From: Podarcis liolepis
Lineage: Eukaryota
DNA length: 64,000 nucleotides
NCBI GenBank assembly: GCA_965112155.1
Contig: OZ218099.1
Reading direction: 5' to 3' (one strand)
This document shows positions 1 to 64,000 of the stretch, piece after piece (the stretch's first letter is position 1; each line of letters starts with the position of its first letter). Under the pieces are notes generated by a model. It saw only the letters and a list, made by a program, of their open reading frames with translations, was not told the origin of the DNA and ran no database searches. The translations under genes were made by a program, and so were the position numbers.

Positions 1-530
1 GGGATTCTTACAGCAATTCTTTGCAACAGCATCACTAAAGGAACTTGCATCAGCTTGGAAAGAATAACATAAAAGTGTAGAAACATTTTTTTACTGTACA
101 GTGCCTGCAATATTAATAAAAAAGTACAGCATTCTTCTGAATTGTCATACTTCTACATAGGTGCTAAAGTTCTGGAAGTACAGGCCAATTAAGACAAGAG
201 TCACTTGTTATGTACTGAGTTGAATAGGATCCAAACTGCAGCAGTCTGATTGGTCCTAGAACAATAGGATCCAAAATGCAGCAGTCTGGTCCTAGAACAG
301 GGGTCTGCAACCTTTAAGACAAAAAGAGCCACTTGGACCCGTTTCCGAAAAAACAACAACAACTGGGAGCCACAAAAACATTGCAACATTTAAAACAAAT
401 ATAACACTGCATATATTGTTTCTTGCCTTAATGCTATATATACAGGATCGTGCAGTCAGCTGTCAATCTCAAGAAAAAAGGACAAATTAATAGCTAATTA
501 AAATATTTAATTTACAACCAGGTAACCAGG

Positions 531-705
531 TTAATGGGACTTTTGCTCCTGAACCTCAGTGCTCAGTGTCTGCACATCAGGGCTGTAAGACGTCACCTTC
601 ATTTTCACACAGGCTTGCAAGCTGTCATCTGTGAGGCGTGATCGGTGTTTGTTTTTAATATAGTTCATGTTGGAGAAGACCTGCTCACATACATATGTGG
701 AAGAG
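531..705 (-). pseudogene. hAT transposase C-terminal dimerisation-domain fragment (STYVCEQVFSNMNYIKNKHRSRLTDDSL...QKSH*)
   Basis: STY.CE..FS.M...K...RSRL motif with terminal SH*, typical of Charlie/SPIN/GTF2IRD2-like transposases. Confidence 0.88.
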
Positions 706-835
706 ACCACAAGGGCCATCGAGTCCAACCCCCTGCCAAGCAGGAAACACCATCAGAGCACTCCTGAGATATGGTTGTCAAGCCTCTGCTTAAAGACCTC
801 CAAAGAAGGAGACTCCACCATACTCCTTGGCAGCA
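703..835 (-). mobile_element. CR1 LINE 3'-end fragment inside the hAT
   Basis: gggccatcgagtccaaccccctgcc...ctctgcttaaagacctccaaagaaggagactccacc matches squamate CR1 3' ends in reverse orientation. Confidence 0.7.
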
Positions 836-1939
836 ATTCACCAAACTTTCACCAAACTTTCCCCTGCTTAAGTTTAAAAAGGGGCTTCAAGCAACTAAAA
901 AGGGGCTTCCGGCAACTAACTCCACATGGAATTCCACGCGACCGCGACTTGCTATGCCCAATAATCAATGCCACAAAATGCCATACAAAATTAACCAGGG
1001 CCCCAGTGAACCATAAATCATAATCAGTGCCTGATGTAAATAATAATTAATAATGAGGGCCCAATGTCATCCTCGTCATTATAAAAATAATCCCTCTCTT
1101 CGCACCGCCCAGCTTCCCAAGAAAAAAACCCCACTTCAAACGGTCACAAAGCACAAATTCCACACGACCGCAACTTGCTATGCCCAATAACCAATGCCCC
1201 AAAATGCCATAGAAAATTAATCAGGGCCCCAGTGTACCATAAATCATAATCAGTGCCTGATGTAAATAATATATAATAATGAGGCATTCGTCATTATAAA
1301 AATACCTTTTTTGACACTTTTTATTATTTCTTTGTTTGACCCCTCAGAATTACTCCTCCTCATAGAAATAAACTTTAAATTAACAAGTTTCCTTTTTTTG
1401 AGTGTGTGTTCTTCACTCCCCTTCAAAACAGTGACCAGTGTATATGCCCCCTTTCAATGCAGCCTGCTTACAAAGGCGGGACGACAAAGACCAGCAATAA
1501 GCTGCTGCATAACGTTAAGGAAAACAATTCACCAAACTTCCCCCTGCTTAAGTTTAAAAAGGGGCTTCAGGCAACTAACTCCCACGTGGAATTTCCTATA
1601 GTAAGATGGCGGCCGCCTCAGAAGACCACATGGGCAGATAAGATGGCTGCTGGGACGATCCGGTTACCCAGCAACAGCACAGCTGATTCCGACGCTTTTG
1701 AAAGCAGCCGGCAAAGCAAGTGTTGGAGCTCCGAAGCCACTGCGCATGTGACCAAATAGCGAGGACTTACTTTGCTAGAGACAAGCCTCCCAAGAAAAAA
1801 CCCACCTCAAACAGTCACAAAGCACAAATCAGTAAACATAATAAACATTAAATTAACAAGTTACCTTGTTTTGAGTGTGTGTTCTTCACTCCCCTTCAAA
1901 ACAGTGACCAGTTTTGAACAGTGGCTTCAGGCAACTAAC

Positions 1940-2285
1940 TCCTCCGCCTCCTTCCCTCGCGCCCTCCCCTCGCCCCCGCCCCTCGCCTCCTTCCCTCGCG
2001 CCCTCCCCTCGCCCCCGCCCCTCATGCCCTCCCCTCGCCCCTCGCCTCCTTCCCTCGCGCTCGCCCCTCGCCTCCTTCCCACGCGCCCTCCCCTCGCCCC
2101 GTCCCCTCGCCCCCGCCTCCTTCCCTCGCGCCCTCCCCTCGCCCCGTCCCCTCGCCTCCTTCCCTCGCGCCCTCCCCTCGCCCCCGCCTCCTTCCCTCGC
2201 GCCCTCCCCTCGCCCCCGCCTCCTTCCCTCGCGCCCTCCCCTCGCCCCGTCCCCTCGCCTCCGCCCCGCGCCTCCGCCCCGGAGC
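1940..2285 (+). repeat. C/T-rich minisatellite (unit ~cctccttccctcgcgccctcccctcgcccccg)
   Basis: About ten imperfect tandem copies; source of the Pro-rich and Gly/Arg-rich spurious ORFs. Confidence 0.9.
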
Positions 2286-2649
2286 CGCAGCAAAGGCTTT
2301 AAAGAGCCGCATGCGGCTCTGGAGCCGCAGGTTGCCGACCCCCGTCCTAGAACAATAGGATTCAGAATGCAGCAGTCTGATTGGTCCTAGAACAATGCAG
2401 CAGTATGATTGGTTGGCAGGAACCACCCAATCCTGCTCCAGATAGAAGTGAATCCACAACCTGATTGGCTTACAGTAGAATTCTGGAATTAGCCAATCAT
2501 GTGCAGCCCATTGTGTAAATAATGTATATAAAGCAGATACTGTGAGGGGACTTTCATTCATTCCTCCTCACCACTATGAGCTGAATAAAGAGCATGAAAT
2601 CACTTTGCGACTCTGAGTATATTTCACACTAATGGTAAAATAGCCATAC

Positions 2650-2819
2650 CAGATCATCTTGATCTTCAATCCATAGAAGTTCAGCAGCCCTAAAACGACT
2701 GCACGAAGAATTGGCTTCTTCCCAGCGTTTTTCAGCATCAATATGGACAGAGAAATAGTAACAGTATCTGTTCCAGTAGCGCCATTTACCCATATCTGGA
2801 CATCTCTGGCTGACTGTGC
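2650..2819 (-). CDS. Exon 17: CTLD4 part a (TVSQRCPDMGKWRYWNRYCYYFSVHIDAEKRWEEANSSCSRFRAAELLWIEDQDDL); gene continues beyond the window start
   Basis: 170 nt, phase 1 to 0, aag| and |gtatgg; CTLD motif. Confidence 0.92.
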
Positions 2820-3591
2820 CTTTAAAAACAAATGCACAAAAAGCCACTTCATACTCATGCCAAAACAAATATGCAAAACATTTACCCTGTGCAAACAGAA
2901 ACTTCCCAGTCTCAAGAAATTCACTCTCATGATATCAACAAAAAATATAGGGATGGCCTGTAGAAAAAGACAGAGAAACTACATTTTCCAGAGAACTGTG
3001 GATTTGGTAAAGATTAGCTCAAATTCAGATTGGGGTGGGGGGAATAGCTCCCCTTATTCCAATCCAAAGAGAATCCATGGGGTGCCAATCACTAGTTTCC
3101 ACAACCATCATGATTCACTGGGGCAGAAATATGTATCTGATCTGTGAACAACACACTGCATAATATTTATTCTGCTTGGAGGCTTTTCCCAATTCATTGC
3201 AATGTAGAAGTCATATTCAGAGAATGGTTCTTGTTACAGAACTGGCTAAACTAGGCATTAAATTTGCGTGTAATCACCTCTGAAAGGATGAGCAGGCGCT
3301 CAAACAATGCTAGTGCAGCCACTCTTAAGGCATGGTCCTAGTCTCCATCATTCAAAGGGTGGTACTAAGAGCATGAACATCTGCTCTGTACTGAGCTAAG
3401 CAACTACAAGACAAAATATGCACCAGGGCACATGGGGAAACAGCAGTGTTCTGTTTCATTTCCATTAAAATGATCCTGAAAACAGAGAAGCATTTAGGGA
3501 TATTTTGAAGACCCGCTTCAGCCACAGAACAAAGACAGCAATATTTCATATAAACTAAATTTATTTATTTTTGTTTGTTTTTTAAGCTTAC

Positions 3592-3735
3592 TTTCTGAAC
3601 ACCTCTCTATAGAGGATGTGTCTCTGCAGAAGGCTTTCTCATCACAGAAACCAGTCAACATGTTACAAAGGGCATTATCTCTGCATGGTGGACATTCTTC
3701 CCCACATCCATACCCGTAACGTCCTGGTGAACAAG
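3592..3735 (-). CDS. Exon 16: EGF-like module 3 (CSPGRYGYGCGEECPPCRDNALCNMLTGFCDEKAFCRDTSSIERCSE)
   Basis: 144 nt, phase 1 to 1, tag| and |gtaagc; same 8-Cys spacing. Confidence 0.92.
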
Positions 3736-4142
3736 CTAGAGTGCAGAGAATTTCAATATTTTTAAAGTAACAAAGCAGGCTTGGACATCTATGTATGAGA
3801 AAAATATTCCAAGCTACAAATACACAGGCAAACATATAGGGAGGAATTCAACATAGTATTAAGGAGATAATTTTGTCAGCACAAGAATTTCTGCTTGCCT
3901 GATGGAATGAGTTCTCCTCTCCTCCTCCCATGTACTGTTCTAGGGATTATCCTGACCTCCCCATGAGCAAATTTTGGGGCCATGGTGGGGAGGATGGAGA
4001 AGCCACAGCATGCTATCGGAAGTTGCTGCGTGGGCTTTCACTAGGTGGACTGGTCAGCTGAATCCAGCCCTAATATTTTTTTACAGTAAGATTCAGTGTT
4101 TTACCACAGCAACATGCTTCACCATGGACAAACTACTGATTA

Positions 4143-4387
4143 CCATCATATCTTGGATCTCAAACACCTTGGCTCCTGAACAAATCGCCTCCTGAACGAT
4201 TGAAACCCAGAAGTGTTCTGGTTGTCGAACAATTTTTGGAAGCCAAATGTCCAGCGCTGCTTCCGATTGGATGCAGGATGCTCCTGCAGCCAATCAGAAG
4301 CTGTGCCTTGGTTTTTGAATGGTTCCAGGAGTCAAAACGGTTTTTGAATGGTTCCGGGAGTTCTGTTCAAGAACCAAGGTACAACTG
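4143..4387. mobile_element. Old Tc1/Tigger-like MITE, related to 46228-46430
   Basis: Ends ...aaggtacaactg|ta and shares the internal ctcctgcagccaatcagaagc...ccttggttt. Confidence 0.55.
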
Positions 4388-5519
4388 TACTGCACAATCC
4401 TCTTGTCAACAGTAAAGGGAGTCAATAACCAGTGAGTGGGCATCACACCAAGCAGCCCAACTGAGACCTGTAAAGAGACCATGACCTATAGAAGGCTGTT
4501 CAGAAGATACTGCAGCCTTCAAGATGAAAAATTATGTTTCAGGAAGAAGTAAATAAGGACTACTAAAACTGTAAATAATTACAGCAGTGTTAAATTCTGA
4601 ATCATCACTTCAGCTTATGGAATTATACCCATTCTGGATGCTTTGTCTCAGCCTGTGTGAAATAAATCACGGAGTGATGTACTAACAGGGTTGAGCAGAG
4701 AATGTATGAGTTGGACTATTCTAAAACATCATGGGATCTCCTCCTTTCTTATCTGTGCTGATTATTAAAACCTGGATGTGTTCCCAACACTTCCAGGTGC
4801 TTCAAACTCAAAAGCTAAGCAGCATTTTCTCATTCTCAGCTGAACATAGAACAGTAAGCAGAAAATCATATTACTACAGTGAGAGCAGCTGGAGTTGGCT
4901 CAGCATTGTTTTAAAGCAGCAATCAAATAGAAAACATAAAAAACCCTGAGTATTACTGTGACAGTTGCAAAGCAGGTAAATTGTATAAAAGTTCCAATAA
5001 ACCCCTAGAATACAATAGGATGTATGACTGCCCTGAGAAAGCCACAGAATAGCAACAAAATATATGGGTCATTTGTGAGGAAAGTACTGTAGTTCCCCGC
5101 AACAGCATGGAAACACTGTGGGCAACACAACCCTAAAAGAGTAATATAAGCATATGGATATTTAGCACCTTTGATACAGAAGAAATACAAAGTGCAATAA
5201 CTTACTTTATCATCCAAGTGCTAAGCAACAAGATAAATAGAAATTTACAAGAAGGAAAAATACAGAATTAAACATGTTAGGCAACGTAACAGTTAATGTT
5301 GTCAAATATCAAGATGTTGGCAAGGCTATGCTACGTCTGCCAGCTCCAGTTTCCACAGCTTACTATATCTCTTGGGCCTTTATTTAACCTCCCTTTCCAA
5401 TTACATTCTACTACATTTGTCTTTTATTTTCTACTATGCTCCCTCTTCTTCAGTTTGTCTATCCTGGTCAATTCACTTTTCTCCATTTCTTCTATGCTGT
5501 ACGTGCTCTCTCACTAGCG

Positions 5520-5557
<38 letters not shown>
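5520..5557. repeat. (CT)n(CA)n microsatellite
   Basis: Seen directly. Confidence 0.95.
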
Positions 5558-5809
5558 ATGTATGTCAGTATTGTATCACCAAGTTATCATATTCCCCCCT
5601 CCCCCAATTTGGTTTGCTTCCTATGCTTCCTAGCTCAATATCTCTTAGACCAGTAGTTCTCAAACTGTGTGCCAAGTCCCATGGTATAATATGAGGGTAC
5701 CCCTCAAAAGCATGTTAGCACTTTTTGAATGGCTCCTGGAATGCATTGGGATGGGTTGGAACCTGCAAGCTTCAAGATAAAAAACATGCTCTCAAGTTTA
5801 TTATTTAGC

Positions 5810-6300
5810 AGGATACTGAGCCATCTCAATGTAACATGGGATACAACTAGCATGCCTCCAGATGATCTCAGTGTTTGGGCTGGGATATTAGGGTTCAGAC
5901 ACTCCTTATGGTAACCTGGACTCAAACTGTTCAGGGCTTTGGCTATTGACATACGGTAATATATGAACCCGGCCCAGTAGCATATAGGCAGCCAGTCCAG
6001 ATGTTTTAGCAGAGGTGCCACATGCTGTTGGCTTTCTGACCCCATCTGCAGTCAAACTGACGCTTTCTTCACCTGCTGGAGGTTCCAAAGTAGGGCAGTA
6101 CTACATACCGTGCATTACAGTAATCCAGACTTGAAGTTACCAATTCATGGACTACAGTGTCCAAGTTATCCCAATCCAAATACGAGCGTAGCTGGTATAC
6201 TAGGTGAAACTGCTAGAGATATTTGGGCCTCTTGTACCTAGGTGTATCTAGGAGTACTACCAAGTTACAGACCTGCTCCTTTAGGAGTGCAACCCCATCC
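5810..6300 (-). mobile_element. L2-type LINE ORF2 3' remnant
   Basis: Minus strand encodes an LDYCN motif (ctggattactgtaatgca) and HVAPLLKHLDWLPI. Confidence 0.7.
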
Positions 6301-6513
6301 ACAAATTTTGTTGGCTCCCACCCCCACAAGGAATCACTTTATAGGAAAAAATCCCTAAATTTGGTCAATTTTTAAGTTCTACTGGTTCTGATCCTTCACA
6401 ATATTTCCAGGACATTTCAAACTCCTATTTGGAGCTATTATAGCTCGGAATTTTGAATCTTTACTCAGCATTCCAGTGCACCAAACAACTACAAAACCAG
6501 AAATGATTCTTAC

Positions 6514-6723
6514 CGGTCTTCAAGTGAAATACATGATGCCTCACACCTGATACCATTTCCATTCCTGTGACAAGAAAATGTTTGTCTGGCCAGCTACTTA
6601 TTCCAGTACAGTTCTCTCTTAATATACAAAAGAATCTTGCTTCCTCAAAGTTTTTGTACACAGCCAGGGGGTGAACAGCCAGCATTATTTTCCCAGGGTA
6701 TTCAATGAAAATGTCAGGACCAA
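6514..6723 (-). CDS. Exon 15: middle module 3 (GPDIFIEYPGKIML...EEARFFCILRENCTGIS...FHLKT)
   Basis: 210 nt, phase 1 to 1, aag| and |gtaaga; A...C.....CTGI motif. Confidence 0.88.
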
Positions 6724-6949
6724 CTTTTTTAAAAAAGAAGAGACAATTTAGTAACATGATTATAATTTAGTAGCAAGATTACTGACAGCATGAATATGAA
6801 AGAAAGCAAATTTAGGAATCTTAGTCACTACAATGAATCATACTTACTCTGGGCAAATTCAGATTCATAATCATAAAACAGAGCAAAAGGTTACGTGATC
6901 CTATGATGAGCATTTATATTGTATAACAATCAAATATTCCAATCAGTAC

Positions 6950-7062
6950 CTATTTCTTTTTTACAAACATAGAAATGTTGCTCAGTGCATGGTAATGCCA
7001 TAAGTCTGCCTCCTCTAACCATCGTAACACATCCATTTGCTGTGGCAGGAAAGTCCCATAAC
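6950..7062 (-). CDS. Exon 14: CTLD3 part c (LWDFPATANGCVTMVRGGRLMALPCTEQHFYVCKKEI)
   Basis: 113 nt, phase 2 to 1, cag| and |gtactg; CV...G.....PC......YVCK motif. Confidence 0.92.
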
Positions 7063-7796
7063 CTGATTAAAAATATAAAAAATAAGCTGGTAGAATTAAC
7101 AATGCAGTTTATTTATACTCTCTGCCTTACAAAATTTTAAAAAACCCAACAACTGAATATCCCATACATTTCTGTACTCTATACAGCAGTATTCCTGAGA
7201 ATGCAGAACCAATTTGTTTACTTCATAGAGCGACTTTATAATGTTGTATGTTGTCTAATTAAAAGCAAACCGGAAACATTTCTAGAATATGTAGAAAAAA
7301 CTGAAATCTAAAAGCAGAATTCAAACAAAAAGCAGATGGCATAGAAATTAGGGACATCTCTGAGAGTCCATTTCCCAAATTAAAAGAGAATGGATGAAAC
7401 AATAGCTCAACACTAAACATAGTAGTGTGGTGTCACAGGAAAGTGGGACCAACTGCCTTTATATTACTGAACAGAACAAAAATCCAGTTATATTGATAAA
7501 CAGGCAGCCCCCAGTTTACGCATGTTCAATATGTGCACGACCAAGTCTATACAAATCATGCCAAATGTGGAAGTGACCTGGAAATGCCATAAAGACGTCA
7601 CTGAAAGGGTGGAATAGAGGCAAGGGCAGAACGAGGTGTTTGCAGGCTTTTTCAATGGTTTTCTTTGGAATGCAAAATGTTAACGGAGGCGACCTGTAAA
7701 TTGGGAGGGGAGATTTCCCTAAACCTAAGAAATTAATAAATGTCAGAATCTAGCTAATATTTGGATAAGGACTGGAAAATGCAACCTGCTGAACTG

Positions 7797-8328
7797 TGTC
7801 AGATGTGGAATCCCTGGGTTGGTGCCTGGTAACTAGGTGCAGAGCCATTAAAAACCAATACCAGGGCCATTAAGGATTTTGGCAATACAAATGAACTGTC
7901 CTCTCCACCACCCATCCTGGTTCTGAGGAGTGGACAGAGGCAGGACAATTAACAGGAGATGGGGAGGGGTGACTAGAAAAAGAGTAATTTCATAGGAGGC
8001 TTGGGTTTTGGGTGAGAGGTGTGCTGGGAAAGAGAACAAAGGTCAGACCCCAAGAACTGCTGGGCAGGCAGAACCAACTTGGCTGCTGCCTGGAAGAGGC
8101 TGCATTAAGAGACAAGGGGCCATGACTGACTGCTGCATTGGAACTAAGCTTGCTGAAGCTATGGGGGGGGGTGGGATGAGAGACACTCTTAGGGTAAAAT
8201 GTTCTGCACCCCCTCCATTGTAGATTTCCAGGGGTAAATGTGTTAATAAACCAAATTTCTTAAAGACACTAGCCTCCACTGTCTTTCCAATGGAAACGCA
8301 ATCCTGGGTAAGCTCCTGGAATCTCACA
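7797..8328 (+). mobile_element. Possible old solo LTR
   Basis: TG...CA ends and aataaa near 8245; no clean TSD. Confidence 0.3.
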
Positions 8329-8634
8329 CTGCACATGGAGATTATGGTGACATGTAACAATATTATTCCATTCAAACAAAACTGAAGGAAGGCAGTCACA
8401 AAAGAATGGGGGGGAAATGTATATCTTCCAGAGAATAACTCTCTCCGTCAGTCTGTAGGCCTTACCTTCCAAAATGCTTCTCATCACCAAAGCCTTCTTT
8501 AGCATCCTCTTCTGATGACAATTTGTGAGTTATAACTGAGCAAGAGTGTTATTAAAAACAATGCTCAATAGGTACTATGGAAGTAACTATGGAACTATGC
8601 TCTTTTCCTGCAACTGCTGAAATTGAATGCTTAC

Positions 8635-8747
8635 CAGGAGTAGTGTAATGGATCAACAGCTTCTCGGCCGTCACTCCATTTCCATACACTTCCTTCCTGT
8701 AGCAAACCAATCCAACTCTGACTTTCCATCATAGTATTAAGCCACTT
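8635..8747 (-). CDS. Exon 13: CTLD3 part b (KWLNTMMESQSWIGLLQEGSVWKWSDGREAVDPLHYSW)
   Basis: 113 nt, phase 0 to 2, tag| and |gtaagc; WIGL and WKWSDG motifs. Confidence 0.93.
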
Positions 8748-9242
8748 CTAGAAAAAGAAATCTCTTTTAAAAACAGCTTATCAAATTTAAGACCTGAACA
8801 AATATCTGGAATCTGTATTGGGATGGATGGAATTCAACAGGTACTGTTGGTTGATGACAGATGCAAGCTACAGAACCCTGCTAGACAAAGGATCCTTGGG
8901 ATGGCTTATGCAAAGTCATTAAAAGACAAAGATGTTGATTGCCACCATTAGCACATCAAAGGAAGGGTCTCAGGACTGTGAAAGACAGGGTAGTCAAGGT
9001 GATAGGGAGGGAGCAGGTGGTGCTCACATGAAAAAAATATGCCTCTGAAAATGTTCTTGGGATAGGGAGGAGTTGCTTGGAGTAGGGATGTGCTGGGAAG
9101 AAGAAGGGGAACAAAAGCCAGAAATAATCTTGGCAGGGTGACTGAAGTAAGGGTGGGCTCCAGTGCTGCACTGCTGTGGGGAACACGCCCCTCTTGCAAT
9201 GACTCCTTCCATCTAAATTCAGGTGTAAGTATGTGAATAAGA

Positions 9243-9572
9243 AGGACGCGGGTGGTGCTGTGGGTTAAATCACAGAGCCTAGGACTTGCCCATCAGAAGG
9301 TCGGACGGGGTGAGCTCCCGTTGCTCGGTCCCTGCTCCTGTCCACCTAGCAGTTCAAAAGCACGTCAAAGTGCAAATAAATAGGTACCGCTCCGGCGGGA
9401 AGGTAAACGGTGTTTCCGTGCGCTGCTCTGGTTCGCCAGAAGCGGCTTAGTCATGCCGGCCACATGACCCAGAAGCTGTACGCCGGCTCCCTCGGCCAAT
9501 AAAGCGAGATGAGCACCGCAACCCCAGAGTCGGTCATGACTGGACCTAATGGTCAGAGGTCCCTTTACCTTT
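9243..9572 (+). mobile_element. Sauria SINE (lacertid type) with B-box deletion
   Basis: ggacgcgggtggtgctgtgggttaaa head, ccctttacctt tail, 13-bp TSD tatgtgaataaga (9230-9242, 9573-9585). Confidence 0.93.
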
Positions 9573-9853
9573 TATGTGAATAAGACATATTTCTTAAAGC
9601 TACAACAGCTTCCACTGCGTCTTGATTCTTAAAGGAGCACAGATTCTGGTTGGGCACCTAGAACTGTCCTGGAATCTTGCTACTGCTCGGCAGTCAGTAG
9701 AAGTGCTAAGCCTTTGTAACACTACTTAAAACACTGGTACAGGCGTTACAGCTCTTCAGCCATGTACTTCAGGCCTTGATGGTAAATAGATTGATACAAG
9801 CAATTTTCCTCCCACTATTCCCTAGATTGCTTTTTAGCACCAGCTAGTTTACT

Positions 9854-10040
9854 CAAGCTGGTCATCACAAACACTCTTTTCCAACAACACAAGAGACAAC
9901 TCTACACATGGACATCACCAGATGGGCAGCATCGAAATCAGATTGATTATATTCTCTGCAGCCAAAGATGGAGAAGCTCAATACAGTCAGCAAAAACAAG
10001 ACCTGGAGCTGACTGTGGCACAGATCATCACCTTCTTATC
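9854..10040 (+). mobile_element. RTE-BovB endonuclease-domain fragment
   Basis: Translates as KLVITNTLFQQHKRQLYTWTSPDGQHRNQIDYILCSQRWRSSIQSAKTRPGADCGTDHHLL. Confidence 0.9.
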
Positions 10041-10599
10041 ATCACAGCACCTATACACTGGGCTAGATATAGCAGGACTTTCAAGGTACAAATCTACTTT
10101 GTTTTTTTCTTGAGAGGGAGTACTATTAGTTTTCTTTAGTTCTTAGCCATCCAGCTAGCCTTTTCCCTCCCTCTGTTGTACCTTAGTGCATGTACCTAGC
10201 TTGGCTAGAGAACGGTCTAGGCTCTGCTCACCAGTCTCCCAAACGACCTGCCAGCCAGTCCCATTTCTGAGGCTTACATGCCTTCCACACCCTTCTGCCT
10301 TTTTGGCTTGAGCAATAGGGAGAGAAAACCATCTTCAATGGGTCAGATTTGGCTTATGAATTTCCAGCAGTCTATTACCTCTTCAGTCTAAATGATTACA
10401 TATCTGATCAAATGTAAAAAGTTGCAGTGCATTAAACCTAAATTAGTCAGTTTTAAATGTACTTATGCCTGTTCTTTTCAATGATCTGATGTGTATGATT
10501 GGGTTTTTGCCTTTTTGAAATATTTCCAGCTGCTTTTCCTGAAAACAGGAAGAAAGGTAGCCTAAACTGAAACTAGCAATGTTTAAACCTTTTACAGTA

Positions 10600-10838
10600 C
10601 AGTGGTACCTCGGGTTACATGTTTCAGGTTACACACGCTTCAGGTTACAGACTCCGCTAACCCAGACATATTACCTCAGTTTAAGAACTTTGCTTCAGGA
10701 TGAGAATAGAAATCATGCTCCGGCGGCACGGCAGCAGCGGGAGGCCCCATTAGCTAAAGTGGTACTTCAGGTTAAGAACAGTTTCAGGTTAAGAACGGAC
10801 CTCCAGAACGAATTAAGTACTTAACTGAGGTACCATTA
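10600..10838 (+). mobile_element. Tc1/Tigger-like MITE family A
   Basis: TIR CAGTGGTACCTCGGGTTA, TA flanks; same family at 29701-29914 and 56545-56914. Confidence 0.85.
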
Positions 10839-10886
10839 TATGTCTTTTTGTTGTCTCAAATTTATCCTTGCACTGAAGTACAATAC

Positions 10887-11050
10887 CTTTTCCTTTTCAT
10901 TGTCAATTTTGACAAGGTTGACATCCTTGTAGTATGAACACTGCATGCTTGCCTGTGCGTACTGCTGTTTCCTTTTCTTTTCAAAATAATAGCAGTGTCC
11001 ATCATAAAACCACCATGGGGCATTCTGTGGACATTTTGGATTCCTGATGC
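10887..11050 (-). CDS. Exon 12: CTLD3 part a (IRNPKCPQNAPWWFYDGHCYYFEKKRKQQYAQASMQCSYYKDVNLVKIDNEKEK)
   Basis: 164 nt, phase 1 to 0, cag| and |gtattg; CTLD motif; not in the ORF track. Confidence 0.92.
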
Positions 11051-11628
11051 CTGAAATGAAGAAAATTATAAGGAAACTAATGCTGATCTCTTATGTCAAG
11101 TGAGAACTGAACCTTTCTCTATAGTTGAGGATAATATCCATGATTGGATTTCTCCTCCAACTTGCTCCAAAAGACAGGTATGCCATCTGCAGTGGGCAGC
11201 CTGGCATCTTGCCTGCTCCAAAAAAGCAGCTTCAGGCACAGCTCTGCTTCTCTCCGTTATTATTCTTATTCTTATTCTTAAGTGGTGAGTGTGTGATCTT
11301 TCCACGGGAGCATTTGATTGGCTGGAAGTGCATGGTATTTCACACATAACTGGTGCAATTACTCCCTCTTCCAGTGAGGAGAGATTTTTGGTTATGTTCC
11401 ATCTTCCCAGGATTTTTCCATTGTTTGTTTGTCCTCTTGCTTGTAAATGCACCCCTTCCTTGTGACAATGGTTCTGTTTGTTTTCTTCTTAGAACACAAC
11501 CACTACCCAAGTTTTGCAAATGTCTAAACGTTGGTCTTCAGATTTGGTTTCACTAGCGGCTATTTTAGCTATTTCTAATATCAGAGAAAGAAGACAGGCT
11601 GACTCAACTGCCCTCCAGTAAGATTACA

Positions 11629-11911
11629 GCGAGTCTCTTCATCTAGCGGTTTTTTCGTCTTGCAAAGCAACCCTATTAGCGGCTTAGCGGCTTAGCGCTA
11701 TTAGCGGTTTAGCGGCTATTAAAGGCTTAGCAGCTATTAAAGGCTTAGCGGATTAGCGGCTATTAGCGGCTTAGAAAAAGGGGGGGGGAGAGCGGAAGAA
11801 AATCGGAACACTCGCAAGACATTTTCGTCTTGCAAAGCAAGCCCATAGGGAAAATCGTCTTGCGAAGCAGCTCAAAAACGGAAAACCCATTCGTCTTGCA
11901 GGGCACCACTG
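11629..11911 (-). mobile_element. Tc1/Tigger-like MITE family B, truncated at one end
   Basis: Ends gtcttgcagggcaccactg|ta; internal ttagcggc repeats as in 27621-28987 and 46546-46888. Confidence 0.75.
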
Positions 11912-13071
11912 TATTTATTCTTTTCCATACAGCCTTAGCTATATCACATGCTAAACTAAAGCATCATGGCCAACCCCGCAGTGCAGCAGCTTTTAGTACT
12001 CCAAGTGACAGGAACACATTCTGACAGATATTCAGCCAGTTAGACTACAGTCCTTTATGTATTTACCTGAAAGTAAACCTCACTCAAATCAGTATGCCTA
12101 AATTTTTATTAAACATGAATAGTTTACTAGGACAGGTCACAATCTTGCAGAAACTAGAGGTGTGCCAAACCATTCATTTTATTTTCATTAATATTTTCAT
12201 CATGAAGCAAAAGCTCATGTATAATGCAGATATTCTGAAGCAAAAGTTGGTTGCAATGTTTGCCATTATACTATTTTCTGAGGTTTCACAACTGTACACC
12301 CTTTTCTTCATTCAAAAGCACTACCAGTTACACATATCAAATTTGCACTGAACGGAATCATGCTATTTTAACATGTTTTTTGCTTCACATTACCAACTGT
12401 ATTTGCATCTGTTTGCATTTACTTTCTAATGCTTTTCTACTGAAGTTCATACTGTGGCTAGCCTTTTGTTTTGAGCTGCCTCCAGAGATATGTAGTTTTA
12501 GTCATTATGCCTTGTCTCTAAGCCTGTCTGAAAAACGTTTCCTTAAAAACAGCACCAACAAATCTCATAAGCATTTTGTAGCAACATCACCACATTGTAT
12601 CTGCTTTTAAATAAGCATATTTTTGTATTTTCCATTTTTTCTGTCATGGAGACTAATGAGCGCATCTAGCAAATACTGTATACAAATTGCGTGTTTTTAG
12701 TTTTGAGAAATGGCACAAACAAGAAAACTTCTATTTTGGAAATAAGAAGGGTAGAGGGTATTGTGGGTAAAAAAAGTTCATGCAGATTGCACATGCTGGC
12801 GAACATATTCAAAACATCATGTTACAATGAAAAATCTAAGGATGGAATTTTTTAAAAACCCCAACTACTTTGTTATTTGAGCAAGTGGTCTCATATGCAT
12901 TTCATCCTGCTGTGGTTTTACACTTGGTTGAATTCAGTGGAAATACCCTTAACCTCCCCTGTAAATTAATCTGTTATTTGCAAGGGTTCTACCAAGGCAA
13001 CCAAAATTTTCCAAAGCAAGACAGCTCCACCCTTGCAAAATAAACATTCTAGATTTTCATTTGTGCTTATA

Positions 13072-13330
13072 CAGTGGTACGTCTAGATGCGAACGGGATC
13101 CGTTCCAGAGCCCCGTTCGCATCTAGAAGCAAACGTAACTAGCGACGGCACATCTGCGCACGCGCGGGTCGCTTTTCGCCGCTTCTGTGCATGTGTGTGA
13201 CGTATTTTGAGCGTCTGCGCATGCACAAGCGGCGAAACCCGGAAGTAATGCGCTCCGTTACTTCCGGGTTGCCGCAGAGCGCAACTCGAATGCACTCATC
13301 CCGAAGCACATTCAACCCGAGGTATGACTG
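13072..13330 (-). mobile_element. Tc1/Tigger-like MITE family C
   Basis: ta|CAGTGGTAC...GGTATGACTG|ta; inverted homolog at 55116-55344. Confidence 0.8.
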
Positions 13331-13378
13331 TATATAGACAAAAAACCCCACACAAATCTGTTCAAAGTAATACTGTAC

Positions 13379-13522
13379 CTAATTCACACAGTTCACCTTT
13401 GAACTGGCCAATACACTGCATCCTTTCTGGGCACTTGCCATTTACTGAATTACACCTGAATCCTCCATAGCATTTTTTACAATTGGATGCACAGTTATAA
13501 CCATAGAAACGAAAGTTACACT
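13379..13522 (-). CDS. Exon 11: EGF-like module 2 (CNFRFYGYNCASNCKKCYGGFRCNSVNGKCPERMQCIGQFKGELCEL)
   Basis: 144 nt, phase 1 to 1, cag| and |gtacag; Cys spacing identical to exon 6. Confidence 0.92.
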
Positions 13523-13924
13523 CTGTGTAGAGAATCAGATAAACATTATTACACACTTAAAACAAAATCATACAAAACCTCAGAAGCAACCAAATGACGT
13601 CACCATCTAGCCAGCTTCTGCACAGAACCAGCTGATCTAAATGTTAATATGCAGAAGGGGTCGTGGGAAATAGGGGAGTTGAGGACCTTGAGGCATCTGA
13701 CATTAATAAAGATGAAGGCTGATGTAACTGCTTATTTCATTTTTTAAAAAACCAAAGATCACTTAAGTTGAATTCCACCATTTCCAGTGAGAAAAGCATA
13801 TCAAACCATTGTAGAGAGGGAAGGGGCAGTATGGAGAAAGCAGATAATCCTGGTTGACTTATAACACAGACACATAGATCTTAACCTAAAGGCTGTGCCT
13901 AAAGTAACTATGATTTGCCTGCCT

Positions 13925-14130
13925 GCACCATATACTTAATTCTCAGAGTTGTTTAAAAATCAACCCCTCTTTCCAGGAACTCTGGAGAATTGTAGCTCTG
14001 TGAGGGAAATAGGGGTCTCCTAACAGCTCTCAGCACCCTTAACAAATTACGGTTCTCAGGATGCCATTGGGGAAGATATGGCTGTTTTAAGTCATATGAT
14101 ACCCCTTTAAATGCATCATGCGGACAGGAT
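13925..14130. mobile_element. Palindromic non-autonomous DNA element
   Basis: Imperfect inverted arms (gaactctggagaattgtagctctgtgaggg / cccttaacaaattacggttctcaggatgc). Confidence 0.5.
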
Positions 14131-15186
14131 CTCAGATTGCTGTGAAGCTAAACTAGGGAGGAGGGTGGAAGAGAGAAACAGAAGGTAGGAACAAGTTATG
14201 AGCATTCAAAATTCCTTTTTCGGTACCTAAAATAATGTAAATGAGTAAGTAAAGACTCCCAGCTAAGACCAAGAAATACAGTACATGAGTGAAAGGAAGT
14301 AAAGACTAAGTGAGCAGAGTCTAGAGGAACAGTCTCTAAAACAAAGAAAAACAGGATAATCATATATGGGAAAATTATTGCTTGTGTAAGTCTCCTCCGT
14401 TTAGGTTGCAGGACTTAAAATCTCTTGCTTGAAGCTTGGGGAGGGGGGAGTATTTTTTTAAAAAGGGGGGGAAATCCCTGTTGCAGGTAATGATACTGCA
14501 CCCCACATAATACAGTTCTTTGAATTTTCATGTCATGTCTTTTGGAGAAATCTCTGCATAAGGTCACTGCAACTGTGATGAACTGGGTTCCAAGAGTTTT
14601 AAATTTCTAAACTCTCTCAAATGTGTGTATTTCTTGATTTTATTTAAGAAATGTGTTTTCTGGTCTTATGTCAAGAAAGACACACTTATGGTCAGGCTTT
14701 AAAAGTCCATGTATGACAGTCCACATGTGAACTGGAGACTTTTTCTACATCACCACTATCCATTTTAGTCAGAAAACCCCTAAAATGGGTAGTTAATATC
14801 GTAGAGAGATGCAGCAAGAAAGGAGAACCTGAGAACTTTTCCCGGGCTTCCATATACGGTATGTGCATGAAAGCACTTTCTGCATGGGGTTTTCTAGATC
14901 CTGACCTATGAGTTTTGAATGTAAGCAAGATATGGCTTTGGCTAAGACATGAAATCTAAATCTGGGGAATGAAATAGAATTACATTTTACAACTCAGATT
15001 TAAAATGGGAGCTATTTAGATTACAGTAAGAACAAATACACAAGCTTTTCAAACTAAATCAAAACTTGCATAGTGAAGAAAAATGAAAGATCCATATAAG
15101 ACCCACAATACTTTGCAAATATTTTTAGAGTACTAGTGCATTTTAAAAGCTGTTTACTAGTTTTTATTTCAGGCGCACAAACATAC

Positions 15187-15396
15187 CACGTCTTATGTAT
15201 GCAGTTGCACTTTCATCATAAGTAACAATTATATCAACACCTCTTGTTCTTCTGTAGTATCGGTAATCTTTCACTATTCCTGTGCAGCTGGCATCATTTA
15301 AGCAGTCTAATGCAGCGGTGGAAAAGGAGGTATAAAAGTGAGGTTCTAATGGTCCTGACAGAAAGTGATCAGTATAGACATCAAAAAGATTTTCCA
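15187..15396 (-). CDS. Exon 10: middle module 2 (ENLFDVYTDHFL...AALDCLNDASCTGIV...TAYIRR)
   Basis: 210 nt, phase 1 to 1, cag| and |gtatgt; A...C.....CTGI motif. Confidence 0.88.
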
Positions 15397-17479
15397 CTGA
15401 GGTAAAAAGAAAAAAGAGGGAGGGAGCAGGAATTGTTTTTACTATCCATTCTAATAGAAATATGCTTAGAATAATTATCAAAAAAAGTTTACAAGACATT
15501 CTTTTTATCCAGTTATGTTGTTTCACCTTAGAGTTCTTCTGTGGGTTACTTTTCTTTTACAGACCTTGATAGTCAAATGTTTGGCAGTGCAACACCCTCA
15601 GCGCCCCCCCCCCCCCGGTGCTCAGAACATATACACACCAGAGATACTCTAAACGGAACTCCATGTCCTAGCAGAAGGGGCAAGGGTAAAACGTAAATCT
15701 CTAGCTTAGGTGTTTTCATAGCAATGTGTTGGACTCACCCACTGTTCCACAATATAGATTAGGACTTCTTACTCATTTAGCTTAAGAGTGTGAATGTGCT
15801 AGATATAATTGCTGTACCTACATGACATAAAGATTGATAGACAGATATTACTTCACATTAGTTACTCCTTTAGTTAATGTATATTTTATTTCACTGAATG
15901 AACCATTCTTTTGGGGTAGTCTGGTGAGAGAGTATGTTCTTGGTTAACAGATTAATTGCCAAGTACATCAGGGTCCAGAAAGGTCTTTTTCCATGAGTGG
16001 ATGTGCCACTGCCTCTTTCTTTTAAAAGCAAGCAGTGCCACTTCACAAATCTCTTTGATACACATAACATCCTTATCACACATACATAAAAAAATCACCC
16101 AACTGATTCATTCATTCATTTACTCTCTCCAATACACTTTTACCCCAAACCCCAGCAATTGAGGATGGGAAAATTACATCTTTTTTCAAGTCTAATTGCC
16201 ATAGACAGGTGATCTTCATGGAACTGGATTAAGTCCCAGCTGCAACTTCCAACCCGAGACTGTTTTCAAGTTTAATTACCCCCACCCAGGCAAATATCCA
16301 AGACAGCATCCCCTCCTGCAACCACAATACAAAGCTAGACCTACTGGAAGAGCCTTTTTGATTTCCCTGTATCAATATTGTGTGCCAAAATTTGAGGTTT
16401 TGCAAAAGAGGGCATGCTGCCCATGGTCAAGGATCCAAACACTGCAGTGATTTGTCAAAGATGACTTTGTAGAAAGCATAGTCCATTCAACATCACTCTG
16501 AAAAAGAACAGCCTGTTTCCTTCCTTTTTATTCTGTACTATAGTCCTGTACAAGTTTTGGCAAAGGAGTGTACATTCTGCACTTCCTAGGGCCAGCATGT
16601 GTACCCAATACTGTATGGCTCATCAATCTCATCTATACTAATTCTGCAAATACAGCAGATCTTGTCCAGTAATGTTTCTGTTAGAAATTGTAGAAATACA
16701 TTTTTTCACTAACTTGAGTTCTCCATTAACTCATGTGTTTCCAAATTGCAATATGTGGAATGTGTAAAGAGTGAGACACTGGTAATTCTCCTAAACATTC
16801 CATAACAATGTATTTGAAAGAGGAGGGTATCATTGAGCAGAATGTCCAGCAGCAATGTTCATCCCAGGATGGGCCACCTCAGTGCCCTCTGGCAAGTGTA
16901 GATCATCTGTTGGAGCATATGCCTTCCAAAGGATGTTTCCTCAGTGATACAAGTGTCAGAGCTGTATAAGTCTTTCCAAAATACTTTTTGGAAGTCCTCC
17001 AAATGTCTAATGTGTGCCACTCCTTTTCTTTGTGGGACATACGGCAAGGAAAGGAAGGAAGGAAAACATCAGATTTTGTGCCTGGCGGAAGGCACAGTTG
17101 ACCTTAGGAATAAACGTTTGCAGAACTTTCATGTTTAAGAACCAAGAGAACCAGAGTTCTGAGACCCTTCTTGCTGAACTCCAAGAACAGCACCTTCCAG
17201 AATGGCATTTTAAAGTGTATCATATATATGGAGCCTCAAAGCTGATCAGCGCTTGCAAATCTTGTGAAGGTGCCACACCAGAAATTAGTGTGATATTAGA
17301 GAAGTGAGTCTCCCCTTAATATGCACTTCAAACTGGAAAGGCAGGACTGCTCCATCCTTCCTCAAAACTGTGGACATTGCTTCTGCCTGTCTCAAAACTA
17401 TGTAGCCTGAGCTAGGACTACCAAGGTCAGCCAAGGTTGCAGATGCACCCATCTATCTTCACAATCTTCCATCTCCCAA

Positions 17480-17618
17480 TGAGGTGTGGGGAGCCTTTGG
17501 CCCTCCAAATGTTGCTGAACTACAACGCTCATCAGTCCTAGCAAGCATGGCTAATGGCCAGAGATAATGGCAGCTATGGTTCAGCAACATCTGGAGAGCC
17601 AAAGGTTCCCCAGGCCTG
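17480..17618. mobile_element. Short palindromic hAT-like MITE
   Basis: gtggggagcctttggccctccaaatgttgctgaac...gttcagcaacatctggagagccaaaggttcccca inverted arms. Confidence 0.7.
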
Positions 17619-18182
17619 CCCCAGATGGTCGTGTACAAGTTCGACTACACCTCACTCTTCACTCATTGAAGATTAGATCTTTTAAAACAGTACACACTCT
17701 GGCTGAGAGTTGTCCAGCACTACTCTGGCATTCTGAATTCCCTTGGGAGGCCTTTTGGCATCTCAGGCATGGAAGCTATCTGGGGCAAATGATAAGGGAA
17801 GCTCCTTAGGACCATCTAGATGGCCTGTGCAGTTGGCTTGTAGACCCCTATCACACCTGATATTCATTTGTGTATCACATGATTCACAGCTTGCTTCATC
17901 CTGCATGATAAAGGATACCTATGCAACCTTGTGCCTCACCATGAACGGAGAAAAGAAATCTGATTAACCTAGAGAGCTCACCTTGATATAATTAAAATCA
18001 AAATTCTAAGCAAGTATTTAGGGAAGTTTTTAATGTCTGATGTTTTATTGTGCTTTTAATATTCTGTTGGGAAACCCAGCCAGATGGGCAGGGTATAAAT
18101 AATAAATTTATTAATTTATTATTATTAATTATTACAGATGTTTTCTTCTTCATCGCCTTCAGAACTCTACTGTGCAGTTTAC

Positions 18183-18298
18183 CTTCAATTCTCTTGCAAA
18201 TAAATTTGTGTTTTTCCTCACAATTTAGTCTCAGAGCAGTTTGGTCTACTGAATTAAGACCCATACATCTTCCAGCTGGGCTCCCTTTTAGTTCCAAC
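18183..18298 (-). CDS. Exon 9: CTLD2 part c (LELKGSPAGRCMGLNSVDQTALRLNCEEKHKFICKRIE)
   Basis: 116 nt, phase 2 to 1, cag| and |gtaaac; C...C.....FICK motif. Confidence 0.92.
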
Positions 18299-18654
18299 CT
18301 GTAAGAAAAAGACAAGACTGATTAACTGGTATAGACACAGATATGCACATTTCTGTTACATCTTATAAAAAACTTTTCAGCCACCTTACAGATCACAACA
18401 ACAATAAACCAGGAGCAGCCAGTGAGGAGGGGTGGCACCATGCTCCTGGCCTCCAACAGAGTTGCTGCAGCTTACTGGGAAGGAGAGGGGCATTCTGCAG
18501 AGCGCATTGTCTCCTCAGCCACAGCACCAACCTTCTTTGTCACCTTGCCCGTCTCCCTCCTTGTAAGCGGCAGTGACTTCACAACCAGGTGCATGATGTC
18601 ACTCCTCCTCACCGGCTGCTCCTAGAAGGAAACATTAAAAATAAACCCAGTCCG

Positions 18655-19060
18655 ACATGCCATCTGGACTGGACTACTGTAACACACTCTTTATGGGGAA
18701 GCAGTTAAAAACCATCCAAGAACTTCTACCAGTGTAAAACACCATCACTAAAACTTTGATTGGGGCAAGTACTGTACAAGACGTTCAGTTTCCAAGTGAA
18801 ATTCAAGGTGTCGGCTATTACTTCTAAAGCCTTAAACAGCTTGGGACAAAGCTTCTTGCAGTTTGTCTCCAACCAAGTAGAGCTGTCCATCCTTTAAGAT
18901 GTGTGGCACAGCCCTCCCACATGTGCCAACACCTTCTAGGCCTGGCTTTCTCTATGGCAGGCACATTCCATATGTGAAATTCCTTGTTCCAAGAGATTAC
19001 CTTCCTATTTGTGTTTCACCAGCATTTCAAGACATTTCTTTTTAAACAAGACTTTGATTC
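18655..19060 (+). mobile_element. L2-type LINE 3' remnant
   Basis: ctggactactgtaac (LDYCN) and aattcaaggtg...aaagccttaaacagcttggg. Confidence 0.6.
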
Positions 19061-19513
19061 TGTTGTTGCTTAATTTATATGCCATTTTCATTTTGAGAAT
19101 TTAATGCATTTATTATTAGCTCTGGATTTCTGTGCTCTTTCTGCCTTTGCTTCTTTTGTTCTTTGAGGTAATTATTTTAGTTATTATTTTTGCTTTCATT
19201 GTTCTGTTACAGTGCGTTGGAGTTGTTTATAGTTTGCCTCTGCAGACAATTAGGAATACAGACTTCCACAATGGTAAATTGATGCCTGTTTTTAACATTT
19301 TTATGGTTTTATGCTTCTATTGTTGTAAGCTACTTTGATTTTTTTTATATGATATAGCGGTACACAAATACCTTTATAAATAAATAAATAAATAACAAAA
19401 CTGAGAAAAATAGTTTTACTCAAGATGAAAATAGTAATATTGAAATGCAAATTAGAAACGATGAAACTAAAATTGACAGAAACATTTATGTGTACCAGTA
19501 TACACTTATGTAC

Positions 19514-19629
19514 CAGTGTAATGCTTTAGCAGCTGATTTCATATTTGACCAAATCCATATGGATTTTTGCTTCCTGCTATTCAGCCCAGTCCACAAAATG
19601 TCACGAGGGTTTACAGAGGACAACCAGTC
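19514..19629 (-). CDS. Exon 8: CTLD2 part b (DWLSSVNPRDILWTGLNSRKQKSIWIWSNMKSAAKALHW)
   Basis: 116 nt, phase 0 to 2, cag| and |gtacat; WTGL and W.WS motifs; not in the ORF track. Confidence 0.9.
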
Positions 19630-21131
19630 CTGCCAAAATACAAGAGACAGTAAAACAATTTGGGAAGCAACAATATTTGATGGTTATATTAGCCTTCTGC
19701 TAAATTTTACAAGGTCAGAGTAGAGCTAACAGTACTTTAAACCACATAAAAGGAATGCCCCCAAGCCCTGGGGTACAGGCCTTGGCAAAGGCTCCTGTAA
19801 GCTCCAGCTGGAAGAGATGGCTTTCTACCTCTTCTGAGATAACACAGATAGGATCCTTAGCCCCAAGCTGGCAGAATTTTAACAAGCTGGCAGCAACTGA
19901 ATGACAAGACAGGCTCCAATGCCTGGAGTTTGTGTTTGGCTCTGGCTCATAGCAAAAATGGGATTTCCATTTTCCCAACTTCCCAAACTAGGACATTTTG
20001 TTTTTGAATTCTCTCAGTTTTAATATTTGCATTACTATCAATTTCTAGCACAAGAGGGCAGCATCCACAAGTCAAATGCTGGGTACAAACACATTCTTCC
20101 CAGTGACTCAACATACTTTAAACTTTATACAGTTCTTCTTAAATAGAAAGCTCAGTTCAAATCACACAGTTTTTTATCGTAATTTTTTTCTGTTTTTGAT
20201 AGACAACTCCAATCCAGGTTCAATTTGTAACTAACTGGGTTTAGCAAACTAAGCTGTTTCCACACACACCAAGCTACAAATAGCGGCTCAGTTTATTCCA
20301 AACAAAATTAAGCCCAGTCATGTTCATAACTCACAAAGCACCTTCTAGAGATATACAATACTTGTGAAATAAATACCTTACCTCTTGTATGAACATGCTT
20401 TCATGTAATAAACAAGCAATCAGAGCCAGATATTGCAAGAATTTGTCTATTAAATTTCTGAATAAAATACCTTATGATTTAAAATGAGACCTCTTGAAGA
20501 CCTACCTGTTTAAGACTCAAAAACATAGTGGGACTCAGAAGCAAGTCCTACTGAACTGAATGGGTCTTACTCCCAGGGAAATTTGCAGCCTTACTCTCTC
20601 TTGGAGAAGAGAGACACATTGTAGGGAACTCTCTGGCCTGTGTTGTTGGTGCTGATAAGCAGATACCCCTGACATTATAAAAGCAAAGAGAAATGCGGAC
20701 CAGAGTGGAGAAAAATAGTGTCAAAGACAGCCACAGCACTTCTGAAAAGAGAACTAGTTGGAAGAATGAGCCAGAAGGAACACTGGCGTAAATCAGACCT
20801 GGCCCACAAAGTTAGGGATATTTGATTTAGTCAGGGAAACCTAATTAGCAAAGACCTTCACTTTAAAGTGAATGTGGTATAGGGAAAGAGACTCACAGCA
20901 CCATGGGACTCGAGCCAGACTGGGGCTGTGTCTTTTGATGCTGCTGCCACAGCACAACCATCACACTCATAACTGTTTTTAAAACACAGTAGGTTGTGGT
21001 AATGACAGGTGCAAATATCAGAAAGCCAAACCAATGCCAAAACAACGTTGATATTCTGTTTAAAATTTACAAACCCTGCTTTTAACTGAAAATATTTCAA
21101 AATAGTAACACACAAACATATATTACATATG

Positions 21132-21134
<3 letters not shown>

Positions 21135-21181
<47 letters not shown>

Positions 21182-21190
21182 CATATACAT
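21135..21190. repeat. (CA)n(TA)n microsatellite
   Basis: Seen directly. Confidence 0.95.
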
Positions 21191-21256
21191 ACAGCCATAT
21201 AAAATCTACCACTAGATCTCCATTATTTGTGTTTTGCCATAGGGATGTGTAAATAC

Positions 21257-21417
21257 CATTTCACTTCTGCTTCCAATCCATACGAGGTCTGTACTTCTGA
21301 ATCTTCTGCACTGTTTCCGAGAATCTGCCCAGCTGATGCTGACATTGCTGAAGTAATAGCAGCCATTTCCCCAATATTTCCAACCAGAAAATCGTGGACA
21401 CCATGCACTGCTCATAG
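21257..21417 (-). CDS. Exon 7: CTLD2 part a (MSSAWCPRFSGWKYWGNGCYYFSNVSISWADSRKQCRRFRSTDLVWIGSRSEM)
   Basis: 161 nt, phase 1 to 0, tag| and |gtattt; CTLD motif. Confidence 0.92.
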
Positions 21418-23142
21418 CTAATCAAAACACAAATAAACAACAGATAACATTCCAGTCTGTATGCTGTAATAAGATTTGTCACATGCAAGGACCACAATGC
21501 AGGGGCTTTATTTCACTTGGGTCAAAGACCCAGTTTGGCAGCCCCCCACGTGCATTTGCCTACACACACAGAAAGGCTGAGAGCCTCAATGGCGACACAA
21601 AAAAAGGGCTAGCCTCCTCCATAGCTACAGCTCTAAACAATGCATGCCTATAATATGGGTTTTGCTGTTATGCAAAAGCAAATAGTTCACCCAGGTTCCA
21701 CTCAAATTTCTCCCCAGATTTCTGTTTGAAATTGCCAGATTGTACAGATTGGGAATGGTTTAAGTATTTCAATCTGTGTGAAGCTATCTTAGGAAATAAT
21801 GCACCAAAGTAGAGGATACATATATATGTTCAACGATGTCACATGAATACAGATTAAAAACCCAGCAATGGAAATGCAGCGAGTGCACAGTAAACAGGAG
21901 TATGAACATAGCCACTAACTCTCCTTCAATTGCTGACAAGCACAGGGCTTGGAAGATGGGTGAGGGTTTTTCTCCATTTCATAGAACTTTGTATTAGAAA
22001 AAAGTGCAATAATCTCTCCTGATTTTTCTCATTTTATCCAAGCATCCATGTGACTGTCTCTCTTTCACAACCTCTGCTGAAGGGCTTGAGGAAGCGTTTT
22101 CTCTCACTTGAGGTGAAGTTTGAATCTGGGAGGAAACAGTAGGTGAAACTTCCAGTTTTGGCCTTCTCTGAGTGACAGTGCACATAAGAGAAATCCCAGT
22201 CTCTCTATGAAGCATTCTGTACATGCTAAAGAACTTAGGCAGGGTAAGAAGCGATTATTAGAAAAAACAACAACACCAAGAGGATGCTTAATGAGACAGG
22301 TCAACAGTTGTGGCCCTCTGTCCTGTGTAATCACACACTGCAGTAACCCGTAAAATGGAAGACACAAGGTGAAAACTGCAGCAAACTGCACATGCACCAA
22401 TTCCAAAATTAATTTTAGAAATTCTACAAATTAAGTCATAAGGAAGAAGAACATGGCCACCAAAAACAACAACTCACAACCCACAGATGGAACTGGAGGC
22501 ATCCATTCCCACCACACTCAATTCTGAACATGGGGCTTAAACAAGGCAGCTTAGTAAGAGCATACAGGTCACATAAACTGACAGAATGCATCTACACATA
22601 GCACAAGAGGCACGTCATTGTGGATAAACTTGTCAGGATCTACATGTTCATAAACCACCAGAATGCCTATATTACGCAAATCCAATTGAAAACACACATA
22701 AGTGTAATAGGCCATATAGTGGTGGCTCAAAGATAAAGGTATGTCACCCACAATTTATGTGCTTGCTGCAGAAAACATTTGTGTACCCATGGCAACCGTG
22801 TGTGCATATAAGTATGCAGCCACTCTCAAACACTGAAGAATAGGTGATGGAATAAACTTATTGGCAATTAATCATGTGCAACACTGTAGATATCAAAATG
22901 TGAAAACACCAGCTCAATCACATAGCTAAAATGTTACAGAGACAGAAAAGCTGGTATGTCTGGGTGTTGCTACAAGGTTTCCCAAGCTAAGGTATGTCAT
23001 GTGCAATGAAGAGTTAGGAATAACACTATTATATTTATTGGTGCTTCTTGAAAGTTTTTTTTTTAGTTTACATTTAGTTTTGTACGGTAGAAAGAGTTCT
23101 TCTCTGCTCCCAATTCATCCCCTACTAGCTTTGTTCAAGTAC

Positions 23143-23286
23143 CTCGATCACAAATAGTAGGCGAGTCCTGAGCTCTACAAGAATGAAAATTATCACAAAC
23201 TCCAGTGTATGGATTGCATAGTTCATCACCATAACATCCGCTGCAAACAGAGGAACAGTTCTTTCCAAAGTAACCCAAGGAGCAAT
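23143..23286 (-). CDS. Exon 6: EGF-like module 1 (CSLGYFGKNCSSVCSGCYGDELCNPYTGVCDNFHSCRAQDSPTICDR)
   Basis: 144 nt, phase 1 to 1, tag| and |gtactt; 8 Cys in a MEGF/SCARF-like register. Confidence 0.92.
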
Positions 23287-23769
23287 CTATGAAAAATAAT
23301 AAAAAGGACATAACAATAATCATATTTGCCTTCCACAGTTCTCTGTTTCTTCTCCTGGTCATCTAATACTTAGGTTTTATTTATTTCATTTCAGAAATTA
23401 TAAACCATTATACAGAGAATACCCAAGTAGTGTACAGAATATCCATTCCTCTTTCCCTTTTATGCCAAGCTCTCTCAAACTCTTTCTTCACACTATCAAA
23501 ATACTTTCCACAAAGATTCTGCTCTTGAAATGAGAATAAAACATGCAAGCTATCAAAATGAATGTTTGCTCAAAATGCAGCATTTTAATTTTATATTTCT
23601 TTCAGCTGAAACTTAAAGCCTTTTTCATTTAAGGCAAAGAACTCACATTCTGATTACATCTCAGAATGCTCAGTCCCTAGTTCTATAAATTGTATCAGTC
23701 AGTTTTTCTGTTATCACATAATGCATAATACAATACTGTGAGCTGCAATCTACAGAATGTTTGGCCAAC

Positions 23770-23988
23770 CTGATTTGACATATGCTGCAGACCAGCGCTC
23801 TTCACTTTTTAGCAATACAGTTCCTCTAGCAATCGCATAGGCATTTTTCCAGATAGTGATCCCTGTACATTGTTCTCTAAGCTCCAAGCATGCTGCCTTT
23901 GCAGAAATCAAATCTGCATGTACTTGAGATACAGAGCCTGGTGGTGATAGAAGCACCTTTCCTTTGTGTTCCTGGTACCGGTCAACAG
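23770..23988 (-). CDS. Exon 5: middle module 1, PAN/apple-like (VDRYQEHKGKVLL...AKAACLELREQCTGIT...AAYVKS)
   Basis: 219 nt, phase 1 to 1, cag| and |gttggc; homologous to exons 10 and 15. Confidence 0.88.
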
Positions 23989-25286
23989 CTGCAATAGGAA
24001 ATAGAAGCCACACAGTAATGCAACCAGTTTAAATTAGTTGCACAAAATTGCCAGACTCACACTGGAATCAATTCCCAATATATATTAAAAGTGTGCAAAT
24101 GCCAGTTAGGATTTGGCACACATCTTTACTTCAAGCATCATGTAACACTGTAGGCTTTTATCATTACTACGAAGTAAAAGCAGCAAGAATGGGTGGAACA
24201 GTTATTCAACTTTACATATCACAAGAATTATCAACTCCCACAGGGTCAACAATGGCAAGATGTTTGGCTAAATGGTCTATAGCTGAGCCCTGTTGAGATT
24301 TAACATGTTGTCCTATATGGAAGATTGATCTTATTTTTAGTCAATTGATTGCAATGCTCCCTGTGAGGTGGTATTAAGTATGCTGGGTTAACTGCCCACA
24401 GGGTGAGAGTTTGTTGGTGGAGAAGGGCTTAAATGAAAGATGGGGTGAGGGTGTTTGCATTGCTCGAGGTGAGAGAAGGGATGGAAATTATTGGGGTTGA
24501 GCTTTTCACCTGCTGTCGTGTACATATGCACTAAGTTGTTAAATGGAATTGAGTGGATGGAGTGAAGTTGTGCATGCATGAAAAGTATGATTCTTGAGTG
24601 ACTCAATATAACAGTTGGTTCCTCAATTCCAGATTTGTATTTTTTATATATGAAGACACCTAGTTTTGTAATATTTATGATTTGTTTTTGTTTTTCCTTA
24701 TGTATACTGTGTGGATATATTTACTCCTTAATTCTCTTATTTAAAATGTATCAGATATTAATAGCAGTTGGATTGAATGTGGAATCTGTATGTAACATAT
24801 TTTGAGCCAGATTGAACTAAGTGGTCTGGTCCTGCTAGTGGAATCCCATGTGAAGACTTCTGATAGCACACCACACTCTCTTCCCCACACATGCCTCAGC
24901 TGGCTCTAGGAGGGTCAGGGAAACACGCAGAACAATTAGTAGAGCAGGGATGGGAGAGATTGTTCCATCAGGCATACAGGAAATGCTTGAACTGACAGAA
25001 TGTTTGGAAAGCAACAATGTTGAATTCCTCCCTTTGATTTCTGTTAAGATGTAAACCGCTTAGAGATTTTCTGAAATATTAGGTGATATACCAGTTCAAT
25101 AAATGAAAAAGCAACCAAACATTAGATTTCTCTGAATATACAGGCAATAAAATCTGCATTTGGATTATTTCATCATATACCATGCCAGTGGGATAGGAAA
25201 AAGCTAACCATTTGAGTATCTGTCTGGAAATCACAGATAAATTGGAAAAATTTAAGGAATTAAAAACCTGTAAAAACCATACTCAC

Positions 25287-25405
25287 CTGTATTTCGCTTG
25301 CAGATCCAATGGGCCTTTTCATTGCAATGCAAAGCAACCAAGCGACGTTTGGAAACTTTCACACAATGCACAGTATTTGGCTGGGCTGGGGACGATAGCT
25401 GAAGC
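25287..25405 (-). CDS. Exon 4: CTLD1 part c (LQLSSPAQPNTVHCVKVSKRRLVALHCNEKAHWICKRNT)
   Basis: 119 nt, phase 2 to 1, |gtgagt donor; CV...C......ICK motif; the acceptor polypyrimidine tract is weak. Confidence 0.88.
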
Positions 25406-26129
25406 CTTTCCAATTAGATTTTAGTACAACAAAAGAGAAAAATTACATGATGTAACAGTGAAAACATGACTGCAAAAATATGCTCTTTCAAAATACTGAT
25501 GTCAGAGATCACACTGATATTGTAATGTCTTCTGTCTCCAGTGTATTGCCCTTCCTCCTGGTAATTAAGGGCTTTTCCAGATGTATGCCCTCTGAGCTCC
25601 TGGTTAAGTGGCATGCCCCAAGAGAATCACTGGGCCCTCCAAGACAGAAAGAATTACAAAAGGGTTCTCTCTGGGAACTTAAGACTGTGCATGAAAACAG
25701 TTGTATTCATGGCTCTAACTATGGCATGCCTGCTGGTTTCTTGGTCCCCTCTAACAATGGCCTACACCACGGTCCTATTAATATTCTATGGAAATGTAAA
25801 CATAAGAAAAGTTTTGTGAATGCCAATGCTAATAGGCCTTGTTGCCACATTAAAAGGGGGGGAGAGACTGTTGATGAAACATTCTGGCTTACCATAGTCC
25901 TATGTTCCTCAGCATCTTTTTACTGTTTTTTCATTATTATTATTCTCTATTTGTTTATCTATATTTGTTTACCCCATGATATCAATAACACAAAATCCCA
26001 ATACACAGGATGAATGGAATACATGTGGTGAAAGAAAGAAAAAATACACTTGCATAGTTACAAACACCCCTGATACAATCATATCAGAGGAAAACAAATC
26101 ATACTTCAATTGTGTTTTTTAATTCTTAC

Positions 26130-26242
26130 CAAGGAAGCCTCATATTTGCTGGTGTACCTTCTGACCATGAAAAAGTGTTAATATTTTCCAAGTTATTTAA
26201 TCCAGTCCAAAAATCATCCAAAGGTAAAGCTAAGATCCAGTT
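26130..26242 (-). CDS. Exon 3: CTLD1 part b (NWILALPLDDFWTGLNNLENINTFSWSEGTPANMRLPW)
   Basis: 113 nt, phase 0 to 2, cag| and |gtaaga; WTGL and F.WS.G motifs. Confidence 0.92.
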
Positions 26243-27253
26243 CTGTGGAAAAACAATGGCAAAGTTTAAGATATTTTGACATACAAACCATATCGGCAAA
26301 AATATATTCACCTGGACCTCACATCTCTTTTATTTATTTTATAATTTATGTTTTCCAATACTTTTTATGATCCTACCTTCCAAGCCTTCCTAGATATTAC
26401 ATCCCTTAAATAATGTTGTTTCTACTTGTACAGTACACTAAGAATTAGTTCAAAGATACTAATGTTCCCGACATTCATAAGAAAACATTTGTTGGCTCAA
26501 AGAAGTTAAATGATTTGTGATGTCACATGGGAGTACAGAGAAAAAGATCAAGAAGTTCTTATTGCTCATCTGTTTGTAAGTGAGAACAAATCTGGTGTGA
26601 ACAACTAGTAATTATCGGCTACTCTTGAGTTACAGTAAAATCATTTCCGATTTTATCAGGTTTCATTGATGTAACTCAAAAACAGCATCATCTGCTCATC
26701 TGTTGCATAATTCATAACTAAGACTGTAATATAAACTGCAATACTGTCAAATGTCTTGTTACCTAGGATTTGCTGGTTTCTCTGTAACCTAATAATCTGG
26801 TTGGCCACTTAGAGAACAAGATGCTGGACTAGGTGAGCCTGTTCCAGTAGAGAAGCTCACCTGGTACCTATCTTAATGTCATTGAGGTGCTTGGTGAACA
26901 CACTTTTGCAGGCCTTTTATTCTGTTCCTGTTTTACATTTGCTTCATCTGATTCATCATTGTAATGCTGCTTGTGTATATTTTATTGGTTGTATCCAATG
27001 GTGCTACTCTGTTCCAACACAACTCTGACATATTCTAGAGGTGTCTATAAACAGAAGGTGGGTAGGAAAGTTTTGCTAACTGGATTTTTATGTACTTATT
27101 GTTGTAACCCTGCTCTGATTGTTGGTCTCGCAAGATACAATTTTTAATTAATGAATGTGATTTTGTGGACTATACTATGTAAATGCAATATCTGTTTGGG
27201 CAGAAAGTGTCCTCAATGTATAGATACAAAAAGTAAATATACATGCAACTTAC

Positions 27254-27417
27254 CATTTCCTGACTACTAGTAAATGATACTAATTCTGTAAAGCTGTATC
27301 TCTTGCAAAATTTTAGCGCTTCTGTCCAAGTCCCCGTAATATTTGCCTCTAGGCAATAACAATTTCCATTCCAGTAGCGCCAGCAGGGTGCTTGAGGACA
27401 ATTCAGTCTGAATCTAG
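27254..27417 (-). CDS. Exon 2: CTLD1 part a (ARFRLNCPQAPCWRYWNGNCYCLEANITGTWTEALKFCKRYSFTELVSFTSSQEM)
   Basis: 164 nt, phase 1 to 0, aag| and |gtaagt; CP..W..W...CY...W..A...C......L..S..E is the canonical CTLD N-terminal pattern; not in the ORF track. Confidence 0.92.
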
Positions 27418-27942
27418 CTTTAGACGGGAAAAAGTAATTTAATTATTATATTCTAACGTAAATTGAAGACGGTTTATAATTTATTGCTGCCCTTATTCCT
27501 CTTGAAACTTCTACCTCCATCTAGATTCTTCAGTCACCAAGCCAGAATAGAGAACACTGTACATTCTGCAACTATTGCATCCTGACTCTGACTTCACACC
27601 CACCTTGATAAAACAGATTACAGTGGTGCCCCGCAAGATGAATGCCTCGCAAGACGGAAAACCCGCTAGACAAAAGGGTTTTCCGTTTTTGAGCTGCTTC
27701 GCAAGACGATTTTCCCTATGGGCTTGCTTTGCAAGACGAAAACGTCTTGCGAGTGTTCCGATTTTCCCCCGCTTCCCCCCCATTTTTCTAAGCCGCTAAG
27801 CCGCTAATAGCCTTTTAGCCGCTAATCCGCTAAGCCTTTAATAGCCGCTAAGCCTTTAATAGCGCTAAGCCGCTAAGCCGCTAATAGGGTTGCTTCGCAA
27901 GACGAAAAAACCGCTAGACGAAGAGACTCGCGGAACGGATTA

Positions 27943-28961
27943 CCGTATTTTTCGCCCCAAAGGACGCTCCGTCCCATAGGACGCGCCTAGTTTTTTGGGG
28001 GGGAAATAAAGGAAAAAAAAATTCCCTTTATTTCCCCCCCAAAAGCAGGTTGGGGAAACAGAACCAGGTCGAGGAACAGCGGGATGGCGGCGCTGCGGCT
28101 CCCTGCTGTCCCCCGAGCTTGTGGGGCTGGCCGATGTCTGCCCCGCACGAGGGGCGCTCTGCATCAGGGCGCCCCCCCCCCCCGCGGGGCAGCAGGCTGC
28201 TATCCGCAGCGTGGGGAGCCTTGCGGAGAACTCCTGCAAGGCTCCCCACGCTGCGGATGTCTGCCCGGTGCGGGGGGCGCTCTGCTTCAGGGCGCCCCTC
28301 GCGCTGGGCAGCAGGCTGCTATCCGCAGCGTGGGGAGCCTTGTGGGGAACTCCTGCAAGGCTCCCTATGCTGCGGATGTCTGCCTGGGCAGGGGGCGCTC
28401 TGCATCAGGGCGCCTCCCCTTGCGGGGCAGCAGGCTGCCATCCGCAGCGTGGGGAGCCTTGCGGGGAACTCCTGCAAGGCTCCCCACGCTGCGGATGTCT
28501 GCCCGGTGCGGGGGGCGCTCTGCTTCAGGGCGCCCCTCGCGCTGGGCGGCAGGCTGCTATCCGCAGCGTGGGGAGCCTTGCAGGGAACTCCTGCAAGGCT
28601 CCCCACGCTGCGGATGTCTGCCTGGCGCAGGGGGCGCTCTGCTTCAGGGCACCCCTCGCGCAGGGCAGCAGGCTGCTATCCGCAGCGTGGGGAGCCTTGC
28701 GGGGAACTCCTGCAAGGCTCCCCACGCTGCGGATGTCTGCCTGGCGCGGGGGGTGCTCTGCTTCAGGGCGCCCCTCGCGCTGGGCAGCAGGCTGCTATCC
28801 GCAGCCTAGACATCCCTGCCGGACCTCCCGTAGGGCTGCCTAGGCTGCGGATGTGTTCTTGAAGCCTCAGCAAAAGCCTGCATTCGCCCCATAGGACGCA
28901 CCCAGATTTCCCCTTCATTTTTGGAGGGGAAAAAGTGTGTCCTATAGGGCGAAAAATACGG
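27943..28961. mobile_element. Nested Tc2/pogo-like non-autonomous element
   Basis: TIRs CCGTATTTTTCGCCC and GGGCGAAAAATACGG with TA TSD (27941-27942, 28962-28963). Confidence 0.88.
28130..28855. repeat. 119-bp GC-rich tandem repeat, each unit containing a long inverted repeat
   Basis: Unit starts at 28201, 28320, 28439, 28558, 28677 and 28796 (exact 119-bp period). Confidence 0.95.
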
Positions 28962-29700
28962 TAATTTTGTCTTGCGAGGCACCACTGTAGATAGGATGAG
29001 TGGGTTGCTTGTTTCAACAGAAAATTGAAAAATAGAAACATGCAAAAAGCAGTTACGCAAGAAAAAATGTTATTTTATTACACTTAGATTACGTCTAGCT
29101 AAAGCAAGTCAACATCCACTTCTAATCCTGCCTGTATATTTAGAAGCAAGTTTCTTATAAGAGATAAGGCAGGAAAGAAAAGCAACAAAATTGTTTTTTG
29201 GTGAGCCCAGAAACAACCCAAGTAAATGCTTAATCCTCACTTTTTCTCTGTATGTGCCTCTACACAATCATATGTGCAAAAATAGAAGTACTAAATTCTA
29301 TAATCTTCTCCAGGAATGTGTTGGGTTTAGTTCAAAAGTATGTAAGCACAGGCATATATTTTATTCTTTTCCTTTTTTGTCTCCTATACCTGCTCAGTTG
29401 ATTACCTTGAAGTTGCAGCCTCTCTACCAGTCTATATAAATATTATGTGTATTAGGTATCCAGCATTAACCTCTTTTATATCACCTTGATTTCAAATGGA
29501 AAAATTAAGCACAAACTTAATCTTCTGTTAACAGAAAAATCTAAGTGCAGAAATCCACTATCTAAATCTAAAAACACACATTTTGGGATGTTCAGAAGCT
29601 TCTGTGCATATGCAGAGGGCCCCAGTTCTAACAGTCAATACAGGTGCCTTTAGGGGAGTCTTCTCATGCATGCCACTGGCCACTCAGCTTCACATCAATA

Positions 29701-29914
29701 CAGTGGTACCTTGGGTTAAGAACTTAATTCATTCTGGAGGTCTGTTCTTAACCTGAGGTACCACTTTAGCTAAAGGGGCCTCCTGCTTCCGCTGCATGAT
29801 TTCTGTTCTCATCCTGAAGCAAAGTTCTTAACCCGAGGTACTATTTCTGGGTTAGCGGAGTCTGTAACCTGAAGTGTCTGTAACCTGAGGCATCTGTAAC
29901 CAGAGGTACCACTG
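29701..29914 (-). mobile_element. MITE family A, inverted copy
   Basis: ta|CAGTGGTACC...GGTACCACTG|ta. Confidence 0.85.
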
Positions 29915-30955
29915 TAATAGCCTTTCCATGCCAGAGAGAACAAAGAAAATGAATGGGCTATTTTCCCACTTTTTTCTGGTGGTTGCTCTTGCCAAGAGCT
30001 GGAATAGGAAAAAACACTGCTGCCAAAGAGAGAGAAATTAAGAACTGCCTCTGCAGCTCCTTCTTTGTTCTCTCTGGCAAAGAGAAGCTGGAGCAGCTTT
30101 AAGGTGAGTGGGCAAGAGTAACAGGGGATATCAGCTTGCCCAAAATATAAAAAGGTGCAGGTTGGAAAGAGAATATCTAGCCATGGGAAACAGTACTGGT
30201 GTTGGAAGTTGAGCCAATTCACAGAAGCTCATACATGCAGCAAGGTTCACTAATGTGTGAACCAACCTTAAGATATTTCATTTACAGCTTTCTGAACCTA
30301 CTTCAGAACCTATAAACACACTCAAAATTTAAGGGACTCATATAATCTACTTTTGATGCATCTTAACAATGCAAACTATGTGGAGCATTAAAAACTGTGT
30401 CTATGTGAATAAACATGTTCTCATTGAATCATGTGCTCTGCAGTTTGGAATCCTTGTGTATTATTTCTACAACACCTTTACCTGCCTAGAAAAACTATAT
30501 CCACTGATTAAGAGGCATAGGTGTGAGTTTTCCGAAAAATTTAGAACTGAGTTTCCCCCCAATGCATATTAGGGTAATTTGCACTAAGAAGCTGTTTGCA
30601 ACAGACAAATTTCTGATGACTTAAAAACTGATCTAATTTTGCATGTTTATTTCACCTGAATTTAGTAAACCAAAGCTAAAAACATCTTTCATTATGTCAT
30701 CTTAGACAACAAAGGCCTATTCCTTCTCCATATGAGCCCACTCGCCACCCGAAATTTAATCAACAGGTTTTATTGTCTACCCTCTTTACAGAAGTATAGG
30801 ATGGTAAAGGCTAAGGGTTATATCCAACAAAGTTGTCCAGTTAGCACAAGGACTTCTACTTGTGCAACAGAACTTCTCTGTCCTCTCTTCTCCCCATATG
30901 CCCCCACAATCTGTTCCAGAGAGTTGGGGAAACCCAAAGCAAACTGCGATGTATG

Positions 30956-31381
30956 CATGCGTGTAGCCAAGGGAGGGCAGGGGGGCAGCTGCCCCTCTAG
31001 ATTAATAAAAATAAAAATACTTAACTGAGGGTCCCAGGGACGCGGACTTATAAAAAATATTGGGGGGGGGGGCCGGGAAAGCTCATGAATAATAAATAAG
31101 CTCATGAATATGCAAATAAAGTGGCGCCGCCTCCTCGTGAGCGAATAGGGGAGAGCGTGCTGCGCCTATTAATCAGCTCCGGAGCGGAAATTGGGTGGAG
31201 CTTTTGCTCGGGAGGGAGGGCAGGAGGCATGCAGCCCGACCCTGTGCATTTTGGGCTGGGGGAGGGCGGTGGTGGCGCTCTGCTGGAGGGGCGCCGGAGA
31301 TTATTGGGGGGGGCGGAGCCCCCCAAACGTATTTTTGAGGGGGTTCGGGCCCCCTCAAGCCCCATGGAGTCGGCGCCTATG
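30956..31381. mobile_element. hAT-like non-autonomous element fragments (possibly two abutting copies)
   Basis: Left end catgcgtgtagccaagggagggcagggggcagc is shared with 44983-45104; right end ggagtcggcgcctatg. Confidence 0.5.
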
Positions 31382-31417
31382 GGTCTGCCCCCCCTAAAAA
31401 AAACCCACCTGGCTATT

Positions 31418-31462
<45 letters not shown>
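31418..31462. repeat. (GT)n(GA)n microsatellite
   Basis: Seen directly. Confidence 0.95.
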
Positions 31463-31463
<1 letters not shown>

Positions 31464-32129
31464 ATAACAGCTGGAGAAAGAACAGTTGTGCAAGTGTAAA
31501 GTCCTTGCACTAACATAGTTACTTCATTGGACACAATCCTAAGAAAGATCTAAGCATTCTACATCCTGGCCCAAACTAAACACACAAAACTGAGCACAGA
31601 AAGAATTCCCTTAAGAACTCACCTTGCCTTTATTTTGGGGGGTTTTTTTAGAAATAAGTGGGGCAAGTGGAAAACCGCTTGGACTCATGCTTTCTAGGCA
31701 CAAGCAGAAGTGTAGCCGGAGCCTAGCCTTTACCTTTCCCACAGAGCGCCAGCATCCTGCGACTATAACACCGCAGAAGCTACTTAATCACGAATGTGGT
31801 CTGCCCTGACTAGCAGAGGCTCTGCAGGATTTCACATCTCCCCCAGCCCTACCCTAGAGACGCCAGGGGTGAAATCTGGGACCTTGTGTTGCAACGCAGG
31901 TGTTCAACCTCCGTCTTCTTTGGGTGCTTCTGCCCCCCCCCCTCTTATAGTGACAAAAACTGCCAAGGGCACAGGACAGGTGTGTGTTGTGTGCTCTGGA
32001 TCGGCTAACCCAGCCTTGAGCAGCTGCTGGAAAGGAAAGGGCAGAGGTAAAATCACCTCGGGTACAGTTCAAGCCTTTCCCCAAAGGACGGGATGGGACT
32101 GGATCTCTGCTGTGGGTGTTTTTATTTGC

Positions 32130-32580
32130 ATTGTTTGCGACGGCAACACCTGTTCGCAGCGCAACCTTCGTTTACCTGCATCCCACGTGTCGCCATGGAC
32201 CAAGCGCACGTGCAGCGCCAACAGGAGCAGCGAAAGCAGCAGCAGCCCGGGCGCCATTAGAGCGCCTCTACCGCTGCTGCCGCTGCTGCTGCTGCTACTA
32301 CTATGCGAGGCTCTTGTGGCTCCTCCCCACCGTGGGCGGAATCGGCGCCAGAGTTCAACCGTCGTCCTCTCGCGCCTCGAGAACACTTCTGCGCATGCTC
32401 GGTCCCGCGCGCAGAAGCCGAGTTCCCGCCCCCGAACTCCCTCCGCCAATCCCCGCTCCCTCCTCCCTCCCTTTCTTATAACGTTGGACTCAGACAATTC
32501 TCCTGGCTAAAAAAGCCGGCTCTTGCTTTCAGGTCCCTCCGCCGCCGTTCCCTGTTATCTTATTATACACGCACAGCGGT
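32130..32580 (-). promoter_or_regulatory. CpG-island promoter and 5' UTR of the lectin-repeat gene
   Basis: High CpG density around exon 1; GC box cccgccccc ~32425, CCAAT 32446-32450, NRF1-like tgcgcatgc ~32390; short CAG-type repeat in the 5' UTR (32271-32305). Confidence 0.7.
32176..32257 (-). CDS. Lectin-repeat gene exon 1: signal peptide MAPGLLLLSLLLLALHVRLVHGDTWD(A)
   Basis: ATG at 32257 inside a CpG island, hydrophobic Leu stretch, likely cleavage after VHG, phase-1 donor CAG|gtaaac that matches the exon 2 phase. Confidence 0.85.
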
Positions 32581-32741
32581 TTCCTGCCATTGTATCCCCA
32601 TTCTCCTCAGGGATTTCCCTCTCCCAAACCATTCCCCGGCCAACCCTCCATGCCCCATAATGCCCAAGAGCATTCACTGACGTGAAAATGACGGCAGTGT
32701 AAGAGAACCAGAGACACAGCTAAAGCTATATGGGTACTATT

Positions 32742-32968
32742 CATAGAATAATAACATTGTAGAGTTGCAAGGGACTCCGAAGGTCATTTGGTCCAACCCC
32801 CTGCAATGGAGGAATCTCAACTAAAGCAGTGCATGACAGATCCATTCCAACATCTGCTTAAAAATCTCCACTGAAGGAGAGACCATCACCTTTGGACAGA
32901 GTCCATTCCTGATGTTTAGTTGGAATACTTTTTTGTGTGTAACTTGAAGCCATTGGTTTATGTCCTAC
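32742..32968 (-). mobile_element. CR1 LINE 3' end, left part of a split copy
   Basis: catagaat...gtagagttgcaagggactccgaaggtcatttggtccaaccccctgcaatg...aacttgaagccattggtttatgtcctac. Confidence 0.75.
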
Positions 32969-33650
32969 ACAGTGGTGTAGCAAGGTCAGGTGGTACCAGG
33001 TGCAGAAAATTTCTTGTCACCCCCCCCCCTTTCCTTATTAAAAGAAGGAAAAATAAGATACAGTTGCAAGTATTATTTTTTGGTTTATTTACTTAACATT
33101 GTGAGCATAAGCACTTAAAACCTGTTTTTCACAATGGGAATTTTTATGAATGAATTTTTTTACTTAATTTCACTGTTTTGCAGCCTACTGTTGATGTGGA
33201 CTGCCTCCAAGTTCTGAAAGAGGAGCATCACCTCTCAGGAGGAGCCAGGTCCAGGTGGGGGGTTGCCACGGTGACAAGGACTTGCCCTCCTTTGTGACAT
33301 CTCTCGCTTTTCCCTTAAAAGCCACTGACTTGCAAGCAGCCATTGTGGGTTAGTAGTGAGGCGAGTGGAGGAGAGAGGAGTTGGTGGTGGTTGGAAAAGA
33401 TAAGGAGAGGTGTTCATTTGCTTGTTATTGTTATTTTTATTTGATTTATTACTTTTATTTGATTCATTTTATTTTATTTATTTTTATTTTATTTATTATT
33501 TACTTTTTATTTTAACACTTTTATTTTACTCTTTTATTTCATTTTTTGTTCTTTATTTTCATATTTTTTATTTTACATCTTTATTTTGGGCACATTTGGG
33601 CACATTTTGTATATATTTATTTTGTGCATAAGGAGTAGTTAAGCGTAAGT

Positions 33651-33722
33651 GTAGGGTTAGGGTAGGGGTTAGAGTTAGAGTTAGGCTTAGGGCTGGGATT
33701 GGGATTGGGGTCAGAGTTAGGC
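33651..33722 (+). repeat. Degenerate telomere-like (TTAGGG-variant) hexamer tract
   Basis: gtagggttagggtaggggttagagttagagttaggcttagggctgggattgggattggggtcagagttaggc. Confidence 0.6.
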
Positions 33723-33863
33723 TTGGCTGGTCTCCTGGGGGTGGGAGTCCTGGGGTCCCCTGCACAGTCTTAGCTCCCTGGAAATCGACCCAGCCAGTCT
33801 TCTCCAGAGAGCTCAGCTCCTCCACACTCTTTCCCTGTCTTCCCCTTTTCTTTCCCCTCTCAT

Positions 33864-34080
33864 CATTTACATTTACTAGGACATTCCTAGCCCACTTTCC
33901 TCCGTGGAGCTCAAGGTGGCCTTCATGGTTCTCCCTGCCACCAAATGTTATCTTCACAGCAGTCCTGCAAAGTAGGCTAGGCTGGCTCAAGGTCCACCAC
34001 GGAGCTTCATGGCTGCGTGGGGATTCGAACTCTGCTCTCCCAGGTCCTCCTAGTCCAGCCCTCCAACCACTACACCTCTG
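33864..34080 (-). mobile_element. tRNA-derived CORE/MIR-like SINE
   Basis: On the minus strand: A box ggtgtagtggttgg, B box gagttcgaatcccc, (taaatg)n tail. Confidence 0.7.
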
Positions 34081-34459
34081 CCTGGCTCCACTTTGCATCT
34101 CTCCAGCTGCCCTACGACATCAGCCATCTCCCCCTTCCTGGGGGTCTCTCTGGCTCCAAGGTAGACTCCAGCACCTTCCTTGTGTTCTTTTCCTTTCTGG
34201 GACACCTTGATGCTTGGAGGACCCTCCTAGGGGTCTCCTCCTTCTTCAGGAAGGGCAGGGCTGTCCTAAGAAGATGAGGCAGAGCAGCCCTTTAACAGCT
34301 GGCAGTGCTTCTCTTTCCTTTGGGCTCTTCCCAGCTCTGGTGATGCCCTTTCAGGTCACTGAACTGCAGAGAGATGGAAGGAATTGGGCCAGATGCCCCT
34401 CCTCACACACAAGAATTGGGGCTGCTGGCTTCTGAGTTGCTCTCTCTGCTCGTCTCTTC

Positions 34460-36560
34460 GAGGTTCAGGTGCTTAAGATGCCTGATCAGCCGCAGCAACA
34501 GGGTGGCCCCCCTGCAAGGCCCGGAGAAGCCCATGGTGTCAGGTGAGCAAATGGCCTTCCGTTTTGGGACAGAGGAGGGCAGGAATGGGCTAGGGGGGCA
34601 GCTAGTCAAAAGATGCACAGAGCCAGATGGCTGGATCCGACCCAAGGTCCATCTGGGCCAGCGTCTGGAAACCCAACCCCCCCTGCAACCACGCCATTTT
34701 GTGGGGTCTGATGGAGGAAGCAGGGGGGGCTGGGGTGTCCCTCCCCTGTAGTAGGACTTGGAATCCAGGAGAAAACTATTGGAATAGCCTTGCCAGGGGC
34801 TTAGGGATGTTCTGGGGCTCCACATCCCTTCCCTAGGGGAGTGTATTTGGATAAAACAAGAGCAGGGAGTGGTTCCCTCAGACCTGCCCCCTGCTGCCCG
34901 GGCTCTTTGCCCTCCACTCTGCGCTCTGCACTCTCAGATGCGGAGGAGCCCTCCCCCCATAAGGAACTGACAGCCTGACTTCTGCATTTCAGCTGCTGGA
35001 GGAAGATCAGCTGTACTTCCTGGAGGTCATCCAGAACTGCCAGGCAGCTCGGCTCAGGGGGCTCCACACCCTGAAGTGCTCCAAGCAGGAGATGGCCCAA
35101 GCCATCATGGTGAGTAAGCAGGAGATGGCCCAAGCCATCATGGTGAGTAATGGGTGGTGTGAGGGACCCCCATGGGGAGGGAGGGGCTTTGTGAAAGGGC
35201 TTGTGCATCTGCCAGAGAGGAGGACCCTTCTGGCTTAGGGCAGGGTTGCCAATCCCCTGGCGTTTGGGGTCGAAGCTGTCCTCCGTAGACCCCTGGAAGG
35301 AGCTGACTTTCCTCCTCTGCTCTCTTACAGGACATTTTTGGCCATTTGGAGCGCTTCAGGGATTGCCCCCTGAGCCTGGCCCTGGCCTTGGAGGCCCTCC
35401 TCCAGCTGAGGTGAGTGGGGTCTTTGGAGTGGATGGGGTTGCGGGGTAGGGGGCAGAACTCCAGGTGGGCAAAAGCAGGCAGGAGGAAGAAAGGGGCAAG
35501 GGAGACTTGGAGGAGGCAGCGTCTTACTGCTTCCCTTTCTCTCTCCAGCTTCATGAGACCCCATTTCAGCTGCGATATGATCAGTGCTATCCTGCATATG
35601 ACAATGGAGGCTGTTCTTGGGGGTGCAGAAAAGGAGGAGGTCAAAATGTATGTCCTCTGCTTTGACATCCCTTTGCACAGCTCTTTCTTCTTCTCACACC
35701 CTTGCAAGATTTAACCCAGCACTCAACCTCTCTCCTCTCTTTTCCCACAGGAACTGAAGCAGCATTTCCAGAGACTGCTGGAGGGTCTCCTTCTGGAAGC
35801 CCCCAATGCTGGCACCCTCCTCCAGCTGCTCACTGTAAGTGTCCTGATAGCATCAGGAGTGGTTTTAGGGTTGCCCCCTGTCCCTTACCCAATGGACTGT
35901 CCCATTTCTGGGGCATGGAGTCCCCTGTCCCAGTTGGCCCCCAATTTGGCCCAAGACCAAAACTGGCAACCCTCATGATTTGGGAGTGCCAGGGACTCTG
36001 TGATGGGGGCAGTGGAGGGCCACTTCGGCCCAGACTGGTCCCTGACTCTGAGACACTCTTTCCTCCCGCAGGACCTCCCATATTATGCCCTTTGGGGAAG
36101 TGAGGAGGAAAGGAAACTAGCAGCTAGCAGCATTTCTCTACTGTTGGCTGTTTCACAAAGATTCCCCCACCTAAGAGTAAGTATCTTGCCTTCTTGTATT
36201 CATTTCTTTGGTTACTTCCATCCCCCCAAGAGCACCCCCCCCCGTGACTTTTAATGCAGAAGATGTGGTGTGGGTCCCTGGGTGCCAGGATGAGGCCAGA
36301 GGCTTTTTCTGCCCCCTTTCCTGGTGTTGTCCTTCCACCTCTTCCCAGGAGGCTGCAGGGCCCAGGGAGGTCCTCTGGGGCAAAGGATTGGGCCCAAGCC
36401 ATATGGAGACCTGTCCTGCCTGGCATGGGGCTGCTTCTGTGCTCTCTTGCACCCATCCAGGGTGGGGTTCGTAGTATCATCTGACCCAGATTCTTTTTCC
36501 TTTGCAGAAGACAGTAATTCAGCCAGACCTGGCCTGCTTCCGGCAAAATCTGAAAGAAGG
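34460..36560 (+). pseudogene. Decayed multi-exon gene fragment, probably MROH-like (maestro HEAT-repeat)
   Basis: Closely spaced AG-GT exons at 34938/34993-35109 (LLEEDQLYFLEVIQNCQAARLRGLHTLKCSKQEMAQAIM), 35331-35410, 35549-~35647, 35751-35834 (ELKQHFQRLLEGLLLEAPNAGTLLQLLT) and 36072-36176 (DLPYYALWGSEEERKLAASSISLLL); Leu-rich helical peptides; in-frame TGA plus frameshift near 34976-34992. Confidence 0.55.
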
Positions 36561-36799
36561 TAAGCCCCACACCTTAGGGACAGCGAACTCCCTTGTCCCA
36601 TGTTTGCCCAAGACACACCTCCCAGGTCTCCTTGCTGGGAGTCCTGAAGGACCTGCTCCCTGCCTGGCAGGCCTTTCCCATCTGGTCTGGGAGGGCAGCG
36701 CCCAGACTGACTCCAGCTACAAAAAGCGGAGAGGGCTGAACAGATTTTGGGTTGGGGTCTTTTTGAGGGGTGGTTCCTGTTTCCTTTGCCCTCCATGGC

Positions 36800-37000
36800 C
36801 TCTCTGCTCAGCAGTTTCCCTGCCTGAGCTGATGGAGCTGGTCTTACAGGCGGAATTGAGGACTCCCCGACTGCTGGTGCTGGCAGACTTTGAAATCTGT
36901 GCCAAGGCAGCTGGCTCTGGGGTGGCTCAGGACTTCCTGGCTGCCATGATGACCAACAGGATACCGCCCCAAGGCAGGTGGCCGGCCACACTGGGCAGGA
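36800..37000 (+). mobile_element. L2/CR1-type endonuclease-domain remnant
   Basis: SLPELMELV...PRLLVLADFEICAKA...AQDFLAAM resembles the LLVLGDFNIH region of L2 endonucleases. Confidence 0.6.
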
Positions 37001-37034
37001 GAAGGGTGATTAAAAGTGGGGGACCTTGACCCTG

Positions 37035-37378
37035 AGAAATAGGTGAAGTATCTGGAAATATGGTTAACAGCGAAAAACCCCAATATATTTCAAGATAATT
37101 ATGTAAAGACATGGAAAGATATAAGAATAAATCTTGAGGAAGAATGAAACTCTCTCTAATGGGAATAATTTTGGTTATAAAAATGAATATTTTGCCTAAT
37201 TTTATTTCAAACCACTCCAATAGTAGGCTGAGCAAGATGTTTCAAAGAATAGCAAAAATATATTTCTAGATTTGTCTGGAAAGGGAAGAAACCGATAATT
37301 AAATATACAATTTTAATAGATATAACATAAAGAGGTGGAATTGAATTGCCAGATGTATGGTTGTATGATGAGGTGGCT
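37035..37378 (+). mobile_element. L1 LINE ORF2 remnant
   Basis: KYLEIWLTAKN...FQDNYVKTW...MKLSLMG...IKMNILP...RFVWKGKKP...GGIELPD, the L1 post-RT region. Confidence 0.75.
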
Positions 37379-37439
37379 TATCTCCCCTTCTCCCCCAAAC
37401 TGTGCTGCAGTGACTCAGATCAGAGTCCAGCTTGGCACC

Positions 37440-37600
37440 CACCCTCTGGAGCAGGAGAAAACAAGCTTGCTCCATCTTCCACGTGACAGCCCTTGAGATA
37501 TTTGAACTTGGTTATCTTATCTCCTCTCAGTCTCTTCTTATCCAGGCTAGACATACCCAATTTCCTCAACTGTTCCTCATAAGACTTGGCATCTTGGTTG
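37440..37600 (-). mobile_element. CR1 ORF2 C-terminal fragment, right part of a split copy
   Basis: YEEQLRKLGMSSLDKKRLRGDKITKFKYLKGCHVEDGASLFS; begins at accctctggagcagg, colinear with the end of the 32742-32968 piece. Confidence 0.8.
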
Positions 37601-39643
37601 CCCTCCTCTGCAACCATACACAGATACATTTACCTTATTTTTGAGTGATCAATTTGTGCTTCCAAACAGATAGTCTGGGACCACTCAAGCTCGGTTCAAG
37701 GAGGAATCATATTGACAATAAAGGGAGAAAACAGGGTTCAGAATAGCATAATGAAAATAATTAATTTTAGGGGAAAGAACTTCACATACACTTATCATGC
37801 CAAGGATCCATGCACATTTTGTTTTTCTAAAATGACATTTTCTACAGTGAAGATAATAATGGCAGATTTCAAATTTTAAGTGTGGTATTGCAATCTGTTA
37901 TTTTGAATAACATTGCCAAGAAGATCTGCCTATGCCTTTTCTAATTATTGGTGATTTGATGAATTACTAATAGGGCAATCCTATCATTTTACTAGAAAGG
38001 GGTGACCAGGACAATTATTTATTTGCTACATTTAAGTACCACCCTTTCTGTAAAACAAGTCAAGGTGGTTTACATTTTATAATAACAAAGGTAAAATCAA
38101 AGTCCCCTGATTCAAAAGTAAAAGAAGTAAATTTAGGTACTGACACTTTCATATGGTCACATCATGACCCAGTGTGGAGTGGTCACTGCAGGAGAGATGT
38201 GGAGCCAGTAGAAGGGACATACTGTCTCCCTCTGATTTTTTAAAACCTTTAAATATTATAAAATGTGTAATAAAGAGGGGGGAAAGTTCATCAAATACAA
38301 TATTTGTAAGCAGTGCTTTGTTTTTGGTTTTTGGCAAAAATAATAATGAGGTGCTGATACTCATATATTGATTAAAAAATATGCTGCGTTTTGAGTAATA
38401 ATTCCACCAGAGTTCATTCTCACAACTATTTTCAGCCAGACAAGGATGAGGAGTCCTCACAAACACTGTGATTTACAAGTATCTTTTTAAAAACTATCCT
38501 AAAACATCTGGCCATTATGTTCCTGAAACAGTTTAAAGATGTTTTGAATTAGTATTGTATTTATGCCAGTTTTGGCTTATTCCTGGCAACTGTTAATTGC
38601 TGAGTTTAAGTATGCCAGTTTGAAGGGCCTATGGTTAGCAGCCAGTCTTTATAATTTATGTAATATTCCCTTCAAAACAACAGGAGGGTGACCTCATCCA
38701 TTGTGAATCAGCCAAATGTTAGTTGTAAGGCAGAGGCTATTCAACAGGGAATATCATCACTACATAAACAGTTAAATCATTCAGAAAGGATAAGAAAATA
38801 CTGTAGTTCACTTCTGACAGAAACATGTCCAGCTGTCATAATTAAACAGGGGGGTGGCATTTGAGTAATTTTAATCAATAAATTAAAAATTGCAGCAGCT
38901 TCAACTTTTAATCAACTTAATCCAAAGATTAATCCATAGATCAATCAACTAAAGCATTATAAACATTGATTAATGAAAAGCGATATGAACACTTGTTTAT
39001 GTGTAATGAATTGGTTACTTGAACTGATATTTTCCTTGCATTTAAGAATCACACTCATTGCACTTAAGAATCAGCTTTCTGGATCAGAGCAAAGATAATC
39101 CTTTTTCCAGTAGTAGCCAACTATTATTGGCCTGCTATGTGCCACCAGCATCTAATAGCAATGTGAATTGCCTTTGAACATAGAGGTTTAATTATTAGCT
39201 ATTGTACATGATAGCCTCTAATAGACCAGTGGTGGTGTGTGTATATGTGTCACAACAGAGGGGAAGGGAAAGGAAGAAGCAAGAGTTGCATACAGCAGAG
39301 AGAGGGGATAGCTAGCCCCTTTAAATCTAAGACTAAACATTGATTTTATTCTAAAAACAACAATTCAGCTATTATTTTGTTGCACTTTTTTATATAAGAT
39401 GGAACAGAAATTATTGTGTCTGCGCTAGTATTCCAATGAAGAGAGGCTGTGATAAAGAATGTGACTGCTGGCCTCCTGACTCCACAATGATGCTGCCAAT
39501 GATGTATTGGGAGCTGACTCCGATTGCACCATTTTCGAAATAGCCTCAGATGGCACGAAGAAAGCAGACAGAAAGGCAATTCACAATGTGGGCATAATGT
39601 TGCTACTTTCCCAGGGAGCCAGGTTATATCTTTGCATTGCAGA

Positions 39644-39653
39644 ATGATTCCAG
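39644..39653 (+). CDS. PPP2R2B: PPP2R2B distal alternative first coding exon end (ATG ATT CCA G = MIP-G)
   Basis: ATGATTCCAG|gtgagt with a consensus donor; phase 1 joins 39806 in frame; matches my recollection of the MIPG N-terminus of a human PPP2R2B isoform. Confidence 0.75.
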
Positions 39654-39805
39654 GTGAGTACACATTTTTCCTTCATTTTATTCAGAACAAGGCAGTGACT
39701 ACACATAGATCTGCATTTGTTAATTAAAAAAAGAGAGAAAATCTTGAACCTCTTCCTCATTTTATCTCTCTCATTTTTTTGATGGGGCGACGTGTCTATC
39801 TGCAG

Positions 39806-39883
39806 GATTTGAGAACCTCATGCAAGATGTGCTGTGGTGCTTCAGTCAAGTGAAAGGAACTATTGACACAGGGGTCACAGAAG
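39806..39883 (+). CDS. PPP2R2B: PPP2R2B alternative N-terminal exon (GFENLMQDVLWCFSQVKGTIDTGVTE)
   Basis: cag| and |gtgggt; WCFSQVKG is the B55-family N-terminal motif; ends in phase 1, ready for the common ADIISTVEFN exon outside the window. Confidence 0.9.
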
Positions 39884-40543
39884 GTGGGTTTACTTTTCCT
39901 TTTGTTCTTGAAATGAAAAGGAACTTGTTTTCTTGCACTAACTGCTTAGTCAATGATCACTTTGTTTCAGCTCTTCTTGTGGTGATAACTTATGCTGCAA
40001 ACAGGTAGCAATGATGTGTCTTTTTTTAAAGGTATGTTTTAAGGAGGCCTTAATTAGCCTGTCACTAAAATGGGAGCATAAACCTTTCTGCAACTGAATA
40101 AATCCTTCTCCTCACATTATTTTTTTGAGGGGGGGGTAATTTACTTCTTTTTCTTCATGTTGACTATATTAGCATATTAGCTACTGCACTGTATACAATT
40201 TATTGCATTTCTTATCATAAGATATGGAAAAGAGATAGTACTAAAAAGTGATCAGGAGTGATGGGCATTGCAGCACTCAATGACCTATTTGTTCCTAGTA
40301 GTTCTGGGACCTTTCACAGTCAAATAATGTCCCTCTCTCTTTCTGTGCTACTCACAATAAAAGCGGAATATGCCGCCTGCCGTTTTGGGAACAAACTTGA
40401 AGGGATAACTGTGCAGGTCTTTGCAAAACCCCCCCCCCCTTAAACAACTGATGAAATATATGCTACTGAAATGGAGAAAGTTTCTACTAGCCAGATCCCA
40501 CAAGGGTATACATTCCAGATGATTTGCAGGGCAAGGGAGGCTT

Positions 40544-43075
40544 TCCTTCACAATACACTCAGAGTGGAAGTTTTTTTTCTCCAGAACCAACTCTTTCTTG
40601 CATTAACTCTTTCTACCTCAATCTGTCTCCCTACCTATCTCCCAACCTCTATTTCAACCCACTTCAACCAACCGTCTCTCAAACCCTCTCCTTTTAAACT
40701 CTCCTTCCTGGAACCATGGCCAATCAGAGGCTGTCATTTATTAACCATTTGCTGGCCGGGAAAGGGGGGGGGACACTTGTTAATCCAAACAGGTCAGCAA
40801 AAAGAACTTTTCCGTCACATGTCCCCCCGCCCCCCGAAAATCATAGCGTAAGCAAGGTTGCATACACCAGCCTCCATGCAGCAATTGGCAGGAATTGAAA
40901 AACACTTTTGGGGTTTGTTTCAATTTTCAAATACACTTTAAACCACATTAAAAACTTTTGCATCTCAAATAAACATATATACCGCCTGTTTGTCCCTTTA
41001 TCTATCTAAAGGTTTTGTGACAGGGCATCTGCAATTGCCTTATCCTTCCCTCTGCCCTGTTCATAATAAGGTTTAAGCATGTTTTACTTGGAAAACTTCA
41101 CAATGTCCACTTTCCAAGTTTAAACCAACCACATAGTCTATGTTGGAGAGTCTACCAACGACACGGAAGGCTTTGACGTTGTTCTGCGGTCAGACCAAAG
41201 CGCACTTTCACTCTCTCTTTAAATGTGAGGTAATCAGAGGTTTCATCCTCTCTGAGATCTGAGTATATTTCACTCAAAATTCCACATATCTGAGGGCACA
41301 AATACAGCATCCAGTTTCCCTCAGGAATGTTTAAGTCTTTACAACTCCATTCAAAACTACATAGGAATGCCTGCACACCATCACCTTTTACATACTTTGG
41401 AAACCTCTTTATATTAGCTGAGGAAAAATCTCCACCCCCAACATTGGTTGCGGCAATTCTGCTCTCAGCTTAATTTCCTCCATTATTAAAAGAAACATAT
41501 CTTTTTCAAGGGCCACCTTGGCCTCCCTTTCTCTGTATTCTTGGGCTAATATGGCATCTCTTTCTCTTTTTCCTCATGAGCTACCGGTAGTCTGCTCTTT
41601 CTCTCTGCCATATCTCTCTCAGTCTGTTTCTGTGCTAGCTGAATGTCAGCTGCGATTCTGGTCTTTTGTTTTTCTTTCTCTGCTTCAACTTTAGCCAATT
41701 CTAATCTTAGTCTCATCATCTCTAATTCAGTACTGTATTAGGATTTTCCTCAGATGCAGCAGCTCCCAGCACTGGGTCATCCTGAGTCTCTTTGGCTTGG
41801 CGCTTGCTGGTCATTTTCTGACAGAATTTTTTTCTCCTTTTAATAAAATAACTTCACTACTTTATTGTTATGTATTGGGTTTAACACATTTTATGTTACA
41901 AGGTGCATTCTAACCAATTGCATAAGTGTTGGTAGACGAACATTCTAATGGCAAGCAAGCGCATGCACTTTCAACTGTCAACTGTCAACGGTCAGTTCAT
42001 GCTTGCCATTATTATTGTGTTGTCCAGTCAGTTCGGTTCTTGTTTTCCTATGAGTGAGCTGTTGTCACTCCCAAATGTTGAATAAACATAGTTGAGGAAC
42101 TTATACTGCCTTGGGCTTCTGACTTTTTCCGAATATTTAACATTTATTAACCTGGTTGTTCTATGTCTCTGGGTATGTTTCTGTGTGGGTTTTAACTTCG
42201 GATCATCAATTAATATGTGATGACACTTTTTCCTCTCACGCCATTGGGTCCACTCTCACTTAGATAAATTGCCCCCACCTCACGGAACAGCACTTTACCC
42301 GAAGGTTTCTTTTCCTTTCCTCTTAAAATTCTAGCCCAGAGTATCCTGCAGGGGACCTTTGTGAGGGAATATTTAGTCAGTTGGAGTCTCAGACAGGTTT
42401 TCTTTAAATTAACAAAAAAGATTTATTTAAGGCAAGATAGTATATAACTTAGGTTATTTCAGGCATACAATACAATTATACTTTAATTCGTCGTCAATTG
42501 TTTTTGTGTTATAGGATGGGTTCCTTTATACGGTGATACTTTCTTTCAGTTATACACCCCCTTTAACAATCTTGCTCCTGAGGTACCTTAAGCAATAGAC
42601 CAAAGGGCTCTCCACACCCCCTCCCTTCACTGAGTTTGGGAGATTATTCTTTTCCTTAGAAGAATCTCTCCCCTCCAGACTAGATTTGAATCCCAATTAG
42701 GTTGTTCCTTTCCAGCTCCTACTTCTTCTGGCTCAACCTTTGCCTCCCAGTAAAATTCTGATCTATTCCTCCTACAGGACACCACATTCTGTCCTTCACA
42801 ATACACTCAGAGTGGAAGTTGGTTTTTTCAAAACCAACTCTTTCTCGCATTAACTCTTTCTACCTCAACCTGTCTCCCTACCTATCTCCCATCCTCAATT
42901 CCAACCCACTTCAACCAACCAACCAGCCACCTCTCAAATCCTCTCCTTTTAAACTCTCCCTCCTGGAGCCACAGCCAGTCAGAGACTGCCGTTCATTAAC
43001 CATTTGTTGGCAGGGAAAGAAAGAACGAACACTTGTTAATCCAACTGGTCCAGCAAAACCGACTTTTTCGTCACA
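40544..43075 (-). mobile_element. Internally deleted Gypsy (Gmr1-like) LTR retrotransposon
   Basis: 5' LTR 42360-43075 (TG...CA); truncated 3' LTR 40544-40819 homologous to 42792-43075; PPT just before the 3' LTR; gag remnant 41150-41810; integrase-end and RNaseH-end remnant 41006-41090. Confidence 0.82.
41866..42142 (+). mobile_element. Solo LTR with 5-bp TSD (Copia- or BEL-like) nested in the Gypsy element
   Basis: TGTTATGTATT...AATATTTAACA ends, TSD tttat (41861-41865, 42143-42147), aataaa ~42081. Confidence 0.78.
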
Positions 43076-44606
43076 ATGGCCCTTCTCATCTCCTCTGTTG
43101 CAGGCCTAAAGTGGTGAGAGCTAGAAGTTGAAATGAGGTTTCTCTTACTGCTGGCTTGCTGGAGTTTGAGGAAGGCCACCTTTTTTGCCACACAGTTTCT
43201 ACTTGCATTACGGAGGACAAGAATGTTAATCAATGTATATCATTTACCGCGGGCTATACATCTCTATTAATTTTGGGTGGAATTCAACATTGCTGTAAGG
43301 CCATTTTTCCATCAGCACAAGCATTTCTGCTTGCCCGACTTAATAATCTCCCTCTGTGTGCTGTTCTGGGGGTTCTTCCAATCCCCAAGAGCTGATTTGA
43401 AGGGTGCAGGAGGGAGGAGACAGGGGGAGCTCTATTGCACTATGGGAACTCATTGTACTTGTTACTGCTAGCACAGCTATTCAGCCCTCCATGACATGTT
43501 TGGACAACTGGGGCACAAATAAAACTATTATGAGTAAGACTAGGTATGCACCTTCTAAAGTACTGGGGATCCAAGCCAGAGGTATTTGACCCTACTGTAT
43601 TCCCCTGCTGTTGTTTTTTGTTTTCCACTGGATGTCTTTGATTTCCTATTTTCAGTTTCCAGGGTGGAGGGGAGGCCTCACTCTGCACTCTGCACATTTG
43701 CTATGAGTTTAGGGGATGAGTCCTTCCCCCAATTTCACCCACAGCTCAGAGAATCCTGGGATGATTTCATGTTGTTTGAGCCATTGCATTTCTATTGTCC
43801 TAATATTGGGCACATGAGGCAAGTCAGCACCATGGAAAGTTCCAAAGGCTATAAAGGGGCAAGCCCCTGGCTTGGAAACTGAGCACTTCTTTCTGACAAA
43901 TCCTCCCAGGCATGTTGCCTACGTTGATGGGTTGGCATGAGGATGCAAGTTCTTTGAGCGAAGGGGATTAATTCCTCAGGCAGGGCAGGATCCGAAGGTA
44001 GGGACTCAGGCCCGTTTGGTCTAGATACTAGCATTAGATTTTTCCTCCCATGCTGCTGCTCTGATGGATCCAGCCACACTTCTATTGGAGTCAGATCCTA
44101 GCCTGCTTTCTCAAAATGGGGTCCCATTCTGCTTAGGGTTCAAAAGCTCTCTGAAGATACCTGCAACAAGCTTCCACTATTCCAACAGTTGCATGGGGTC
44201 CTTTGTTCCACAACTTTTAAACTCTGCCATCTGCTAGTGTAAGGGCTCTTGTGTTAGCAGACAACCCTTCATTTTTTAGTAATTTCTGGATGCTATTGTA
44301 TACTGTATATGTATACAACTTTGTAACATATTACTGACAGCTGGGAATCAAGCCTTTAAAATCTTGGATACCTTGGATATCTGACTCTACAATATCATTG
44401 GATTTGGCTGTGAGCCCAACTTCATTGGCTTCTTTTTATGCTGCTTGCTAATTGCTTTCACAGTTTGCACTCTGCCGTTTGCATAGAGAGTAAAGTGCTA
44501 TTAGTTAATGCAACCTAAAATTTCAGCCTAAATAATTAAGTAAGAGCCAGCTACCATGAGACTATGGCTATTTTTGTGAATATGATTTTAAAGTAGAGTG
44601 AATTTA

Positions 44607-44859
44607 CAGTGGTGCCTCGCAAGACGAAAAGAATTCGTTCCGCGAGTCTTTTCATCTTGCGATGTTTTTCGTCTTGCGAAGCACGGTTCGTCGCAACTGC
44701 GCCTCTTCAAGTGGCTTTTAAAAAAAAGCGCAAGACGTTCTCGTCTTGCGAAGCAAGCCCATAGGGAAATTCGTCTAGCGAAGCAACGCAAAAACGGAAA
44801 ACCCTTTCGTCTAGCGAGTTTTTCGTCTTGCGAGGCATTCGTCTTGCGGGGCACCACTG
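44607..44859 (-). mobile_element. MITE family B
   Basis: ta|CAGTGGTGCCTCGCAAGACG...CGTCTTGCGGGGCACCACTG|ta. Confidence 0.88.
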
Positions 44860-44982
44860 TACTCCAAGGGAAAACTAAACCACCAATTATATATACTGTA
44901 GCTTGGGGTGGAGGGAGAGGACAGGCAATGTTTAGGGGAGCAGATTTAAATCAATAAATGTGTTCTAGGGTAGACCAAAAAC

Positions 44983-45104
44983 CATGGGTGTAGCAAAGGG
45001 GGGCAGGGGGCAGCTGCACCCCTAAATCAAGTAAATCAATAAAAATACTTGACTGAGGTTCTCCCCCCAACAAAAAAAAACCATAAATCCTGGCTACACC
45101 CATG
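44983..45104. mobile_element. Short hAT-like MITE
   Basis: TIR CATGGGTGTAGC / GCTACACCCATG. Confidence 0.65.
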
Positions 45105-46227
45105 CCACCCCCCCCCATATATTTCAGGTTAAAGCTAAACCCAAACCATTTCAGTATTGATCTGGAACAATTATTGAAATCCTGTGTCTTGGAAACCAAC
45201 CCTTTATTTATTTATTTATTTTTATTTATTCATTCATATTACTCTTGAAGACAAATGTACACATTTTTCGTTATGCTTTCTTTCAATACTACTTCCTCTT
45301 CTAATCCAGTTTCCAAAGAGATATTTCAAGCAATTTCCCCCAAACAATGGCATAAACAATGTCTTAGGGAAGTCCTTCTTAGCACTTTCCATTTATCAAA
45401 TACAGTAGGTAATTTCAAAGCTGACAGTGCTAAACAAATGAGATTCAAGCAGTGATAATTTCCTTGAATTGATATTACACATTTATTTGTCGGGAAAGCT
45501 GGAGGCAATGCTCTGAGTAGCACTAAAAAAGGAAAAAGAGATTGAATGAATATAATTTCATATCCAGGTGTATATAAAATATTTAAGATAATCTGTGTGA
45601 AGTACTAAGTGCCAATTCAAGATGCATTAATACTTGGTTTATTGCATACTTGTTCTTTCAATCACATTTCTACTTATGCACGCGGCTACTAAGCACATTC
45701 CTGTTTGTGTCAAGAAAACCCAGAAGATGTTCAACCAGCATGTCCTGGATCTGAACTGTAGTATTCAAGAGAGTGATAAGTTCCTTAGGGTCAAACTAGA
45801 TGCAATATTAACTGTATGTAAGCAATTAGCATGCATGGTTCTGAAATTTTAAATTTCTGCAATGAGAAAGGAGAAGCAGGTTTGCAACTATGGCACATTG
45901 TGATGGGAATAGCCTCCTCTCACCCCAACATCACCCCCAAAGCCATTAGAACCAGGAAGAGAAGTCCCATGGGCATATTGATCTTTCTGAGCAAATACCA
46001 GGGATAAACCAATGTAATTGCGATAAAATCCTTTCTAGAATATCTTTAAAACAATCTAGTGCAGTGGCTTAGAATGTGAGCCTTCGACACCATGGAGTCA
46101 TTCAGTTATTCCCTTGCCTCAACCTCCTTAGGTAGCAAGTAACAAACTTTTAGCTTCCACTGTCTCATATGTACTATGGAAGTAATATCACTGACTCACC
46201 TGGGTGTGAAGATTATTTAAGAATATA

Positions 46228-46430
46228 CAGTCGTACCTCGGAAGTTAAACACCTTGCGACTCAAACGTTTTGGCTCCCGAATGCCGCAAACCTGGACGTG
46301 AGGGTTTGCAAACGTTCTTTGGAACCGGAGCTTCCTGCAGCCAATCAGAAGCCGTGCCTTGGTTTCCAAACGTTTTGGAAGTTGAACGGACTTCTGGAGC
46401 AGATTCTGTTTGACTTCTGAGGTATGACTG
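46228..46430. mobile_element. Tc1/Tigger-like MITE
   Basis: ta|CAGTCGTACCTCGGAAGTTAAAC...GTTTGACTTCTGAGGTATGACTG|ta. Confidence 0.82.
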
Positions 46431-46545
46431 TATATCCAAAACTTTGGATGTGAGAAAGGCACTATATAGAGGTTAAATATTATTCCCCCCCCCTTATTTC
46501 TTCTATGCTGTGTAAAGTAAATATTAGCACAAAGCTGTGATTCTA

Positions 46546-46888
46546 CAGTGGTGCCCCGCAAGACGAATGCTTCACAAGATGGAAAACTCGCTAGACGAAA
46601 GAGTTTTCCATTTTGGAGGTGCTCCGCAAAATGAATCTCCTATGGGCTTGCTTCGCAAGACGACAATGTCTTGCGAGTTCCTGCTGGTTTTTCCCCTCCC
46701 CCTTTTTTCTAAGCCGCTAAACCGCTTATCAGCTGATCCGATCAGCAGATAAGCCGCTAAAAGCCTCTAAAAGCCGCTAATAGCGCTAATCTGCTAATCC
46801 TTCAATGGGCTTGCTTCGCAAGACGAAAAAAACCGCTGGACGAAGAGAATCACAGAACGGATTCTTTTCCTCTTGCGAGGCACCACTG
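46546..46888 (+). mobile_element. MITE family B
   Basis: ta|CAGTGGTGCCCCGCAAGA...TCTTGCGAGGCACCACTG|ta. Confidence 0.85.
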
Positions 46889-47379
46889 TAAAAGTAATTG
46901 AAACTGCAATCCCTATGTACATTTCTGCAAAGACAAGGTTATAACATTTGACCAAAGTCTACTGTAGACCCTTGATTTTAAGTTTCTTCCCTCTCCTGAA
47001 GCCCAACCCTATTCATGTTACCTGGAAGGTAAGTATCACCGGTTCCAAGGGAACAAGTCACACAGGACTTAATTTCGAGCACGCATGGCTAGATATGCAC
47101 TGTTCGTTAGCTGTCCTGTGACACTTCCTAGGAGTAAACCTCATGAAATACAGTAGGGCTTACTTCTGAGTACAGGGGCTCGCGCTGCACAGCTGCAGTC
47201 CTCTGTGCCCTAACGTGGAAACAGGCCCTACTTTACATCCATGAACTCAGATTCTCCAGTTAACCTAGTTCCCTCCCGAAAATCTAAACAACTTCTACCG
47301 GTAGCCATATTGTGCTATGATTCCAGCACCACCACCCCAAAATAGTAAGGGGAGCGGTGGGAAGGGCGGGCAGCTCCTT

Positions 47380-48280
47380 CTCGACCAGCCAAGCACCTTT
47401 AAACGTGCGGAGGAATTTCCCTTTCTGTGCCAGGTCCCCCCCCCCCCGCCTTCCCCTGCGTCTTTTGATGCCCAGGGTTCTCCGCAGAGTCCGGGACACG
47501 ATCCCGCGCCCTGCGCTGCCTGCTGAGCCGAGCGAGGCGCGAGGCTCTCTCCCGCCGCCACGCCTCGCGCGTGTGTTTACAGGCGGGAGGGTCTTAGTCA
47601 GCAAATCCTGCTCCGATGCGCTGCAGCCAATGAGGAGCCTCGCTCGGCCCGCTCGCCGGGGGGCTCCGGAGTTGGCGCTGCTGGGCGCAGGCAGAAATGC
47701 GAGGCGGCTCTCGCGGGCGCTGATGGCAAAATGGGCTCCGGCCGCCGCCGCTGCCGCGGCGCTTTCGCTCCCGCCGCCCTGCAGCTCCGCCGGGAGGGCT
47801 GCCGCGCTGCGCCGTTGTCCACCATGTAGCCTCTTTCACCAGCCTGAGGATCCCTCCTCCTCATGGATTGAGGAGGCTGCGTTCAGCCCTCATTTCTTCA
47901 TATTTGTCGCCGGAAGATGAAATGCTTCTCCCGTTACCTGCCTTACCTCTTCAGACCTCCCAACACCATCCTGTCTTCCAGCTGCCACACGGAAGGTACA
48001 GGTCGGAGAGGAGCGCCGGCGGGATGGTGGGTGGGACGCCAGGTGCGGATCAGAGCCGAGGGGAGGGGAAAGAGGGAAAGTGGGAGGAGAGCCTGCTCCC
48101 CCGCACCCCGCTCCGTTCCCCCTTCCTCCCTGTCTCTGCTGACATTGCCTTTTGCAGCCAGTGCGTGCCCGGGGCGAGGGGGGGGGGTGCCAGCAAAAAA
48201 GCTTGCCTTGCGACAATATTTGAGGAATCACTGGGCCCTGGGTGGGGGGCGGCCCGATATTCCCGGCGAGTCAGCCATTT
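47380..48280 (+). promoter_or_regulatory. PPP2R2B: CpG-island promoter and 5' UTR of the PPP2R2B Bbeta2 isoform
   Basis: Very GC- and CpG-rich, CCAAT near 47627, GCC repeats, surrounds the Bbeta2 exon. Confidence 0.85.
47917..47995 (+). CDS. PPP2R2B: PPP2R2B Bbeta2 first coding exon, mitochondrial targeting sequence MKCFSRYLPYLFRPPNTILSSSCHTE
   Basis: Near-identical to the mammalian Bbeta2 N-terminus (MKCFSRYLPYIFRPPNTILSSSCHTE); phase-1 donor GAAG|gtacag; in a CpG island. Confidence 0.95.
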
Positions 48281-50584
48281 ATCAAGGAGAATGGTGCAAA
48301 ACATTACAGCATCGGAAAGGTCTTCTGGACTGCAGGACTACGATCCCCCACATCCTAGTTACTTCCTTTGCAGGCCGGGTTTCCATCAAAAACATATCGT
48401 GCAAATCTGTTTACAGATTGGGTAGAGGGTGGGAGGTTAGCAGTGCAGATCAGGTATATGCAATCTGTTTTGCCAAGGTTTCAACTTGAGAAGACTGGAA
48501 GGGAGAGTATGTTCAGGATTCTGGAGCCTGGGAGTATGCTAGGAACTTTTGCCATTCTGGGGCAAGTTTCTCTACTACTAGTTTGCATGATCTGCTGTCA
48601 GGAATTTTTATGAATTGCCATTGATGCCACACTCTAATAACTGATATAGAGTGTACAGGAAGTAATCATGGAGGTAGTCAGGATGTTTGTTTGGAAGGGG
48701 CAGAAACCGAGTTTGCTATGTATTTTTATTGATTATGGGGTGGGCAGCTGCTCCTATCTGCCCCCCCCACTACACCCATTGAAGTAATACTGAGACTGTC
48801 ATAATAGAAGGTGTTTGCAAGAAGAATCTAAGTTCTAAAACTTACAAGCAGTGCTAAGAGATTTTTCCCCAGTGTAGATTTTGTTTCTTTCCATGTAGCT
48901 GAGAGCAGAAGCCCTCCCTATGAGAGCTTTAAATGAGTGTTTAAGTATTGCGGAGATTGATGCTGTCAAGACAGGAATGCAAGCAGACCATAGCATATAA
49001 TTACAGCTAATTAAATGTTAAAGCAGCAATAAGTAGAACTAGGAGCAAGCACAATCCAATAGTGAGTTGTCTTTAATCTTTACATCTAAAGCCACTTTAG
49101 TTTAGCTTGGTAATTTATGACTAGAAGATGGAAGTAAATGATAGGCAATAGATCGGCCTCTAATTGTCCCCATATCGGCCATCCAAGTATTTAATTTTTT
49201 TTAAGTGTTTGAGCAGGTTACTAGGGTCACATGGGGCATCATTCTAATCCAATAAACTGTTTTTATAGTGGGGAACCTTTTTCCAGCCTGAGGGCCGTGT
49301 TCCTTTTTGATGACACTGGGGGGAGGTGCATGCCAGTTGTGGGCAGGCCTAGAAGCCAAACGTGATTGAGGCAAAGGATGTGACGGATCTTTGACCAGTA
49401 GGCTGAATTCTAGCCACGCAAAAGCCACAGGTTTCTCTATCCCCCAATAGACATTTATGTATTTAATAAAAGTTAAAATTCTGAAACATAAAAACTACCT
49501 CAGCTTGGTAGGCTTGTCTAAACAAGCATGTTTTTAACATCGTGCAGTGAAGGTGCCTGCTTGCTCTCAATAGGCAGGGAGTTCCGCTGCCACACAAAGC
49601 GACCAAGTTCTTACAAATGTGGAACGGATATTACGTGGCTCGCAAATCAACAACCTTCGCAGATCTCTGAGCACAGGTGTTGCAGTAGTGTAGCTAGGGG
49701 AGGCGAGTGTGGGGTGCTCCCGGCAGCACTTATCTTTGGGGGTGGCACACTGGAGCCCAAGGTGGCGTGCAAGCCCCAAGCACCCCAGAGCCCAGCGCAC
49801 CACTCCCCAAAGCAGCATGGCTCACAGTGGCCAGAGGGTGGCTGGCAAGGATGCAAGCAGCATGCGCTGACTCCATGAGGGGTGCTGGGTCTGCATCATG
49901 CCCGAGCCACCACGTTTCTCCCGGGTGCCCTCTCCCCCCCCTTTTTTGCAGCCATTTATCTTATGCTTAAGAGAAGCTTTCCCATTCTTTCAGAATTCTT
50001 AAATGAGACCTTCACTGAGGTTCTGCACTATGTAAATTAGTTTATAATTGATTAATCAATTCAGTTGTTAAAAGCAGGTATGCTAATCAACTCCATCATC
50101 TTTAATCAGATCCTAACAACAAAAATGACCTTAAAATGATACCCATTTTCTTCAAATAGTACATTCTGTTTTGTTCCCAAACCATATTTCAGAATGATCA
50201 TCTTATGTTGTGTTCTAGCCACATCCACTCTAAAAACATTGTTCATTCTTGGTTAGACAAGCATACCCAGATGCTTAGAAAATTGAAGTAATTTTAATCT
50301 GTTTTAGTGCAGAGAGATATACTGTAGTCCAGCAACAGCTGGAGAGTAACACGTTTTTCATCCCTGCTGCATTGTTTTTCTTGTTTACCAGTAAAGATTT
50401 GGAATCAACCAAACATTTATTAGATTTTTTTAAGCTCAAGAAGTTTGGTGAGTCATTTGGATGAGACTGTTAGACACCAAGGTCATTGTGGTTGCTCATG
50501 TATGGAAGGATTCATATAATGACTTTAGGACAAACAGAAAACTGGAAGTCTGTGTATTCCATAGTTTAGAGAAATAAATGTTTC

Positions 50585-52797
50585 CCGGGTTTAGTCCGGG
50601 TTAGCGCCATCGGCAGTGGCGGAGTTCCTCTGATTGAGAGGAACCCACTCCGCGAAAATCGGGTCTTGCCGCCGCGGCGAAGGCGGAGACCCCTCAAAAA
50701 TCCCAGGCGGAGGAAGCCTGGGAACGTGGGATTCGGCTGACACCAAGAGCGCCTCCCCTACTCGCAGGGAAACCCTTTTTCGGGGATCCGAAGCGAAGTG
50801 GGGTGAGTGGCGCGGTGTTTTGAATCGACCGCTACTTTTACGGAGTGAAGCCGCACAGCTGTTGCCGGAGAGCGCTGATTTTTTCCTGTGGACAATTGGA
50901 CTCTAAACAAGTACCCATGAGTAGAACGAAAAATTGGACTACAAAACATTTTAATGTGGCACCAAAGTGGGAAGGTTCTAAACAGGAAGTCCGCCTTCCG
51001 CTTTTGTAAATAGATTGAAGCAAAAATTTTGCAAGCTAAAGTCTGGAAAGTCGTATATAAAGGACTAAATTTCCTTCAGTTAAAACCACCAAAACCCCTC
51101 TTGGAAGCAGGAGAAGGGGGGGGGAATCTTAGATTGTTTAAGCCTGCAGGAGAGAGAGTAAAGAAAGATAAATTTCCACCATCTCAAACCTGGGAACGGG
51201 GTGTCAGAGACAGAAATTTTGGGGGAAGTTCATTGACTGTGAATGGAACGTCTTTTGAGAGATAGTTAAAAAAGAGAAACATATTGATCCCAATGTTGCC
51301 TTTTGCATTCAAAAGAAACAAAATATTTGAAAAATGAAAGTAATTTTCTTTTGTTGGACCTGCTTTCAAAAGATGGATACAAATTGAAATTGTCTCCTCT
51401 AGAGGGAGCTTGTTAAACTGTTGCTGGAGTCGATCTGGGGAATTTCACAGCTGTGGAGATTAAGGATTGTGAGACCAGACCCTGACCTTGGATAAGAATG
51501 TGTTTAGAAGAAGTTTTGGTGCTTGCTCTTTGCAAGACAAGCGCTTTGTTGGAGCAGCTGCATGAGAAGATGGATTTGATGACTGTTTCAGTCAATAATT
51601 TTGGACAAACAGTGAATACTCATATAGAAACCATTCAGGAACCAACCCAGGAATCTGTTTTGACAGGGCAAGTGCAAGTGCAGAAGATAATGGAGGAGCT
51701 TGTTGTTGAACCTCAAGTAACACAAATGGAGAGACCCGAGGCCCTGCAGGAGCATAAGCTGCTGTTTCTGAAGACTGAACCTGGAGAAAGCCAGATTTGG
51801 AGAGGGGGAGTATTGTTTGGTTTGGAGATGGGAAGTTGGTTGGATCCCCCTAGGCAGGGACATTTTGGCTTTTGGGATTTGGTTTCGGGCCAGGGGGGGT
51901 CTGGAGTTGTGGGGGCTCTTAACTTTGGAGGGACTTTGAAACATGCTTTTAAATACTTTCTGGATTACAGTGCTGACTGTGGAGAATGGGCTGACCTGTC
52001 GAGGGGGGATGGAGATATTGTTGGGTTGGAGTCTCCCCGAGACCTACTCCTCAATGAGAAAGGAAAGAAATTAAGAAAAAGATCAACAAAAGACAAAGTA
52101 AAGTGTAGGTATAAACAAGAAGAAGATCTGCAGAAGGGACATGGAAAAGACTTAAGGGCCTCGGACATAAGATCACCAGGTTGATGGACTAGATGGAATG
52201 GATAGAAAGGACTGACATAACCCGAGACCAGGAAGAAGAGACGTTGGATGAAGATTGGAAGTTTTTAAAATTTTATTTTGAGAATTAGTGTAAAATTAAT
52301 GAGTGTTAGGAAAAATGTTGGAATGAAACTATTTGGCTTTAGTAGAAATGATATAAGGAGTTATGTATCAATAAGTATTAAGTTTTAAGGCTTTTTATGG
52401 TAAGATAAAAGTTAAAATAAATTAAAGTAAATTTAATGACAGAATATAGTGAAAGATGGAAAGGATTTGCTGAGTTAATTAATAGGTTAGACCGTTAAGA
52501 TAAATTATACAATAAAAATTGAGAAAGATGGAAAGAATTTGCTGAAACAATTAATTAAATTAGAATACAAAAAGGGAGGTGTGAGGAGGTCGATGAAACA
52601 AGTAAATGAAAGATAATGATATGGAATATTGGATGTGTGTTTTAATGTTACTGTTCTTTTTTGCTGTATTGTTGTATTGTTTTTTATGTTTTTCTTTTTA
52701 TATATTGTAATGTATGTCCTGTTAAATTTTTTGTTGTTTTCTTTTCTTCTTTTCTCTGTAATTCTTAAACTTCTAATAAAGATCATTTAAAAAAATG
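50585..52797 (+). mobile_element. Full-length 2.2-kb non-autonomous L1-like retroelement (HAL1-like)
   Basis: 16-bp TSD gagaaataaatgtttc (50569-50584, 52798-52813), CpG-rich 5' end, single 228-aa ORF, AT-rich 3' UTR ending in aataaa and an A run. Confidence 0.8.
51498..52184 (+). CDS. Single ORF of the L1-like element (coiled-coil-like N-terminus, basic C-terminus); function unknown
   Basis: ATG-initiated 228-aa ORF in non-repetitive sequence, in sense with the element. Confidence 0.4.
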   Translation: MCLEEVLVLALCKTSALLEQLHEKMDLMTVSVNNFGQTVNTHIETIQEPTQESVLTGQVQVQKIMEELVVEPQVTQMERPEALQEHKLLFLKTEPGESQIWRGGVLFGLEMGSWLDPPRQGHFGFWDLVSGQGGSGVVGALNFGGTLKHAFKYFLDYSADCGEWADLSRGDGDIVGLESPRDLLLNEKGKKLRKRSTKDKVKCRYKQEEDLQKGHGKDLRASDIRSPG

Positions 52798-55115
52798 GAG
52801 AAATAAATGTTTCAAGTTGATTTGTTAGGTAACGTGTGCCATACAAATCCAAGGGAATTCTGGAAGAAGAGCTTAGCTGTCTGATGGTTTCTTAATAAGG
52901 GGGGTGGGGACTTTTGTTTCATTCTTTCATCTAACTCGCTAAGTCGGTATTTATAAACTCAGATATTGTAAGCAAAGTGATACCAGGCTGAATTATAAAG
53001 TGACATGTTTGCATGGCTTTGATGGCAGCTCTTACCAATCTCTGTAGACCTAATTAAAGGCATATAATGATGACTCCCCTTTCCCAAGCCATGGCATGAG
53101 TGGAAAATGTACTTTCAGAAGAATATACCAGCCCAACAGATTGGAGATATCATATTCATGTAGATATGGAGAACATAATGATACCCTTATTGGTCTTTGC
53201 ATTATTACAGCAATATAAAAATGACATGTCATAAAAATGACATCCGTTAAAACAATTAATATTCTATGTGTCCACACTGCTGAATTCTCTAAATCAGAAA
53301 ATGGAGGTGGAAAGAGACCATCAACACTCGGTGCTTACACCAGTCCTGCCCTATGAGTTTGGCCTTTGCCTTTTGTTCATGCCAGAAGAGATATACAACA
53401 TGGTAATCGCTTGATTTGCTTGTGATCACCTATTTGGTTAGTAAGTCCCTTTGAATCCTTTGTGGCTTCATTTTGGATAAGCATGGCTAGGACTGGGTTT
53501 CCCGTATCCTAAGATAATGCCAGGATAATACAAGGAATAAATGGATTCACTTTCAGCTCTTTTTATACCTCTGAAGTTTTTATCACAGCAGCTTAAAATA
53601 GCTTTCAGGTTATCCTTAAATGCACAAAATGTGCTTCTGTTGCTTTTGTGTGTGCAAAATGCAAAGGAGTGAAATGAAAGGTAATCAAAATGGCACATGG
53701 TGTTTAATGCTTTCCTAGGACTAGTTTAAGCCCCACTGAGAACAGTGGGACTTCTGTAGGTTTAGGGTGATATAAAAGTAGAATATTGTACAAAATATAA
53801 AGCAAATCTAGAGATAAAGCAACAGCAAACCAAATTACATCCAGAAACGAGCACTTTCAATTCCCATATTCATAATTCTCCCATTGATCCCAATGCAAGT
53901 GTACAAGGGCATTCCTTTGGCTGGATCATGACCATTAATAATACCAAATTGCTTTTTACATGCAGGTTTTATCAACAGTCATAATTTTATTTTCTATAAC
54001 ATGTCTTGAGCCACAGCATGAAAATGAACTGTAAGCATTAAATCAATTTAGTGTCAGATTAAAGCCGGGATTTAGAAAAATATGCTATATTTATTTTCAG
54101 TAAGAGCCTGACCTCTCCAAGGGTAAAAAGCACATTATGAACACAGTGCAGAATAGGACCTGAGGACATAAACCATCCAAAGTGCAGTTTTTACCTGAAG
54201 GTCAGTGAGGTTTACTTCTGAATAAACATGCCTAGGCTCGCCTACGCAAATTCCGCTTATTTCAATGAAAGAGATTTACAGGGCAATTATAGGCAAGCGT
54301 ACACTGTAATGCCTAATAAAGGTTTGGTGAAGTAAGGCATGCGTACAGCAGTCAGAAATAAAATCTACTAAGCTCAATAGGTTTTACTCTCAGGTATAGG
54401 TGGGTTATAGGATTGCTGCCTTTAGCATATGCTTAATTCTCAGTTGAAATGAGTGGGACAAAACTGATTAACTGCAACTGGAATTGTCACCAAGTCTTTG
54501 AACAACTAGATTTATATTACAAATGCTATTGCTGTGGCCATTACCTTAAACTGAAGACAGGCGTCTAGTAGTCCCTAAGCTAGAACTGGCTTCCGAATGC
54601 AATTTTATGTTTATTCATTTAGTAGCTTTATATACCACTGTTTGACTGGCAGCTCACAACATTTATAAATGCAATGGGTACATGAAGAACAACCACAACT
54701 GAAGCCAGCCGTCTGGTGTCTGGTGTCGTCTTCTGCCTCCCACTCTGTTGTGTTCATTCCCACTTAGCTTATCTGACCTCTGGGTTTCCTACCAATTTTA
54801 AATCGAGGTGCATTAAACATTTGGTTTGAAAGGAAAGGCTTTTCAAAAGTTTTGTGAGAGAAGAAAGGAAAGTTTACGCAACATTAGAAGAGTAGAAGAG
54901 ATCCTTCCCTCGCCACCCCAAAGAGAGAAACTTTAAATTCAGCAGTCCTGCTTACTTTGCGCAACCAATTGTCTCTGCATCTGATAAATGTTCCCTAATA
55001 AGGTATACAGTGGGCAGTCCTGATGTAAATATAGCTTCAGTTGGTGGAGGTGTTTCAGGAATTTATTCCAGTTTGTAGCTGCCTGTCCCCAGAAGCCTCG
55101 GAGTGGGTAATAGTA

Positions 55116-55344
55116 CAGTCATACCTCATGTTACATTTGCTTCATGTTACGTTCTTTCAGGATATGTCCCGCGGTGACCCGGAAGTACCGGAAAGGGTTA
55201 CTTCTGGGTTTTGCCGCTTGTGCATGCGCAGACATGGCAAATTGCAACCCGCGCGTGCGCTGATGTGTCACTGTGGGTTGCGCTCTTTTCATGTTGCGAA
55301 TGGGCTTCTGGAACGAATCCCATTCGCAACCAGATGTACCACTG
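55116..55344 (+). mobile_element. MITE family C
   Basis: ta|CAGTCATACCTC...GTACCACTG; inverted homolog of 13072-13330. Confidence 0.78.
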
Positions 55345-56544
55345 TCTTAAAAATTCAATTACTGTAAAAACAAACCTTAATAACTTGAATTATAGAATCT
55401 ATGTTAAAATAAAATGTGTGTAAAATGTTGCTTGCTTTTGTTATTCCTAGCCAGTGATTTCTCTCTGCCCTACCCCCTGCATTGAATAGAGAGGTCTTGT
55501 AGTGCTTTTCAGGAAATTCCTGTCAGCTTGGATGAGGAAGTCTATTCCAGAACTAGGAAGATGCCATCAAAATACGCTGATGCCACTTTAACAATGAACA
55601 GTCAAAGAGATATCCATAAACTTGGTTTCCCTCATCTTTCACTAGAACTAACTGCCAGAGAAAATCCCACTATATATTCATTTTATTATTTCAATCTGGT
55701 GCACCTGGAAAGAGGGCCAGAATAGCACAGTATAACTCTAAAATCCTTTGTCAGCATACCTGTCCAAATACTGAGCTATGGAGTAAGCCAGAGACTTTGG
55801 ACAATAGAGTCTGGGGTGGGTCAGTCAAGGAAGGGAGAAATACTGGAGTGATACACGTTTTTAAACAGCACCAGAGAACCAAATGTGTGCAGAGTTCTTA
55901 GCGATCAGATCAGATTATAGCATTCCATGAATGAGTGCATGTTGCTGTTCTAAGATAAAACAGCCAGAGCAAGAGAAGTTTCAAGAAATAAGGAATTACT
56001 GGAAATAAGGACCAACTACAGCAGGCCAAAAATGGAACAAAACTAGAGATGGGAACACAGGTTAGGATCCATTCTAGTAGGGAGGGACTGCTGTGATGCC
56101 TTTTGCAGCCCATAATGTGGAAGCAAGGATATTCACCCCATCAGGTCCCAAGAAAGAAAGAGTCTGCCGTTGTCATCCTAGCTGTTATGGCAGTGCTGAC
56201 AGAGCTACTGGGACATTTTACAAGAAGCAAGCTGGGCATGTTCTTGCTAAGCTGCTTGTCAGTTCCAGTAATCTCACTATAAAATATTCTACCCAGTGTG
56301 TTATCTATAGTGTTGCTTTATGCTTGGCAAAAAAACAATTACAACTACTATTTGCATGTGTTGGCTATTTAAGCCTACAATCATATACACCACATAGAAC
56401 TCAGTAGGACTTCTGAGCAGACATGGATAGGATTGTGTTGCTTTGTTTTCCCCCCCATAACCATCAGCCATTGGAGACTGCTGAATAAAGGTTTCAGTTT
56501 TAAGGTAAAATTTAAAAATAAAATTTCCTTATAGTTTTCTAGTA

Positions 56545-56914
56545 CAGTGGTACCTCGGGTTACATACGCTTCAGGTTACAGACTCCGCTAACCCAGAAAT
56601 AGTAACAGATAGGTAGCCGTGTTGGTCTGCCATAGTCAAAATAAAAAAAATTCCTTCCAGTAGCACCTTAAAGACCAACTAAGTTAGTTCTAACTAACTT
56701 AGTTGGTCTTTAAGGTGCTACTGGAAGGAATTTTTTTATCCAGAAATAATACCTTGGGTTAAGAACTTTGCTTCAGGATGAGAACAGAAATCGTGCTCCG
56801 GCGCGGCAGCAGCAGGAGGTCCCATTAGCTAAAATGGTGCTTCAAGTTAAGAACAGTTTCAGGTTAAGAACAGACCTCCGGAACGAATTAAGTACGTAAC
56901 CTGAGAGACCACTG
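56545..56914 (+). mobile_element. MITE family A interrupted by a Penelope-like insertion
   Basis: ta|CAGTGGTACCTCGGGTTAC...GAGACCACTG|ta, with internal sequence colinear to 10600-10838. Confidence 0.82.
56605..56739. mobile_element. Penelope-like element terminal fragment forming a hairpin
   Basis: gtagccgtgttggtctgcc...ccagtagcaccttaaagaccaactaag followed by its inverse; flanked by the near-duplicated ccagaaatagta / ccagaaataata. Confidence 0.7.
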
Positions 56915-57057
56915 TATTACTATTTAAAATCAAACCCTCAAGATTTTCCTTAGCTTACAACTGCTGGAAGTGCTATATAGCTTTCTTCCAAAGGGGCAGT
57001 TAAGTTAGTAACTAGTGACACTTTAAAAGGGAACAGGTTTACCACTGTGCCATAAGA

Positions 57058-57513
57058 CAGTAGTTTTCAACCAGTGTGCCGTGGCACTCTGGGGTGCCTA
57101 GAATGAGAGTCAGGGGTGCCACAGGCAACACTGAATTCTGTCCCTCTTTGCTTCCCTCCCTCCTCTGATGCCCTCTCTTGTCTCTGCCTCCCAAAGGCTT
57201 GCACAGCTGTTTATTGCAGCAGCCCTGGCTATAAGCTCCACAGGCGAATGGTGCCTCTGGAAGGCTCCTCTCTTTGGGGTGGGGCAGCTCAGAGACCAGG
57301 GGTGGCAGCAGCAGCTACGCAGAGGACTCCCAAGGAGAGGGGAGAGGAAGCTGAGGGAAGACTCCACAAGGGAGGGTATTTGAAAAGGGTGAGAGGCTGC
57401 CAGCTCTGCAGGCAAGGGGTGACATAACTGGGCTCCTGAGCCCCAGAGGGGTGCCGCAGAAAGAATGTAGTTGGTTAAGGGAGCCGTGGACTCAAAAAGG
57501 TTGAAAACATCTG
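57058..57513. mobile_element. Non-autonomous hAT element
   Basis: TIR CAGTAGTTTTCAACC / GGTTGAAAACATCTG; degenerate 8-bp TSD ccataaga / gcataagc. Confidence 0.7.
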
Positions 57514-58359
57514 GCATAAGCTTTCATGGGTCCCCCTTAGCTTTCTTTTGCAGGTGGCTGTGCAACGAGGGCTGTTGCTGCAATCACAGTGAAGCCACAA
57601 ACCCTGGTGTACAGAGGCTCTCTCCATTAATAATAGACAACACTTACCATCCATGTTTGGGAGAGACAAGAACTCCAGACACATGCCGAGAACTAACTGT
57701 GCTCCTGATCCAACTGCACATGCCTTTGATCGGCCATTGCAAGCACACACACCTCAATTTGGTCATTTATTAGCACTAGAAGAGACCTAAGTCTCCTTTC
57801 CATCTGGTACTGTCACACCAGTAAACTGATCAGAGTGCATACACAACCATGTATGTAACAAATATTCTTGTACCCAAATGTAAACAAGTTAAGAACAAAG
57901 TGACCCAATCACATTTGCTGTCACTGATAATAGTGTTTTACATGTTGTGGATTGGGGGGGGGGGGGCGTGTCAGTCTAAATGATACCCATGAATCCCTTC
58001 CAAACCTGTGACCCTGTGTATATTAGTTTAGATTTTAGAATATGTAAGAGGAACCTGCTGAACCAGTCAGACCAGTTTATTTGTAAGATAATGAATGGCC
58101 TGGTGCATTTAACAATATCTTGCTATCTCTACCATTATACTTTAATACCTGTAGTGGGGTGGGGGGGGGGAGACTCCAAAGGCACATTTCCCATCTCTGA
58201 ACAGATATGTATGTCTGTTTATTTATTTCATAAAATGTATACACTGCTTAACTCTAAAAAAAACAACAACAACCCTCAAAGCAGTTTACAAAAAATATAA
58301 AACAATAAACTTGTGAATAAGAAGAATTAATAACAATTTTTGGACAACATACATTTGAT

Positions 58360-58445
58360 ACATTTGATGAAATAAGCTCTAGTCTACAAAACCTTGTTAT
58401 CCGATAAATGTATTGGTCTTTAAGGTGCTACAATACTCTTTCTTG
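58360..58445 (+). mobile_element. Degenerate Penelope-like terminal repeat fragment
   Basis: ataaatgtattggtctttaaggtgctacaatactcttt shares the core of the 56605-56739 insert. Confidence 0.45.
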
Positions 58446-60386
58446 GTTTTTATATAATCTTCTGTATTCTGATCATGCTTCCTGAAGTTCGGCACATCTC
58501 TCTGTATTGTCAAGTTAAGCCGCTCAATACTACAGAAAAATCTGTCCAGAAACTTACAATAGAGTATAGTCTTGTGCTTCATTTTGCCTGTCAAATGTGT
58601 CTTAAAAAACCCCAACAACCTTACAGATCAATCAATACAGGCACAGGGGAGCTGGTGGGGAAGCTCAAAGACACACAAGAAATGAGAAGCTTTCAGCTGA
58701 GATGGTGAGCTGATAAGAGAAATATCCAAGAAATCTGTTTCAGACCTTAAGACAACACAGGCAAGCAGAAGCAGTAAAATAATTATTTGAGACATAATTG
58801 TGTAACCTGAATTGTGCAACCAGTTTGTGACTGCAACTATTTCAGGGTGGAATTCAAACTAGAAGTGCTTAGAGAAGCTGGGACTGCAGAAAAAAGCCTC
58901 AACAGAGGAGAGAGTATAAATTGTCTTTCCTGCCCTCTCCATGGCTGCTACCATCACAGACAGCTATTGAATCTGGGTGGGGGAGGGAAGACTAAAACCC
59001 CTCAGAGGAGAAAAGGGCACGGTTAAATAGAAATGACTGTGAAGGGGTAAAACTAGCTTGGTAAGACAGGACAAGGGCCAGACTGGTAAAAGCAAAATGA
59101 AGAAGGCAGAATTGTCTTTTTTGAGTGTGGTAGGGGATTGAGCTGTGTTTCGGCCATTGCCTTTTGTCCCAGAAGCCCTGCTCCCCTCCTTCTATTAATT
59201 GTAAGGATATGGGGCCAGCCAAACTGGTGCAGTTGTCCAGTCAGGGGTGATGGAACACCACTCTGTGCATGCCGGAGACAGCTTCCTTTCTTAGTGTATC
59301 ACCTTCTAGGATTCAGGCACGACACAAATTAAGCTTGAGGAGTGTGAAATTGGCAAGGGGGAGCACAAACCATGAGCTCCCTATAGTGTGAAGAAAGTGG
59401 GAAGTTTTTAAGGGTGAAGGCTGGCTCAAAAACAAGATAATGCTGGAGAAACATTGAATGGGCCTGTTCTTCACAACAAGTAATAAAATGGTGGTAATAT
59501 TGGAACTTCCCTGCCTCCTAGTGGAGAAGGGGCAGTGTTCATAAGTCATTCATCGTAAAGGAGAAGGATGCAGAAGTGAAATATTGAATCATAGCTCCAG
59601 AATGGAAAACAGATGATTTTAATAGGCAATTGTGTTTAATTAATTAATTTAAGGGTGTCTCATTAGATGACATCATCAGCCTCTTTATTAGCCCATTATT
59701 ATCCAGCTCTACCTGTTAGTACATTTGCCAACATTTTGATCAAAACCCCATTGCTTCTTAGGGAAACTACAATTCGATTTACAAGATAAATAAAATGTGT
59801 AATTGATTCAAGGTGCACCAATATCCAGGCAAATTGCATAAACCGAGACAAACCAGATGTAAATATATGGTCTATTTTAACACTTAAATGCCAGGACTGA
59901 TTTAATAATACTCCCACCACCCAAAAAAGTCTCAAGCTATATTTTGCTATCTGCTGGGTTGCACCACTTGATGGCTCACTCTGAAAATATGATGGATACT
60001 TTGCTTTCTAGCTCTTGACCAATCTGTGCACACTGGCTGACGCCATAAGGCAGGGATGTCCAACTTCCAAGAGACTGCGATCTACTCCCACTATAAAAAC
60101 ACTGCCAGTGATCTACCCATTGGATTGACCAAATTTGTTGAGCTTTTTTTGTGGGCGTGGGGATCCACACAATTGACTGGAATCGATAGTGGATGTTCAG
60201 TCCAAAACGTCTGGAGGGCAGCAGGTTGGGAAAGGCTGGGTCATAGTCTTGGATGAGGAGTGGAAAGACTATGAGTTGTATCCAGTGACATCATCGCATC
60301 CCATAATCCCCTCCCTCTCTTCCACATGCACATCCCATAACCCCAAATCTGCTCAGGGTTTCCCTCCAATCCACCAGAGAAGTTAC

Positions 60387-60387
<1 letters not shown>

Positions 60388-60441
<54 letters not shown>
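60388..60441. repeat. (CT)n(GT)n microsatellite
   Basis: Seen directly. Confidence 0.95.
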
Positions 60442-60657
60442 CAGACTGAACACGGAGAGAACATGGAGAGAAGAGGGAGGGGAAGCTTAATTGCATGAGT
60501 GGGCATTATTCCACTCATGCACTGACTTCATTGGATTCAACTCGGTGAGCTTCGTCCATAGGTCAGTCATTGTCTCTTAGCTTTGCCTACCTCACAGGGT
60601 TTTTTGAGCCTCAAATGGTAGGAAAGGGCCATGTTTCCTGCTCCAAGCTCCCTAGGG

Positions 60658-60795
60658 CAGCCTTTCTCAACCTGTGGGTCCCCAGATGTTGTTGAACTAC
60701 AACTCCCATCACCCCTAGCTAGCAAGGCCAGAGTTCAGGGATGATGGGAGTTGCAGTCCAACAACATCTGGGGACCCGCAGGTTGAGAACTGCTG
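60658..60795. mobile_element. Short palindromic hAT-like MITE
   Basis: ttctcaacctgtgggtccccagatgttgttgaactacaactcccatc / gatgggagttgcagtccaacaacatctggggacccgcaggttgagaa. Confidence 0.8.
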
Positions 60796-61339
60796 CGAGG
60801 GATATAAGACTTCTTGTCGTTGTTGATAAAATATGTGATTTGGCAGGCAGCCCTGCTAAACGCAGAAAGAAGCCGGTGATGTGGCTTCCTGACTGTGGCA
60901 GACGCACACCATAAGTTCACCTCACAGCACACTTTTGGCTGGCATGTGAACTTTTAGTTCAAGTGCCCTCAGCTGTTCTTCATTTGTCTTCTTAAAAACC
61001 ATTATTCTTATGAATTGCTTTGATCGTGGAGTGGCAGTTATTTAAATATTTATGGCCATTTTGCTCCAGTACTGAGCAGAAAACACTAGAGGGCAGTTTA
61101 ATATATGGACAGAAGCCAGTCAGCTGAATGTTTATCTGTGTTAGAAAAATATAAATGTTCTTTTAAGGGTTTTAAACAATTGGAGGCATTGGCACCCCAG
61201 AATCATTTCTCTGGCATCAACTGTAGCCTTCAAATGGAAACAAGCAATTGATTGTTTTCTGAAGCTCATTTGAGAGCTAGTATTTTTCAGAAGACAGTGC
61301 TGAGTGGCACAGCCTCAGATTCTCTTAGGCCTTGAAAGA

Positions 61340-61384
<45 letters not shown>

Positions 61385-61392
61385 AATAATAT
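61340..61392. repeat. (ATT)n microsatellite heading an old retroposon tail
   Basis: Seen directly. Confidence 0.9.
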
Positions 61393-62486
61393 ATTGAACT
61401 TATTATCCCACTCTTCCTCCCAAAGGAGTTTAGGGCAACATACACACCCACAATTAAAAACCCCCCACAAAACCTAAAACAGTTAAATCATTTAATAAAT
61501 AGTTACAGTTAAACACATGATTATATCCAATGATTTCAGAGTTGCCAGGAATAGTATTCTTCAGCCACCAGGCAATATTTAGGTCTATTGGCTGTGCGTG
61601 CATGGCCATCATGTGTGTGTGGTAATCTTTATGTATAGATACAAGTTCAGAAGTAATTATTATTTAAATAGAAATACAAGACATCTCATCCTAGAGGGGA
61701 AGAGTGCACCCAATGTGGCTGCTCAGTCTGCTGAATGTAGATAGTGTCCTGAGTCAGCTTTCGTTGACCCTGTTTATTTCTGTGAGTACAAAAGTGTCAG
61801 ACCTGACTTTTTCTTAGGAGTCAGTGCAGATGGTTCTTTGAGTAAGGCAAAGGGTAGCAAACAAAGACCAGGAAGATGAATTCCCTTGTTACGCAAGAGA
61901 GTTAACTTAAAGCAGAAGCTTTTATAGAAGCTGGGCACTATCATCTGGCCAGGCCTGCTGTATCATGTTGCTGTTCAAGAGGCTTGTTTGGCTCTTTGTT
62001 GTCCTTCTTTGGCCAAAGTTGGGTAGTGGTATACAGGCTGGATCCTGATTTAATCTGTCTCAGGCTCCATGTTCAGGACCTGCTCCCTATGGAGCCTGGT
62101 AGCCTTGGGACTGGTAGGGCAAAGGCAGGGAGGCCAACCAGAGCCAACTAATTCTGATTTTGTCCCCATCCTCCTATTGGCTGAACTCTACAAAGGCTAA
62201 GGTGGGCGCTGACAGACAAGTTGTAAGGAAGGAGGCGGGTGGGAGCTGGCTGAGGATGGATTGTGCTTGGCGGAGGGATGCCTCATTTGCCCTAATGGAC
62301 CAGCTTTCACTGCCTCCTCCAGACTTGATATGGGTTGCAACCTGGATAAACCCTTTGAATTCACTTGCCACAATGAATTCGCTTGCCGCAGTGGTAGATG
62401 CTCACATCTTAAGCCCTGTGTGACCTCCCCGCATGCATACTGATGGGCGTTATAGAAACATGTGTGCTTTAGAAGGCAGAGAAATG

Positions 62487-62512
62487 GTGTGTGTGTGTGT
62501 GTGTGTGTGTGT
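62487..62512. repeat. (GT)n microsatellite
   Basis: Seen directly. Confidence 0.95.
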
Positions 62513-62734
62513 CAGTGTCAGTATTTCTAATAAGAAATGAGACAGGAGGTGTGGTAGTGTAAATATTTCTCACTCCATGTTGTGAACCTGCAATCCTACA
62601 CAGTGCCACTAGCATATAATGACTGGGCTTACTGATCATCCTGTTTTAAATATTTCTCTATCAAAAGCAACAAAGAACAATTGTTTTTCTAATGCTAAAG
62701 AAAATGAGGAAAGGAGTCATGGGTATGATTTTCA

Positions 62735-62895
62735 AGTTCATCTAGTCCAGCTTCCTCTTCTCACAATGGCCAGTCAGATCCCCAATGGGAAGCCTGCAAG
62801 CAGAACCCAAGTAGGAGAGCACTCATCCCACTTGTGATTCCCAGCGACTGGTATATTCAGACTAGGTATACTGCCTCCAACCCCGGAGGTAGAAA
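62735..62895 (-). mobile_element. Old CR1 3'-end fragment
   Basis: catctagtccagc...ttctcacaatggcca...gggaagcctgcaagcag...tactgcctccaaccccggaggtagaa. Confidence 0.5.
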
Positions 62896-64000
62896 AGGAA
62901 GGATGGCATTAAACTTCTGTCTAATTGTTGGAAGGCTTTATCTCTTTAATATAGTGTATAAACCTTTATGCAAAAATCCTGAGCTAGAATGCTGAACCTT
63001 AACAGATACTGTGCAATCTGTGTTTACTGCTTTGAGCAAATAACTGTATCAGATCCTGCAAAACAACTGTCGGTCTGGATGCACCCTCAGGGCCTATTTC
63101 ATCTGATTAAGGATTCCAAGAGAGAACACAACTCTTTTGTGAAATCATTAAAGCACTGATGTTTTATGAAGTCTTCCCATCTGATTGAAGCACAAGGGAA
63201 CTTGCACTAGTGGATATTATTGGCTGTAAATTAAGGGACAGTGACAGACCCAGAGACAGGAATGAAAATGGTTGGAAAAGTGCCAGGTTTGAAAGCTGAG
63301 CTTAGATGTGAAACTCTTTTGCGGTATCGGTTCATTCTGCCTAGAGGAAGAAGGCAGTGCGGGAATCTCATCTTTGAAAACAGACATTGGTGTTTGTGTG
63401 TTTCCTCCTAAGTGCAATCTCTATGTTCCCATTTGTCTGGAGGCAGGAAAGAACAGTTCCAGGGGAAGTGGTTGCTCTGCAGCAGATGCTGTTGGGCTTT
63501 CAACTTCCTTCAGCCCCAGCCAACTTGGCCAATTGTCGGGCTAGAGGGGGAGTCCAGCAGCATCTGGCAGCTCCAAGGTTTCCCCATGCTTGCTGTCCAT
63601 CATTCTGTTCTTTCCATAATGGAGTGAGTTGGATGATAGAAACTGATAGCTCTTGACTCTGAGTTTTTATTGAACAATTCATGCATAAATAAAGGCTTGG
63701 CAGCATAATTACTCCGCATCACACAGCCAGTGCCTAATATACTTTTATGTTTAATCACAGTAGGTTTTCGTTCAGTGGCTATTGTTTTAAAATACATACC
63801 CAGTGCTTTATGGAATGTTGTTGTTGTTTTGCAATAAGGATTTAATCACTTCAATTTCCAATCTACAATGTTTTCAAAATACTCAGTAAAACTACTGTAT
63901 AGTTGACATATGATGTTGTGGAATAACCTCTTAGAAATAAAAGCCATCTTAACAGATGTTGGATAATGGTAATTCACTCTTTTGTGATACACATCCAAAA

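Follow-up and report, generated by a model that had tools for sequence, protein, structure and literature searches.

The vertebrate C-type lectin-like domain (CTLD) superfamily is commonly divided by architecture into 17 groups, a scheme that rests mainly on mammals and fish. The mannose-receptor family (group VI; MRC1, MRC2, PLA2R1 and LY75) consists of large, multivalent type I membrane proteins whose 8-10 long-form CTLDs mostly lack sugar-binding residues, and each CTLD of MRC1 and of the type II receptor genes is encoded by three exons. CTLD group XIV (CD93, thrombomodulin, CLEC14A and CD248) and the selectins are type I membrane proteins that pair a CTLD with EGF modules: behind one N-terminal CTLD come runs of EGF, together with sushi or mucin regions, and there is neither a PAN domain nor a second CTLD. 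SCARF1/SREC-I, MEGF10/Draper and PEAR1 are type I membrane proteins made of contiguous EGF repeats with long signalling tails. PAN domains usually have two or three disulfides, and PAN and EGF modules are frequent in secreted proteins.

We analysed a window of 64,000 nucleotides from Podarcis liolepis (contig OZ218099.1), in which modules of these three kinds alternate within one gene. The best explanation overall, which we consider probable, is that this is the 5' part of an intact gene for a type I CTLD-PAN-EGF glycoprotein of ~2,200 residues. Judged by sequence, the gene is the orthologue of Podarcis muralis LOC114591207 (P0088; 2211 aa, an XP-type Gnomon model annotated as 'uncharacterized protein'). 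The window exons are identical to P0088 in 807 of 821 whole codons (98.3%), keep every cysteine and are colinear with residues 1-837, the tblastn E-values ranging from 5e-06 (exon 1) down to 6e-41. Because every exon is colinear with this 2211-aa lizard protein, the gene model is far beyond chance, and over its 17 window exons we have an intact, real gene and not chance ORFs. The window covers the N-terminal ~38% of the coding sequence and the other 62% lies beyond its edge, so the claim of intactness is for the window part. A search of the window found no additional exons left of 2641, and the gene runs on past the left edge. P0088 and its orthologues represent the same gene with the same exon ends and unit order and no substantive difference; they are automated predictions and nameless.

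The gene lies on the minus strand, from the ATG at 32257 to a last donor just past 2650. Rebuilding it from the sequence gave the same count as in the preliminary description, i.e. 17 exons in phase and 834 stop-free codons (2502 nt), with no stop in exon bodies or split codons and no frameshift over the 2.5 kb. AG acceptors and GT donors are used throughout with compatible phases, and 32 of 32 splice dinucleotides are canonical. The product was seen again to have a signal peptide, three units of a CTLD, a 70-aa middle module and an 8-Cys EGF module, and then the first exon of CTLD4, together with the sequons and the CpG-island first exon described before. Every unit has the same intron phases, namely 1 before the first of the three CTLD exons (a), 0 between a and b, 2 between b and c, and 1 before the middle module, between it and the EGF module, and after the latter.

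Exon 1 (32176..32257) encodes the ATG and a signal peptide with a hydrophobic core of ~15 residues and a likely cleavage after VHG. It ends at a GT donor in phase 1 and aligns with residues 1-36 of P0088, whose N-terminal hydrophobic segment 1-22 scores TM-like. The CpG island over exon 1 and the presumed promoter (32001..32500, minus strand) has a GC of 0.60 and a CpG o/e of 0.90, compared with 0.0-0.3 in adjacent 500-bp bins. CTLD1 is split over exon 2 (27254..27417; phase 1 in and 0 out; C0, C0', C1 and the sequon NIT), exon 3 (26130..26242; phase 0 in and 2 out; a WTGL motif) and exon 4 (25287..25405; phase 2 in and 1 out; a Trp split codon, C2, C3 and C4), which are identical to P0088 at 53/54, 37/37 and 38/39 positions, respectively. 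Exon 5 (23770..23988; phase 1-1; 71/72 identical) encodes middle module 1, with one Cys pair and a C..CTGI core, and exon 6 (23143..23286; phase 1-1) the first EGF-like module, with eight cysteines and the sequon NCS.

The second unit comprises exon 7 (21257..21417; CTLD2 part a with the sequon NVS; 53/53 identical to P0088), exon 8 (19514..19629; part b; 38/38), exon 9 (18183..18298; part c; 38/38), exon 10 (15187..15396; middle module 2, which aligns with modules 1 and 3; 68/69) and exon 11 (13379..13522; EGF-like module 2). The donor of exon 11 was set after 13379 by homology to units 1 and 3, despite a stronger-scoring GT after 13397, and the alignment with the orthologue extends through 13377. 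The third unit comprises exon 12 (10887..11050; CTLD3 part a; 53/54), exon 13 (8635..8747; part b; 37/37), exon 14 (6950..7062; part c; 34/37), exon 15 (6514..6723; middle module 3, which aligns with the other modules and holds the sequon NCT; 67/69) and exon 16 (3592..3735; EGF-like module 3; 46/47). Exon 17 (2650..2819; 56/56) encodes part a of CTLD4 with the sequon NSS and ends at residue 837 of 2211.

The C-type lectin label given in the preliminary description is borne out by the Pfam Lectin_C model (PF00059), which matches P0088 with an E-value of 4.5e-80 in 8 stretches and thus points to CTLDs in the window gene. Single window exons match it weakly (E 0.018-0.14), yet where expected in the profile (34-65 and 77-107), i.e. 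at 40-65 for exon 3, 77-107 for exon 4, 34-63 for exon 13 and 78-107 for exon 14. The long-form framework C0, C0', C1-C4 and the WIGL motif are present in the window CTLD1-3, and most of the nine P0088 CTLDs have them too. The EPN/QPD and WND sugar-binding motifs were found in none of these nine in the alignment, with no WND before C3; CTLD1 alone has a 'QPN', in a shortened loop. As no CTLD has the canonical Ca2+/sugar motifs, 'lectin' has to be read as 'lectin-like', and binding by the CTLDs would probably be to protein or non-canonical ligands, not to sugars at the classical Ca2+ site. The closest solved CTLD structures are DC-SIGN, CLEC-2 and Ly49, with E-values of only 1e-10 to 1e-06.

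The middle module is predicted to have a PAN/apple fold in a reduced variant with one disulfide, and the PAN-like label proposed earlier thus gains structural support. The AF2 model of middle module 1 has a pLDDT of 90.9. Using VIA, it matches plasminogen PAp with Z 8.1 and rmsd 2.3 over 69 of 72 residues, and the HGF N domain with Z 7.8. Ranks 1-14 are all PAN/apple-type folds, as are most of the others to rank 24 (including WSC, MANEC and AMA1), and the PAN/apple matches range over Z 8.1-6.1, rmsd 2.3-3.0 and 65-70 of 72 residues. Foldseek places only HGF N, plasminogen or apple domains at the top, with TM scores of 0.69-0.73, and its ten best rows have probabilities of 0.97-1.00 and TM scores of 0.64-0.73. 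The model shares a beta-sheet cradling one helix with plasminogen PAp, HGF N, the apple domains of prekallikrein/FXI and apicomplexan MIC4/SML-2; each middle module has only two cysteines, and of the cysteine pairs in known PAN/apple domains the one linking the helix to the central strand is kept. Sequence identity to the structural matches is 6-21% (14 best rows). Pfam PAN_1 and PAN_4 match neither the window exons nor the full-length orthologues at E 10, while two distant matches to the middle-module profile (P0012 and P0018) carry PAN_1 on the matched stretch, and the PAN clusters of the Atlas score 0.90.

The EGF-like label stands on weaker evidence, which suggests a module of the MEGF/SCARF/PEAR1 type (EGF_laminin clan). 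The eight cysteines are invariant in the three window units, with the spacing C-x2-G-x2-G-x2-C-x3-C. Among solved-structure profiles, SCARF1 and an EGF-repeat protein match weakly (E 0.14-0.3), and in the Atlas the EGF_laminin/EGF_PEAR1L clusters score 0.90 with 177 shared features, with MEGF6 also near. No Pfam EGF model matches the window exons or the full-length orthologues significantly. The Cys/Gly spacing and the type I topology would be shared with SCARF1, MEGF10 and PEAR1, whereas here single 8-Cys modules serve as spacers and the similarity stays below Pfam thresholds.

The repeat count and the membrane anchor were sought in the full-length orthologues, which start with a signal peptide and eight CTLD/PAN-like/EGF units and end with a ninth CTLD, a single transmembrane helix and a short tail; this count and the anchor come from automated predictions that are sometimes faulty, e.g. 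the model P0004 has skipped exons and a transposase tail. The lizard, snake, crocodile, turtle and caecilian proteins each show eight alternating pairs of middle and EGF modules, one pair every ~250 aa, and the module cysteines are all invariant across 19 sequences. Pfam finds 8-9 Lectin_C stretches in these proteins and nothing else, i.e. no Ricin-B/CysR, FNII, sushi, CUB or kelch, which excludes the characterised families named in the preliminary description. A lizard unit is 36-66% identical to the same-numbered unit of caecilian, crocodile or turtle and 23-37% to other units. Since each unit is closest to the same-numbered caecilian unit, the eight-unit array is older than the amphibian-amniote split. 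At the C-terminus, a single hydrophobic helix is followed by ~15-50 residues that are not conserved between orders and have no conserved Tyr-based or dihydrophobic motif. The helix is conserved over the whole range from caecilian to lizard, as is the membrane-proximal CTLD9.

By homology to these orthologues, the product would be a type I single-pass membrane glycoprotein. Its domain composition suggests a multivalent, non-enzymatic receptor for binding or adhesion at the cell surface (scavenger-like), a role to which we lean slightly. The ectodomain may be a long beaded chain of 25 disulfide-stabilised modules that presents eight individually conserved, non-equivalent binding units, and the tail probably has no signalling of its own. 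The preliminary description had left the choice between a multivalent lectin-like receptor and a secreted scaffold; the receptor is the better supported because the orthologues show a membrane anchor. A mainly secreted or shed extracellular scaffold, e.g. a component of matrix, mucus or egg coat, would fit the very large modular ectodomain with its tiny unconserved tail and the frequency of PAN and EGF modules among secreted proteins. Several species also have multiple predicted isoforms (X2-X5) of the orthologue, and some of these could lack the transmembrane helix. We consider such a scaffold improbable, since conservation of the helix and CTLD9 from caecilian to lizard argues that the anchor is under selection.

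That the protein belongs to the mannose-receptor family (MRC1/MRC2/PLA2R1/LY75) as a divergent member, acting as a recycling endocytic lectin, is very unlikely. Such a reading is suggested by the type I membrane topology and the nine CTLDs, by the division of each window-gene CTLD over three exons as in MRC1 and the type II receptor genes, and by the names given automatically to fragments, i.e. 'macrophage mannose receptor 1-like', 'secretory phospholipase A2 receptor-like' and 'C-type mannose receptor 2-like' ('CD207' also occurs as a label). However, the full-length orthologues have no Ricin-B/CysR or FNII, while the genuine MRC1-like lizard protein P0102 has PF00652 and PF00040; PF00652 is absent in P0088, P0001, P0003 and P0095 (in P0088 and P0095 even at E 10). 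No two CTLDs lie side by side as they do in that family, PAN and EGF modules always standing between them, and none has EPN/QPD plus WND. The short tail varies between orders and has no shared endocytic motif, and MRC2 is the sole chain of the family among the matches listed (rank 36, E 9e-07). Identity with group XIV or the selectins was considered and rejected: a single N-terminal CTLD with EGF (sushi) runs would be expected there, and nine CTLDs and no Pfam sushi domain were found. That the window gene is a recently silenced or unexpressed copy, too young to have decayed and seen for only 38% of its coding sequence, is hardly credible given 17 exons and 2.5 kb without stop or frameshift, canonical splice dinucleotides, the CpG island still at exon 1, 98.3% identity to the congener with all cysteines kept, and a family maintained in four reptile and amphibian orders.

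The CTLD-PAN-EGF gene has colinear orthologues in squamates, turtles, crocodilians and caecilians, and the window exons are 79.5% identical to Rhineura, 52.7% to Crocodylus and 40.8% to the caecilian. A profile search with the middle module over 1.84 billion proteins found 63 (best E 2e-122, 8 matched stretches). The 15 long orthologues, of about 1,340-2,870 aa, are all unnamed; full-length orthologues, including those of Rhineura, Anolis, Crotalus, Crocodylus, Pelodiscus and Geotrypetes, are labelled 'uncharacterized protein LOC...' in the databases. Together with the fragment names, this agrees with the earlier expectation that pipelines would call such a gene uncharacterised or mannose-receptor-like. 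No bird, mammal or fish orthologue was found in the database searches, and we found no study of the gene or its orthologues in the literature.

The architecture is uncharacterised and built from known domains, and gene models for it are already in many annotated genomes; it overturns no principle. We see a somewhat better than even chance that the family is an undescribed vertebrate CTLD group, i.e. a 25-module receptor whose eight units were fixed in the tetrapod ancestor and conserved one-to-one, kept by amphibians and every non-avian reptile order, and lost separately by birds and by mammals. The function, with as many as eight different ligand-binding sites, would in that case be dispensable in endothermic tetrapods or have passed to other receptors. 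The family, which is large, old, unstudied and tightly conserved by unit, would add an architecture outside the 17 groups and a concrete case for studying the loss of receptor functions in birds and in mammals. Pfam does not detect the PAN-like and EGF-like modules, ~45% of the ectodomain, and the one-disulfide PAN module and the 8-Cys EGF variant could seed new domain models and better annotation of reptiles and amphibians.

An AF2 multi-domain model had a pLDDT of 43.7 and gave no usable unit geometry. Paralogues that contain a pentraxin are likewise uncharacterised (Pogona LOC110087453, Candoia LOC134506037 and Rhinoderma LOC142659107). They share CTLD-PAN-EGF units with the window-gene family, but have fewer of them (two to four), an added pentraxin/LamG domain and extra CTLDs, at 25-28% identity.

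The gene on the minus strand (32257 to 2650) is the orthologue of Podarcis muralis LOC114591207, a database protein of 2211 aa called P0088 here. Its 17 exons are colinear with residues 1-837 of P0088 in a local tblastn comparison (E down to 6e-41), and 807 of 821 residues (98.3%) are identical when only whole codons inside exons are counted. On the same count the identity is 79.5% for Rhineura, 52.7% for Crocodylus and 40.8% for the caecilian. These identities place the window in a Podarcis-like lacertid.

The coding segments were recognized in stop-to-stop frames as a run of Cys/Trp-rich segments with three-fold periodicity, extending from 32.5 kb to 2.6 kb on the minus strand. We set the splice sites by reading the sequence flanking each segment and then verified the model arithmetically, with phases and stops checked from the coordinates and the single split codons. 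The preliminary description had reported 17 exons spliced in phase into 834 stop-free codons, and our model agrees with it: all acceptors are AG and all donors GT, the phases are compatible, neither exon bodies nor split codons contain a stop, and the codon count is matched exactly (2502 nt; start codon ATG at 32257, final donor just past 2650). The CpG island it placed over the first exon (GC 0.60, CpG o/e 0.90) and the five sequons it named, all located in exons, were also recovered. The intron phases follow the same pattern in each unit, namely 1 / CTLD-a / 0 / CTLD-b / 2 / CTLD-c / 1 / middle / 1 / EGF / 1, where CTLD denotes the C-type lectin-like domain. The middle and EGF-like modules are therefore symmetrical 1-1 exons, the classic mark of shuffled extracellular modules. 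No further exons were found in the window leftward of 2641, and hence the window holds ~38% of the coding sequence.

The gene is already present in many genomes as nameless automated models. A profile built from the window's three middle modules gave only 63 matches among 1.84 billion representative proteins. The top ones are proteins of 1,700-2,230 aa with 7-8 matches each (E 2e-122 to 6e-80), all NCBI models called "uncharacterized protein LOC..." from Rhineura, Gavialis, Geotrypetes, turtles and snakes. The Rhineura protein as a second query gave 15 long orthologues of about 1,340-2,870 aa, none with a functional name, in squamates (Podarcis, Phrynocephalus, Hemicordylus, Anolis, Crotalus, Paroedura, Notechis and Sceloporus), crocodilians, turtles and caecilians. 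The database protein P0004, at first sight a usable N-terminal fragment, was rejected because its gene model is defective: it skips exons and ends in transposase sequence.

The full architecture was derived by mapping these orthologues with local HMMs made from the window's own middle and EGF-like modules. Eight alternating pairs of the two modules with a period of ~250 aa were observed in lizard, amphisbaenian, snake, crocodile, turtle and caecilian proteins, the seventh middle module being below the HMM threshold in several of them. A Pfam search detected 8-9 Lectin_C stretches per orthologue and no other Pfam domains. One hydrophobic helix is located 15-50 residues from the C-terminus of the orthologues and is preceded by a ninth CTLD. 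The mapped pairs, the Lectin_C stretches and the C-terminal helix thus give the architecture of the predicted protein: a signal peptide, eight CTLD-middle-EGF units, CTLD9, a transmembrane helix and a short tail. The tail is wholly different among squamates, crocodile, turtle and caecilian except for a juxtamembrane basic/aromatic patch. An AlphaFold2 model of a 478-aa two-unit turtle fragment, based on a 19-row alignment, has a pLDDT of 43.7, which is too low for inter-module geometry.

The units are conserved by position. Within the lizard protein they share only 24-33% identity with one another, while lizard unit n is closest to caecilian unit n (37-53% vs 26-35% off the diagonal) and matches the same-numbered crocodile or turtle unit at 36-66%, compared with 23-37% off the diagonal. 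This matching of same-numbered units makes the eight-fold array older than the amphibian-amniote split. Judged from the sequences, the array has been neither homogenised nor reshuffled since then. In an alignment of 19 sequences no cysteine of the modules varies.

Pfam did not match the middle module in single exons or in full-length orthologues. Interferon tau and xylanases, returned when its sequence profile was compared with PDB chains, are at chance level (E 0.3-1.2) and were discarded. We predicted its structure with AlphaFold2 from a 19-row alignment combining the window modules with single-exon ORF fragments of other species. The model has a pLDDT of 90.9 and a beta-beta-alpha-beta4 topology. 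The top Foldseek matches are without exception the HGF N domain, plasminogen PAp, Eimeria PAN and apple domains, the ten best rows having probabilities of 0.97-1.00 and TM scores of 0.64-0.73, with E only about 0.1. In an independent all-against-representatives structural search the best match is plasminogen (Z 8.1, rmsd 2.3, 69/72 residues), followed by HGF N (Z 7.8), values of Z 7-8 alone not being decisive. PAN/apple-type folds, WSC, MANEC and AMA1 among them, fill ranks 1-14 of this search and most of those to 24. In two distant matches of the middle-module profile, the database proteins P0012 and P0018, the stretch that matches is also covered by Pfam PAN_1. The language-model clusters closest to the module are PAN without exception (0.90). 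Because the structural match list is homogeneous and both the PAN_1 link and the language-model clusters point the same way, we conclude that the module is a reduced PAN/apple domain with a single disulfide kept, which by comparison with the plasminogen sequence is probably the helix-to-strand one.

The EGF-like module has eight invariant cysteines with the spacing C-x7-C-x3-C-x2-C-x5-C-x6-C-x5-C-x8-C, together with a G-x2-G motif. Single exons gave no Pfam match for it. Among PDB chains its profile best matches SCARF1 and an EGF-repeat protein (E 0.14-0.3), and its nearest clusters are EGF_laminin/EGF_PEAR1L/MEGF6 (0.90, 177 shared features). These data are suggestive of an EGF-like module of the MEGF type. 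The CTLDs have the long-form framework with C0, C0', C1-C4 and WIGL. Lectin_C on single exons scored only below the Pfam threshold. NCBIfam returned no relevant match for the gene. The closest solved structures of the CTLDs, DC-SIGN, CLEC-2 and Ly49 (E 1e-10 to 1e-06), are none of them close. The WND motif occurs in none of the nine CTLDs, and QPN is found in CTLD1 alone, within a shortened loop, from which we infer that these domains would lack classical Ca2+-dependent sugar binding.

We found nothing in the literature on a CTLD-PAN-EGF architecture or on six of the orthologue LOC identifiers. This protein does not show the feature sets by which the mannose-receptor family, group XIV and the selectins are defined. 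It is a new CTLD-protein architecture assembled from known domain types. All the named matches in both the profile and the Rhineura searches are from non-avian reptiles or amphibians. Since the caecilian orthologue, at 38% overall identity, still scored 6e-80, a bird or mammal orthologue as divergent as those of crocodiles or turtles would have surfaced in both searches. Among the annotated proteomes searched, those of birds, mammals and fish gave no orthologue, and given this detectability we consider the family absent from them, a statement that covers protein sets, not genomes. The frog relatives P0087 and P0024 are shorter. In a paralogous family, likewise uncharacterised, two to four units of this CTLD-PAN-EGF type occur together with a pentraxin/LamG domain and additional CTLDs; it is seen in P0036 (Pogona), P0101 (Candoia) and P0006 (Rhinoderma). 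Five environmental proteins from ENA assemblies (P0011, P0012, P0018, P0026 and P0028) also match the middle-module profile (E 1e-17 to 9e-09); they have 4-8 tandem module copies on contigs up to 1.6 Mb, and two of the five have Pfam PAN_1.

The traits shown are a membrane topology, an ectodomain built of modules, units conserved by position, absence of the canonical sugar-site residues, and a short, unconserved tail. We think it somewhat more likely than not that the protein is a cell-surface receptor for binding or adhesion, multivalent, non-enzymatic and scavenger-like in character. The function of such a putative receptor would be located in its ectodomain, where the eight non-equivalent units could provide distinct putative binding surfaces and the EGF modules could serve as rigid spacers. 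That the protein is instead a scaffold shed or secreted from the cell seems rather unlikely. A mannose-receptor-type endocytic lectin is very improbable, as the domain tests contradict it, and we give hardly any weight to the gene being silent in the window's genome.

The 31 kb lying upstream of exon 1 (33000-64000) contain no members of the family and no Pfam-recognisable coding ORFs, and Rfam detected no RNA families in the whole window. A second CpG island lies ~15 kb upstream of exon 1 at 47501-48000 (GC 0.66, CpG o/e 0.93). Pfam recognised no coding sequence in the ORFs around it, and it could be the promoter of a neighbouring gene or an alternative upstream first exon. The only Pfam match among ten long ORFs within or around the window is a fragment at 531-728 (-) resembling the C-terminal dimerisation region of hAT-family transposases (E 4.8e-04, barely below the curated cut-off), probably an intronic transposon relic. 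Intron 1 contains a GC-rich minisatellite at 28133-28805 (119-bp unit, 5.6 copies, 90% matches) that gives rise to long but spurious ORFs on either strand. The intron following exon 17 has a C-rich tandem repeat at 1945-2280 (13/39-bp units, ~8-25 copies) that resembles a Pro/Ser/Arg-rich ORF. Four copies, 78-92% identical, of an interspersed repeat about 250-280 bp long were located at 27616-27900, 11660-11902 (-), 46544-46821 and 44729-44864 (-), two of them within the gene's introns. A second short repeat family is found at 841-1060, 1156-1284 and 1528-1578.
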